Part shown: positions 1 to 64,000 of the stretch, in pieces
Layout: each line of letters opens with the position of its first letter
Position numbering within the stretch: the first letter of the stretch is position 1
Source: Vicugna vicugna
Lineage: Eukaryota
Direction: 5' to 3'
DNA length: 64,000 nucleotides
Assembly (NCBI GenBank): GCA_013265495.1
Contig: MU057959.1
Coordinates: forward strand, 137,202 to 201,201
Translations under genes and position numbers: made by a program
The notes under the pieces: model-generated
Database searches by the model: none
What the model was told of the DNA's origin: nothing
What the model saw: only the letters and a program-made list of their open reading frames with translations

Positions 1-177
1 ATTCCTTAGGTTGTCTTTTTGTTTTACTTATGGATTCCTTTGCTGTGCAGAAGCTTGTAAGTTTCATTAGGTCCCATTTGTTTATTAAGAACATTTTTGT
101 ATGTCAGATAGTGTTTGGCCTATATTTTCCTCTAGGAGGTTTATTGTATCTTGTCTTATGTTTAAGTCTTTGATCCA
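1..177 (-). mobile_element. LINE-1 ORF2 fragment, inverted part of a 5'-inverted young L1 (runs off the window start)
   Basis: Antisense L1 ORF2 sequence (tttgctgtgcagaagcttgtaagtttcattaggtcccatttg) joined directly to a sense L1 3' end at ~178. Confidence 0.8.
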
Positions 178-835
178 GTAGTCTTACCATATGACCCAAG
201 AATCCCGCTCCTGGGCATATATCCAGAAGGGACCCTACTTCAGGATGACACTTGCACCCCAATGTTCATAGCAGCATAATTTACAACAGGCAAGACATGG
301 AAACAGCCTAAATGTCCATCAACAGATGACTCGATAAGGGAGAGGTGGTATATTTATAGAATGGAATACTACTCAGCCATAAAAACTGACAATATAACGC
401 CATTTGCAGCAACATGGATGTCCCTGGAGAATGTCATTCTAAGTGAAGTAAGCCAGAAAGAGAAAGAAAAATACCATATGTGATCGCTCATATGTGGAAT
501 CTAAAAAAAAAACCCCAAACAAAACAAAGCATAAATACAAAACAGAAATAGACTCAGAGACATAGAATACAAACTTCTGGTTGCCAGCTGGGCAGGGGGT
601 GGGAAGAGATAGAGTAGGATTTCAAAACTGTAGAATAGATAAACAAGATTATACTGTATAGCACAGAGAAATGTATACAAGATTTTATGGTAGCTCACAG
701 AGAACAAAATGTGACAATGAATATATATATGTTCATGTATAACTGAAAAATTATGCTCTACATTGGAATTTGACACAACATTGGAAAATGAGTATAAATC
801 AATAAAAATATTTGAAAAACAAATAAATAAATAAG
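178..835 (+). mobile_element. LINE-1 3' end (ORF2 C-terminus, 3' UTR, A-rich tail)
   Basis: Typical L1 3' motifs (ccatatgacccaagaatccc, atggaatactactcagccataaaa, ccatttgcagcaacatggatg); AATAAA at 801 followed by an A-rich tail. Confidence 0.9.
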
Positions 836-2280
836 AGAGGGAAATTTTTTAAAATAATAAAAGAAAACAATAACAACAATTTTAAAAAATTTATCCAAAT
901 CTTAAAAAGAAAAAGACTAAAAACAATATCATGAGAAACAGAAGAAAAAAACATTAAAAATAAGAAACAAATTAAAATAAATTTTAAATAAAAAGTAAAA
1001 TTTTAAGAGATTAAAAAAAGAAAAAGAATAAGCTGTTAGGGAATAAAAAATTAAAATTAAGTATTAGAAAATAAAGAACGTATAACTCTGTAGACTGTGC
1101 ATTCCTAATAATTAGTTCTGTTTTAAGTATGGGTTTTTGCCAAGTTTTTCTTGCATGCTTTTTGGCTGTTATCCCTTTGGTTGGGACTTTGACTAGTGTG
1201 GTGTTCAGAGCCTGCCTTCGCTATTGAACAGAGCCTCCTTTTTGTTCTGTGGTTGTAGCCTCATTCTGCCCCTGCCCCACTGTGCTAACTGGAGCTCCAC
1301 TCTGTTCTTCCAGAGGCGTTCGAGTCAAGCCCTAACATCACACCCCCTTTCAGTGCCTTTCCCTGCACCTGGGCTGCACATAGTAGACAGGCTTGCAGAA
1401 AATGGCTGCACCATCCCTCACCCCTCCTCTGTGCCAGACTCCACTCCTTGCTCATTTGTTTTAGAGATGTGAGTCCACAGAGGCACCAGTGTAGTAAGGT
1501 CCCCTCTGACTGGGGTTGTAAACAAATCTCAGTCCCACCTATGAGCTTCCAGAGCTACTGTGTATGAATTAAGGTTTCATCCTGACCTCTGCCTGGGTGC
1601 CAAGCACCTGGGAATGTGGCGGCTGTGACCAAGCCCCACCACTCTCTCCCAAGAGTGCACCAGCAATGGTGCCATGGTTCTGCTGAGACAATACTATGGC
1701 ACCCCTCCCACCAGGGCATACCAGCAGAGTTGCTTTCGATTTCTTTTTTAAATTTCATGATGTATCCAGGCTATTCTGTCATATGTACTCTCCAAGACAC
1801 AGTGCAGAGCACACTCCAGTCCCGAGGTTGCCTCTGTACAATGGACCCCAGTCCTCTACTCGGCTTAGCAACTCATCCCATCCCAGCTACAATTGTTCTC
1901 ATCTAGGGCTTGGGGGGTCACAGGGACCCTTTGTGCCTGTTTCACTTAGTTCTGTCAGTCAAGGGCTATTCTTTACAGATCCCAGCTTCCAAGGTTCCCC
2001 CCCATCCCGCTGACACTCTGTTGGAGAGAGGGAGACCCAGTGGACGAGCACTAACACTCCTTTGCCGCTCCATCCCTATGGGATCAGTCCCACACTGATT
2101 TCCTTTTTCTATTTTCCTTTTTCATTTTCTCCTACCAGATTTGTGATGGATTTTTCTTTTTAATGAAGGAAATGTTCTGTCAAAATTCAGAAACTGTTCT
2201 GAGTGATTGGGTGGGTCTGTGGATGTCTCTCTTGGTGTATTCTTGAGGTAAGGGCTTCCTACCCCACCACATGACCGCTC
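836..2280 (-). mobile_element. Older LINE-1 5' UTR region (antisense)
   Basis: Resembles the antisense L1 5' UTR at 23750-25260 (e.g. ttatccctttggt...gtgttcagag; actccactc...gtccacagagg). Boundaries approximate. Confidence 0.6.
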
Positions 2281-3549
2281 AATCTATGTTTGATCTGGAG
2301 TCAGCTTTTATAACATCTCTTTCAGGAAATGTGCCCATTTTCATCAAAAGTGTTACTTTGATCAACATAACTTTGCTTATTGTTTTTGTATTCTCATTAT
2401 TTCTGTAGTATTTGTGATGAAAACTCCAATTTGCTTTATAGTACTGGTCTCAGGAATGTACACCTCACACATATGTATGTATATATAAATGAGTAATATT
2501 TCACAATTTTTCCACGTCCTTTTGTCAGGCCCTGCCTTTCAAAACTCCCTGAGGTACTATTGTAAGATTCACTTCTCCATTTCTATTCAATCTCCTACCT
2601 ATATATCTGTCCCCAAAACATTTCCAGAAACACTGTAGACCAATATTAAAAGACTCCACACATCTCTTTAATATGAGAGGAGAATTTAAACATGACAACA
2701 CATCTCCAGTACATCCATTGAAAGCCATAGTAACCTTCCTTACTCATGCCTTTGGCTTTAGCCAGCTCGAGCCCATTTGGAGTCTATCTCTGTAGTAACT
2801 GAAACATGGATTTTGTTAAGTAACACTGAGGTCTAGAGTTATGTTTCCAGCCTTGTGCAGATCTCTGACCTTTGGCCTCAGATCTAGGTTGTAGGCTCTT
2901 TAGATAGCCAACACCTTGAGGACCATGGGGAGCTGCTCCATGTGCTCCGCCCATTTTTTGCAGATCCAGTGTCTCTTGCTTTTGGAAGCACAGAGGAAGG
3001 AATTGCATATTCAGATCTGTGTCTGCACTTACAACTTCCCACCTGAGTTCTCAGTCACCTTTTTTCTCCAAGCACTGGTTGACTTTATGTTGCTGTGGAG
3101 GGAGTACGTCTCAACTGCTGCCCCTCTTTGATGACTAGTGACTCATCAGCAACAATTACCAGTCCTTCCACTATATTTCAGATGTGCTGTGCTGTGAGAA
3201 AAGGCATATTCCCTCAGTTGTGGAACATGGCACCTTACATTTCCCTGCATAAATCTCAGTGAGCCCCACACACATTTCTTTCCACATAATGAATAGGATC
3301 CTCTGTGGGGACTTTTTCTTGAACAGAGTGCCCCATTCCACTGCAGTAAAGAGAACATAGTCCTCTTCCTTACCCACGATGGTGTACTTTTTTATCCCTC
3401 TCACCGTGACACCTCGAGGATGTCCCTGACCCTCATCAGATTTGTCTCTGGTGGGACATTGGTCCTATTAAACGCACATTTTCCTGGATGTTTAATGTGG
3501 CTATGTGTGAGTTTTAAAGTAGGTGACTTTCTGCACAGGTACACATGTA

Positions 3550-3756
3550 TGAAGTAGTGACTAAATCAATTTATTTAAACCCTCAGAAATCAAATACCAC
3601 CAAAGAGGACATGAACACTGAGTAGGAGAGAAGAAATGGGAAAGGAAGTATGATTACACAGAGATGATGTTATGCAGGAATCGGGAATGTTGTCTCCATA
3701 TTGTTGATCCTGATTCTGTTGAGAACATGATGCTCCTGGTTCTCACATGACATGTT
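3550..3756 (-). other. Gene A exon 7 (last 2 nt of the stop codon plus 3' UTR)
   Basis: CTAAC branch point, pyrimidine tract and CAG acceptor (3757-3758); AATAAA at 3570-3575, conserved in all three units. 3' end approximate. Confidence 0.75.
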
Positions 3757-6700
3757 CTGTAGGTGAATAAAACAGGACAGGGGTTAGTTCAGTTGACTGT
3801 ATGACAGGTAACAGGGCCCTGCCTCAGGGAGTAGGCTGTCCAAGGTCAGAGGAGCTGCTAGTGTATCCATTGGGCACATTCCATATGGAACTTAATATTC
3901 CCCATGACTCTGGTATGTGGGTATCCATTGAGAATTCCCCCAAGGATGTACATATGGTGGGACCTCTCCTGTGTAGCATTGCTTCTAGGAATTTTGTGGT
4001 TTCACGATGCGTGCTCGTGGAATGCTGTATCTAAAAATGATTGACAGGATCTGTAATTGAGTTATACTTTTCTAATTTTAGAAGTTTTGCCTTTGGTGGC
4101 TTCAGAATTATAATCATTTGGAAGCTACTATTACTGTCTGGCTTTTTCCTCCCTGTGTTCCTAAAAGAAAAAAGTAAAGCCACAATTTAGCCTTATGTCA
4201 TGTCCTTTTTTGGGGGATCTTCTTGTAGAAACCTTAAAGATCCCACTTTAACAAAATAACCCTCCAAAAGGGAAAATAAAGTAAATCCCTGTTTCAAACA
4301 ACGTGGTTGGAAGGTCTTCAGTGGGCCAGTCACAGTTACGTACAGTTGAACATAATTTTTGCAGTAATGGTGAGGTCTGTGCAAGCCCAGTTCTCCTGGA
4401 CAACCATCAGGTAGGGACTCACTGGGAAATTAATTAATTTTCATCAACTTCTGACGTTTCCTGCTTCTCTCTAAAGTCTGTCATCTGCATAAATCCTGCA
4501 TGTTGGTGCTTTCTCACCAAAACTGTTTAACATTGATTGGCCAATCATTAATTTAATAAGACTCAAGAGAAGCAAAACAATCCTTAATTTGAGAGAGAAG
4601 ATTGTCTAGTGACATAATTTAAATGATTGAACCAAAAGACATTGTCACCTAAAAAATTTGGCCCATATTAAGTCACAGTGTGTCCCTCCTGATTTCTTTG
4701 CTGGAACAGCAGTAACAACAGGTTATTTTTACTTACACTTGGTGGTGTCAATGACTTCAACGGTTGTATACTTAAGACAGTCCTCTGGGGAAAAATTAAA
4801 GGGACAAGAATAAAAGAATAGTGGATTATTATTATTTCCCAACACTCCCAAGGTTTCCTTTTTTATCTAATGGATTTTATAAAAGATTCTTTTTGGAAGA
4901 AAATTCAAACAAATCAATTTATTTCCTGACAGCCTATTTACATACCATGTAAATGATAAATTCAGGAAAAAGTGTAGTTTCATTACCAATACAGAAGACT
5001 TTCTCAAGATTTTCTTCTGGAATCCCCTCCTCTGTCAACACCTCCTTGATCTTCTCTAATTCTTCGCTTGTTATATCACATAGTTTGGCTGAAAAATCAA
5101 CCATGCATAAAGCAAAATTTTGACCATTAGAATCCTTGAAAATTTCTTAACACAGAATAAGAAATTGAATGTGTAAATCAGTTCTTCACTTGGTATGATT
5201 TTAACAGAGTCTCGAATAGACACAGATGTGTGTTTCTTCTTTTCAGAATGAAACCTTGTCTGACTCTACATTCTCTCTAGCATCAGCATCAAGGCTCCAA
5301 AGACTCATCAGGACCTCCGTGAATCTGCTTCCAGATTCATCACAAATATGGAAAATATTTCCTTCTTTATCAGCTTTGTAGAATCTATGCTTAACATTCA
5401 AGCCTCCTTCTGGACCAAATATTCTGGAAACATGTTCTCACCTCCTAGGGACACATTGACCTTGTCACATATAGTCATGGGAGATGATTTATTGTTTAAC
5501 TAAACCACATTTCTCTCCAGTGCGTTTTTGAAATAGATACCTGGTATCCTAGGGACTAGAGCAAAGCTCTTGGTGAACCTATGTGATCATCTGTGGTGAT
5601 GTCCGAATTATCAGAACATGACAAGGAGCAGTTGAACAGGATGAAGATTTATTTTAAAAGCTTCAATTCCAGGGCTTAGAACGCATTGGAAAAGTGTCAT
5701 AAAATGAAGAAATTGAAGTGACCGAATCATAGTGATGGCTTGAAATTAGTTGACATGTTCAGAACCTATTTCTAAAGTAACTCAAATTTTAAAATTCTTA
5801 AACTTCAATACATGGGACTTATTGTGAAATGTCAGGTGATCTGTTACTTTCCACTGCTCCCAGCTCCTGTTTTTACTTTTGTTTCTTTGTAGATCACATT
5901 CCTGGATCCTTAATGAACACAACGATGTAGGCCTTGTCAGTGGGTCATGAGTCATATGTGCGCATGCTGCCTTTTTGAATAAAAATGCTGACAGTGGAAG
6001 TGTTACCAGACACTGACCGTGAGGATAATAGGATGTGGTACATACCGAAGACTCCGACCAGTATGGTTTCTTTTACTTGTTTATCCACGGAGACATCAGA
6101 TGCTGCCGCGATATTGTTGGCTCGTTTAACAATTACTATTATGACATCTTCGGACACTTGAATAATTTGCAGTTCTATTGTACCATCATCTGTGAGTGAA
6201 AATAGACACTTACACAGATGCATCTTCATTGACTGCACATTAGCTTCATTTAGTTAATTAGTGGATAATTCATCAGTCCATCTTTGTTGGTCCTTGTGTG
6301 ACTCTGCCATTCTCGTGAATGGTATAGTCAACTATGACAGCAGGAAAGTGGGGAAGGCTTTCCTTGTTCACACTTTATTATACAGATAATCTTGTCACAC
6401 CTTACAGTTTTAGTAAGACGTTTTCTTTTACCTGTGTTCTATGGAATCCAATTCAGTTTATTTTTACAGCATCTGCATAATATCACACGGAAATTCAGGT
6501 ACTCCATATATTTGCATTATTCCAGCAGTGGAGTTGATTTCTCTCCGGGACCAAAAGCAACTGACCTTTGATTATTTTGCATTGTGAGTGCTGCCTGGTA
6601 GCAGGCACCTTCTGAACACTGTGGGTGAATGACTACATTCCCTCTGCTTCTCAGCCTTGCTGTGTTTTGTGACATGTGCAGATGGCACTACCTTATGTGT

Positions 6701-9700
6701 TGGTGTTAGGAAGGGTTTTAGAGGGTGGAACCAAGACAGCGGAGTAGAGACTCAACAGTTCAGCCTCTCCCAAAAACACACCAAGAACTGCATCTGCAAA
6801 CCCATCCAGTCACCCAGAACACCTGCTGAACTCTGGCAGAGTGTCTTTCATTTTGAAATACAGGAGGAGTCTCACAAAATCCGGTAAGAAAAAAGAGGAA
6901 AATGAAAGCATTCTGTGCAGGACTGGTCTTGCTGATAGGGTGTGGCATATGAAGAAAAGCACCCTGTAGATGTGACATCCCCTTTCCAACAGGGAGGTCA
7001 ATGGGGACAGAAGCAGAGCTTCTGAGACTCAGAGGAGAAAGTGACAGCAGACAGAACTTAGGGACTCTGACAGCAAAGATCCCTGCAACCCATGGTTCTA
7101 GACGGGAGCCTGCAGCTATAAGCTGGAGCTGGCTGCTTGCGATCTGTGAGGAGCCCAGGAAGAGGGCAGGGGCCCACTGCACAGAAGTAGCCTCAGGGAT
7201 ATGGAGGGTAGTGTGAGCTCTGGCTTGATGTGTGTATGGAACAGAACAGATTCAGATGCCCATAAAAAGCAGCACTATTTGTGTGTGTTGGTGGAAATGA
7301 CCTAATGCAGCCTCATCATAGCCACTTTGTCGGCTTGGCTCCTTTGTTGTGTTCTCATGAGAAGTGAATTGTGACTTGGTCACAGCCATCATTGTTGCTT
7401 GGAGGCAGGGCTGAAGCATGAATCTACACCCTGGGGCCCAGTAACTTCATGGGTAGGACTGAAATTTGTTTTTAGCCCCAGGCAGTTAAGGTGGATTTGT
7501 TCTCCCTGGACCACTTGTAGATTCATGCCTCTGTAAACAGTGAACAGAGTCCTGACTCATGGCAGCAGCTAATATGGGCATTTCCAACAGGCCTGCATAT
7601 AGTACTGTGCTGACACTGGCACAACACGGATTCAGGTGTGAGACTGCATATTTGTTGTGGTGGGTCCTAGCGCCTGACATTGGTGGGTCTGCAGTGGTGA
7701 TTCCTGGGACTCAGAACCTATAGGGCACAAAAGTAGGTGGCCAGCATTCCCACAGTTAAGGCAGGCACAAAGGCAGTATCAACAAAGAGTACACTGTAAG
7801 CCCAAATAACAAATGACAGACACCAACACAGAGGACATTTCCCAGTGGACCTTTCCTGCCTACTCTTCTTCCCAACTGCAGGGATTGAACACTGCCTTCT
7901 ACACGCCACAGCTCGGAAATAGGTTTAGAAGCCTCTATTCCAGCAACAGGGGAGCAGACCAGGCTGCTGTCAAGGCTGGGACAACTGCAAAACAAAAAAG
8001 ATGGCCTGGCTCAACAACAACCATCAGGGCTGTGTGTGATCAGCACACAACCAGCCACACCCTTAATCAAATCAATAAGAGCCAACAGTCATTAAAGATG
8101 GATGTGGAAATGTTCCATACTAAGAACAGCCCTCACAACAACACTATGAGATGCACAGTCTACATGGGAACACTTCTATGTTAAATAAAAACAAATGAAA
8201 AAAAAATAAAACAGCCCTTCAAGACCACAGCAGATAACTGATATTCCTAAATACATAGAGCCAGATAAATATAAGTAAAATGCAGAATTAGAAGGAGTAT
8301 TCCCAGTGAAAAGAAAAAGAGAAATTTTGTGAAAGAATGATCAATGAAATAGACCTTGATAGTCTACTAGAACATGACTTCAAAAAGGGAATGATCAAGG
8401 CAGTAAAGAAAATAAGAGACTATCAATTGGGATAGAGCATACTTTAAAAAGGAAATTAAGAGTATAAAAAGAGCCAATTAAAAACAGAAAACTCAGTGGC
8501 TGAGATAAGAGCCAAACTACAGGCCATCAGAAGCAGACTAGATACTGCAGAGAAATGAATAAGTGACTTAGAAGACAGGATAACAGACGTCACCCAATCA
8601 GAACAACAGACTAACAAGTAAAAGTCAATGAAAGCAGTGTTAGAGAGCTATGGGATAATACAAAGTGTGCCTATCTATGCCTAATGGGGTTTCTAGAAGG
8701 ATAAGAAAGAGAAAAAGGGATTGAAAAGATATTTGAAGAAATCATTACTGAAAACATTTCAAACCTAAAGAAGGAAACAGATATCCAAGTAAAGTACAGT
8801 ATGCACAGAGGGTCCCAAACAAGAAACCAAACAGACCTACACCAAGACATATTATAATTAAGATGGCCAAAGTTAAAGATAAAAGTTTCTAAAGTCAGCA
8901 AGAGAAAAAACAAAGTGTTCATTACAAGTGAACCCTCATGAGGCTTTCAGCTGATTTCTCTATACAAATACTGGTGGCCAGAAGGGAGTGGCAAGATATA
9001 TTCAAAGTCCTGAATGAGAAATGGCTGCAACCTAGGATACTCTATGCAGCAAGACTATACTTCAGAGTAGAAGGAGAGGTAAAGAATTTCAGAGACAAGC
9101 AAAAGCTAAAAGATTCAGCAATACTAAACCTCTACTAAAAGAAATAATGAAAGGTCTATTCTAAATGGGAAATAAAAAGGAAGCTATAGAAATCAGAAAA
9201 CCATAATTGGAAAATGATAACTCCAGTGAATATCAAGAGATTAAGCATTAAGAATAAAATAAATAAATAAAAATAAAGAATATCAAAATAATAAAAGCCT
9301 CGGAAAGGGAGGCAAGAAAACAGTTCCTTTCTCTTTCTCATCTTTATTTTTCTTTCTTTCCATTGTTATTAGGATGTGTGTGAGCCTACATGACTAACAG
9401 TCTAAATCAAACATATATCAAGGGGTTAGCATACATGAAAAACAGTATAACCACAAATCAAAGCAACAGAGTCACAAAAAAGAAACAGAAACCAAGCTAA
9501 TTCAAAAGAAAATTATCAAACTAGAACAAGAATAAGAAAAAGGAAAATAAAGGAACAAAGAAGAAATACCCAGTTATCTGGAAAACAAAGTTCAAAATGG
9601 CTATAAACACACTTCTGTCAGTAATTGACATAAATGTCAATGGACTAAATGCTACCAAAAGACATAGAGTGGTGGATTGGATAATAAAACAAAAGCCTAA

Positions 9701-12700
9701 CATATGCTGCCTATAAGAGACTCACTTTCAGTGAAGGACACATAGATCAAAAGTGAGAGGATGGGAAAATATATTTCATCCAAATGGAATTGACAAAGTG
9801 GGAGTAGCGATACTGATATCTGACAAAATGACTTTAAAACAGAGGTCATCAAGAGAGATAAAGAAGGACAATATATAATGATCAGAGCAATACAAGATGA
9901 AGATATTACAGTTGTTAACATATATGTGTCCAATATAGGAGCACCTAAATATTAAAAAAATATATATGACCAGAGATAAAGGGAGAAACTGATCGGAATA
10001 CAATAATAGTAGAATACTTTAACACTCCACTAACATCATTGGACAGATCTTCCAGACAGAAAATCAACAAGGAAGCAGAGATACTAAATGATGCAATAGA
10101 ACAGTTGGACTGGTTGATGTTTCTCGGACATTATATTCCCCTCAAAACAGAATACACATTCTTTTCAAGTGCTCATGGAATATTCCTTGGGATAGACCAA
10201 ATACTTGGGCACAAAAAAAGGTTCAGGGAATTGAAGAGGATAGAAAAAAGGATAGAAATTATTCCAAGCATCTTCTTTGAGCACAATGGCATGAAAGTGG
10301 AAATCAACCACAGAAAAATGAGAAATATATGGCAGCTTAGAGACTAAACAACATGCTACTAAAAAACCAGTGAGTCAACAGTGAAATCAAGAGAAAATTT
10401 AAAAATACCTTGAGACAAATTATGATGAAAACACAATCACACAAATTCTATGGGCTGCAGCAAAAGCAATCCTAAGAGGGAAGTTCATAGCAAAAGAGCC
10501 CTTTCTCATAAAAGAACAATCTCAAATAAACGATGTAACCTACCACCTAAAAGAAATAGAAAAAGAGAAGCAAACAAAACCTAAACTTAACAGAAGGAAA
10601 GGAATAATAAAGATCAATGAGGAAATAAATAAAATAGAGATTTAAAAAATAGAAAAAAATCAATCAAACCAAGAACTGGTTTTTTGAAAGACTGAACAAA
10701 ATTGACAAACCTCTGCCCACACTCACCAAGAAGAAAAGAGAGCACACATAAACAAACAATATAAAAAATGAAAATAGAGTTTACAACCAACACCACAGTA
10801 ATACAAAAATTGTAAGAGAATACTATAAACAACTATATGGCTATAAATTGGAGAACTTAGAAATGGACAAGTTTCTAGAAACAAACAGTCCACCAAAACT
10901 GAATGAAGAAAAAAAAATAGACCACTTGAACTGACCAATCACTAGAAATGAAACAGAATCAGCAATTAAAAAAAAAAAAACCCTGCAAACAACAATCCAG
11001 GACTTGATGGATTCATTGGGGCATTCTATCAAACATACAAAAAAGAACTCATACTAATCCTACTCAAAATCTTATAATAAGAGACTGAAGTGGAGGGAAT
11101 ACTCCCAAACTCATTCTATGCAGCCACCATCACCCTGGTCCTAAAGCCACACAAAACAGTACCAAAAAAGAAAATTATATGCCAGTCTCATTGATGAACA
11201 TAGATGCAAAAACTCTCAACAAAATACTAGGAATCAGAATCCAACAAGACATATAAAAGATTATACACCATGGTCAAGTTGGATTCTTCCCAGGGACACA
11301 AGGATGGTTCAGCATATCCAAATCAATCAGCATGATACACCACATCAACAAGAGAAAGACAAAAATCACATCACCATCTCAGTAGATGCAGAAAACTCAT
11401 TTGATAAAATTAAACACCGAGTTATGCTAAAACCTCTCACCTAAGTCGGTATAGAGGGAACATATATCAACATAATAAAAGCTATTTATGATTTATGACA
11501 CACCTACAGCCAGCATAATACTGAATGGTGAAAAGCGGAAAGGCTTTCTGTAAAATCTGAAACAAGACAAGGATGCCCACTCTCACCACTTGTTTTCAAT
11601 ATAGAGTTGAAAGTCCTAGCCATAGCAGTAAGACAAGAAAAAGAAATAAATGGATCTAAACTGGAAGAGAAGAGGTAAAATTGTCATTATATGTGGATGA
11701 CATGATGGTATATATATATATATATATATAGAAAACCCTAAAAGCTCCACACACAAATCATTAGAGCTAATAGAATTTTTGAGCACAGTAGGCTAAAATA
11801 TTAACATAGAGAAATCAGTGCATTTCTTTCCACTAAAAACAAAACATCAGAAAAATAAAGTAAAGAAATAATCCTTTTTAAAATTGCATCAAAAAAATAA
11901 GATAGTTCAGAATAAATCTGACCAAGGAAGTGCAAGAGTTATATGAGGAAAACTATAAAACATTGACTTAGGAAATTAAAGATGACTTAAAGAAATGGAA
12001 AGATATCCCGTGTTCAGTATAAACAAAAAGTTTATACTGTATAGCACAGGAAACCATATTCAATATCTTGTAGCAACTTGTGGTGAAAAAGAATATGAAA
12101 TGAATGTATTTATGTTCATATGTGGCTGAACTATTGTACTGTGTGCCAGAAATTGACACAACATTGTAAACTGTGTGAACTTCAGTAAAAGTGTATTTTT
12201 TAAAAAAAAGGATGAGTTTACATGCCAGGATATGGCCGAAGTGACCACCTCACAGTGAGCGCACACCCCCTGGAGAGGTGCACTTCACCTCTCTGGCTCT
12301 GTCCATTTATCTGCCACATTCTCTTCAGAAGAACAAGCGCTGATCTACTCTACACTACCTTTAAATCCGTTCTCCTTTCTAGCCCTCCAGACACCTCACT
12401 GGAATCGCTCATCAGGATCTGATTTAAAACTGCCCATCTGTGTCCCCGAAACCAGTATACCAAAAATACCATTAACAACTATGTCTAACACTGAAATATC
12501 ACGTTTGCCAGAGCAGAGACTAACTTACAGCTGACACAACTTCAGAGTTTCAGATGAATGTGTGCATCTTGCCCAATTCCACTCCAATTTGATGGGCCTT
12601 AGGTTCCACTGGGACAGTTTAAATCAGGTTTCATGCATCTCCTCAGGTTGTCAATCACCACCTCTGTGATCCCCATGGTTTTATAGAGGAGGGTTGCAGA

Positions 12701-15597
12701 CAATCTCACAATGGGCTGTACATGTTTTAAAGGTGAGGGAGGCAGTGAGAGTAAGGGCATCTCCTGGGCCCCCTTTGTGATCATGGCTCTGCTGGTGCTG
12801 TGCTGGCCGTGGCTGCACGTTATGTCCCCAGAACAACACTGGGGGGTCTTCAACCACCAGTTCCCAAGAGACACCATGTATTTTGCTTATTTGTGTCTAG
12901 TGAGCAACTCTTGGGCTATTTTTTCTGTTACAACAGTGTTGGGGCTCATATTCATATATTTAAATTTTCATCGATTGTGTATCCCTCAGATAATTTAAAT
13001 TTAGGAATGCTTTTTAGGACCATTAGAATGAACTTAGACATTTAAATCTTTGCTCTAAACTCCATTGCTTTGAACACAAACTGTTTATGAAGCAATGTGT
13101 TTGCTGCTTCACATCACTGTTTTGGGGGATGTAAGGTCCTTGGCTGTATAGGAATAAGATATTATATGATTGTTTTCAAAAGGTATATTCTTCAGAATGA
13201 ATTTGATTTGTTAACTCAAAATAGACTCTTGAGACGTTAGTTTCTAAGGTTGTTTGAAAGAATCCAGGAAGAGTTTCCTGCACCTGAGAATTTCCTGAAA
13301 TAATAATTCTATGTACATGTGATTAGCCTGCGATTGAATACGCTTAAGATTGGGAGGGACCATGCAAGTAATGTGACTTAAGTCTTTATCCATGACGAAA
13401 TAAAGTACCTGGAAAATTTAGGGCCTAGTGTCTGGTCATAGTTCTCATCTGTGGTAGAACTAGAATTTTAAAATATGGAATTCTGAAAGGAATTTGAGGT
13501 CAAGATTTCAACATAATATACTTTTACCCATAATATAGTCATACTTACCATCTATGGTATAAAGACCTTCTTCATTTATTTCCTTGGTAATTGTTTGTAT
13601 GCCTTTTTCTGTGAATCTTAAAAGCAAAACATATTCAAATGTATGTTTAAAAATAATGAAAGACTTTACAGTTAATTACGGTGTTTTAAATTTGACCCTC
13701 CCTAGTCCCTAGGTCACCTATCACCTTATTTCCTGTAAAAAAAAAAAAAAAAGGTGACATTCAAAAGAGAAGAAATAAGTCTTGTAAGATCAAGTAACTG
13801 TCAAGTGGCAAGGATGCCTGGTTACACATAAAATCTGAGCTGAAGTTCCACAGATAAACTACAAATACAAAAGACATCATATTTGAAGCCTAAGGAACAC
13901 AAATAATCTACAATTTGGGAAAGAAAAGAAAAGTAACAAGGCCTTTCTTCAAACTTGTCACTATCAAGACACATTTTAGTTGTTTCACAAAGCTGGCCTA
14001 GATTTCTTGGAAAATATAAGATAAAAGAACAAGAAAGAAAGACAAAAATGTGTTTAAGTATATCCACAACGCAAGCTCTTCTATAACAACACTGTAAGAG
14101 AATTAAACATTGAATAACACATATATGTATTCATGTCAAAGAGTGTGCCACATGAAAAGTCAGTTGATTACCGAGTATTAAAAGGTATGAAAATGATAAA
14201 CAGATAATGTGGTGTTCTTAAAGTGTCTGACAGCTGATAGCTATGTCTACTGGGATAGGATATATACGTGTATGTGGCTGTAATGTGATTATAAGTAGGC
14301 TATCAAATATATGTAATAAAAAGTCAATTATATATGTATGTCTTTAAAATAGTGTCTCCAAACTTAAAGCTCTTAGTTGACTTCTTAATGCTTTTATTCT
14401 TCAAAATATCTGTCTGTGTTTGCATGCTCCTAGTAAAAATCCCTCCGGGTTTGGAGTACATTTCATGAGCAGCACTGGGAGCTTCATGAATTTAGTGATG
14501 ATTGTAAATCACTGAGAGTCAGCCCTTCAGGGTCGAGACACTTTGTCATCCAGGTTCCCACATCCTCTGAGCCTCAGAGAGAAGCATATCCTACAAGTTG
14601 GACGTGGACTCAAGGCCCTAGAAGTATTGGGATGGAGGGCAGGACCCTCTATTTCCTGTTGTATTGGAGCTTCTCTCCTTTAATGAGTTGACTCCAGTGG
14701 AGCATCTGGGACTTTCCCTCTAAGCAAAGGCTCCAGGACGTTTTCTTGAGTGTGACCCTGGACTTGACTGAGAAATGCCAGAGACCCTTCTAATCCTCAA
14801 AACCCCAGGACTTGAGGTGTTCCACCTAACCCAGGTATTTCACAGCAAGTGTGTAATCCCGACCTTTTCTCAGAGTTTGGGATTTATGTGAATTTTCCCT
14901 GTGTGATATTTCTAGTTACCTGTCACAAAATGTGAAGGTGATTGTGCCAGCTTCTTCATCTATTTCAACCTTACAGTTGATCATCTGGCATCGAGTGATC
15001 TCAGTGGTCTTCTCTGTGTTACTGGCTGCGATATAAATGAGTTTCCATTCTGAAACCTGCAAGCAAAATTCCCCTTAGAAACTGTAGTTTATTTCTTTTC
15101 ATGGTGTCCACCACCATCCGTCACAAATTTCCCTTCACTCCTGTACATCAGCACAAATTACCTACCTTGTATGAACAAAGCAGGGTTCATAAATAATATG
15201 ATAATCTGAGATAACAGGAAAATATGGAGTTGAGATTTTTCAGAAATAGCTTACCCCCTGTGAAATTGAAGAGCTCCAGTGGGAAGGTTCTCTGGCTGAA
15301 CCCTGTTCTCTTGTACAAGGACAGTAAAGATGTGTGACAGCCCAGTAATAGGTGGTGTGGAGGTCACAGAGACAGTTCTGAGTTGTAGGTAGGTGGCCAG
15401 GTGACGTGCACGGATATGTGGATGCACATAACCACAGCCCAAAAAGGGACACACACACCCACACACGCTCTTACACACAAGCAAGACCTACTCCCACATT
15501 AGCCTGTCCCTGGTACCTGTGATTGAACCTGCTCAGTTTCAAGTTCTTGGGTGGCACAAAGAACACCAAGTATAAGACTCAAGAACAGAATCTTCAT
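3755..15597 (-). CDS. Lipocalin gene A: divergent Cys-rich odorant-binding-protein-like lipocalin, 193 aa, intact. CDS exons 15597-15517, 15056-14920, 13616-13549, 6189-6046, 5088-4987, 4784-4737, 3756-3755
   Basis: All introns GT-AG, phases 0,2,1,1,1,1, total 582 nt with no internal stop. Protein: [193 protein letters not shown]. Has a signal peptide and the OBP motifs W..IY.AASN.EK and GIPEEN. Confidence 0.85.
4737..4784 (-). CDS. Gene A exon 6 ([16 protein letters not shown])
   Basis: ttttccccag acceptor, gtaagt donor; 48 nt, same length as gene C exon 6. Confidence 0.8.
4987..5088 (-). CDS. Gene A exon 5 ([34 protein letters not shown])
   Basis: tttttcag acceptor, gtaatg donor; 102 nt; lipocalin helix plus GIPEEN. 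Confidence 0.9.
6046..6189 (-). CDS. Gene A exon 4 (144 nt)
   Basis: ctcacag acceptor, gtatgt donor; contained in ORF 5945..6238; 33 nt longer than the paralogous exons. Confidence 0.9.
6721..12208 (+). mobile_element. Near full-length degenerate LINE-1 in intron 3 of gene A (5' UTR, ORF1 ~8280-9160, ORF2 ~9597-12017 with 3' part deleted, 3' UTR and tail)
   Basis: ORF-track fragments [21 protein letters not shown] (ORF1) and [21 protein letters not shown] (endonuclease); degenerate TSD aggaagggtttta (6708-6720) / aggatgagttta (12209-12220); empty sites in the paralogs at ~29885 and ~49805. Confidence 0.92.
13549..13616 (-). CDS. Gene A exon 3 ([22 protein letters not shown])
   Basis: gcttttaag acceptor, gtaagt donor; 68 nt, phase 2 to 1. 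Confidence 0.88.
14920..15056 (-). CDS. Gene A exon 2 ([16 protein letters not shown]...FTFCD)
   Basis: ttgcag acceptor, AG|gtaact donor; 137 nt; conserved lipocalin Trp. Confidence 0.92.
15517..15597 (-). CDS. Gene A exon 1 coding part (signal peptide [15 protein letters not shown])
   Basis: ATG at 15597 in a good Kozak context (AGGATGA); CAG|gtacca donor, phase 0. Confidence 0.92.
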
Positions 15598-15679
15598 CCT
15601 GTCAGTTTTTCTAGTCCTCCTCCTGTAGAAGCTGAGTGTGCTGTGCACCAGTTGATGGAGAGAATCTTAATGTGTGCCC

Positions 15680-15722
15680 TTTTTATAGTAACCATCTGTG
15701 TCCTGACCCATAATGAACCAAT
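15680..15722 (-). promoter_or_regulatory. Gene A core promoter: TATA box (15680-15687) and inverted CCAAT (15718-15722)
   Basis: TATAAAAA about 85 nt upstream of the ATG, at the same position in all three genes. Confidence 0.75.
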
Positions 15723-17925
15723 GGCTGTTAATCTAAGACACTGGCTACATAGATGTCCTCTTAGGATATCCTGCTTGGCAGGGAGGTTTTCCTGGGCATC
15801 TGTTGTTTTCCTTTGAGATTAGTTTTAAGAGAAGCTCAAGTTGATCTGGACACTTGATTTTTAGGGTAAGTGAGAAATCACAGTACAGTTGAGATGTTTC
15901 AAGGACAGTGATATTTATTTTCTTTCATATCCTGAGTTGCAGAATGAGGTAAGTCCAAGACACCTGCCCTGAAGTCAGAACTTGTTTCTTTAACATTGAG
16001 GAGAGAAAGTTTAAACGTATATTCTCAAACCAGAGTTGTTATCGTTCGGTGTAACAAGATTACAGTGATTTCCTCAGAAACTTTAGGGAAGTTGCTGATC
16101 CCTGAAGGGAGGAACAGATCAGTACAAACAGCGGTCTGCCCCACCCTCCCCAGAACAGGAACTGTCATCCTCATCACGAAGAGGACCTTGAATACAGATG
16201 CCCAACAACCTCTTGTGAAGAAGGCACATCAGCAGTTCATTTTAATATGTCTATTTTCCAGACACCTTTGTTACAGTCTTATTTTTAACATATTATTTAT
16301 TCGTTGAGTCGATTAATTCTCCAGGCAAGCAAGAAAGCTTGATGGTAGTTCCTCTAATTTTTAGAAGTTTGAAAGGAAAAAGCAAATGTCCTATCTTTGT
16401 ACCTCTGGTTATTTTCAAGGACACTGAAAGAGCCAAAGAACCTTTTGTTTGTCTTTTCTTCCTAAAGTTTTATTCATGTTCACTTTCTTTTGTAGGAATT
16501 TGTCAGATAAATTCTATAAGATCTATTCTGTTGTGACTATAGGAATGGTACTCAGATGATGTCTCACTGATCTAAGAACACCCAGAGTCATGACTCAGCC
16601 CCAGCTGCTCCCAGGACACACATAACCTCACTATCTCTGTCTTTGTGTCTGACCTCTGAGGACAGCGTGGTAGAAAGTGGTCTTCAGCCTCCATCTTCTG
16701 ACAATTGTCTTCAAACTCTCAAGGACAGACACTGTTCATTTTCTGCTGTGTTTTATTTTTCTTTTACTTTGGTCCTAATCTGATATTTCTCTTTGTTTCA
16801 TTTACTCCTCTATATGTTGTACTATCCAGTCTTCGACTGTGAAGTCTATGAGATGGAAGGCCTTCATATCTCAAAGTATCTTGGAATTTGTTCTCCTACC
16901 TCCCTGATTGGGATAATTCTGAGCAGGGTCATGATCCCAGTTAACACCCCTCATCCACCTTTCTCAGTCCCTCCATGTCTGCCCTTTTCGCCCCACATTA
17001 GCAGGTTTTTCTTTCAGAGTCCTACAAACACATGTGTTCCCTGGGGATGTGCACCAAGATCATCTTATCTTTGGAAGAGCTTTGTAACTGCCAAACAAGG
17101 GGAAATTAAATAGCAGTTACTCTAAGGGATTATTGCAGCAGCTTAGTCTTTGCATCCTGTTCATCCTGTTATTTTTGACCTACAAATGACACATGATCTT
17201 TAATTTCAATTGATTTGAATTCATGTCAGTCACATTGCTCCTTGATAGTATGACAAATAATAAAGGAACCATCCTACACAAACATGAGGTTTTTACCCTC
17301 AAAGATTGCTAAGCCCTCCTATTTAGATGACTCTGGTCTTTCTTCTCAAATTTTTCCAGGTTTCTGGAATCTGTATCCCATCTCTCCCAGTTTATCAACT
17401 AACTTCTTTCTTGTTTTTCTGTTTTCTCCGTGATTATTCTTTTTACATTTTAGATTCCACAATTCATCTCTAAATAGTGCAAGGAAGATTTTGAGCCTGC
17501 ACACCAGACACACCGGGTTACCCGATGGATTCCTAAGCATGATTCAAATGTATTTAGAATCTGAGTGGAGATAATTCAATACAAGCCTACTTTCAGAGAT
17601 CTGATCCTGGTGAAATTCTGTCCCCAGTGTCTCTCAAATTGAGACAGACTCGGTGATGCCAGACTGTTTTATTGACAATGCTGGTTCTGATGGCAGGTGT
17701 TCAGTGTTCTTCCTGGTCCCCACCTTTCCAACCAGCACCTCAGGAAATGTCATTGCTTCTGGTGTCACACCACACTTCTTAGCAGAAGGCTGCGGGGCCA
17801 TCTCAAAGCTTGTTCTGTGTTCAGAGTCCCTCAGAGCACTGTTCCCCTTGGTAGATGACTCTGTTCTTAAACAGGAGCTGTTATTTGACCAGATAAAAGA
17901 AGGCTTTATAAAGCTGTTTGGAGGG

Positions 17926-18109
17926 TATTGGTTCTCAAACAGGGGCCACTGTGCCTCCCAGTTGAGACAGTTTAAATGAAAGGTAACATGTTTGTCTCAG
18001 TAGGATGGGGGATTGACACTACAGTGTATGTACCCTACAGTGTGCAGGAGAGCCCTTCACGCCCAGAGTTATCCAGTCATGTCAGTCATGTGAAGGTTTA
18101 GAAATGCTA
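17926..18109 (+). mobile_element. MER20 (hAT-Charlie DNA transposon) upstream of gene A, internally deleted
   Basis: tggttctcaaacagggg...cctcccag...tacagtgtgcagga...gagttatccag...gtttagaaatgct matches the MER20 consensus as I recall it. Confidence 0.7.
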
Positions 18110-18567
18110 GTTACTAAGAGTTAACAAGCTCCTCTCACCCAGAGTACAACCTCAGTCCTTGTGGTGACTGCACATTCACACATGAGTTGCTTCTTTCCCC
18201 AGTTGCATACCAGGGAGTCTCCCTCTCTTCTCCTCTGTTCCTGCCACACTGGATTTGTGCTGACTCAGGTGGTTTTTGACTTACTTTTGTCCACAATGTA
18301 CTACATTCCCCCATTCCTGACACCTTTCTGCTTTTCAGTTTATGAGCATTTTTTTCTTTCATAAGCATTCTTCTTCTACTAAAAAGTCCCTTCCACAAGG
18401 TCATAGTCTATGGACATGGAGTTGGCTGCATCCCCAGGGTGCATGACTGGTGAATGAATGAGTTAGTGTGTGTTCCTGGGGATTTCTGTTCCTGATGGCT
18501 ACATGTGGGAAACCATGCATTAATGAAGTTTTGGTGAAAAGAAATCCTGAAGGACCTGTGAATGAAC

Positions 18568-21151
18568 TAGAATCCAGGGCCATGAGCAGGGCTCATTCAG
18601 GTACACTCACGGGAGTATGGTTGAAGTAGAACGGTTCTTGTCAGCAAAGTTCCATGTCCAATGAAGGAAGGCTCTACACAGTCCAGTTGGACTGAGTCAG
18701 ATGTGGGTAGAAGGAAGTTGGAGTTGGACAGCATCACCCAGTCTAGGGCTAGGTATGCCTGAAATGCATGTAAAGGAAAGACAGTCATGGCGGGTTCAGT
18801 AACACAGGTGGGTGTGTTTAAAGAAAGAAGTTCGTACCTTAAAACTGATTCACATTGACTAGGGATTTGTGTATTTAATAGTTACCCAGGTTGTACATTT
18901 CAGCATAGCTTCCAAGGGTGACTCAGTAGTCTGTCTCAGGAAAGGATCACAATCTTTGCATTAAATGTCAAGGGGAAGGGAAACACTCTGAGGTGCAAAA
19001 CAGCCTCAGCAAAGAAGAGCTAAACACTCAATGTGAATGGTAGGGGCAACATCTACACCTGATTTCAAATTTTCTCATTTAATCTTTTTTTATATTGTTG
19101 TTTGCCTTTCAAAATCCTTCAAACCCATCCATTGGTGAAGAGAATAAACATTAAAGAAAAAACAAAACAAAACTGACATAGTGTATGATCTTATTTTTTC
19201 TGAAAATTTCTGGAAACTTATACACATGCAAATACATTTGAAAAGAAATAAATATGATATCCTACAATTGTCAGAGAAGTCAGCTTCCAGGAAAAAAGGT
19301 CCCATTTTTGCTTTTCCCTTGTTTACATTCCATTTGATGTCCCTGTCTTGGTAATGTTCAGTTGGTGTCTCTTTGTTCATTGCTTCTGTTTCATCATTTG
19401 TGTGTGTTTTACTGAATGATGGACACTCCAGTTACAGTGATATTTCCATCAGCCTGTTTCTGGACATAGCCTTTTATCAAAATGTTTATTGTCAATTAAA
19501 TAGCAATTTTCTTTTTACCATACCTCCACCCTCCTGTAAGTAATGAGTGAGGATTACCTTAGGTCACCTTGGAATCAAAAGCCATAGTGGAGAACTGTGA
19601 CTCCCGTACCAGTCCTTCTCAAGATGTGTGCACTCAGTGAGAGAAGCATCTCATTCCTCTGTGGAGTGACTTGACTTTCCCTGTACTTTATGGCAACTTA
19701 GTAGAATATATGTGGTATCATCAATATACAAGAAGCATTTATCAGTATATGCATAAAAGGACAGTGTGTTTTAAGATTGCCCGTGTCCAGTGTTTGGTCT
19801 GTGTTCAGTTTATATGGATTTAGCACCTATCATGTGTGAACCTCACCGAAGTGTCAAAATTAGAGTCCAGAGCCTTGTGCAGGGATCATTCAGTCACACT
19901 CACTGGAGTATTGTTGATGTAGAGAAGGTTCTTGTCCAGAGCTCCTTGGCCAATGAAGCAGGGCTCTAGCAAGTCCAGTGGGACTGACTAATGTGTGTGT
20001 AGAAGGAAGTCGATGTTGGCCTGCACCCCCTAATTTAGGTCTAATTGTACTCTAAATGCATGAAGAAAGGGAAACACAATCATGGTGGGTTCAGTAACAC
20101 AGGTAGGGGTTTTTAACGAAGGAGGTTCCCACCTTGAAACGGATTCACAGAAGATAGGGATTCTGGTGTTAAGTATGTACCCTGGTTGTACATTTCAGCA
20201 TAGCTTTTGAGGGACCTCATTGGTCTGTCTCAGGAAAGGATCACCATATTTCCATGAAAAGTCAGGGGATTCAGAAACACTTTGAGGTGTTAAACAGCCT
20301 CAGCAAAGAAGAGCTAAGCACTCAATGTGAGTGTCAGAGGCAACACCTATATCTGATCTCAAATTTTCTCACTTTTTTTCTTAAAGTTGTTTGCCTTTCA
20401 AAATCCCTCAAACCCATCCATTGTTGAAGAAATTACACAGTTAAAAGAAAAAGGAAACTTACATGCTCCATCACCTTATTTCTTCTGGAAACTTCTGTAA
20501 AGTTTTCAGCATGCAAAAGCATTTGAGCAGGACTAAATGTCATATCCTGCAAATGTCGGAGAAGGCAGCTTCCAGGAGAAAAGGTCCCCATCGTCTCTTT
20601 CCTGAATTTACCTTTGACTTGATGTCCCTGTGTTGGTTTTGGTCAGTTGGTGTCTGTTTGTTCTTTGTTCCATTTCATGATGCATGTGTGTTTTACTGAA
20701 TGATGGACACTCTGTTTCTGAGTGATATTTCCATCAGTCAGTCTCTGAACATAGCCCTTAATCAAGATGTTTAGTGTGAATTAGATAGGATTTTCCTATG
20801 CCTCTGTCCTGCTCTATGTAATGAGTGCAGATCAGCTAAGGTCAGCTTGAAATCAAAAGCCAGTGTGAAGAACAGTGACTCCTAGAGCAGTCTTTCTCAA
20901 GGTGTGTGCGCTCAGTGAGAGAAAAGTCTTAGTCCTTGGTGGAAAGTCTTTTGTGAAAAAGACTTTTCTTTTTTTTTCTGGCAACTTAGTAGAATATATG
21001 TGGTATCATCCAATACACAAGGAATTTTATGCATTTATGCATTAAAAGGACAGTGTGTTTTGTAAGATTGCTACCGTGCTGTGTTTGGTCTGCATTAAGT
21101 TAATATGGATTGGAAACTTATCACATGTGAACCTCACCCAAGTCTCAAAAT
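18568..21151 (+). repeat. Old direct tandem duplication, ~1.29 kb x2 (18568-19860, 19861-21151)
   Basis: Both copies begin tagaatccag/tagagtccag and end cctcacc(c/g)aagt(g/c)tcaaaat; the block is single-copy in units 2 and 3. Confidence 0.85.
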
Positions 21152-21871
21152 GCATCAGAAACCAGACAAATTGGATTCAGGATCCAGTGAGGTTATCTCC
21201 CTATGAAGAGAGAGAGAAGATAAGCAAGCTGGTCACTCTTCCACATATCTCATCTGTTTCTAAGTTCAACAATGAAAAAGAAATCAAGGCAGGACCATGG
21301 AGTGTTTCTGGGACCTTTTTTGGAGGGAGACTGGATTTCCAAAGTGAAAGTATTTGGTTGAAGTTCTGAGGAAACTTTTGATTCAATTTCTGAGGAAAGT
21401 TAAAAGAGTGTGTTGAGAATTCAACTGGGACAATAATGTGCTGGGACAGAAACTAAAGAGGTGATTTGGAAGGTCCTTTCCATTGTTTATTTCAATATAC
21501 TAAGTGTGTACTTTGTAAAGCATTTCCATTTATAGGAATTATGAAATAATTGAGACATATAAAAATTGTCACTGATGTGCTGATTGTCATGTTGAAACAT
21601 TTGGAAAGAAATCTAGCAGTCTTATAGCTGGACACATTCATAGTAGGAAATGGGACAAATTAAAATCACAATTTAGACCTCACTGAATCAGCATATGAAT
21701 AACCTCTAAAACTATGACTAACTGAAATTAACAAAAATATGACTCTCTTAATATTTTATTCTTTTATATGTATAAAACATTGCCTCCTTTACTGTATATT
21801 AATGTGTTAGTGCATCAGTAAAATGTATGCTTTTATAAAATGTAGTCTTCATACCAATCTCTTTTTTTATT

Positions 21872-22078
21872 TGTTGTTGATGCTTTATTTTTTAAGTTAT
21901 GGCCGTATAATCATCCTGCCCCATCCCACAGGTGGCTTCTCAGTTTTGAAAGCACTAAACTGTGAGTCCCCTTAGTCTGGCAAAGCATTGGCTAACACTG
22001 TCTTTTTTTCTTCTACTCTAAGACCCTGTCTCTGAGTTACTTGGCTTATCAGGGACAGGGGCCGATTTGTCATCAACA
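21872..22078 (+). mobile_element. Short ERV-type solo LTR (TGTTG...CAACA) in the tail of the half-L1
   Basis: 5-bp terminal inverted repeat; TATAA-like and gcaaagca-polyA-type R/U5 motifs; paralogous copies at 38411-38614 and 60578-60783. Confidence 0.55.
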
Positions 22079-25000
22079 CCGTAGTTTACAATGTTGTGAG
22101 AATTTCTGGTGTAGAGCTCAATGCTTCAGTCATACACGAACATACACACATTTGTTTCCATATTGTTCTTCAGCATACATTGCTACAAGATATTGAATAT
22201 AGTTCCCTGTGCTGTACAGTATAAAATTGTGTTTACCCATTTTATGTATATTAGTTACTATCTTCAAATCTTGAACTTTCGATTTATCCCTTCCCACCTC
22301 CAGTAACCTTAAGTTTGTTTTCTATGTCCGTGAGTTTGATTCTATTTTGTAAATAAGGAATTTGCCTTCTTTTTTTTTTTAAATATTCCACATATCAAGT
22401 GTTACCATATGGAATTTTTCTGGATTGATAATATTCTTTTCTATTAGCTTCGTTTCTTTTTGGGTTTTTCTGAGTCTCTTGTATGCTTTTGACTTCCGGT
22501 TACCTTGTTTTTCCAGTATGTTAACCTCTTATTACAGCTATTTCCTTTAACTAGTAGTCATATAAGTTCAAACGTATCCTAAAAAGACTGAGGAACAAAA
22601 AAGAGAAGGAAAAAGAGAGAGAGAGAGAAAAAGATCTCTATTTTCATACTCCCCTCTCCTACATTTTATGATTTTGATGTTTTTTTAAACATATCTTCAT
22701 CTTTTTTCTATTGCCACTGATTGTAGTTATCACATTTCACATTATGGTTTTCTTATTTTTATAGCTTCCTGCTCCTTTTCTACATAGTGTAGACCCTTCA
22801 GTATTGCTTTCAGCAGAGGTTTCATATTGCTGAACTCTTTTGGTGTTTGCTTGTCTGTGAAATTGTTTCTCTCTCCTTTTACTCTAAAGAATAGTCTTGC
22901 TGGATAGAGTACCCTAGGTTGGAGCTTTTCTCATTCAGGACTTTGAATCTATCTTGCCGCTTGTTACTGTCCAGCAGTGTTTGTGTAGAGAAATCAGCTT
23001 AAAGCCGTATGAGGATTCCCTTCAAACTAAGTTCTGTTCTCTTGCTCCCTTTACAATCCTTTCTTTATCTTTAAATGTAACCATCTTAATTGTAATATGT
23101 CTTGGTGTAGGTCTGTTTGGGTTCTTCTTATCAGGACCCTGTGTGCTTCATGTACTTGGATATCTGTTCCCTTCTTTAGATTTGGAAAGTGGAAAATTTT
23201 CAGTCTTGATTTCTTCAAATACCTTTTCTGTCCAGTGTTGTCTTTCTTTTCCTCTGAGACTCCTATGATGTGTAGGTTGGAATGCTTTATATGATCCCAT
23301 AGGCCCCTTATATTGCTTTCATTGGTTTTTACTTGCTTTTCTACCTGCTATTCTGATTGGGTGACTTCTGTTGTCCTGTCTTCTAAGTTACTTATTCATT
23401 TCTCTGCATTTTCTAGTCTGCTTTTGACAGCCTTTAGCCTGGCTCTTATATCACTCCTTGAGTTTTCTGTGTTTTATTGACTTCTCTTTATACTTTCTAT
23501 TCCTTTTCATGTATTCTTTGTGTCTAATCAAGGCCTCTCTTATTTCATGGTTTCTCTTACTTCCTTCAGTGGCTTGATCAACCTCTTTTTGTACTCATGA
23601 TCTAGTAGATTATTGAGATCAGTCTCATGGTTCATTCTTTCAGGAGATTTCTCTTCTTTTAATTGGGAATTGTTCTTCTGTGTCTTCATTTTCCTTATTT
23701 TCTCCTGCTCTAGGGACTAAGGAGTATCATTTATCTACTGTGGAGTAGATACTGTGTTTAGGGCTATTTTATTCTTGGTTTATTTGTTTTTATTTAAAGT
23801 GAGAGCTTTCCTGTGTAGACTGTGTGCATCTAATAGTTTTGTTGTGATGGCTCTTCTTAGTATGGATGGTTGCCTTGTGTTTCTTCCATGTTGGCTCTTA
23901 TCCCTTTGGTGGTGTGGTTGGTGTTCTTCAGAGTGTGCCCTGATTCTTGTTGTTCAGCTGGGCCTCTTTTATGTTGTTGTTGTTCTGTGATTGTCACAAC
24001 TCTGACAGGGGCCAGGTCCTGCACTTCAGTTATTGGAATACAGGCTTCTAGACCCATTTATGATCTGTGGTGTATGGCGGGAAGGGCTGCAGCACTTGGA
24101 AGAAGAGGAGACAGGAGATGTCCACTGGGAAGTGCCCTCTGTGGTGTTGTCTGTCACTTGTTATGTAACTTACAAAGTGCTCTTTGTTGATGCTTCCTCT
24201 GTCCCTGCCTTAGCTCTGAGAATGTTAGCTACCTGTTCTGGTGTCCCCCAGGTTCTGGGCCGCAGGAAACACCAGTGCAGATCTGCCAATGGCAGAGTCT
24301 AGGACCCACCATAACAAGCATGCAGTCACACACCTGAAACCATGGTGTGCCACAGGGTCAGCTAGAACCTAGCCCCATCTACATATGCATACCTGTTGTA
24401 AAATACATACTGATCCCCGCCTTTGTTAGAACTCCACTCACTGCATGTTCTTCCCAGGTTCGCAGGTCCACAGAGGTTCCAGACAGAGCAAATCTGCCCT
24501 GTCTTCTGGGGCTGTAAAGAAATTTCAGTCTCGCCTGTTAAGTTTCCGGGCCCTTGGGTATGGTGTCGGTTTTCATGTCTGCCTCCATTCAGCAGTGATG
24601 GCTATGACAGAGCCCCACCTCTCTTCTCACAAGAACTCACCAACAGTGGAGATAAGCAGAAAAAGTGGCTATGTTGCAATTTTCTTGCACCCCTCTCCCC
24701 ATGCACACCAGCAATGGTGCTTTTTTATGGGGATCCCAGACTTTTCTGTTCTGCACACACCCCCAGTCAGAGCTCACAGTGACCTCCAGATTCTTAAGGC
24801 TGTGTCTGTGCAGCTGGCCCCAACCCTCTGCCTGGTCTCCTCACCAATCTCCAGTAGCCAGTCCTGGCTCCTACCTGCTGACTTGCATCTGGGACCTTGA
24901 ATCACACAGACCCTCCATGTTAGTTCTCATTAGTTCCCATTGCAAGTGGTTGCCAATTCATACTCTGAACCTCAAAACTGCCCTTCTGCCTTCTACTATC

Positions 25001-25260
25001 CTCCTGGCTGGAGAGAGGACGTCCCAGCGTGAGGGTGCGTTTCTTACTCTGCCACTCCCTCTCTTAAGCACCCCACACACCCCTATTTTTAGGTTTTTTT
25101 CCTCTTACTGAATTTTGTTTATTTTCCTGTGTTTCAAAGTAAGAAATTGGCCAGATTTTGGTAGGTGTTCATTGTGATTCACTAGGTTCGTAGTTGAAAT
25201 TCTTCTTGATTTTGTGGGAGAGGGCTAGCTGGGAGCTTCTTTACTTGCCATCTTGGCCCC
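22079..25260 (-). mobile_element. ORF2-less LINE-1 derivative (half-L1/HAL1-like): 3' UTR joined to inter-ORF spacer, ORF1 and 5' UTR
   Basis: Antisense 3' UTR (22079-22420) continues directly into sequence matching the inter-ORF spacer at 9420-9520, then ORF1, then a 5' UTR ending gccatcttgg (sense ccaagatggc) at ~25257. Confidence 0.8.
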
Positions 25261-25289
25261 TGTCTCTGTACATCCATCTCTTGAAAGTA

Positions 25290-25600
25290 CCCTAATCTGT
25301 CTGGAGGACAGAGGATGAAATATTTCACGATAAAATCATGGTTATGTGCCTGTAGAAGAGTTTGTCTGAGTTTAGATATTTCTTCTTTGAATGTTTGATA
25401 TTTTTCATTAGTGAAATCTGGAACTGAAACTTGTCTATGCACAATTTTATGATGGCAGATTGAATTTCTTTAATAAATAGAAAACAGTAGTTTTCATCTT
25501 GAGTCAATTTTTTAACATCCCTTTTAGGAAATGTGTTCATTTCGTCAAAAATACTACTTTGGTCAGTGTAAGTTTGTGTAGTGTTTTTGTATTCTCCTCA
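25290..25600 (-). mobile_element. Ancient LINE-1 ORF2 remnant
   Basis: Degenerate match to antisense ORF2 (cf. 41870-42050); ORF track PDFTNEKYQTFKEEI resembles [16 protein letters not shown]. Confidence 0.6.
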
Positions 25601-26774
25601 TTTTTGCAGTATTTATGATGGAAATTTCAATTTCCTTTATAATACTGTTCTCACAAGTATATACCACACACACACATATGCATATATACACCTGGGTAAT
25701 AGATCACAATTTTCCCATGTATTCATTCCAGGTCCTGCCTTTGAACCTTCTGTGAGGTACTCATGTGAGATTCACCCCCTCCCTTTCTAGTCAACTGTCT
25801 GTCCATATGCCCACCTTCCTAAAATCCAGCATTTCCACACACATTCTGCAGGCATGTGTCAGAAGTCCACAAACACACCTCTTTATATGAAAGGAGAATT
25901 TGAATATGGCATTCACATCTCCATTACTTCCCACAAGAGCCATAGTAACCTTCCTTGCAGTGCTGTTGACTGGCCAATGGAGCCAAATTGAAGACCATCT
26001 CTATGTAGTAACTGAAGCATGGATTCTGTTCTGTAGCACTTTGGTATAGTTTCACTTGCCCGGGCCTTGGGCATATGTCTGGCCTTTGGCCCCTATCTAG
26101 GGTGCAGGCTCTCTTAGATCACGAACACCCTGAGGACCATGGGGAGCTGCTCCTTGTACTCTGCCCATTCCTTGAAAATCCCCATGTTTCCTTCACTTGG
26201 AAACATACAGCAAGGAATCCCTCCTTCAGATCCTGTGTTCTGTGTCTGCAGTTCCAACTTCCCACCTGAGCTCTCAGTCAGTTTCTTCCTCCAAGCACCA
26301 CACTGACTTCATGTTGCTGTGGAGGGACCACGTGTCAGCTGCAGCCCCTCTTTGATGACTGTTGACCCACCAGTAACAATTACCAGTCCTTCCACTATAT
26401 TTCAGATGTCCTGTGCTGTGGGAAAAGGCATATTTCCTCAGTTATGGAGCATGGCACCTCACACTTTCTGTGCATAAATCTCAGTGAGTCCCACACGTTT
26501 CTTTCAACAGAATGAATAGGGTGCTCTGTGGGGACTTTTTCTTGACCACTAGCCCCATCCCACTGCAACAAAAAGCACATAGTCCTCTTCTTTCCCACGA
26601 TGGTGTACTTTTTTTTATCTCTCTCTCTGAGAAACCTTGATGATGTCTCTGTTTGACCCTATGAAACTTGTCTCTGGTGGGTCATCTGTCCTATTAAAAG
26701 CACATTTTACTTGATGTTTAATGTGGCTATTTGTGAGTTTTAAATTAGCTGGCTTTATGCAAAGATACACATGC

Positions 26775-26985
26775 ACTGCATTCTTATTAAATCAATTTAT
26801 TTAAACCCTGAGAAATCAAATATCACCAAAGAGAACATGAACACTGAGCAGGAGAGAAGAAATGCAAAAGTGTGATTATGGAGAAAGAGAGAGATGATAT
26901 TATGTGGGAACGAGGAATGTTGTCTCTGTATTGTTGATCCTGATTCCATGGAGAAGATGACATGCCCGGTTCTCTGTGACATGTT
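26775..26985 (-). other. Gene B exon 7 (3' UTR)
   Basis: cacctacag acceptor (26986-26987); AATAAA at 26796-26801. Confidence 0.7.
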
Positions 26986-27981
26986 CTGTAGGTGAATAAA
27001 CAGTACAGGCGTTAGTTGAATGGACCTTATGGCAGGTGACAGGCCTGAGACTCAGGGAGAAGGATGTCCAAGATCAGAGGAGCTGGTAGTGAATGCAGTG
27101 GGCAGACACCACATGAAACTTAATACTCCCCATGTGCCTGATGTGTGCATATCCATTTGGAATTCCAAGGATGTACATGTGGTGGGACCTCTCCTGTGTA
27201 GGATTGATCCTAGGAGTTTTGTGATGCCAGGATGCATGCTAGTGGAATGGTTTATGTATAAGTGATTGGAAGGACTGTGATTGAGTTACACTTATATTCT
27301 CTGATTTCAGGTTTTGTTTTTAGTGGGCTGAAGGAGTATATTCACTTGTAAGCAACTCGGTTTTGGTTTGTTTTTTTTTTTGGTTTTTATTTTGTTTTTG
27401 TTTTTGTCTTTGTTTGCTGCTTTTAGAGATCTCACCTTAACTAAATCACCTTCTGTAGGGGAAAGTAAATCAAATATGTGTTTCAGAGACAGAGACTGTG
27501 GTTGGAAGGTCTCTTTTGGGCTGTAACAGTTATGTGTAATTAAACCTATTTTTTTGCAGCAACTGTGATTTCTCTGTAAGACTAGTTCTCCTGGAGTTCG
27601 GGTGTACATGGGCAACCATCAGGTCAGGACTGACTGGGAAATTAATTAGATTTCATCAGCTTATGGCAGTACCTGCTTCTCTCTAGCATCTGTCATCTGC
27701 ATAAATACTGCATTGTTGTGCTTTGTCCCCTAAACTGCTCCCCATTAATTGGCCAGTCATTAATCTGTAATTTAATAAGACTCAAGAGAATCAAAATACT
27801 CTTAATGTTAGAGGAAAAATTCTCTAGTGACACAATTTAAGTATTTGGGGCAAAAGACACTGTCACTTACAAAATATGGCCCATATGAATTAGTCGTGTG
27901 TCTGTAGTGATTTATTGCTAGAGCAGCAGCAACAGCTGGTCATTTTGACTTACGGCTGGTGCTGTTGAAGTCCTCTTTCAT

Positions 27982-28007
27982 TCAACACTCATCACAGTTA
28001 TCACAGT
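27982..28007 (-). pseudogene. Gene B exon 6 coding part (DCDNCDEC*)
   Basis: ccctctag acceptor; TGA at 27984-27982; gtaagt donor after 27954. Confidence 0.75.
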
Positions 28008-28210
28008 CTAGAGGGAAATTAAAGGGGCAGGAGTAAAGGAAACAGCAAGGACTACCATTTCCCAATATTTCTAGGGTTCCTTTTTTTAAGTAATGGATTT
28101 TATTAAAGATTCTTTATGGATTAAGTATTTTGAGATGAATCAATTTTTTCCTGACAACCTATTTCCATCCCTCATGCATGATGTACTCAGGAACAAGTGT
28201 TGTCTCATAC

Positions 28211-28324
28211 CAGGACAGATGATTATCGCAGCATTTTCTTCTGTAAGCCCATACGTCGGCAGTAGGTTATTTAACTTTTCTAAGACCGTCTGAAAGTTTT
28301 TCATTGGAATACAGTCTCCATTGC
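28211..28324 (-). pseudogene. Gene B exon 5 (114 nt)
   Basis: ttttcag acceptor, gtatga donor; open frame with GLTEEN motif; 12 nt longer than the paralogs. Confidence 0.8.
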
Positions 28325-29280
28325 CTGAAAATCACATGCATAGAGCAGAATTTCTCCCATTAGAACCTCTAATAATTTCTGAACATAGAATATGAAATTA
28401 AAAGTGAAAATCAGATCTTTACTTGGTATAATTTTAACAGAGTCTAAAACAGACAGAGATGTGTGTTTCCTGCCTTCAGAACAAAACCCAGTCTAACTCT
28501 GTAACTACATTGTCTCCAGCATCAGCACCTGGGCTCCAAAGACTCATCATGACCTCCATGAATCTGGTGCCTGATTCATCACAAATATGGAAACTGTTTC
28601 CTTCTTTATCAGCTTCCTAGAATCTATTCCTGACCTTCAAGCCTCGTTCTGGACCAAATATTCTGGGAACATGTTCTCACCTCCCAGAGACACTTGGAGC
28701 CTATCACACAGAGTCATGTTACTTGATTTATTATTTAATCAAACCACTGTTCTCCCTAGTACCTTTTTTAAGTAGACACCTTTTGTTCCATGGACTAAAG
28801 CACTCCTGTCAGTGAGCCCATGTGGTCATCTTTATGATGTCCACGTTCATAAGAACATGGCGTGAGAGAAATTGAACAGGATGAAGATTTGTTTTAAAAT
28901 CTTCAGTTCCAGGGCTGTGAATGCTTTGGGAAAATGGCATAAAATGAAGAAATTGAGCTCAATGAGATCATGGCAAAGGCTTGAAATTAGTTGACATGAT
29001 CAGAATCTATTTCTAAAGCAACTGAAGATTTTAAATTCTTAAGAACACAAGCAACTTATTTTGAAATATCAGATGATTTGTTACTTCCCAGTGCTATCAG
29101 CTCCTTTTTACCTTTGTTACTTTGTAGATCACATCCCAGGATCCTTAATGAATGCAATGACCTAGGCTTTGTCAACGGGTGATGAGTTATATGTGCACCT
29201 GGTGACTTTTTGAATAAAAATGCTGACAGTGCAAGTGTTACGAGACACTGACCGTGGAGATCGTAGGGTGTGGTACATAC

Positions 29281-29391
29281 CAAACAATTCGACCAGTGTG
29301 AATGTGTTGCCTTCCGTATCCACGCAGACAGCAGTTACTAGCAGGAATTCTTCGGATAGTTGAGTAATTTGCACTCCGTTTTTACAGTCAC
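29281..29391 (-). pseudogene. Gene B exon 4 (111 nt)
   Basis: ctcacag acceptor, gtatgt donor; overlaps ORF 29162..29374. Confidence 0.82.
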
Positions 29392-31437
29392 CTGTGAGTG
29401 AGCGAGAGTAGACATGTAAGCAGGCACGTCTTCATTGACTGTGCATTAGCCTGTGTTGGCCCGTGTGTGACTCTGTCAATGCGGTGATGCTATAGTCGGT
29501 CATGATGACAGGGATAGTGGGGAAGAACTTCCTCATCTCCAGCTTTTGATCCCGGTATTCTGGTCACACCTTGCTGTCTTACTAGGATGTTTTCTAGAAT
29601 GTGTGTTTTAATGAAGCCAATACATTTAGGGTTTTTTGTAACATCATGTGCATATTATCACATGCAAGTTCAATAACTGTATATTCCCATTAACCCAGTA
29701 ATGGAGTTGATTTCCCTCTGGGACCAAAAGCAACTGACCATTCATCACCTGGTGTTATGAATCATGCCCTGTACCAGGCACCCTTTAAACACTCTGAATG
29801 AAGGACTGCATCCCTCTGCCCTGCAGTCTTGCTGTGTGATGTTACAGATGTGCAGAGACCACTACTGTGTGTGTCTGTGTTAGGACAGGTTTACTCACCA
29901 GGATATGGAGGAAGTGACCACCTCCCAGTGCCCGCACACCCCTGGGAGGGTGCACCTCAGCAGTATGGCTCCGTCCATACTGCCACAATTCTCTTCAGAG
30001 GAACAAGAACTCATCTACACTGCATCAAGTCCGTTCTCCTTTCTAGCCCTCCTGACACCTTATTGGAATCACTCATCAGATCTGATTTTAAACTGCCCAG
30101 CTATGTCCCCAAAACACAAAAATACCATTGCCCACTCTCTGCAACACTGAAAAATCATGCTTCTGCCACAGCAAAGTTTAAGAAACAGCCAGTTCAACTC
30201 TGACTTTCAAACATGACTGTGTATCTTACTCATTTCCACTCCAAGTCCATGGGCCTTGGTTTCCACTGGGTCAGTGTAAATCAGGTTTCACGCATCTCTT
30301 CAGGGTCTCAGTCACCACCTTTGCAATCCCCGTGGATTACAGAGGAGTTTTGTGGACAGACTCTCAATAGGCTGTGCATGTTTTGAAGGTGAAGGAGGCA
30401 TTGACAGTAAGTGCATCTCCTTGATGCTCTGTTTTGATCAAGGTGCTGCCTGTGCTGTGCTGGCTGTGGCTACACATTATGTTCCCAGATCAACACTTGG
30501 GGCTGCAACCACTGCTTCCCAAGTGACCTGTAGAATAGGCCAGCTGTATCTATCTCTCCCTTCTTAAATTGCCCTGTCCACATCCAGATAGAAAGGATTC
30601 CAAAAATAGAGAAATTCAGAAGAGAAGTGGTAGAAGCCTGAATGATTCATTCAAAGGGAAATAATAATTTAGGAATAAATAAGTAAATAATCTATTTAAA
30701 TCTTCTAATATAAAAAGTAATTTATAAAAATGTAGCTAAATCCTTCCCTCATGTATTAGTTATTTGTGTTCTTTGCACAACCCCTGTGCCATTTGTCATG
30801 TTATACCAGGGTTGGGACCTTATATTGATATATTTAAATTTTCACTAATTATGTACCCCTTAGACCATTTAAGTTTAGGAATGATGTTAAGGGCTATTAG
30901 AAAGATCTTAGATATTTAAATCTTAGCCTCCAAACTCATTGCTTTGAACACAAACCATTTTTATAAAGCCCATATACTTGGTGTTGGAAATCACTATTTT
31001 TTTTTTTGTACGATGTACGATTCTTGGCTATATACGAATGGATTAAGGTGCTCTAGAATTGTCTTCACAAAGTGTAGTTTGCAGAATGATTTTGATGTGT
31101 GACCTCTGGATAGACTCCTGAGACATAATTCCTAAGGTTGTGTTAAGGAATCTAGAAAGAGCTTTGTGCACCTGAGAATCTCCTGAAAGAAGGGTTCTAT
31201 GTTCATGTGGTTAGTCTGTCACTGAGTGCACTCAAGATGAGGAGGGACCATCCAAGTTATGGGATGTAAGCCTTTGTTCTTGACAAAATAGAGTGCCTGG
31301 AAACTGTAGGGACTACTTCCTGGTCATACCTCTAGTCTGTAGGAGAACTAGAAGTTTGTAATTTGGAGTTCTTGTAGGAACTGGAGGTCAAGGTTTCAGC
31401 GATAATACACTTTTACCCATAAAACAGTCATACTTAC

Positions 31438-31508
31438 AATCTATGGCGTAAGTACCCTCTAGTGTCTTTATTTCTTTAATAGTTTGTTGAAAGGATTTTC
31501 CATTCACC
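31438..31508 (-). pseudogene. Gene B exon 3 (71 nt)
   Basis: cttttaag acceptor, gtaagt donor; VNGKSFQQTIKEIKTLEGTYAID. Confidence 0.82.
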
Positions 31509-32770
31509 CTTAAAAGCAAAAGATATTCGAATTGGTTGGTTAAAAATAATGAACAATTTGACATTTAAGTGGGATATTCTTTCTTAACCCTCCCAAGTCC
31601 CTATGTCACCTGTCACCTAGTGCCTATAAACAAGGTGACATTTGAAAGGGAAGGAGTAAGTCCTCTAAGATCCAGTGGCAAAGATGCCTCATTACACATA
31701 AAATCTGAGCAGAATTTCCAAAGATAAACTACAAGAAAAGAGGTCCCATTTAAAGCCTAAGAAACATGAAGAAATCTAGAATTTGGGGAAAGAGAAGAAA
31801 AGTGCAAGGCTTTTCTAGTAACTGGTAACCTTCAAGAAACACGTTAGGTGTTTCACAATCCAATCCAAAGTTTCTTAGAGAATCTAATACCAACGAACAA
31901 TTAAAAAACACAATAATGTGCTTGTGTGAAGACAGAAGTCCTATCAAAACACTAAGAGAATTAAACAATCAAAAACACATCTATGTATGTGTGTCGAAAA
32001 GAGTGGGTACATAAGAAGTCAGTTAAATATACAGTTTTAAGAGTTATGGAAATGATTAACAGAAAATAATATGAAATTCTTAAAATGCCTGACAGCTGAC
32101 AGGTACATCTACTGGGATAGGATATATACATGTGTGTGTGCATGTGCATGTCATTTGAGTGTAAGTAGGCTATGAAATATGTATAATATACAGTCAGTTA
32201 TATATATTTGTATATTTTTAAAATAACCTCTCCAAACATAAAGATCTTATTTTGTCTTAATGCTTTTATTCCTCAAAATACTTGTGTTTGCATGGTCCTT
32301 GTAATATCCCTGCATGATGGAGAACATCCCATGAGCAGCTCTGGGAGCTGTGGTGACCTTCATGCATTTAATGATGATTGTAAATAGCTGAGAGACCTCC
32401 CTTCAGGGTAAAGACCACTTTGTCATCCATGTGCCTACATCCTCTGGGGCCAGTGGGAACCGTGTCCTACAAGTTGTGCATTAGGTAGTTAAGCCCCTAG
32501 GACTGTAGGGATGCAGACCAGGACCATATTTTTCATGCCTCATGGGCCTCTCTTTCTTTTAATGAATTCAGTTGACTCCAGTGGAGCCTCTGTGACTTTC
32601 CCTCTAAGCAAAGGCTCCAGGGTGTCCTCTAGAGACCCGTCTAAACCGCAGGATCCTGGGAGTCACAGCCTTCCACATAACTGAGGGATATCATGGGAAA
32701 TGTGGAAGCCAGACCCTCTGTCAGGGTCAGGGATGTATGTTAGTTTGGCTTGTGTGTTATTTATACTTAT

Positions 32771-32906
32771 TTGTCACAAATTGTGAAGGTGATTATGCCT
32801 TTTGTTTTATCAAATTCAATGTTACAGATAAAACACTGGGGCAGACAGGTCTTAGTGGTCTCGTCGCTGCTACTGACTGCTACAAGCATGCTTTCCATTC
32901 TGAAAT
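32771..32906 (-). pseudogene. Gene B exon 2 (frameshifted, donor lost)
   Basis: ISEWK, then the frame switches to MLVAVSSSDETTK...FTICD; donor is ATAAGT. Confidence 0.82.
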
Positions 32907-33360
32907 CTGAAAGCAGAATTACCCTTAGACCCTGAGGTCCACCTGTTTTCATTGTGTCCACCACCCTCCATCACGACTTTCCCTTCACTCCTGCACATCT
33001 GCACAAATTACCTACTTGGTATGGACAAAGCAGGGTTCATAAATAATGTGAAAACCCAAGGCAAAGGGAGAACATAGGGTTGAGATAATTCACAGGCTTG
33101 GTGTATGCCCTGTGAAATGGAAGAGCCCCAGTGGGTCAGGTCTCTGGCTGACCCCCCTTCTCTTTACAAGAACAGTGAAAGTGCAGGAGAGCCTAGAAAT
33201 AGATAATGTGGATAATACGGATAGAATATAGCAGAAGTGCAGGTTCCAATTAGTGGAGCAGATCTGAGTTGGAGGTAGGTGGCCAGGTGAGGTTCACAGA
33301 AATAAGGATACACATAACCATAGCCCAAAAGGGGACACACACACACACACACACTCTTAC

Positions 33361-33483
33361 AGATGACGAAGCTGTTGTATCAGATGAGTCTGCCTCTGCT
33401 ACATCTGATTGAGCATCCTCACTTGGAAGTTCTTGGGCAGCACAAAGCACTCCAAGTACAAGAGTCAGGAACAGAATCTTCAT
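33361..33483 (-). pseudogene. Gene B exon 1 coding part (signal peptide plus acidic Ser/Thr extension)
   Basis: ATG at 33483; in-frame donor TCT|gtaaga; weaker donor at the gene-A-equivalent position, GAT|gtagca, at 33403. Confidence 0.75.
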
Positions 33484-33566
33484 CCTGGCAGTTCTTCTAG
33501 TCCTCCTCCTGGAGAAGCTGAGCGTGCCGTGCACCAGCTGGTGTAGACAACCTGTATGTGTGCCCA

Positions 33567-33573
33567 TTTTATA
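33567..33573 (-). promoter_or_regulatory. Gene B TATA box
   Basis: TATAAAA at the conserved position; inverted CCAAT at ~33604. Confidence 0.7.
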
Positions 33574-35811
33574 GTATCCATCTGTGTCCTGACCCATAAC
33601 AGACCAATGGTCGTTAATCTAAAATGCTGGCCACATACACGTCCTCTTAGGATATCCTGGTTGGCAGGGAGGAGCTTTTCTGGCCACCCGTTATTTTTAT
33701 TTGAGATTAGTTTTAGGAGAAGCTTCAGTTGATCTGGACACTTGACCTTTAGGGTAAGTGAGAAAACACAGTGCAGCTGAGATGTTTCAAGGACAGTGAT
33801 ATTTATTTTCTTTTATATCCTGAGTTCCAGAATGAGGTATGTCCAAGACACCTGTCCCCAAACTGGGTGTTGTTTCTTTAACATTTTGTAGATATGTTTA
33901 AACTTATCTTTTCAAACTAAAGGTGTTACTGTTTGATGTAACAAGCTTCTAGTGATTTCCTTAAAAGGCCTTAGGAAAGTCTCCCATCCCTGAGGGGAGG
34001 AACAGATCAGCACAAACAAGGATCTCTGTCACCTCCTCAGAACCATGCTGTGTCATCCTTCTCACTAAGGAGACCTTCCATGCAGACACCCAACAGCATC
34101 CTGTGAGGCACGCATAACAGCAGTTCATTCTCATTTCTCTATTTTCCAAACACCTTTCTTACAATCTTCCCTTTAACATGTTATTTATTCATTGACTCAG
34201 TTGCTTCTTCAGGCAAGCAAGAAAGTTTGATAGTAATTCCTCTAATTTTTAGAAGTTTGCAAGGAAAAAGCAAATTTCCTTTCTTTGTACCTCTGGTTAT
34301 TTTTCAAGGTCCCTGAAACAGCCAAGAATGTCTCCTTTGTCTTTTCTTCCTCAAATTTTTATTCATGTTCATTTTCTTTTCTAGTGATTTATCAGATAAA
34401 TTCCCTAGGATACATTTTATGATGATAGAGATGGTACTCAGATAATGTCCCACTCATTTGAGGGGGAACATCCAGAGTCCTGACTCAGTCTCAGATGATC
34501 CAGGGATACACACAGCCTACGCACCTCTGTGATGTCTGATCTTTGAGGAGGGCGTTGCTGAAAGTGGTCTTCAGCCTCCATCTTTGTCTGCCTCTTGTCT
34601 TCATACTCACTAAGACCAACAACATGCATTCACTGTTTACATTTCTCTTGTTCTTTTTCACAATGTCATATTTTCTCCTTGTTTTACAGATTCCTCTATT
34701 TTCCTATCCAATCTTTGACTGTGAAGTCTATGGGAGGTGAGGCTTTCACATATCAGAATGTCATGAAATTTGTTCTCTTACCTCCCTGACTGGGACAGTT
34801 CTGAGCCGGGCCATGATCCCAGCTAACACCCCTCATCCACCTCTCTCGCTTCCTCCAAGTCTGCCTCATTCACCCCAACATTAGCAGGTTTTTCTTGTGA
34901 AGTTCTACCAACATGTATTCCCTGAGAATGTGCACCAAGATCATCCCATCTTAGGAAGAGCTTTTTTCTATCTGCCAATCAAAGGAAAATTAAACTGTAG
35001 TTACTCTAAGGGCTTATTGCTGCAGCTTGGTTCTTGGATTCTGTCCTTCCTGTCATGTAGACGGGGTAAAGTCACATGACCATTAATCCTGATTGCCTTG
35101 AATTCATGTCAGGCACAATGTGCCTCAATATTATGGCCATTAATAGAGGAAGCATCCTACACAAGCATGAAGCTTTTGATTCCCTAGTATTGCTGTGGCA
35201 TCCGATGTAGATGCTCCTGATCTTTCCTTGTCAAAATTATCCAGGCTTTTTTTAAACTCTGTACCCCATCTCTCCCAGTTTATGAACTTGTGTCTTTTTT
35301 TTCTGTTTTCTCTGTGATCATTGTTTTTTCATCTTAGAACCATACTTCCTCTTTCAGTAGTGCAAGGAAGCTTTTGAACCAGGCCACCAGACACACCTGG
35401 TTCCCTCACAGATTCCTGACCAAGGATCCAATGTGTTTAGAATCTGAGTTGAGATAATTCACCACATGTCCACTTTTTGAGATCTGATCCTGGTGAACTT
35501 CTGTCTGCCAATATCTCTCAAATGGGGACAAACTCATAGGTCCACAGTGTTTGATTGATGATGCTGGTTCTGATGTAAGGTGTTCAGTGTTGTCCCTGGA
35601 CCCCCACCTTTCTCACCAGCATCACGGGAGACCTCATTGCTCTTGGTCTCACAGCACACTTTTCAGCAGAGTGCTGTGGGGCCATCTTCCCAAAGCTTGT
35701 CATGTGTTAAGAGTCCCCAGGGGCACTGGACCCTTGGTAGATCTCTCTGTTCCAAACCAGGAGCTGTGGTTTGACCAGATCCATGAAGGTTTCATAAAGT
35801 TATTTGAAGGG

Positions 35812-36029
35812 TATTGGTTCTCAACCAGGGTCCACTGTCCCTCCCAGGAGAGGCAATTGACACATATGGTGACATGTTTGATTGTCCCAGTGGGAGATGT
35901 GGTTTTGAGATCTTCCACCTTGTGGACAGAGATAAAGTATGCTTCTATACACCCTAGAGTGTTCAAGACAGCCTCTCACACTGAGAGTTATCCAGTCACA
36001 TGTCAGTCATGGGAGGTTGAGAAATGCTG
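35812..36029 (+). mobile_element. MER20 upstream of gene B
   Basis: tggttctcaaccagggtcc...gacatgtttgattgtcccagtggg...gaggttgagaaatgctg. Confidence 0.75.
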
Positions 36030-38410
36030 GTTAGTAAGAGTTAATGAGCCCCTATCACCCAGAATGCAGTCTCAGTCATTGTGGTGACTGCATGTCCACA
36101 CATGACTTGCTATGTTTCCTAATTCCTTTGCAGGGAGTTCCCCTCTCTCCTACTCTGTTCCCACCACAGTGGATTTGTGCTGACTTGATTGGTTTTCTAC
36201 TTACTTGTGCCCACAGTGTAGCTACTCCCATGCTGCCCAACACCTTTCTGCTTCCCATTTTATGAGCATTTTTTTCTTTGCATAAGCAGTCTTCATCCAC
36301 TAAAGGGTCACTTCCACAATGTCACAGTCTTTGGACTTTGGAGTTGGCTGCATCCCCAGGGTGCAGGACTGGTGAATGAATGAGTCAGTGTGTGTTCCCT
36401 GGCACTTCTGTTCCTGATGGTCACATGTGGGCAACCATGCATGTAACAGGGAGATTTGGTAAAAAGAAATTTGAAGGACCTGTAACACACTAGTGTCCAG
36501 AGCTACGTGCAGGGGTCATTCAGGTACACTCACTGGAGTATAGTGGAAGTAGAAAGGGTTCTTGTCAGCAGAGTTCCTTGGCCAATGAAGGAAGGCTCTA
36601 CACGGTCCGGTTGGACTGACTCTGGTGTGTTTAGAAGGAAGTCAGAGTTGGCCAGCATCCCCTACTCTAGGGCTGGTTGTACCCAAAATGCATGAAGAAA
36701 GGGAAACACAGTCATGGTGGGTTCAGTAACACAGTGGGGGTGTTTAAAGTAGGAGGTTCCCACCTAGAAACTTATTCTCATAGAATATTGATCCTTGCAT
36801 TACTAATTACTCAGCATACTTCTGAGGGAGCCTCAGTAGTCTGTCTTAGGAAAGGAGCACGATGTTTCTTTTAAGTGTCAGGGCATTTGGAAACACTTTG
36901 AGATGTTATACCTGATCTCAAGTTTTGTCACTTGAACTTTTTTTTTTAACTCACTGTTTGCCTTGGAAAATCCCTCAAACCCATCCATTGGTGAAGAAAA
37001 TTATCATTGAAAAACAAAATTCTGACATACTCTGTGACCTTCTAATTTCATCTGGAAACTTCTGGAAAATTTTCAGCATGCACATAGATATGAACCAGAG
37101 TAAATATGATGTCCTTCAAATGTCAGAGAATGCTGCTTCCAGGGGAAAAGGTCCCTATTTTCTCTTTCCTTTCTTTACATTCAACTTGATGTCTGTGTTG
37201 GTTTTGGTCGGTTGGTGTCTGTTCATTTTTTCCATTTTACCATGCGTGTGTGTTATGCTAAATGATGGACACTCCATTTCCAGGGGATATTTCCATCAGC
37301 CTGTCCCAGGACATAACCCTTGACCAAAATTTTTATTGTTAATTACATAGGCATTTAAAAATTATGCCTCCACTCTTCTCTCAGTAATTTGTAAGGATTA
37401 GCTAATGTCACCTTGGAATCAAAGCTAATAGGAAGAACAGTGGCTCCCAGACCAGCCCTTCTCAGGGTTTGTGCACTCAGGGAGAGAAAAGTCTCAGTTC
37501 TCTGTGGAGTGACTTGACTTTCCCTTTATTTTCTGGCAACTTAATACAATATATGTAGTACCACCCTATATAAAAGAAACTTGTATCTGTATATACATTA
37601 AAGGACAGTGTGTTGTGTGAGATTGCTGTTGTGCAGTGTTTGGTCTTTGTTCAGTTAATATGTATTTAGTACCTGTCACATGCAAACCTCACCCAAGTCT
37701 CAAAATTCATCAGGAACTAGATACTGGATTCAGGATCCAGTGAGTTAATCTCCCTGTGAAAGGAGACAGAAGATAAGCAAGCTCCCCACTCTTGCCAAAT
37801 ATCTCACCGGTTTCTGAGTTCCAGGATGAAAAATAAAGCAAGGAAAGGCCATGGAGTGTATCTGGGTCCTTTTGTAGGAGACAGAATTTCGAGAATGAAA
37901 GGTTTAGAGTGAAGCTATGAGGAGAGTTGGAAAAGTGAGTTGAGTGTGTATCTGGGACAGGAACGTGCTGGGAGGAGAAAGTAAAAAGGTGTTTTGGAAG
38001 GTCCGTTCACTTGTTACTATGAATATTCTAAGGGTGTGTGCATTTTGTAAGGCATTTCCATGTATAGGAGTTATGAAATAATTGAGATATATATAATTGT
38101 TACTGGTATGTTGATTGTCATGTTGAAACATTCAGAAATAAATCTAGCAGTCTTGTAGCTGGACACATTCATAATAGGAAATGGAAGACATTAAAATCAC
38201 AAATTAGATCTCTCTGAATCATCATGTGAATATTCTTTAAAAATATGACTAACTGAAGTGAACAAAAATATGATTCTCTTGATATTTTTATTCTTCTATA
38301 TGTGTAAAACATAGGCTACTCTCCCATAAATTAGTATGTTTCTGCATTAATGACAATGCATGCTTTTGTAGAATGTGTAGGCTTTATACAATCTTTTTTT
38401 TTTTTTACTT

Positions 38411-39142
38411 TGTATCCATGCTGTAATGTTTAAGCTATGGATATATAATCACCCTGCCCCATCCCCAAGATGGGTTCACAGTTTTGCAGGCACTAACCTG
38501 CTGTGATTTCCCCTTGCCCAGCAAAGCAATAGAACTGTAATATTTGTTCTGAGTTCTAAGACTGTCTCTGAGTAATTTGGCTCATCGGGAATGTCGAACT
38601 GATCTTTTGCAACATAGTCAGTTTCCCATGTTGTGTCAATTTCTCGTGTAGAGCACAATGCTTCAGTCATACATGGACATACCCTCATTTGTTTTCATAT
38701 TCTTCTTTATCATAGGTTACTACAAGATACTGAATATAGTTCCCTGTCCTGTACATTATGAACTTGTTATTTATCTATTATATACGTTTGTTAGTTTGTA
38801 TCTGCAAACCTCAGTCTCCCAACTTATCCCTTCCCAGCTGATTCCCCGCCCCTGGTAACTGTAAGTTTGTTTTCTTTCTCATTGAGTCATTTTGTTTTTT
38901 GTAAACAAATTCATTTGTCTTTTTTTTTTTTTTTTTTTCATTTAGTTATTTTTTTTTTTTTTTTTTTTTTTTTAGTTCCACATATAAGTGATATCATATG
39001 GTATTTTTCTGGTTCTGTAATTTTCATTTCTATTAGCTTGGTTTCTGTGACTCTTTTTTATGCTTTTGACTTGTGGTTACCTTGTTTTCCAGTGTGTTAA
39101 CCCCTTACTATACCTGTTTGCTTTAGACTGGGAATCATTTAG
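38411..39142 (-). mobile_element. Unit-2 copy of the short LTR (38411-38614, plus strand) and truncated half-L1 3' part (38615-39142, minus strand)
   Basis: Same order and same 3'UTR/inter-ORF junction as 21872-22560. Confidence 0.7.
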
Positions 39143-39505
39143 CTTTTTTTTTTTTTTTACATTTTTTATTGAAGTATAGTCAGTTTACAATGTTGTATAA
39201 ATTTCTGGTGTACAGCACAGTGCTTCAGTCATACATGAATATACATAGATTCATTGTCACATTTTTTTTTCACTGTGAGCCACCTCTAGATCTTGTATAT
39301 ATTTCCCTGTGCTGTACAGTGTAATCTTGTTTATCTATTCTGCATATGCCTGTCAGTATCTACAAATTTTGAATTCCCAGTCTGTCCCTTGCCATCCCCT
39401 ACCCCCTTGGCAGCCACAAGTTTATATTCTATGTCTATGAGCTATGAGTCTGTTTCTGTTTTGTATTTATGTTCTTTTTTTTTTTTTTTTTTTTTTTCAC
39501 TTTAA

Positions 39506-39541
<36 letters not shown>

Positions 39542-42500
39542 TTTTTTTTCTTTACTACTTACTTCACTTACAGTGACATTCTCCAGGAGCATCCATGTTG
39601 CTGCAAATGGTGTTATGTTGTCAGTTTTTATGGCTGAATAATATTCTGTTGTATAAATATACCGCATCTTCTTTATCCAGTCATCTGTTGATGGATATTT
39701 AGGCTGTTTCCATGTCTTGGCTATTGTGAATAGTGCTGCTATGAACATTGGGTTGCAGGGTATTTTCAAATTAGAGTTTTCTTCAAATACATGCCCAGGA
39801 GTAGGATTGCTGGATCACATGGTAAATCTATCTTTAGTTTTTTAAGGAATCTCCATAGTGTTCTCCATGGTGACTGTACCAGTTTACATTCCCACTGACA
39901 GTGATGGAGAGCTCCCTTTTCTCCACACCCTCTTTAGCAGCTATCACTTGTAGACTTTTCAATGATGGCCATTCTGACTGATATGAAGTGGTATCTCATT
40001 GTAGATTTGATCTGAATTTCTCTGACAAATGGAGGTGCTGAGCATTTTTTCATATGCCTATTGGGTACTTGTATGTCTCCATTGGATAATTGCTTGTTTA
40101 AGTCTTCAGCCCATTTTTGGATTGTGTTTCTTGTTTCTTTGATATTAAGGTGTATGTGCTGTTTGTATATTTTGCAAATTAGTCCCTTGTCAGTCACATC
40201 ATTTGCAAATATTTTCTCCAGCTCTGTAAATTGTCTTTTCATCTTGTTGATGGTACCTTTAGCTCTGCAAAAGCTTTTAAAGTTTAGTTAGACCCCACTT
40301 GTTTACTTTTGGTTTTAATTCCAATACTTCAGGAGCTGACTCAAAAATATATTGCTGTAATGTATGTCTGTGAGTCATCTGCCTATGTTTTCCTCTCGGA
40401 GTTTTATCATATCTGGTCTTACATTTAGGTCTTGAATCCATTTTGTGTTTATTTTGTACACGGTGTTATGGAATGTTCTAACTTCAGTCTTTTAGAGGTA
40501 GCTATTCAGTTTTACCCAACACCACTTATTGAAGAGACTGTCTTTTCTCCATTGAATATCCTTCTCTCCTTTGTCATAGATAAGTTGACCACATGTGCAT
40601 GGGTTTATTTCTGGAATTTCTATCCTGTTGCATTGATCTATGTGTCTGTTTTTATGCCAGTACCATACTGTTTTGATTACTGTAGCTTTTTAATATTGTC
40701 TGAGGTCAGGGATCATGATTCCTCCCGCTCTGTTCTTCTTTTTCAAGATTGTTTTGGCTATTTGGTATGTTTTGTGTTTCCATACAAATTTTAACATTTT
40801 TTGTTCCAACTCTGTGAAGAATGTCATTCGTAACTTGCTAGGGATTGCATTGAATCTGTAAATTGCCTTGGGCAGTATGGCCCTTTTAGCAATATTGATT
40901 CTTTCAATCCAGGAACATCGTATATCTTTTCATTCGTTTATATCATCTTCAATTACTTTCATCAGTGTCTTATTGTTTTCGACATACAGGTCTTTTGCCT
41001 CCTTGGGTAGGTGTAGTCCTAGGTATCTTATTATTTTTGGTGTGATGGTAAATGATAACATTTCCTCAATTTCCCTATTTCATTGTTAGTGTATAGAAGT
41101 GCAACTGATTTATGTATATTAGTTTTGTATCCTGTGACTTTACCATTGTCATTTAATGAATTCTAGTAGTTTTCTGGTTGCTTCTTTAGGGTTTTTTCTG
41201 TGTTTAGTATCATGTCAGCTGCAAACAGTGACCGTTTTACTTGTTCTTTTTGGATTCCTCGTATTTCTCTTTCTTTGATTGCTATGCCTAAGACTTCCAA
41301 AACTATGTTGAGTAAAAGTGGCAAGAGTGGGCATCCTTGTCTTGTTCCAGATCTTTGAAGGAATTCTTTCAGCTTTTCCCCTTTAGGTATAATGTTAGCT
41401 GTAGGTTTTTTCACATATGGCCTTTATTATATTGAGGTATGTTCAGTCTGTGCCCACTTTCTGGAGAGTTTTGATCATAAATGGGTGTTGAATTTTATCA
41501 AAAGGTTTTCCAGCATCTATTGAGAGTATTACATGGTTTTCATTCTTCAATTTGTTAATATGGCGTATCATGTTGAATTATTTGTATATATTGAAAAATC
41601 CCTGCTTTCCTGGAATAAATCCAACTTGAGCATGATGTATGATCCTTTTAATGTATTGTTGGAGTTGATTTGCTAGTATTTTGTTGAGGATTTTTACAAC
41701 TATGTTCATAAGTGATATTGGCCTATAATTCTTTTCTTTCTTTTTTTTTTTTTTGTGATATCCGTGTCTGGTTTTGGTATCAGGGTAATGATGGCCTCAT
41801 AGAATGAGTCTGGAAATGTTCCTTACTCTGCAATTGTTTGGAGTACTTTCAGAAGGATAGGTGTTAACTCTTCTCTAAATGTTTGGTAGAATTCACCTGT
41901 GAAGCCATCTGGTCCTGGACTTTTGTTTGTTGGGAGGTTTTTAATTACTGATTCAATTTCAGTGCTGGTAATTGGTCTGTTCGTATTGTCTATTTCTTCC
42001 TGGTTTATTCTTGGCAGATTGTACCTTTCTAAGAAATTGTCCATTTCTTCTGTGTTTTTGCTTTTGTTGACATATATTTGCTCATAGTATCCTCTTATGA
42101 TCCCTTGTATTTCCGTGGTGTCAGTCGTAACTTCTCCTTTTTCTTTTCTGATTTTGTTATTTTGGGCCCTCTCTCTTTTTCCTAATGAGTCTGACTAAAG
42201 GTTTATCAGTTTTCTTTATCTTTTCAAAGAACCAGCTTTTTGTTTTGTTGATCTTTTCTATTTTTTTTAACTCTCTATTTCATTTATTTCTGGTCTAATC
42301 TTTATGATTTCTTTTCTTCTAATAACTTTGGGGTGTGTTTTTTCTTCTTTCTCCAGGTTCTTGAGGTGTAACAGTAGGTTGTTGACTTGAGAATTTTCTT
42401 GTTTCCTGAGGTATCCTTGTGTTGCTAGAAACTTCCCTCTGAGAACTTCTGCTGCTGCCTCCCAGAGGTTTTGGATTGTTGTGTGTTCCTTTTCAGTTGT

Positions 42501-43351
42501 CTCAAAGTATGTTTTGATTTCCTCTTTGATTTCTCCCATGATTCCCTGGTTGTATAGTAACATATTGTTCAGCCTCCACATGTTTGCAGTTTCTGCACTT
42601 TTTTTTTTTTTGTATTTGATTACTAGTCTAATAGCATTGTGGTCTGAAGATGTGCTTGGTATGATTTCATTTCTCTTAAATTTGCTGAGGCTAGCTTTGT
42701 GGGCCAGCATGTGGTTGATTTCTGAGAATGTTCCATGTGTATCTGAGAAGAATGTGTATTCTGTTGTTTTTGGGTGGAATGCTCTGTAGATATCAATTAT
42801 GTCCATCTGGTCTAATGTGTAATTTAGGGCCTGTATTTCCTTACTGATTTTCTGTCTGGATGATCTGTCCATTGGTGTAAGTGGGGTGTTAAGGTCCCCC
42901 ATTATTATTGTGTTATTGTCAGTTTCCCCTTTTATGTCTATTAACAATTGCCTTATATATTGAGGTGCTCCTGTGTTGAGTGTATATATATTTACAACTG
43001 TTCTATCCTCTTCTTGGATTGACCCCTTAAGCAGTATGTAGTGCCCTTCTTTGTCTCTTGTAACAGTCTTTATTTTAAAATCTATTTTCTCTGATAGAAG
43101 TATTGCTACTTCAGCTTTCTTTTGCTTTCTGTTTGCATAGAATATCTTTTTCCATCCCCCTCACTTTTAACCTGCACATGTCTCTAGCTCTGAAGTGGTT
43201 CTCTTGCAGACAGCATTTATATGGGTCTTGTTTTTATGTCCATTCAGCCAGTCTGTGTCTTTTGTTTGGAGCACTTAATCCATTTACATTTAAGAAGATA
43301 GGTGTATTCATACTGCCATTTTGTTAATTGTTTTGGACTTGTTTTTATAGG

Positions 43352-43382
<31 letters not shown>

Positions 43383-45385
43383 TCTTTTTGTTCTTGTTTC
43401 TTGTGCTTTGATGACTAGAGAAGGTCCTTTAATATTTCTTGTAAAGCTGGTTTGGAGGTGCTGAATTCTTTTAGCTTTCGTTTGTCTGTGAAACTTTTGA
43501 TTTCTCCATCAAGTCTAAATGATAGCCTTGCTGGATAAAGTATTCTTGACTATAGGTATTTCCCTTTCATAACTTTAAATATATCATGCCCCTTCCTTCC
43601 AGCCTGAAGGATTTCTGCTGATAAATCAGCTGTTAACCTTAGGGGAGCTCCCTTGTATGTTATTTGTTGGTTTTGTCCTGCTGATTTTAATACTCTCTCT
43701 TCATCCTTAATTTTTGTGAATTTGGTTAGTATGTTCCTTGTTGTGTTCCTCTTTGGTTTGATCCTGTGTGGGACTCTCTGAGCTTCCTGGACTTGGCTGA
43801 CTGTTTCCTTTCCTGTGTTAGGGAAGCTTTCAGTTAGTATCTCTTTAAAATTTTTCTCAGGTCCTTTCTCCCTTTCTTCATTTTCTTGGACCTTTATAAT
43901 GTGAATATTGCTATGATACATAGTGTCCCAGAGTTCTGTTAAAATTTTTTCATTTATTTCCATTCTTTTTTCTTTTTTCTGTTCTGCAATGGTGGTTTCC
44001 ACTATTCTGTCTTCTAGTTCACTAATCCACTCTTCTGCCTTGTTTAGCCTATTATTGGTTCTTTCTAATGTGTTAACTCATTTCAATAATTTTGTTCTTC
44101 AACTCTGTTTGGGTATTCTTTATATTTCCCAGCTCTTCGCTAAAAACTTCATTCTGTGCATCTATACTTTTCTTAAGTTTTCTGAACATCTTCACCATCA
44201 TCATTTTAAACTGTTTCTCAGATAAGTTGCCTATTTCCTCATCACTTATTTCTTCTTTGATTTTACCTTGTGTGTTGTCCTGGAGGATATTCCTCTGCCA
44301 CCTCATTTTGTCTATCTTTCTCTTTGTGTTTTTAGATGGGCTACTTATGATTCTCAAACTTGGAGAAGTGGCCCTCTGTGGGAGATGTCCTATGTGTCCC
44401 AGCAGTACACTTCTCTCTTGTCACGCAAGGGGCACTGTTGAGCTGGTCCCAGTGTAGGGTCTGGCCTGTGTTTGTGGATTCCTTCCATAAGCTTGGGGCA
44501 ATTGTTTCCCTATTTCTAGTGTCTGCCCCTGGTGGATGAGGCTGTGCTGGAGGCATATGTAGATTTCCTGGCAGAAGGGGTTGGTGTCTGCCCACTGCTG
44601 GTGAAACTTGGCCTGGAACTCTTGTGGGTAGGGCCCTTCCTAGAGGCATTTGCTGCTCAGAACGTGTGCTGATGTGTGAGGCTGTGTTTCCACCCCGTGT
44701 GTTGTTTGGCCTGAGGGTTCCCAGCTCTTAAGCCTACAGGCTGTTGGGTGGGCCTGGGTCTTAGTGTCATTAATCCAATCAAGATGCCAGCGTCCAGGGA
44801 AGCTCATGTGGATGAACACTCCTGGAATGTCTGTCACCAGCTTCTGTGTCCCCAGGGTGAGCTGCAGCAGTCCCTTGACTCCCCAGGAGATCTTCCAAAA
44901 CCAGCAGTCTGGTCTGGCCCAGGTTCCTATGCAATCATTGTCTCTGCCCCTGGACCTATTGCACATAAGATCCCGTGCATGCCTCCCAAGAGAGTTAAGT
45001 CTCTGTCTCTCTCAGCCCTGTGGGGCTCCTGAAGTTAAGCCCCACTGGCCTTCAAAACCAGAAGTCCTGGTGTCTTCTCCCACCGCTGGAACCCTGGTTG
45101 GCAGCCAGATGTGAGGCTCAGAACTCTCCTGTGGGATTACCTCTGTGACTTAATTGTTCTTCAGCTTGTGGGTTGCCCACCCAGAGGATATGGGCCCCGA
45201 CTATATCGTGAGTGCGTGCTTCCTGCCTTTCTGTTGTGGTTCTGTCTCAGTGTTTCCTGTTCAAGCAGATCCTTTTTGCTGGACTCTAGTCTTTTTTCTC
45301 AATGGCTGTCCAGAAGTCAGTTGTGGGTTTTATTGTGGTTGCAAGGAGAGGCAACTTTGTGGTTCTACTACTCCGCCATCTTGAT
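39143..45385 (-). mobile_element. Full-length degenerate LINE-1 (5' UTR 45385-44305, ORF1 ~44303-43410, ORF2 ~43319-39520, 3' UTR and poly-A)
   Basis: ORF-track ORF1 (RVPHRIKPKRNTTRNIL..RLTADLSAE), endonuclease (IIMGDLNTPL..SDHNAIRL) and RT ([29 protein letters not shown]) fragments; start tcaagatggcggagtag; multiple stops and frameshifts. Confidence 0.95.
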
Positions 45386-46754
45386 TCAATCTCTCCAGAC
45401 CTTCAACTTCTTGATACAAAATTCTGTGAGGACATATTGCTTTTCCTTGATGAAGACAACAGAGATTTTTGGTTTCATCTTGAGTCAATTCTTGTAATTG
45501 CCCTTTCAGGAAATATGTCCATTTGATCAAAATATTACTTTGGTCAGCATAACTTTGCTTAATATTTTTCTGTTCTCTGTATTTCTGGGGGATTTGTAGT
45601 GAGAACCTCCTTTCCTTTATCATAGTGCTGTCACAAATACATACCTTATACACACGTATGTGTATGAACGTGCAATATTTCACAGTTTTTGCACTTGTTT
45701 GTGCCACATCCTAGCTTCCAACATTCCCTGAGGCGCTCATGTCAGATTCACCCCCTCCCTCTCTACTCAGTCACCTGTCTATATATCCACTCCCCAATCC
45801 AGAATTTCCACTTACTCTTTAGACCATCATCAGAGTCCACACATAGACCTCTTTTACATGAGAGGAGAATTCATATACGGCCATCACATTTCTATTACAT
45901 CCTTCCAAAGCCATAGTAACCTTCCTTACTAGTGCCTTTGACTTTGGCCAACAGGAGCCCATCAGGAGACCATTTCTGTGTAGCAACTCAAAGACGTATT
46001 CTATAAAATATCACTGAGGTTTAGTTTTAACTCCCCAGGCCTTGGGGAGTTCTCTTTCCTCTCTGTAAGATGTAATGTACAGGCTTTCATAGGTGGTGGA
46101 CACCTTGAGGACCTTGTTGAGCTTCTCCGTGTCTTCTGCCCATTCCTTGGAGATGCCTATATCTCTTGCTCTTTGGAAACAAAGAGGGAGGAATACCAAT
46201 TTCAGATCCTGTGTTCTGTGTGTGCAGTTACAACTTCCCACCTGAGCTCTCGGTCACCTTCTTCCTCCATCACCACGCTGTCTTCATTGTGCTGTGGAGT
46301 GATCACATCTTAGATGCTGCCCGTCTTTGATGACTCGTGACCTATTAATAGCAACTACCAGTCTTTCTGCTCAATTTCAGACATAATGTGCTGTGGGAAA
46401 AGGCATGTTTCGTTGGTTATGGGGCAGGGCATCTCCCACTTTCCCTGCATGTATTTGAATGAGTCCCACACACATTTCTTTCCCCACAATGAATAAGGTG
46501 CCCTGTGAGGACTCTTTGTTGACCACAGTGCCCCATCCCCCTGCCATAAAGTGCCTATAGTCCTCTCCCCTTTCCCATGATTATGTAGCCCTTTTTCTCC
46601 CTCTCACCAGGACAGCATTAGGACGTCTCTGTTTAACCCTTATCAGATTGACTCTGGTGGGACATCTGTCCTATTAAAGACACATTTTCCTGGATGTTTA
46701 ATGTTGCTCTTTGTGAGTTTTAAATTAAGTGAGTTTCTGCACAGATGCACATGC

Positions 46755-46968
46755 ACAGAGTGCTTATTAAATCAATTTATTTGAACCCTCAGAAATCAAA
46801 TACCACCGAAAAGGACATGAATGCTGAGCAGGAGAGACAAAGTGGAAAGGAAGTATGATTATGGAGAGAGAGATGGATGATGTTATGTGGGAACCAGGAA
46901 TGCTGTCTCCATATTGTTGATCCTGATTCCAACGAGAAGATGACATGCCTGGTTCTCTGTGACATGTC
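46755..46968 (-). other. Gene C exon 7 (3' UTR)
   Basis: CTAAC branch point, cacctacag acceptor (46969-46970); AATAAA at 46776-46781. Confidence 0.75.
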
Positions 46969-47906
46969 CTGTAGGTGAATAAAACAGGACAGAGGTTAGT
47001 TGAGTTAACTGTATGACAGGTGACAGGGCTCAGCCTCAGGGAGTAGGTTGTCCAAGGACACAGTAGCTGCTAGTAAATCCAGTGGGCAGATTCCACGTGG
47101 AACTTACTACTCCTCATGTGTCTGATGTGTGGGTATCTATTGGGAATTCCCCCAAGGATGTACATGTGGTAGGGCCTGTCCTGTGTAGGATTGATTCTAG
47201 GATTTTTTGTGATTTCAGGATGTATGCTTATGGAGTGGTTCATCTAATAATGATTGACAGGATCTGTGATTGAGTTACACTTTTATTGTCTAATTTCAGG
47301 TTTCATCTTTAGTTGACTAAAGAATTATATTCACCTGTAAGCAGATGGGGTTTTTATCTTTGCATTTAAAGATCTCAACTTAAAAAAAATCATGTTCTGA
47401 AGGGAAATATACAACAAGGTGTGTTTCAGATAGCACGGTTTTCAGTGAGGCTGTCTCAGTTTTGTACAATTAAACGTTGCTTTTGCCGTAGTGGTAAGTT
47501 CTCTGTAAGTTCAGTTCTCCTGGACTTGGGCTGTATACGCACAACCATCAGGTCACGACTGACTGGGAAATTAATTAGTTTTCTACAACTTCTGGCAATT
47601 CCTGGTTCTCTCTAAGGTCTGATATCTGCATAAATCCTGCATGGTGGTGCTTTCTCACCAGAACAGCTCAGCTTTAATTGGCCACTCGTCTGTAATGTAG
47701 TAAGGCTCAAGAGAAGAAAAATAACCCTAATGTAAAAGAAAAATTCTTTAGTGACATAATTTAAATGATTTAGGCAAAAGATATTGTCACCTACAACATT
47801 TGGCCCATGTGAAATCTCAGCATTTCCTTACTGATTTATTTTCTAGAGCAGCAGTAACAACAGGTCATTTTTACTTACAGTTCGTGGTGTTGAAGTCCTC
47901 TTTCAT

Positions 47907-47926
47907 TCACAAGTCAGGACAGTCGT
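47907..47926 (-). CDS. OBP: Gene C exon 6 coding part (DDCPDL*)
   Basis: ttcctgccag acceptor; TGA at 47909-47907; donor after 47879. Confidence 0.85.
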
Positions 47927-50900
47927 CTGGCAGGAAATCAAAGAGGAAAGAATAAAAAAACTACCGAGTATTACCATTTCCCTATATGTCCAAGGTTTCA
48001 TTTTTTAAGTCATGGATTTTATAAAAGATTCACCATGGGAAAGAAATCTTAAATGAATCAGTTCGTTTCCTGACAGCCTATTTACATCCCCCATGAATGA
48101 TGTATTCAGGAAAAAGTGTAGTTTCATTACCAAGACTGATGATTTTCAGAATATTTTCTTCTGGAATCTCCTTCCCGATTGTCACCGACTTGAACGTCTC
48201 AAAGAGTGCGTCATCAATGTCATCTCCTTTGGCTGAAAAATAACCATGCGTAAAGCAGAATTTCACCCGTTAGAACCTCTGAAATATTCTGAATACAGAA
48301 TAAGAAACTGAATGTGCAGATCAGTTCTTCACTTGGTACATTTTTATCAGAGTTTCAAACTGACACAGACGTCTGCTGCCTGTGTTCAGGACACCCAGTC
48401 TGAGTCTGTAACTACTTTCTCTCCAGCATCAGCACCAAACTCCAAAGACTCATCAGGACCTGCAAGTATCTGGCGCTCAATTCATCACAGATGTGAAAAG
48501 TATTTCCTTCTTTATCAGCTTCCTAGAATCTATACCTGACATTCAAACCTTGTTCGGGTCCAAATATTCCAGAATTATGTTCTCGCCTCTCAGAAACACA
48601 TTGATCCTGTGACACATAGTCATGGGAGATGATTTATTCTTTAATGAAACCACAGTTCTAATCAGTACCTTCTTCAGATAGACACGTGTTGTCCCAGGGA
48701 CCAGAGCACACCTCGCAGTGAGCCCGTGTGGTCACCTGTGGTGATGTCCGCATTCGTCAGAACATGGCATGAGAGAAATTGAACAGGATAAAGATTTGTT
48801 TTAAGAGCTTCAGTTCCAGGGCTTACAAAGCATTGGGAAAGTGTCATAAAATGGAGAAACTGAGGTCAACTGGATCACAGCCATGGCTTGAAATTAATTG
48901 ACATGTTCAGAAACTGCTCTAAAAGAACTCAATTTTTAAAATTCTTAAATTTTAACACCTGGAACTTATTTTTAAATGTCATATGATCTGTTACTTCCCA
49001 CTGCTCCCAGCTCCTCTTTTTACGTTTGTTTCTTTGTAGATCACATCCCAGGACCCTTAATGAACATAATGACGTAGGTCTTGTCAGTGGGTAACGAGTT
49101 ATGTGTGCACATGCTGACTTTCTGAATACAAATACAAATGGGGATAGTAGGATGAGTTACATACCAAACACTACGGTCACTATGGTCTTTGTGCCTTCTT
49201 CATCCATGTTGATGTTAGATGCTATCAGGACATTTTCGGATGCTTGAATTATTTTGAATTCATTTGTACCAGCATCTGTGGGTGAGCAAGAACAGGCATG
49301 TATACTGATGCGTCTTCATTGATTGGGCATTAGCTTCATTTAGCTAATCAGCGGGTTAGCCACTAGCACACCTGTGTTGGTCCGTGTGTCACTGCATCCA
49401 TGCAGTGATGCTACGGCTCGTTAAGATGGCAGGGAAAGTGGGGTGGAGCTTCCTTATCACCTCCTTCTTATACAGGTAACATGGTCACATCTTGCAGGCT
49501 TACTATGGTGTTTTCTACCACATGTGTTCTAAGGAAGGCAACATGTTCTTTTTTTTTATCAACATGTGCATGTTATCACAAGCAAGTTCAAGAACTCTGC
49601 ATATTTCTTTACCCCAACAATGCAGTTGATTTCTCTCTGGGACCAAAAGTAGCTCGCCTCTCATCACTTGGTGTTATGTGTGCTGCCCTGTACCAGGCAC
49701 CTTCTGACACTGTATGAATGACTGCATTTCCTGTGTCTCGCAGTCTCACTGTGTGACGTCACAGATGTGCAGAGGCCACTGCTGTGTGGGTCGGTGTTAG
49801 GACAGGATTGCTCACCAGGATATAGAGGAAGTGACCACCTCCCAGTGACCACACACCCCCTGTGGGGTGCACCTCACCTCTCTGGCTCTGTCCATCCAGC
49901 TGCCACATTTCTGTTCAGAACGAGCGCTGATCTACTCTGTTACCTCTCAATCCATTCTCCCTTCTAGCCCTCCTGACACCTCATTGGAGTCACTCATCAG
50001 GATCTGATTTAAAACTGCCCAGCTGTTTTCCGAGAACACAAAAATACCATTGCCCACTCTCTGGAACCCTGAAACATCATGCTTCTGCCACAGCAAAGGC
50101 TAAGTTACAGCCAACACAGCTTGAGAGTTTCAGACAAGTGTGTGCATCTTACCCAAGGCCACCCCTAGTCCATGGGCCTTGGGTTCCACTGGGACAGTTT
50201 AAATCAGATTTCATGCATGTCCTCAGGTTCTCAGTCCCCACCTCTGTGATCCCTATGGTTTTACACAAGAGGGTTGCAGACAATTTCACAATGGGCTGTA
50301 CGTGTTTTGAAGGTGAGGGAGGCAGTGAGAGTAAGCGCATCTCCTGGGCCCCCTGTTGTGATCAAGGCGCTGCTGGTGCTGTGCTGGCCGTCGCTGCATG
50401 TTACGTCCCCAGAACAACGCTGGGAGGCTGCAACCGCTCACTCCCAAAGACTGTAGAACAGGCCAGCTGTTCCTTCCTCTCCCTTCTTAAATTGCCTTGT
50501 CAATATCCAGGTACAAAGGATTCCCCAAAATTTGGAAATTTAAATGAGGAGTTATAAAAGCATGTATGATGCAGTGAAAAGGAAATAATAATATAGGAAT
50601 ACAAAATAAAAACTTCATTTAGGTAATCTCTTGATATATAAGGTTACTGATGAATATGTAGGGAAATCCTTCCAGCATACATTTTACTAATTTGTGTTCC
50701 TTGCACGACCCCTGTGCTGTTTCTTGTGTTACACCAGGGTTGGGACCTTATATCGATACATTTAAATTTTCATCAATTATATACCCGACGCCATTTAAAT
50801 TTAGAAATGCTTTTAGGGCCGTTAGAAACAACATAGACATTGAAATCTCAGCCACCAGCCCCGTTGCTGTGAACACAAATGGTGTTTATGAAACAACAAG

Positions 50901-53395
50901 CTTTGTCTTTGAAATCACTATGGTTTTTTTGGAGTTAAGGTCCTTGGCTATATAGGAATGGATTATGATGTTCTAATGTTGTTTTCAAAAAGTGTACTTT
51001 GCAGAATGAAATGTATGTGTAAACTCAAGACACACCCTTGAGACATTAGTACCTAAGATTGTTTGGAAGAACCTAGAAGTAGTTTCTTGCACCTGAGAAC
51101 CTCCTGAAATAACAGTTCTACGTCCATGTGGTTAGTCTGTCATTCACGACATGCAAGATTGGGAGGGGCCATCCCAGCCATGTGAGGTAAGCCTTTGTCA
51201 TGACAAAATACAGTGCCCCCCAAATTTAGTGACCAGTGCCTGGTTACACCTCTCATCTCTGGTGGAATTAGGATTTTAAAATGTGGAATTCTTGGAGGAA
51301 TTTTAGGCCAAGATTCAACCCTAACATAATTTTACCCATAATAGGATCATACTTACAACGTATGATGTAAACACCATCTTCTCTCTTTATCCCATGGACA
51401 GTTTTTTTTACGCATTCTCCATCCGACCTTAAAAACAAAACATATTCAAGTTGTTTGATTAAAAATAATGAACAATTTGATATTTAACTAGGATTTTCTT
51501 TGTTTGACCCTCCCAAGACCCTATGTCACCTGTCACCTTAGTGCCTGTAAACAAGGTGAGAAGAGAAGAAATAAGTCCTCTAGCATCAAATAACTGTCAA
51601 GTGGCAAGGATGCCTGATTACACATTAAACCTGAGCCAAAATTCCAAAGATAAATTGGAAATACAAAAATGATCACGTTCAAACCATAATAAACATGAAT
51701 AAGTCTAGAATTTGGGGAAAGAAAAGGAAAGTAACAAGGTGTTTATTGAAACCGATAAGTATCAAGACACACATTCGTTGTTTCACAACCCTGGCCCAAG
51801 TTTCTTACAGAGCATACTACCAAAGAGCAAGAAAAAAGACAAAAATGTGTTTAAGTGTATCCAAAACGCAAGATCTGTATCAAAACAGTGTAAGAGAATT
51901 ACCCATTGAAAGACATAGGCATGTCTTTGTGTCAAAAAGTATAGCCCCATAAATGATCAGTTAAATATAGGTCTTAGAATGTCTGACAGCTGACAGGTGC
52001 TGAGGTTGGATGTATATGTGTGTGTGGGTGTAATTTAATTATAAGTAGACTATCAAATATATACAACTTACAGTCAATTGTATATATTTGTATATGTCTT
52101 AACCACTGTCTCCAAACCTAAAGCTCTTCATTGTCTTCTTAATTCTTCTATCTTTCAAAATATCTATCTGTGCGAGCACGCTCCTAATACAACCCCTGCC
52201 ACGTGGAGAACATTGCCTGAGCAGCACTGGGAGCTGTGGTGACCTTCATACATTCAGTGATGATTGTAAACCACTGAGAGGCAGCCATTCAGGGTCGAGG
52301 CGAGTTTGTCACCCACATGCGCACATCCTCTGCAGCCCAGTGGGAACCACATCCTCTGAATTCTGCATGAAGGAGCCCAGCCCCCAGGACTGTGGGGATG
52401 GAGACCAGGAGCCTCTTGTTCCTGCCCCATTGGCCCTCTTTCCTTTGAGGAGTTGACTCCAGTGGAGCATCTGTGGCTTTCCCTCTAAGCAAAGGCTCCC
52501 GGGCGCGCTCTAGAGGCTGGTCCTGGACCTGACTCAGGAATTCTGTAGATCCCTCTAAACCACAGGACCCCGGGAGTCACAGTCTTCCACCTGATGCATG
52601 CATTTCACCGCAGACGTGGAAGCCACACCCTCTCAGGTTCAGAGATTAATGTCAGTTTTTCTTCCATGTTATTTTACTTACTTGACAAAAAAGGTTAAGG
52701 TGATTATGCCGTTTTCATCATCTAATTCAATATTACGCATAAAAGTGTGGAATGGGCCGTTCTCGCTGATCTTCTCTGGGTTACTGGCTGCGAGATAAAT
52801 CGTTCTCCAGTCTGAAATCTGAAAGCAAAAATCCCCTTAGAGACGAGGGCATCTCTTTTCACTGTGTGCACCACCCTCCGTCGCGACTTTCCCTTCACTT
52901 CTGCACACCTGCGCAGATTACCCACCTGGCATGGACAAAGCAGGGCTCAAAAATAGTGGGAAAACCCAAGAAAAAGGGAGAACATGGAGTTGAGATATTT
53001 CAGGTGTTTGACTTACACCCTGAGAAATGGAAGAGCCCCAGAGGGACAGGTCTCTGGCTGACCCCCCTTCTCTTGTACAAGAACAGCAAAGATGCAGGAG
53101 AGCCCGGTGTCAGACAGTGGGGAGAGTATATGGAGATAGTATAGCAGTGCAGGTGCCAGTTAGTGGAGCAGTTCTGAGCTGGAGGTAGATGTCCAGCTGA
53201 AGTGCACAGAAATATGGATACACATAAGCAGAGCCCAAAGGGACACACACACACACACACACACACACTTAAAATGGGACAGAATGTCCTCACAGATAGC
53301 TCTGGCCGTGGGAATCTTGAGTGATCCCTCCCAAGTGGAGGTCCATGGGCCGCACAAAGGACACCAAATACGAGAGTCAGGAACAGAATCTGCAT
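47907..53395 (-). CDS. OBP: Lipocalin gene C: odorant-binding protein (OBP)-like, 180 aa, intact. CDS exons 53395-53294, 52818-52682, 51427-51357, 49275-49165, 48232-48131, 47926-47907
   Basis: All GT-AG, 543 nt. Protein: MQILFLTLVFGVLCAAHGPPLGRDHSRFPRPELSISDWRTIYLAASNPEKISENGPFHTFMRNIELDDENGIITLTFFVKSDGECVKKTVHGIKREDGVYIIRYAGTNEFKIIQASENVLIASNINMDEEGTKTIVTVVFAKGDDIDDALFETFKSVTIGKEIPEENILKIISLDDCPDL*. Motifs WRTIY..SNPEKI.ENGPF, YAGTNEF, IPEENI and DDCP resemble bovine and porcine OBP. Confidence 0.92.
48131..48232 (-). CDS. OBP: Gene C exon 5
   Basis: 102 nt, AG/GT; within ORF 48078..48266. Confidence 0.92.
49165..49275 (-). CDS. OBP: Gene C exon 4
   Basis: 111 nt, AG/GT; YAGTNEFKII...TVVF. 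Confidence 0.92.
51357..51427 (-). CDS. OBP: Gene C exon 3
   Basis: 71 nt, AG/GT; SDGECVKKTV with the conserved Cys. Confidence 0.92.
52682..52818 (-). CDS. OBP: Gene C exon 2
   Basis: 137 nt, ctttcag acceptor, gtaagt donor. Confidence 0.93.
53243..53268. repeat. (CA)n microsatellite in intron 1 (paralogs at ~33335-33354 and ~15449-15479)
   Basis: Direct reading. Confidence 0.9.
53294..53395 (-). CDS. OBP: Gene C exon 1 coding part
   Basis: ATG at 53395, signal peptide; the gene-A-equivalent donor lacks GT, and the next in-frame donor is TCT|gtgagg. Confidence 0.8.
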
Positions 53396-53478
53396 CCTGG
53401 CGGTTCTTCTAGTCCTCCTCCTGGAGAAGCTGAGCGTGCCGTGTGTCAGTTGGTGGACAGAACCTGTGTGTGTGCCCC

Positions 53479-53485
53479 TTTTATA
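53479..53485 (-). promoter_or_regulatory. Gene C TATA box
   Basis: TATAAAA at the conserved position; inverted CCAAT at ~53516. Confidence 0.72.
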
Positions 53486-53620
53486 GTATCCGTGTGTGTC
53501 CTGGCCCATAATGAACCAATGGTTGTTAATCTAAGACACTGGCTACACAGACGTCGTCTTAGGACGTCCTGGTTGGCAGGGAGGAGCTTTTCTGGACATC
53601 CGTTGTTTTTCTTTGAGATT

Positions 53621-56600
53621 AGACTTCACAGTAACTTAAGTTAATCTGAACCTTTAAGTCGATCTTGACCTTCAGGTCAAGTGAGAAATCACAGTGCAGT
53701 TGAGATGTTGCAAGGACAGTGAGATTTGTTTTCTTGTCTATCTTGAATTCCTGAACGGGACAAGTGCAGGACACATTCTGCAGATTGGATGCGATTTCTT
53801 CAACACAGAGGAGGTATTTTTAAAGGTATCTTCTAAAGCAAAACGTGTTACTGTTTGGTTTGACAAGATTACAGAGATTCCCTGAGAGACCTTCGGAAAG
53901 TCTCCAGTCTCTGAGGGGAGGAACAGCTCAGCACAAACAAGGATCTTCCCCCTCTTTACATCGGGCTCTGGCATCCTTCTCACTAAGGGGGCCTTCCATG
54001 CAGACGCCCACAGCCTCTCGTGAGGAAGGCACACTGGTAGTTCATTTTCATTGCTCTATTTCCCAAACCCTTTTATTCCAATCTTATCTTTAACATACTT
54101 GCTCATTGACTCAGTTTTTTCTCCAGGCAACCAAGAAAGCTTGATTGCACTTCCTCTAATTTTTAGAAGTTTCCAAGGAAAAGGTGCATTTCCTATCTTT
54201 GCACCTCTGATTATTTTCAAGGACCCTGAAACAGCTAAAGACCTTCTTCTTGCTCCCTTCTCCCTCAGCGTTTTATTCACGTTCATTTTCTTTTCCAGTG
54301 ATTCATGAGATAAATTCTCAAATTGTATTCAGTTCTGACTCTAGGAATGGTTCTCAGATGATGTCCCACTAATCTGAGAGAGAACACCCAGGGTCCTGAG
54401 TCAGTGTCAGCTGCTCCCAGGACGCACACAGCCTCAGCATCTCTGTCTTTGGTGTCTGACCTTTGAGGAGAGCGTGACTGAAAGTGGTCTTCCGCCTCCA
54501 CCAACTTGCTGTTTGAAGCTTGTCTTCATACTCACAAGGACCAACACTTTTCATTCACTCTTACCTCCTCTTTTTCTCTTTTCTCTTTGTCCCCATATCA
54601 TAGTTTCTCTTTGATTCACAGGTTCCTCTGTCTGTTGCCCTATCCAGTATTTCTCTGTGAAGTCTATGGAGGGGAAGGGTTTCATGTCTGAAAATGTCTT
54701 GAAAGTTGTTCTCTCACCTCCCTGATTGGGATAATTTCACAGGGTCATGGTCTCAGCTGACACCCCTCATCCACCTTTCTCACTGCATCCAACTCTGCCT
54801 CGTTCACCGCAACATTAGCAGGTTTTTCTTTTGGAGTCCTACCAACACCTGTTCCCTGGGGATGTGCACCAAGATCACTCCATCTTAGGAGGAGCTTTCC
54901 AACTGCCAGTCCAGAAGGAATTAAACGTTAGGTACTTAAGAGATAATTGCAGCAGCTTGGTCATTGGATCCTGCTCATCCATTATTTCAGACCTACAAAT
55001 GACACAGATCTTTAATTTCAATTGATTTGAATTCATGTCAGCCACAGTGTTCCTTGACAGTATGGCAAATAATTACGGAAGCTTCCTACACAAATGTGAA
55101 GGTTTTAATCCACATACATTGCTAATCCATCCTCTGTAGATGTTCCTGGTCTTTCCTTTTCAAATGTGTCCATCTTTCTGGAATCTGTACCCCATCTCTG
55201 CGAGTTTATCCGGCAACTTCTTTCTTGTTTGTCTGTTTTCTCTGTGATCAGTTTTTACATCTTAGATTCACAATTCCTCTCTAAATAGTACAAGGAAGAT
55301 TTTGGGCCTGGCCACCAGGCACACCTGGTTCCCTCACGGATTCCTAACCAAGGGTCCAATGTGCTTAGAATCTGAGTTGAGGTAATTCAATACAAGCCCA
55401 CTTTCAGAGATCTGATCCTGGGGAAATTCTCTCCCCTAGTGCCTCTCAACTGGGGGCCAGGCTCAGAGGTCCCCAGAGTGTTTTACTGATGAAGCTGGTT
55501 CTGATGCTGGGTATTCAGTGTTGTCCCAGGACCACGTGTTTCTACTCAGGACCCCGTGAGACGTCACTGTACCTGGTCGCACAGCACACTTCTCAGCAGA
55601 AGGCTGTGGGGACCGCTTCCCAAAGCTTGCCCTGTGTCCAGAGTCCCCCAGAGCACTGGTCCCCTTGGTAGGTCTCTCTGTTCCTAACCAGGAGCTGTGG
55701 TTTGACCAGATCCGGGAAGGCTTTCTAAAGCTGTTTGAAGGGTATTGGTTCTCAACCAGGGGGCACCGTGCCTCCCAGGAGACACAGTTGAGATTTCACA
55801 GTAACTTAAGTTAATCTGAACCTTTAAGTCGATCTTGACCTTCAGGTCAAGTGAGAAATCACAGTGCAGTTGAGATGTTGCAAGGACAGTGAGATTTGTT
55901 TTCTTGTCTATCTTGAATTCCTGAACGGGACAAGTGCAGGACACATTCTGCAGATTGGATGCGATTTCTTCAACACAGAGGAGGTATTTTTAAAGGTATC
56001 TTCTAAAGCAAAACGTGTTACTGTTTGGTTTGACAAGATTACAGAGATTCCCTGAGAGACCTTCGGAAAGTCTCCAGTCTCTGAGGGGAGGAACAGCTCA
56101 GCACAAACAAGGATCTTCCCCCTCTTTACATCGGGCTCTGGCATCCTTCTCACTAAGGGGGCCTTCCATGCAGACGCCCACAGCCTCTCGTGAGGAAGGC
56201 ACACTGGTAGTTCATTTTCATTGCTCTATTTCCCAAACCCTTTTATTCCAATCTTATCTTTAACATACTTGCTCATTGACTCAGTTTTTTCTCCAGGCAA
56301 CCAAGAAAGCTTGATTGCACTTCCTCTAATTTTTAGAAGTTTCCAAGGAAAAGGTGCATTTCCTATCTTTGCACCTCTGATTATTTTCAAGGACCCTGAA
56401 ACAGCTAAAGACCTTCTTCTTGCTCCCTTCTCCCTCAGCGTTTTATTCACGTTCATTTTCTTTTCCAGTGATTCATGAGATAAATTCTCAAATTGTATTC
56501 AGTTCTGACTCTAGGAATGGTTCTCAGATGATGTCCCACTAATCTGAGAGAGAACACCCAGGGTCCTGAGTCAGTGTCAGCTGCTCCCAGGACGCACACA

Positions 56601-57960
56601 GCCTCAGCATCTCTGTCTTTGGTGTCTGACCTTTGAGGAGAGCGTGACTGAAAGTGGTCTTGCGCCTCCACCAACTTGCTGTTTGAAGCTTGTCTTCATA
56701 CTCACAAGGACCAACACTTTTCATTCACTGTTACCTCCTCTTTTTCTCTTTTATCTTTGTCCCCATATCATAGTTTCTCTTTGGTTCACAGGTTCCTCTG
56801 TCTATTGCCCTATCCAGTATTTCTCTGTGAAGTCTATGGAGGGGAAGGGTTTCATGTCTGAAAATGTCTTGAAAGTTGTTCTCTCACCTCCCTGATTGGG
56901 ATAATTTCACAGGGTCATGGTCTCAGCTGACACCCCTCATCCACCTTTCTCACTGCATCCAACTCTGCCTCGTTCACCGCAACATTAGCAGGTTTTTCTT
57001 TTGGAGTCCTACCAACACCTGTTCCCTGGGGATGTGCACCAAGATCACTCCATCTTAGGAGGAGCTTTCCAACTGCCAGTCCAGAAGGAATTAAACGTTA
57101 GGTACTTAAGAGATAATTGCAGCAGCTTGGTCATTGGATCCTGCTCATCCATTATTTCAGACCTACAAATGACACAGATCTTTAATTTCAATTGATTTGA
57201 ATTCATGTCAGCCACAGTGTTCCTTGACAGTATGGCAAATAATTACGGAAGCTTCCTACACAAATGTGAAGGTTTTAATCCACATACATTGCTAATCCAT
57301 CCTCTGTAGATGTTCCTGGTCTTTCCTTTTCAAATGTGTCCATCTTTCTGGAATCTGTACCCCATCTCTGCGAGTTTATCCGGCCACTTCTTTCTTGTTT
57401 GTCTGTTTTCTCTGTGATCAGTTTTTACATCTTAGATTCACAATTCCTCTCTAAATAGTACAAGGAAGATTTTGGGCCTGGCCACCAGGCACACCTGGTT
57501 CCCTCACGGATTCCTAACCAAGGGTCCAATGTGCTTAGAATCTGAGTTGAGGTAATTCAACACAAGCCCACTTTCAGAGATCTGATCCTGGGGAAATTCT
57601 CTCCCCTAGTGCCTCTCAACTGGGGGCCAGGCTCAGAGGTCCCCAGAGTGTTTTACTGATGAAGCTGGTTCTGATGCTGGGTATTCAGTGTTGTCCCAGG
57701 ACCACGTGTTTCTACTCAGGACCCCGTGAGACGTCACTGTACCTGGTCGCACAGCACACTTCTCAGCAGAAGGCTGTGGGGACCGCTTCCCAAAGCTTGC
57801 CCTGTGTCCAGAGTCCCCCAGAGCACTGGTCCCCTTGGTAGGTCTCTCTGTTCCTAACCAGGAGCTGTGGTTTGACCAGATCCGGGAAGGCTTTCTAAAG
57901 CTGTTTGAAGGGTATTGGTTCTCAACCAGGGGGCACCGTGCCTCCCAGGAGACACAGTTG
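53621..57960 (+). repeat. Near-identical direct tandem duplication, 2170 bp x2 (53621-55790, 55791-57960)
   Basis: ORF-track entries repeat at exactly +2170; only about 8 substitutions seen by eye. Confidence 0.97.
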
Positions 57961-58132
57961 ATATCAATGGTGACATGTTTGATTGTCCCAGTGGGAGAGG
58001 GGGGTTTTGACCCCTTCCACCTCGTGGGCAGAGATAAAGCATCCTTCTCTACAGAATACAGTGTGCAGGACAGCGTCTCACACCCAGAGTTATCCAGTGA
58101 TGTGTCAGCCATGGTCAGGGTGAGAAATGCTG
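57913..58132 (+). mobile_element. MER20 upstream of gene C (truncated duplicate at 55743-55790)
   Basis: tggttctcaaccaggggg...cccaggagacac...tgcaggacagc...gagttatccag...gtgagaaatgctg, ~220 bp. Confidence 0.78.
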
Positions 58133-60577
58133 ATTAATAAGAGTTAAGAAGCTCCTCTCACCCAGAATGCAGCCTCAGTCCTGTGGTGACTGCACGTCCA
58201 CACACGACCTGTTTCTTTTCCTAATTCCTCTGCATATAGTCATCCTCTCTCCTACTCTGTTCCTGCCGCACTGGACTTGAGATGACTTGGGCCGTTTTCT
58301 ACTTACCCTGCCCACAGTATAGCCACCTCCACGATCCTAAAACTTTTCTGCTTCCCACTTTGTGAGCATTTTTTCTTTCCATAAGCTGTCTTCATCCGCA
58401 AAAGAGTCACTTCCCCAAGGTCACAGTCCCTGGCTGCAACCCCAGTGCTCTGTATTGGCGAATGAATGGGACAGTGTTTGTCTCTGGGGATTTCCCTTTT
58501 CGATGGGCACATGTGGACAACCATGCATGTAAATGGGAACATTTGGTAAAAAGAAACCCTGCAGGACCAGTTTAGGACCTAGAGTCCAGAGCCATGTCCA
58601 GGGGTCTTTCGGGTACACTCACTGGAGGATGGTTGAAGTAGAAATGGTTCTTGACAGCAGAGTTCCTTGGCCAATGAAGCAAGGCTTTTGAAGGGCCGTT
58701 GGGACTGAGTCAAGTGTGTTTAGAAGGGAGCTGGAGTTGGCCAGCATCCCCCACTCGGGGCTAGTTGTACCTGAAGTGCATGAAGAAAGGGCAAGACAGT
58801 TATGGGGAAAGTTCACTCACACAGTTGTCGGTGTTGAAAGAAGGAGGGTCCCGCCCTGAAACTGATTCCCAGAGAATAGGGAGTCTTGTATTAAATCATA
58901 AGCCAGGTTGTGCTTTTTAGCCCAGCTTCTGAGGCCACCTCAGTAGTCTTTCTCAGGAAGGGACCACCATGTTTCTATTAAATGTCAAGGGTCGGGAAAC
59001 ACTTTGAGGTTTTCAACAGCCTCAGCCAAGAACAGCTAAACACGAAATGTGAGTGGCGGGGGCAACATCTACACCTGATGTCAAATTTTCTCACTCGTCC
59101 TTTTCTTATGTCATTCTTTGCCTTTGAAAGTCCCACAAATTCATCCATTGGTGAAGAAAACAGAGATTTAAAAAAAGAAAACCTGACACACTCTATGACC
59201 TTCATATTTCTACTCGAAACTTCTCGAAATTTTTATGCAAATAGGCTCCAACAGGACTAAATGTCATATCCTAGGAATGCCAGAGAAGGCCGCTTCCAGG
59301 ACAGTGGGTCCCCTCTGTCTCTTTTCTGTCTCTACCGTTGACTTGATGTCCCTGTGTTGGTCTTGGTCGGTTGCTGTCTCTTTGGTCTTTGTTCCCATTT
59401 CATCACGCGTGTGTGTTTTACTGAATGATGGACACTCTGTTTCCAGTGATATTTCCATCAGCGTGTCCCTGTACATAGCCTTTGATCAAAATGTTTATTG
59501 TGAATTCAAAGGGAATTTTTTTTCCATGCCTCCACCCTGCTCTAAGTCATGGGCGAGGATTCGCTAAGGTCACCTTGGGATCAAAAGCCAATGTGAAGAA
59601 CAGTGACTCCCAGACCAGCCCTTCTCAAGGTGTGTGCACTCAGGGAGAGAATGTTTCAGTCCTCTGTGGACTGACTTGATTTTCCCTTCATTTTCTGGCA
59701 ACTTAGCAGAATATATACGGTATCATCAGTATACAAGACACTTTTATCCATGTATGCATTAAAAGGACACTGTGTTCTGCAAGATTGCTAGTGTGCAGTA
59801 TTTGGCCTGCGTTCAGTTAATATGGATTTAGCACCTGTCATGTGCAAACCTCACCCAAGTCTCAAAATCCATCAGGAACCAGATAGGCTGTATTTAGGAT
59901 CCAGTGAGGTTATCTCCCTGTGAAAGAGACAGGAGAGAAGCAAGCTCCACACTCTTGCCAAATATCTCACGTGTTTGTAACTTCTAGGATGAAAAATAAA
60001 GCAAGGTTAGGACCATGGGGTGTATCTGGGTCCTTACTTGGAAGAAGACGGAATTTCCAAACTGAAGGGTTTATAGTGAAGCTCTGAGGAGAGTTAGAAG
60101 AGTGAGCTGAGTGTGTATCTGGGACAGGAGTGTGCTGGCAACAGAAAGTAAAAAGGTGTTTTGGAAGGTCCTTTCGGTTGTTTCTGTCAGTATTCTAAAG
60201 GTGTGTGCACTTTGGTAAGGCGTTTCCATTTATAGGACTTATGAAATAATTGAGACATATAAAAATTGTTACTGGTATACTGATGGTCGTGTTGAAACGT
60301 TTGGAAATAAGTCTAGCAGCCTTGAGGCTGGACACATTCATAGTAGAAAGTGGAAGAACTTAAATTCACAAATGAAACCTCTCTGAATCAATATACGAAT
60401 AATCTCTAAAACTATGACTGCCTGAAATGAACAAAAATATGCCTCTCTTGATACTTTTATCCATCTATATGTATAAAACAAAGGCTGCTCTCCAGTGTAT
60501 TAGTATGTTTGTTCATTAATGAAAATGCATGCTTTTGTAAAATGCACACTTTATACCAATCTTTCTTTTTTTATATT

Positions 60578-60783
60578 TGTTGTCAAATCTTTATTCTGTA
60601 AGCTATGGGTATGTAATTACCCTGTTCCATCCCCAAGATGTGTCCACAGTTTTGAAGGCTCTAGCCTGTTGTGAGTCCCCTTGCTCGGCAAAGCAGTAAA
60701 GCTGTCTTGTTTCTTCCAAGCTTTAATCCCCTGTCTCTGAGCTATTTGGGTCATCAGGAATGGGGGCCAATCTTTCAGCAACA
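60578..60783 (+). mobile_element. Short ERV-type solo LTR, unit-3 copy
   Basis: TGTTG...CAACA; gcaaagcagtaaagct polyA-like motif; possible degenerate 4-bp TSD (tatt/tagt). Confidence 0.55.
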
Positions 60784-62770
60784 TAGTCACTTTACAATGT
60801 TGTGTAAATTTGTGGTGTAGAGCTCAGTGCTTCAGTCATACGTGGACATACACACATCCATTTTTATGTTGTTTTTCACCATAAGTTACTACAAGGTATT
60901 GAATATAGTTCCCTGTGCTGTAAAGTGTGAACTCTTTTATGTATTATATATTAGTTACTATCTGCAAATTTCAAACATCAATGTATCCCTTCTTACCCTC
61001 TCCCCAGCCCTCAGTTAGCATAAGTTTGTTTTCTATCCCCATGAGTCTGTTTCTGTTTTGTAAGTAAGTTACTTTCTCCTTTTTTAAAAAAAGTAGATTC
61101 CACATATAAGTGATATCATATGGTATTTTTGTGGTTTGATCATTTTCTCTTGCATTAGCTTGGGTTCTTTTTGGTTTTTGTGACTCTATTGTACGCTTTT
61201 GATTTGTAGTTACATTGTTTTTCAAGTACGTTAACCCCTTACTATATCTGCTTGCTTTAGACCGGTAGTCATGGAGGCTCCAACCCATCCTAAACAGAAG
61301 AGAAAGCTATATTTTCTTGCTTCCTTCTTCCACCTTTTATAAAATTAGATGACCTTTCTTTTTTAAACATGTCTTAATGGTAATTCTCTTGCAGTGCATT
61401 GTAATTATCAATTTTCCACTCATGGTTTTGTCACTTCTATAGCTTCCTGCTTCTTTTCTATTTAGAGTAGACCTTTGAGTATTTCCTTTAGCCTAGGTTT
61501 AGTCACGCTGAAGTCTTTTAGTTTTTCCTTCTCTGTGACGTCCTTTATCTGTCCTTCCATTCTAAAGGACAGTGTTTTCAGTTTGAGAAGCCGAGGCTGC
61601 AACTTTTTCTCATTCAGGACTTTGAATATAACCTGCCCCTCCCTTCTGGCCACCAGTGTTTGTGTATAGAAATCAGCTGAAAGGCTTATGGGGGTTCCCT
61701 TGTAACTAACTCTTTTATTTTTTCATGTTGACTTTACTTTTTTTAACATTTTTTATTGATTTATAATCATTTGACAATGTTGTGTCAAATTCCAGTGTAG
61801 AACACAATTTTTCAGTTACACATGAACATATATATATATATATATTGGTTGTCACATTTCTTTTCTGCGAGCTACCATAAGATCCTGTGTCTATTTCCCT
61901 GTGCTGTACAGTATAGTCTTGTTTATCTAGTCTACAATTTTGAAATCCCAGTCTGTCCCTTCCCACCCTCCGCCCCCTTGGCAGCCACAAGTCTGTATTC
62001 TATGTCTGTGAGTCTGTTTCTGTTCTGTATTTATGCTTTGTTTGTTTGTTTGTTTGTTTTTTAGATTCCACACGTGAGCAATCATATATAGTATTTTTCT
62101 TTCCCTTTCTGTCTTACTTCACTTAGAATGACACTCTCCAGGAGCAACCATGTTGCTGCAAATGGCGTTATGTTGTCGGTTTCATGTTGACTTTAGAATC
62201 CTTTATCTTTAACTGTGGCTTCTTCTAATTATAATATGTCTTGCTGAGGGCCTGTTTGGGTTCTTCTTGTTTCAGACCGTATGTGCTTCCTGTACTCGGA
62301 TATCTGTTTCCTGACTTAGGGTTAGAAAGCTTTCAGTCTTGATTTCTTCAGAGACCTTTTCAGTCCCCTTCTCTCTTTCTCTTCCTCTGAGACCCCTATT
62401 ACGTGTAGTTTTTCATGCTTTATATTATCCCATTGGTCCCTTACATTGCTTTAGACTTGCTTGTCTGTCTGCTGTTCTGATTGGGTGACTTCTGTTGTCC
62501 TGTCTTCCAAGTCAGTTATTCATTTCTCTGCATTATCTAGTCTACTCTTGACTGTCTTTAGCCTGGCTCTTATATCAGCCTTTGGGTTTTCTGTTTTGAA
62601 TTGACTTGTCTTTATAGTTTCTATTTCTTTTTTCTAGTATTCTCTCTCTGTTCATAGTCTCTCTTATTTCCTTCGGTGCTTTTATCACCCTTTTTTGGAA
62701 GTCATGATCTAGTCGATTGTTGAGATCCATCCCGTGGTTTAATCTTTCAGGGGATTTCTCTTGTTTGATT
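60784..62770 (-). mobile_element. Half-L1 (ORF2-less), unit-3 copy, truncated within ORF1
   Basis: ORF 60971..61288 reads across the junction (..RENDQTT/KIPYDITYMWNL); ORF1 fragment [20 protein letters not shown]. Confidence 0.8.
61737..62179 (-). mobile_element. Young 5'-truncated LINE-1 nested in the half-L1
   Basis: Perfect 16-bp TSD TTTCATGTTGACTTTA (61721-61736 and 62180-62195); same family as 178-835. Confidence 0.92.
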
Positions 62771-63829
62771 ACCTTTTATATGGAACTTGTTGACAGTGGG
62801 CGGGTGGGGCTTGGGGGTTAGGGAGACCACTCAGGGGTCTTGTTGAAAATCGGAGCAATGGATGAGTTGGAATGGAACATAGTTGTTCTGAGTGGCTGTG
62901 GGCTCACTGACGACTCATGCTTGGTTTCTGCAAACATTTTGAAACAGAACCTTTGTAATGTGCTTGAAGATGACACGTGAATGGTGAGACAGAGAACAGC
63001 CAAACATGTAGAAGTCTGCAGACCCCAGAGACCCAGAAGGCTGGGCTTGGGTGGGTTGGGGACACATGGTGCTGGGTCCATGTTGGGACATGTTACATCT
63101 CCGGATGTAGCTGACATTTTTGTCAGACCCCTTGGCTGGTGTCCCAAACAGCCAACCTCAGTGCTGGTTTCCCTGAGTCAGCGTTCATCTCACCCTGAGC
63201 TGAGCAGGTAGCAGGTTGTATAAGGCTCTGTGCCATGTTTTCTTGTTCCAGGACCTGCGACGAGACCCAGCTCTTTATGGGGGAAGTGTCCACCATGCTG
63301 GTGACCATGGGAGAGACAGGAACCCCAGGATGGCATTGAGAGTGTCTTCTCAGAGGTGGCACATGGGACAACATCTCACACGGTAAGAATTTGACATTAT
63401 CCATTACATTTAGTGGTGAGGAAGTCACAGTTGGTAATCCTTTCTTTATATTTTAGCTCATATCCATATTACTGGCATAAGCTTTGTAGTGCATTGTAGA
63501 GAGACTTGGGGAAAAAAAATAAAAGAGAAGAGACTTAAAAAGGAGAGAGAGGTGTACACATGTCTAGACAACTCTTGTAGAATTTTGCAAGAAACAAAGA
63601 GAGAAGCATGGCATCTTGGGGGAGGAAAATGTACTGAAGATACTTTTTATTTTAGTTTAGGAGGAATAAATTAAAATAACAATTGATTCAGAAGAGAGTG
63701 AAATAACCATATATAGCAAATATATATTTCGCCAACCCTATAATATTGTTTGCAAACATAAAAAAAATCTTAAAATTTAATAATTTCTCAAGAAGGTTGT
63801 GTTAGAATTCTCCAGAGAAGTAGAACAAA

Positions 63830-63985
63830 TTAAAGACATATACTGAATATATATTATATGTAATAAGTATCTATACTATAAGTATATTTATGTATCTTAT
63901 TATATATTTATTAGACATATTTATTATATATTATGCTTGTATATAAATAAAAGAAACATATGTTTATCATAAGTATTTTATAGAA
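63830..63985. repeat. AT-rich low-complexity tract
   Basis: Degenerate (TA)n. Confidence 0.6.
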
Positions 63986-64000
63986 AATTGAGGTTGAACA

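Follow-up and report, generated by a model that had tools for sequence, protein, structure and literature searches.

Most copies in a camelid tandem array of odorant-binding protein (OBP) lipocalins have lost one partner of the canonical disulfide and gained several new Cys residues. With about as much confidence as doubt, we read this array as a bloom of camelid lipocalins on which diversifying selection has acted, with new disulfides inside the chain and a remodelled pocket entrance, whose intact members probably serve as specialised scent or gland-secretion proteins and not as general odorant carriers. The array comprises 10 copies on Vicugna vicugna contig MU057959.1 and 1 on another contig; the window is the 64,000-nucleotide stretch of MU057959.1 analysed here (positions 137,202 to 201,201), and all coordinates below are positions within it. 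Nine of the 11 copies are Cys-rich, and the other two (C and X1089) keep the ordinary Cys pattern. The intact Cys-rich genes are A (6 mature Cys), P107k (7) and P50k (11), while the remaining six, gene B included, are broken or partial. No flanking gene was recognised at the array flanks, where only uninformative open frames were listed.

Gene structures in the window

Gene C (47907..53395, minus strand) encodes a conventional OBP of 180 amino acids with Cys63 and Cys155. Its exons lie on the minus strand at 53395-53294, 52818-52682, 51427-51357, 49275-49165, 48232-48131 and 47926-47907, and its mature Cys codons are 51414-51412 (exon 3) and 47921-47919 (exon 6). The protein shows 3 differences from alpaca XP_031527111.1, and this alpaca protein gives a gap-free alignment with pig OBP 1DZJ (E=1e-40).

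Gene A, also on the minus strand, encodes 193 amino acids across six GT-AG introns, in the seven-exon OBP layout and with the same exon phases that the Cys-rich genes share with C. A TATA box (15681..15687) stands ~85 nt upstream of the start codon, and each of the 10 copies having exon 1 shows a TATA box in this position. The hydrophobic N-terminus encoded by exon 1 (15517..15597) is probably a signal peptide, judging by its likeness to annotated camelid OBPs. Exon 2 (14920..15056) carries Cys at pig-OBP positions 35, 40 and 56 (codons 23, 28 and 44 of the exon, at 14990, 14975 and 14927), and all three codons are unchanged in diverged camelid reads from run X2. In exon 3 (13549..13616), which is one codon shorter than in the paralogs, Cys63 is replaced by Gly. 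Exon 4 (6046..6189) has Asp for Tyr82 and a 33-nt in-frame insertion, giving 11 extra residues, that is common to Camelus ferus; an origin of this insertion by gene conversion was weak (28/39 match to X1089 vs 21-26/39) and was dropped. Exon 5 (4987..5088) supplies Cys122 and Cys151 (5080 and 4993), both kept in C. ferus P0011, and exon 6 (4737..4784) supplies Cys155 (4779) before reading through the usual stop into an added C-terminal tail. The stop codon is split across exons 6 and 7, completed by the start of exon 7 (3755..3756) and ending at 3755. Intron 3 holds a decayed LINE-1-like insertion (6764..12215, plus strand, antisense to the gene) with no frame above 125 codons, which we take from features of its sequence to be a LINE-1.

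Gene B, likewise on the minus strand, is a pseudogene in this assembly. Exon 1 (33403..33483) is followed by an exon 2 (32771..32906) with a 1-nt loss, which brings a stop at codon 36 (32882-32880), and a dead donor (AT at 32770-32769); in the ancestral frame it encodes Cys33, 37, 40 and 56. Assembly error is a less likely source of these breaks because there are two separate lesions. A C. ferus exon matching gene B exon 2 is in frame (P0011). Exon 3 (31438..31508) has Ser for Cys63, with Cys82 encoded across the exon 3/4 joint, and exon 4 (29281..29391) encodes Cys84 and Cys104. Exon 5 (28211..28324), with Cys123 and Cys151, exceeds its counterparts in A and C by 12 nt, as do those of P50k and P87k, and the coding part of exon 6 (27982..28007) ends in three Cys spaced C-x2-C-x2-C and a stop. 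The total of 12 mature Cys thus applies only when B is read across its two breaks.

Cysteine sites across the array

These gene models agree with the mature Cys counts given in the first-pass annotation (C 2, A 6, and B 12 across breaks) and with the codons at which it placed them. At codons 28 and 44 of exon 2, where C reads CGT (Arg) and TTT (Phe), A and B both read TGT; at the late exon-5 site they again have TGT, against AGT (Ser) in C. Likewise borne out were the near-alignment of the early exon-5 Cys, which falls at pig position 122 in A and, a single codon away, at 123 in B, the absence of the exon-3 Cys from A and B, and the disappearance of the NGPF and YAG motifs from both. The suggestion of the codon-44 Cys as a substitute for the lost one does not generalise, as two of the intact genes carry other residues at that position, Phe in P107k and Tyr in P50k.

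Cys63 is missing from all 8 Cys-rich copies with a readable exon 3, and with it the canonical Cys63-Cys155 pair of residues that C and X1089 retain. Cys122/123, Cys151 and Cys155 are each present in 7 out of 7 and Cys35 in 7 out of 8, making pig-OBP positions 122/123, 151 and 35 the constant new sites, whereas sites 40, 56, 59, 84 and 104 are patchy among paralogs. Exon 2 CxxxC spacing is found in none of A, P107k and P50k, while B has 33-37; C-terminal CxxxC spacing (151-155) occurs in A and P107k, at a site other than that of the rodent Obp/aphrodisin motif in the N-terminal half. New Cys in exons 2-5 number 5 in A, 6 in P107k, 7-8 in P50k and 9 in B, against 1.4-2.2 expected (P 0.03 to 5e-5) from a composition-only codon model taken to an equal protein divergence from C or X1089, the tests not being independent owing to shared ancestry. 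In all four genes the gains therefore exceed the chance expectation of that model.

A distinct set of motifs raises the idea that the thiols themselves are functional, with C-P-C at the pocket mouth and C-x2-C-x2-C tails binding metal or trapping aldehydes or thiols in secretions. C33-P-C35 is found in P50k, P107k, P124k and P23k, and C-terminal C-x2-C repeats in B, P50k and P87k; the Cys-rich proteins are acidic (pI 4.05-4.63), some have odd Cys counts, and pig OBP binds the reactive aldehyde HNE (PMC8476925). Gene A has neither motif and none of the Cys-rich proteins has His, and a fixed chemical site should tend to be conserved, whereas these sites vary among paralogs. Secreted proteins traverse an oxidising compartment in which nearby Cys pairs mostly become disulfides, which also argues against free thiols. 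We consider a thiol function very unlikely.

Phylogeny and conservation in Camelus

In a tree with artiodactyl OBPs, rooted on one long-branched bat sequence, the Cys-rich group nests with camelid C and X1089, with support of 100 for the Cys-rich clade and 99 for the all-camelid clade; a mixture model run after removal of 17 Cys columns gives 99 for each. By this phylogeny the Cys-rich copies are descendants within the mammalian OBP branch of pig and bovine, inside a camelid-only clade; their introns differ from those of C by 20-26%. A lineage-specific Cys-rich clade of secreted OBPs, as first proposed, is supported by the tree, by retention in Camelus and by the absence of its core Cys sites from 24 outside homologues, but not as a subfamily of A and B, which are only two of nine members. 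As sister genes, A and B are rejected on intron sequence (AU p=2e-7), and B pairs with P50k.

All Cys compared are kept in Camelus, at 22/22 in Camelus-side sequences vs 351/406 other residues (86.5%; P ~0.04), a count that leaves out a second camel B-like copy without Cys123; against a neutral-DNA expectation the retention is only marginal (P ~0.11). Outside camelids, Cys at 33, 35, 56, 122/123 or 151 was found in 0 of 24 homologues and at 40 in 1 of 24, so that no outside homologue found has the pattern. Core Cys number in 23 aligned outside homologues was 0-3, and ruminant OBPs with no Cys were among the homologues. A profile search returned 8 matches, of which 7 were camelid or camelid-like and 1 was another OBP exon, but missed even pig OBP and is therefore too weak to show absence outside camelids. 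A homologue search with gene A exon 2 alone gave no match, and atlas searches returned lipocalin clusters only, or nothing above 0.9.

Among the homologue search returns were no full-length models of A, B or P50k. KAB1253562.1 (Camelus dromedarius), an automatic model named 'Odorant-binding protein', is the P107k orthologue with 7/7 Cys, and EPY74145.1 (C. ferus), an automatic model named 'hypothetical protein', is a chimera of B-like and A exons. Public camelid protein sets thus annotate these genes poorly, and proteomic work that relies on such sets could overlook them. No description of a Cys-rich camelid OBP clade was found in the literature searched, which covered few subscription journals.

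Fold, pocket entrance and proposed disulfides

The dromedary P107k orthologue scores 34.7 bits and alpaca C 71 bits against the Pfam Lipocalin profile (PF00061; cut-off 23), which matched 0/5 when A and B were searched as single exons. An AlphaFold2 model of the P107k orthologue (pLDDT 71.6, pTM 0.70) predicts eight strands, a helix and a short ninth strand, and is poor at lid residues 29-33 and in most of 152-164, where several Cys lie. A weaker first model (pLDDT 56.7) had bovine and pig OBP as its best matches (TM 0.44-0.54). Of the G-x-W motif, A, B, C, P107k, P50k and X1089 retain Trp16, but each of the six, the conventional C and X1089 among them, has another residue in place of Gly.

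Pig OBP requires the pocket-entrance residues Phe35 and Tyr82 to bind 1-aminoanthracene (PMC6172251). Both are replaced in all three intact genes, in which Asn86 and Phe88 are changed too; positions 35/82 are Cys/Asp in A and P107k, Cys/Glu in P50k and, in the broken gene B, Pro/Cys. Tyr82 is retained in the broken copies P68k and P124k. These replacements may have changed ligand preference. Another view is that the proteins are still broad odorant carriers or scavengers, their function unchanged and the new Cys merely substituting for the lost bond. The predicted fold, Trp16, the exon phases and the promoter are all kept, bovine OBP mutants with or without a disulfide still bind ligand (PMC4841250), and Cys-free ruminant OBPs exist, yet gains of 5-11 Cys exceed the need of one replacement bond, the entrance has been rebuilt, and protein identity to C and X1089 is only 27-43% despite an intron difference of 20-25%. 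We regard unchanged carriage as quite unlikely.

In the bloom that we prefer, tandem duplication has produced at least 11 copies, two of them keeping the ordinary pattern, and the Cys-rich copies have lost Cys63, gained Cys at 122/123, 151 and mostly 35, and kept Cys155, on a barrel-plus-helix fold that is predicted to be retained. From their co-occurrence and general lipocalin geometry, 122/123 may bond with 151 and so clamp both ends of the helix, while 155 may take a gene-specific partner (38, 40, 56 or 59) on the outer face of strands B-D, and lid-loop Cys33, 35 or 37 may pair with Cys82 or 84 where present. Because their Cys counts are odd, P107k (7) and P50k (11) must each have at least one Cys that is free or bonded between chains, which A (6) need not.

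Interchain bonds lead to a further possibility, in which the missing 63-155 bond and a changed hinge residue Gly121 would allow a bovine-like helix swap, with Cys122 in the hinge stapling covalent or domain-swapped dimers. Cys63 is lost in all eight readable copies, and residue 121, adjoining Cys122, is Leu in A, Val in P107k and P124k, and Lys in P68k; bovine OBP, which has no such disulfide, swaps domains, and Gly inserted after 121 makes it monomeric (PMC4841250, PMC3127118). The odd counts of P107k and P50k fit such dimers and the even counts of A and B do not. The hinge also argues against swapping, being one residue shorter in bovine OBP (a gap vs C), full length in A and P107k, and followed directly by four extra residues in B and P50k. 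To us dimers seem distinctly improbable.

Selection, decay and expression

Under our own codon model, exon dN/dS was 1.57 (p=0.001), 1.41 (p=0.013) and 1.46 (p=0.005) with three frequency models, and site model M2a was preferred over M1a (p=9e-5). Intron controls gave 0.86-1.07, and 0 of 18 same-size intron chunks reached 1.57. Restricting the test to the three intact genes gave dN/dS of 1.58 (p=0.03) or 1.35 (p=0.15). The rate exceeds that of C and X1089 without reaching significance (1.78 vs 1.13, p=0.18), and only 4 of 28 pairwise dN-vs-dS comparisons reached p<0.05, uncorrected. Values above 1 suggest diversifying selection, by analogy with the rodent Mup, Abp and Obp blooms.

Whole-gene positive selection, as in toxin and pheromone families, could alternatively mark a disulfide-variable secreted signal or defence family, in which each paralog has its own Cys network (6, 7, 11 or 12), the pocket entrance is cross-linked, some members bear reactive thiols or form covalent dimers, and volatile odorants are not carried. 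We think this unlikely.

It could also be argued that these are decaying, mostly silent copies whose Cys are by-products of relaxed selection from one odd ancestor, a view that we hold to be highly improbable. Six of the nine copies are broken or partial, the site models have almost no strongly constrained site class, Cys retention is marginal against neutral DNA, and a CpG can give rise to Cys40, the codon being CGT in both C and X1089. On the other hand, by a rough estimate ~9-11 disabling changes would be expected per terminal branch if unselected, and A, P107k and P50k have 0, keeping frames and splice sites; their length changes are all in frame, A and P107k are open in Camelus also over the exons seen, dN/dS lies above rather than at 1, and the Cys gains exceed neutral expectation.

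Silence would also fit the read data. A run search at window 4700-6250 listed 19 runs, among which X1, X2, X5, X8, X11 and X12 were examined; the RNA-labelled runs X1, X2 and X5 gave unspliced cover with no exon joints and no spliced transcripts. Since reads of X1 and X2 fall on introns as well as exons, at ~4-5% difference, we take them for related-camelid DNA that was present in an RNA library. Two candidate joints were dismissed, one having TG..TG ends and the other being a diverged paralog. One supplement table of camel poll-gland proteins (PMC11276878) lists no OBP, and the main text of PMC10295320 holds nothing relevant to a poll-gland link.

Relation to known systems

Mammalian OBP-type lipocalins are usually described with 0, 1 or 2 fixed disulfides. 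A clade that bears 6-12 Cys, has lost one canonical partner and shows dN/dS above 1 amounts to a natural experiment in disulfide rewiring on a stable fold. Its members are candidate proteins for camelid chemical signalling and camelid dander allergy, and correct gene models make the question of function directly testable.

Porcine OBP (PDB 1DZJ, 1A3Y) matches the Cys-rich dromedary protein at E=6e-15. It has one disulfide, 63-155 in the numbering of a reference title in PMC3127118, and its entrance is formed by Phe35 and Tyr82; the Cys-rich genes lack Cys63 and Phe35, and the intact ones Tyr82. Bovine OBP (PDB 1OBP; deswapped mutant 2HLV) is the best sequence and fold match of the same protein, and is an accepted OBP member that also has no Cys63-Cys155 disulfide (PMC4841250). 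Bovine OBP has lost both Cys and one hinge residue and swaps domains, whereas in the camelid genes Cys155 is retained and 5-11 further Cys have been gained.

The rodent X-linked Obp cluster and aphrodisin similarly combine tandem genes and pseudogenes with an added disulfide and use in secretion and chemical signalling, but their CxxxC is fixed (Cys38-Cys42 in the numbering of PMC8476925), while the camelid genes lose a canonical Cys and vary between paralogs. Mup Cys patterns are not known to vary within the family. Mouse Mup, Abp and Esp resemble the camelid array in lineage-specific tandem expansion with many pseudogenes (PMC6381713, PMC3477143 and PMC2839280), although they belong to a separate branch or family, and the camelid copies are old, as their intron differences of 20-26% indicate, and not near-identical.

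Array organization and gene models

Self-comparison resolved the window into three tandem units with about 75% similarity to one another. Every unit is a lipocalin gene of the odorant-binding protein (OBP) type, with seven exons on the minus strand (genes A, B and C). In a search of the 2.03-Gb assembly gene A exon 2 matched 10 places, and exon mapping across positions 1-291100 of C1129, the contig holding the window at 137202-201201 (minus 3,029 unread bases), placed 10 copies there: A, B, C and those designated P23k, P33k, P50k, P68k, P87k, P107k and P124k. An additional copy, X1089, lies on contig C1089 (about 1207000-1212640, plus strand) and is a conventional OBP gene with an open frame, a GC donor after exon 1 and a single extra Cys at position 20. 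Since C1129 starts inside the array, 11 copies is a lower bound.

Nine copies are Cys-rich, of which A, P107k (7 Cys) and P50k are intact, while B, P124k, P68k, P87k, P33k and P23k are broken or partial. P50k (C1129:50877-45310, minus strand), a sister to B, codes for 11 Cys in the mature protein, whose tail has C-x2-C-x2-C spacing; its full-length protein was not found in any homologue search, the only match being an exon-4 piece. With exons set by coordinate and then translated, genes A and C prove intact. The first encodes 193 aa with 6 mature Cys and has a TATA box and six introns, all GT-AG; the second encodes 2 mature Cys. Compared with gene C, alpaca XP_031527111.1 shows 3 residue differences and the Bactrian camel protein 13 over 164 positions, and we take the source to be a South American camelid. 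Gene B yields 12 Cys only when one missing nucleotide in exon 2 is restored and an AT donor is read through; without this repair a stop falls at codon 36.

No exon joints were seen in the RNA-labelled runs X1, X2 and X5, among 6 of 19 listed runs examined, and in X1 and X2 introns were covered as evenly as exons. An OBP entry was absent from one camel poll-gland protein table, which is based on annotated proteins, the array genes being poorly annotated.

Distribution of cysteine sites

Sites were numbered by pig OBP through a gapless alignment of alpaca C with 1DZJ, broken copies being read in their ancestral frame. The codon-level Cys assignments of the first-pass annotation all hold in the coordinate-fixed exons: gene A has Cys at 35, 40, 56, 122, 151 and 155, gene B at 33, 37, 40, 56, 82, 84, 104, 123 and 151 plus three in exon 6, and gene C only the canonical pair, 63 and 155. 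Cys63 is lost in all 8 Cys-rich copies with exon 3, and Cys122 or 123, Cys151 and Cys155 each occur in 7 of the 7 with exons 5-6. Among the 8 with exon 2, Cys35 is present in 7 and Cys33 in 5, and Cys40 and Cys59 were each found in 4 of 8 Cys-rich copies. Cys56 is confined to A, B, P33k and, on a gappy alignment, P68k. The earlier suggestion that this codon-44 Cys replaces the lost Cys63 does not generalize, because P107k has Phe at site 56 and P50k has Tyr. New Cys number 5-9, versus 1.4-2.2 expected under a composition-only codon model, and position-specific frequencies lower the expectation further.

Relationships and lineage scope

An intron tree (~3,200 columns) separated C and X1089 from the rest with support of 100 and joined B with P50k (94); array copies differ by 20-26% in introns and the tree is nearly star-like. 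Of the 34 proteins recovered by an alignment search, 6 are camelid, 24 fall outside the camelid clade (21 from rhinoceros, pig, ruminants, dolphins or bat and 3 others) and 4 are short pieces that were left out. In these 24, Cys is absent from positions 33, 35, 56, 122/123 and 151, although such a search relies on shared words and so may miss fast-changing relatives in other mammals; Cys40 occurs in one, a gappy pig model. In the protein tree (34 rows, after exclusion of a short dolphin model), which is rooted on a single bat sequence and in which B and P50k are flagged as long branches, the Cys-rich clade had support of 100, nested in an all-camelid clade (99), and both stood at 99 after 17 Cys columns were removed and a mixture model applied. 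The proposed lineage-specific Cys-rich clade containing A and B is thus recovered, but not the pairing of A with B as sisters, a forced grouping that was rejected on intron sequence (AU p=2e-7). The literature searched, at the level of listings and abstract openings, held no account of such a camelid clade.

Conservation and rate of change

Every one of the 22 Cys compared is kept in related camelids, where the remaining residues are kept at 351 of 406 positions (P about 0.04; P about 0.11 against neutral DNA change), a count that omits a second camel B-like copy without Cys123, the three exon-6 Cys of B, which have no camel match, and the P50k-like piece. All 7 Cys of P107k are kept in dromedary KAB1253562.1. 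In the Camelus ferus chimera EPY74145.1 the B-like exons 2-4, whose frame is open, retain 7 of 7 Cys and the A exons 4-6 retain 3 of 3; a second C. ferus model keeps both Cys of B-like exon 5. The camel B-like exons, just 77% identical at non-Cys residues, may represent a close paralog. Run X2, which we infer to be a Camelus, is ~4-5% diverged, has the camel's additional exon-4 codon, and shows four base differences from gene A exon 2 that leave three Cys codons untouched. On the terminal branches of the intact genes no disabling change was observed, versus 9-11 expected per branch by a rough estimate from an indel count and simple stop and splice rates; a decaying array seems very unlikely.

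Exons differ more than introns between A and B (0.35 versus 0.22) and between A and C (0.34 versus 0.22), and C and X1089 have no exon excess (0.19 versus 0.20). We applied our in-house codon-likelihood code to six Cys-rich copies, three of them pseudogenes, after masking the edges of indels. Three frequency models gave dN/dS of 1.57 (p=0.001), 1.41 (p=0.013) and 1.46 (p=0.005); site model M2a was favored over M1a (p=9e-5). Intron controls read as codons gave 0.86-1.07, and 18 equal-size chunks 0.60-1.41. The three intact genes alone yielded p=0.03 or 0.15, pairwise tests reached p<0.05 in 4 of 28, and the conventional pair was not significantly slower than the Cys-rich copies (p=0.18). In a three-ratio model, which gained only 2.2 log units over two ratios, the stem between the conventional pair and the Cys-rich copies had dN/dS near 8; a burst of change there as the Cys pattern arose is a lead.

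Fold, pocket and possible mechanism

A, B and their Cys-rich relatives are OBP-branch lipocalins by descent and predicted fold. The dromedary P107k orthologue scores above the Pfam Lipocalin cut-off and has bovine and pig OBP as its best matches, and its model (pLDDT 71.6) combines eight strands with a helix and a ninth strand that is short; an earlier model from 16 sequences (pLDDT 56.7) matched the same structures. The pLDDT 71.6 model places Cys33/35 at the end of the lid loop and Cys40 within strand B; Cys84 falls in the E-F loop, Cys122 in the linker between strand H and the helix, and Cys151/155 beyond the ninth strand. Phe35 and Tyr82 are replaced in A, P107k and P50k, also in B, and their mutation abolishes 1-aminoanthracene binding in pig OBP (PMC6172251). 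The Cys-rich proteins lack His and are acidic, with pI values of 4.05-4.63. Continued service as odorant carriers of unchanged function, with which the fold itself would agree, is doubtful. As two classical pig-type OBP features were tested and neither was found, the Cys-rich genes are not classed as classical OBPs.

Our favored model, to which we give about an even chance, is that the intact genes encode secreted lipocalins in which a 122/123-151 bond would clamp the helix and Cys155 would pair with a nearby outer-face Cys, its partner varying by paralog, both suggested by Cys co-occurrence and lipocalin geometry. The pocket entrance would be rebuilt, and the proteins may serve as diversified scent or gland proteins. 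Rodent Obp genes add one fixed CxxxC bond (PMC8476925). The odd Cys counts of P107k and P50k leave at least one Cys in each without an intrachain partner. Swapped or covalent dimers are unlikely: bovine OBP, which has no disulfide, does swap domains, and a Gly after residue 121 renders it monomeric (PMC4841250, PMC3127118), yet the hinge is not shortened in the camelid Cys-rich genes. Thiol or metal binding, for which unpaired Cys might be suited, strikes us as quite improbable.

Minor features of the array

Gene C has lost its usual exon-1 donor (window 53294-53315); a donor lying 21 nt downstream takes its place and lengthens the protein by 7 residues, which also appear in the annotated alpaca and camel proteins. 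Gene A exon 4 (window 6046-6189) carries an 11-residue in-frame insertion, present in C. ferus with one residue more, that could put strand G out of register or form an extra loop. The exon-6 stop is missing from both A (window 4737-4784 and 3755-3756) and P107k, whose reading frames instead end at a stop codon assembled where exons 6 and 7 meet, so that 10-13 residues follow Cys155 as a tail. Public camel models merge exons from several array genes into single proteins, and C. ferus (models P0006 and P0011) has two adjacent B-like genes between C and A, versus one in the present genome. A solitary exon-1 copy sits near C1089:1230050. Finally, about 230 bases upstream of the gene C start codon a 2174-base segment is repeated head to tail (window 53621-55794 and 55791-57964), the two units differing at 9 bases; either the segment was duplicated recently or the assembler joined two haplotypes.
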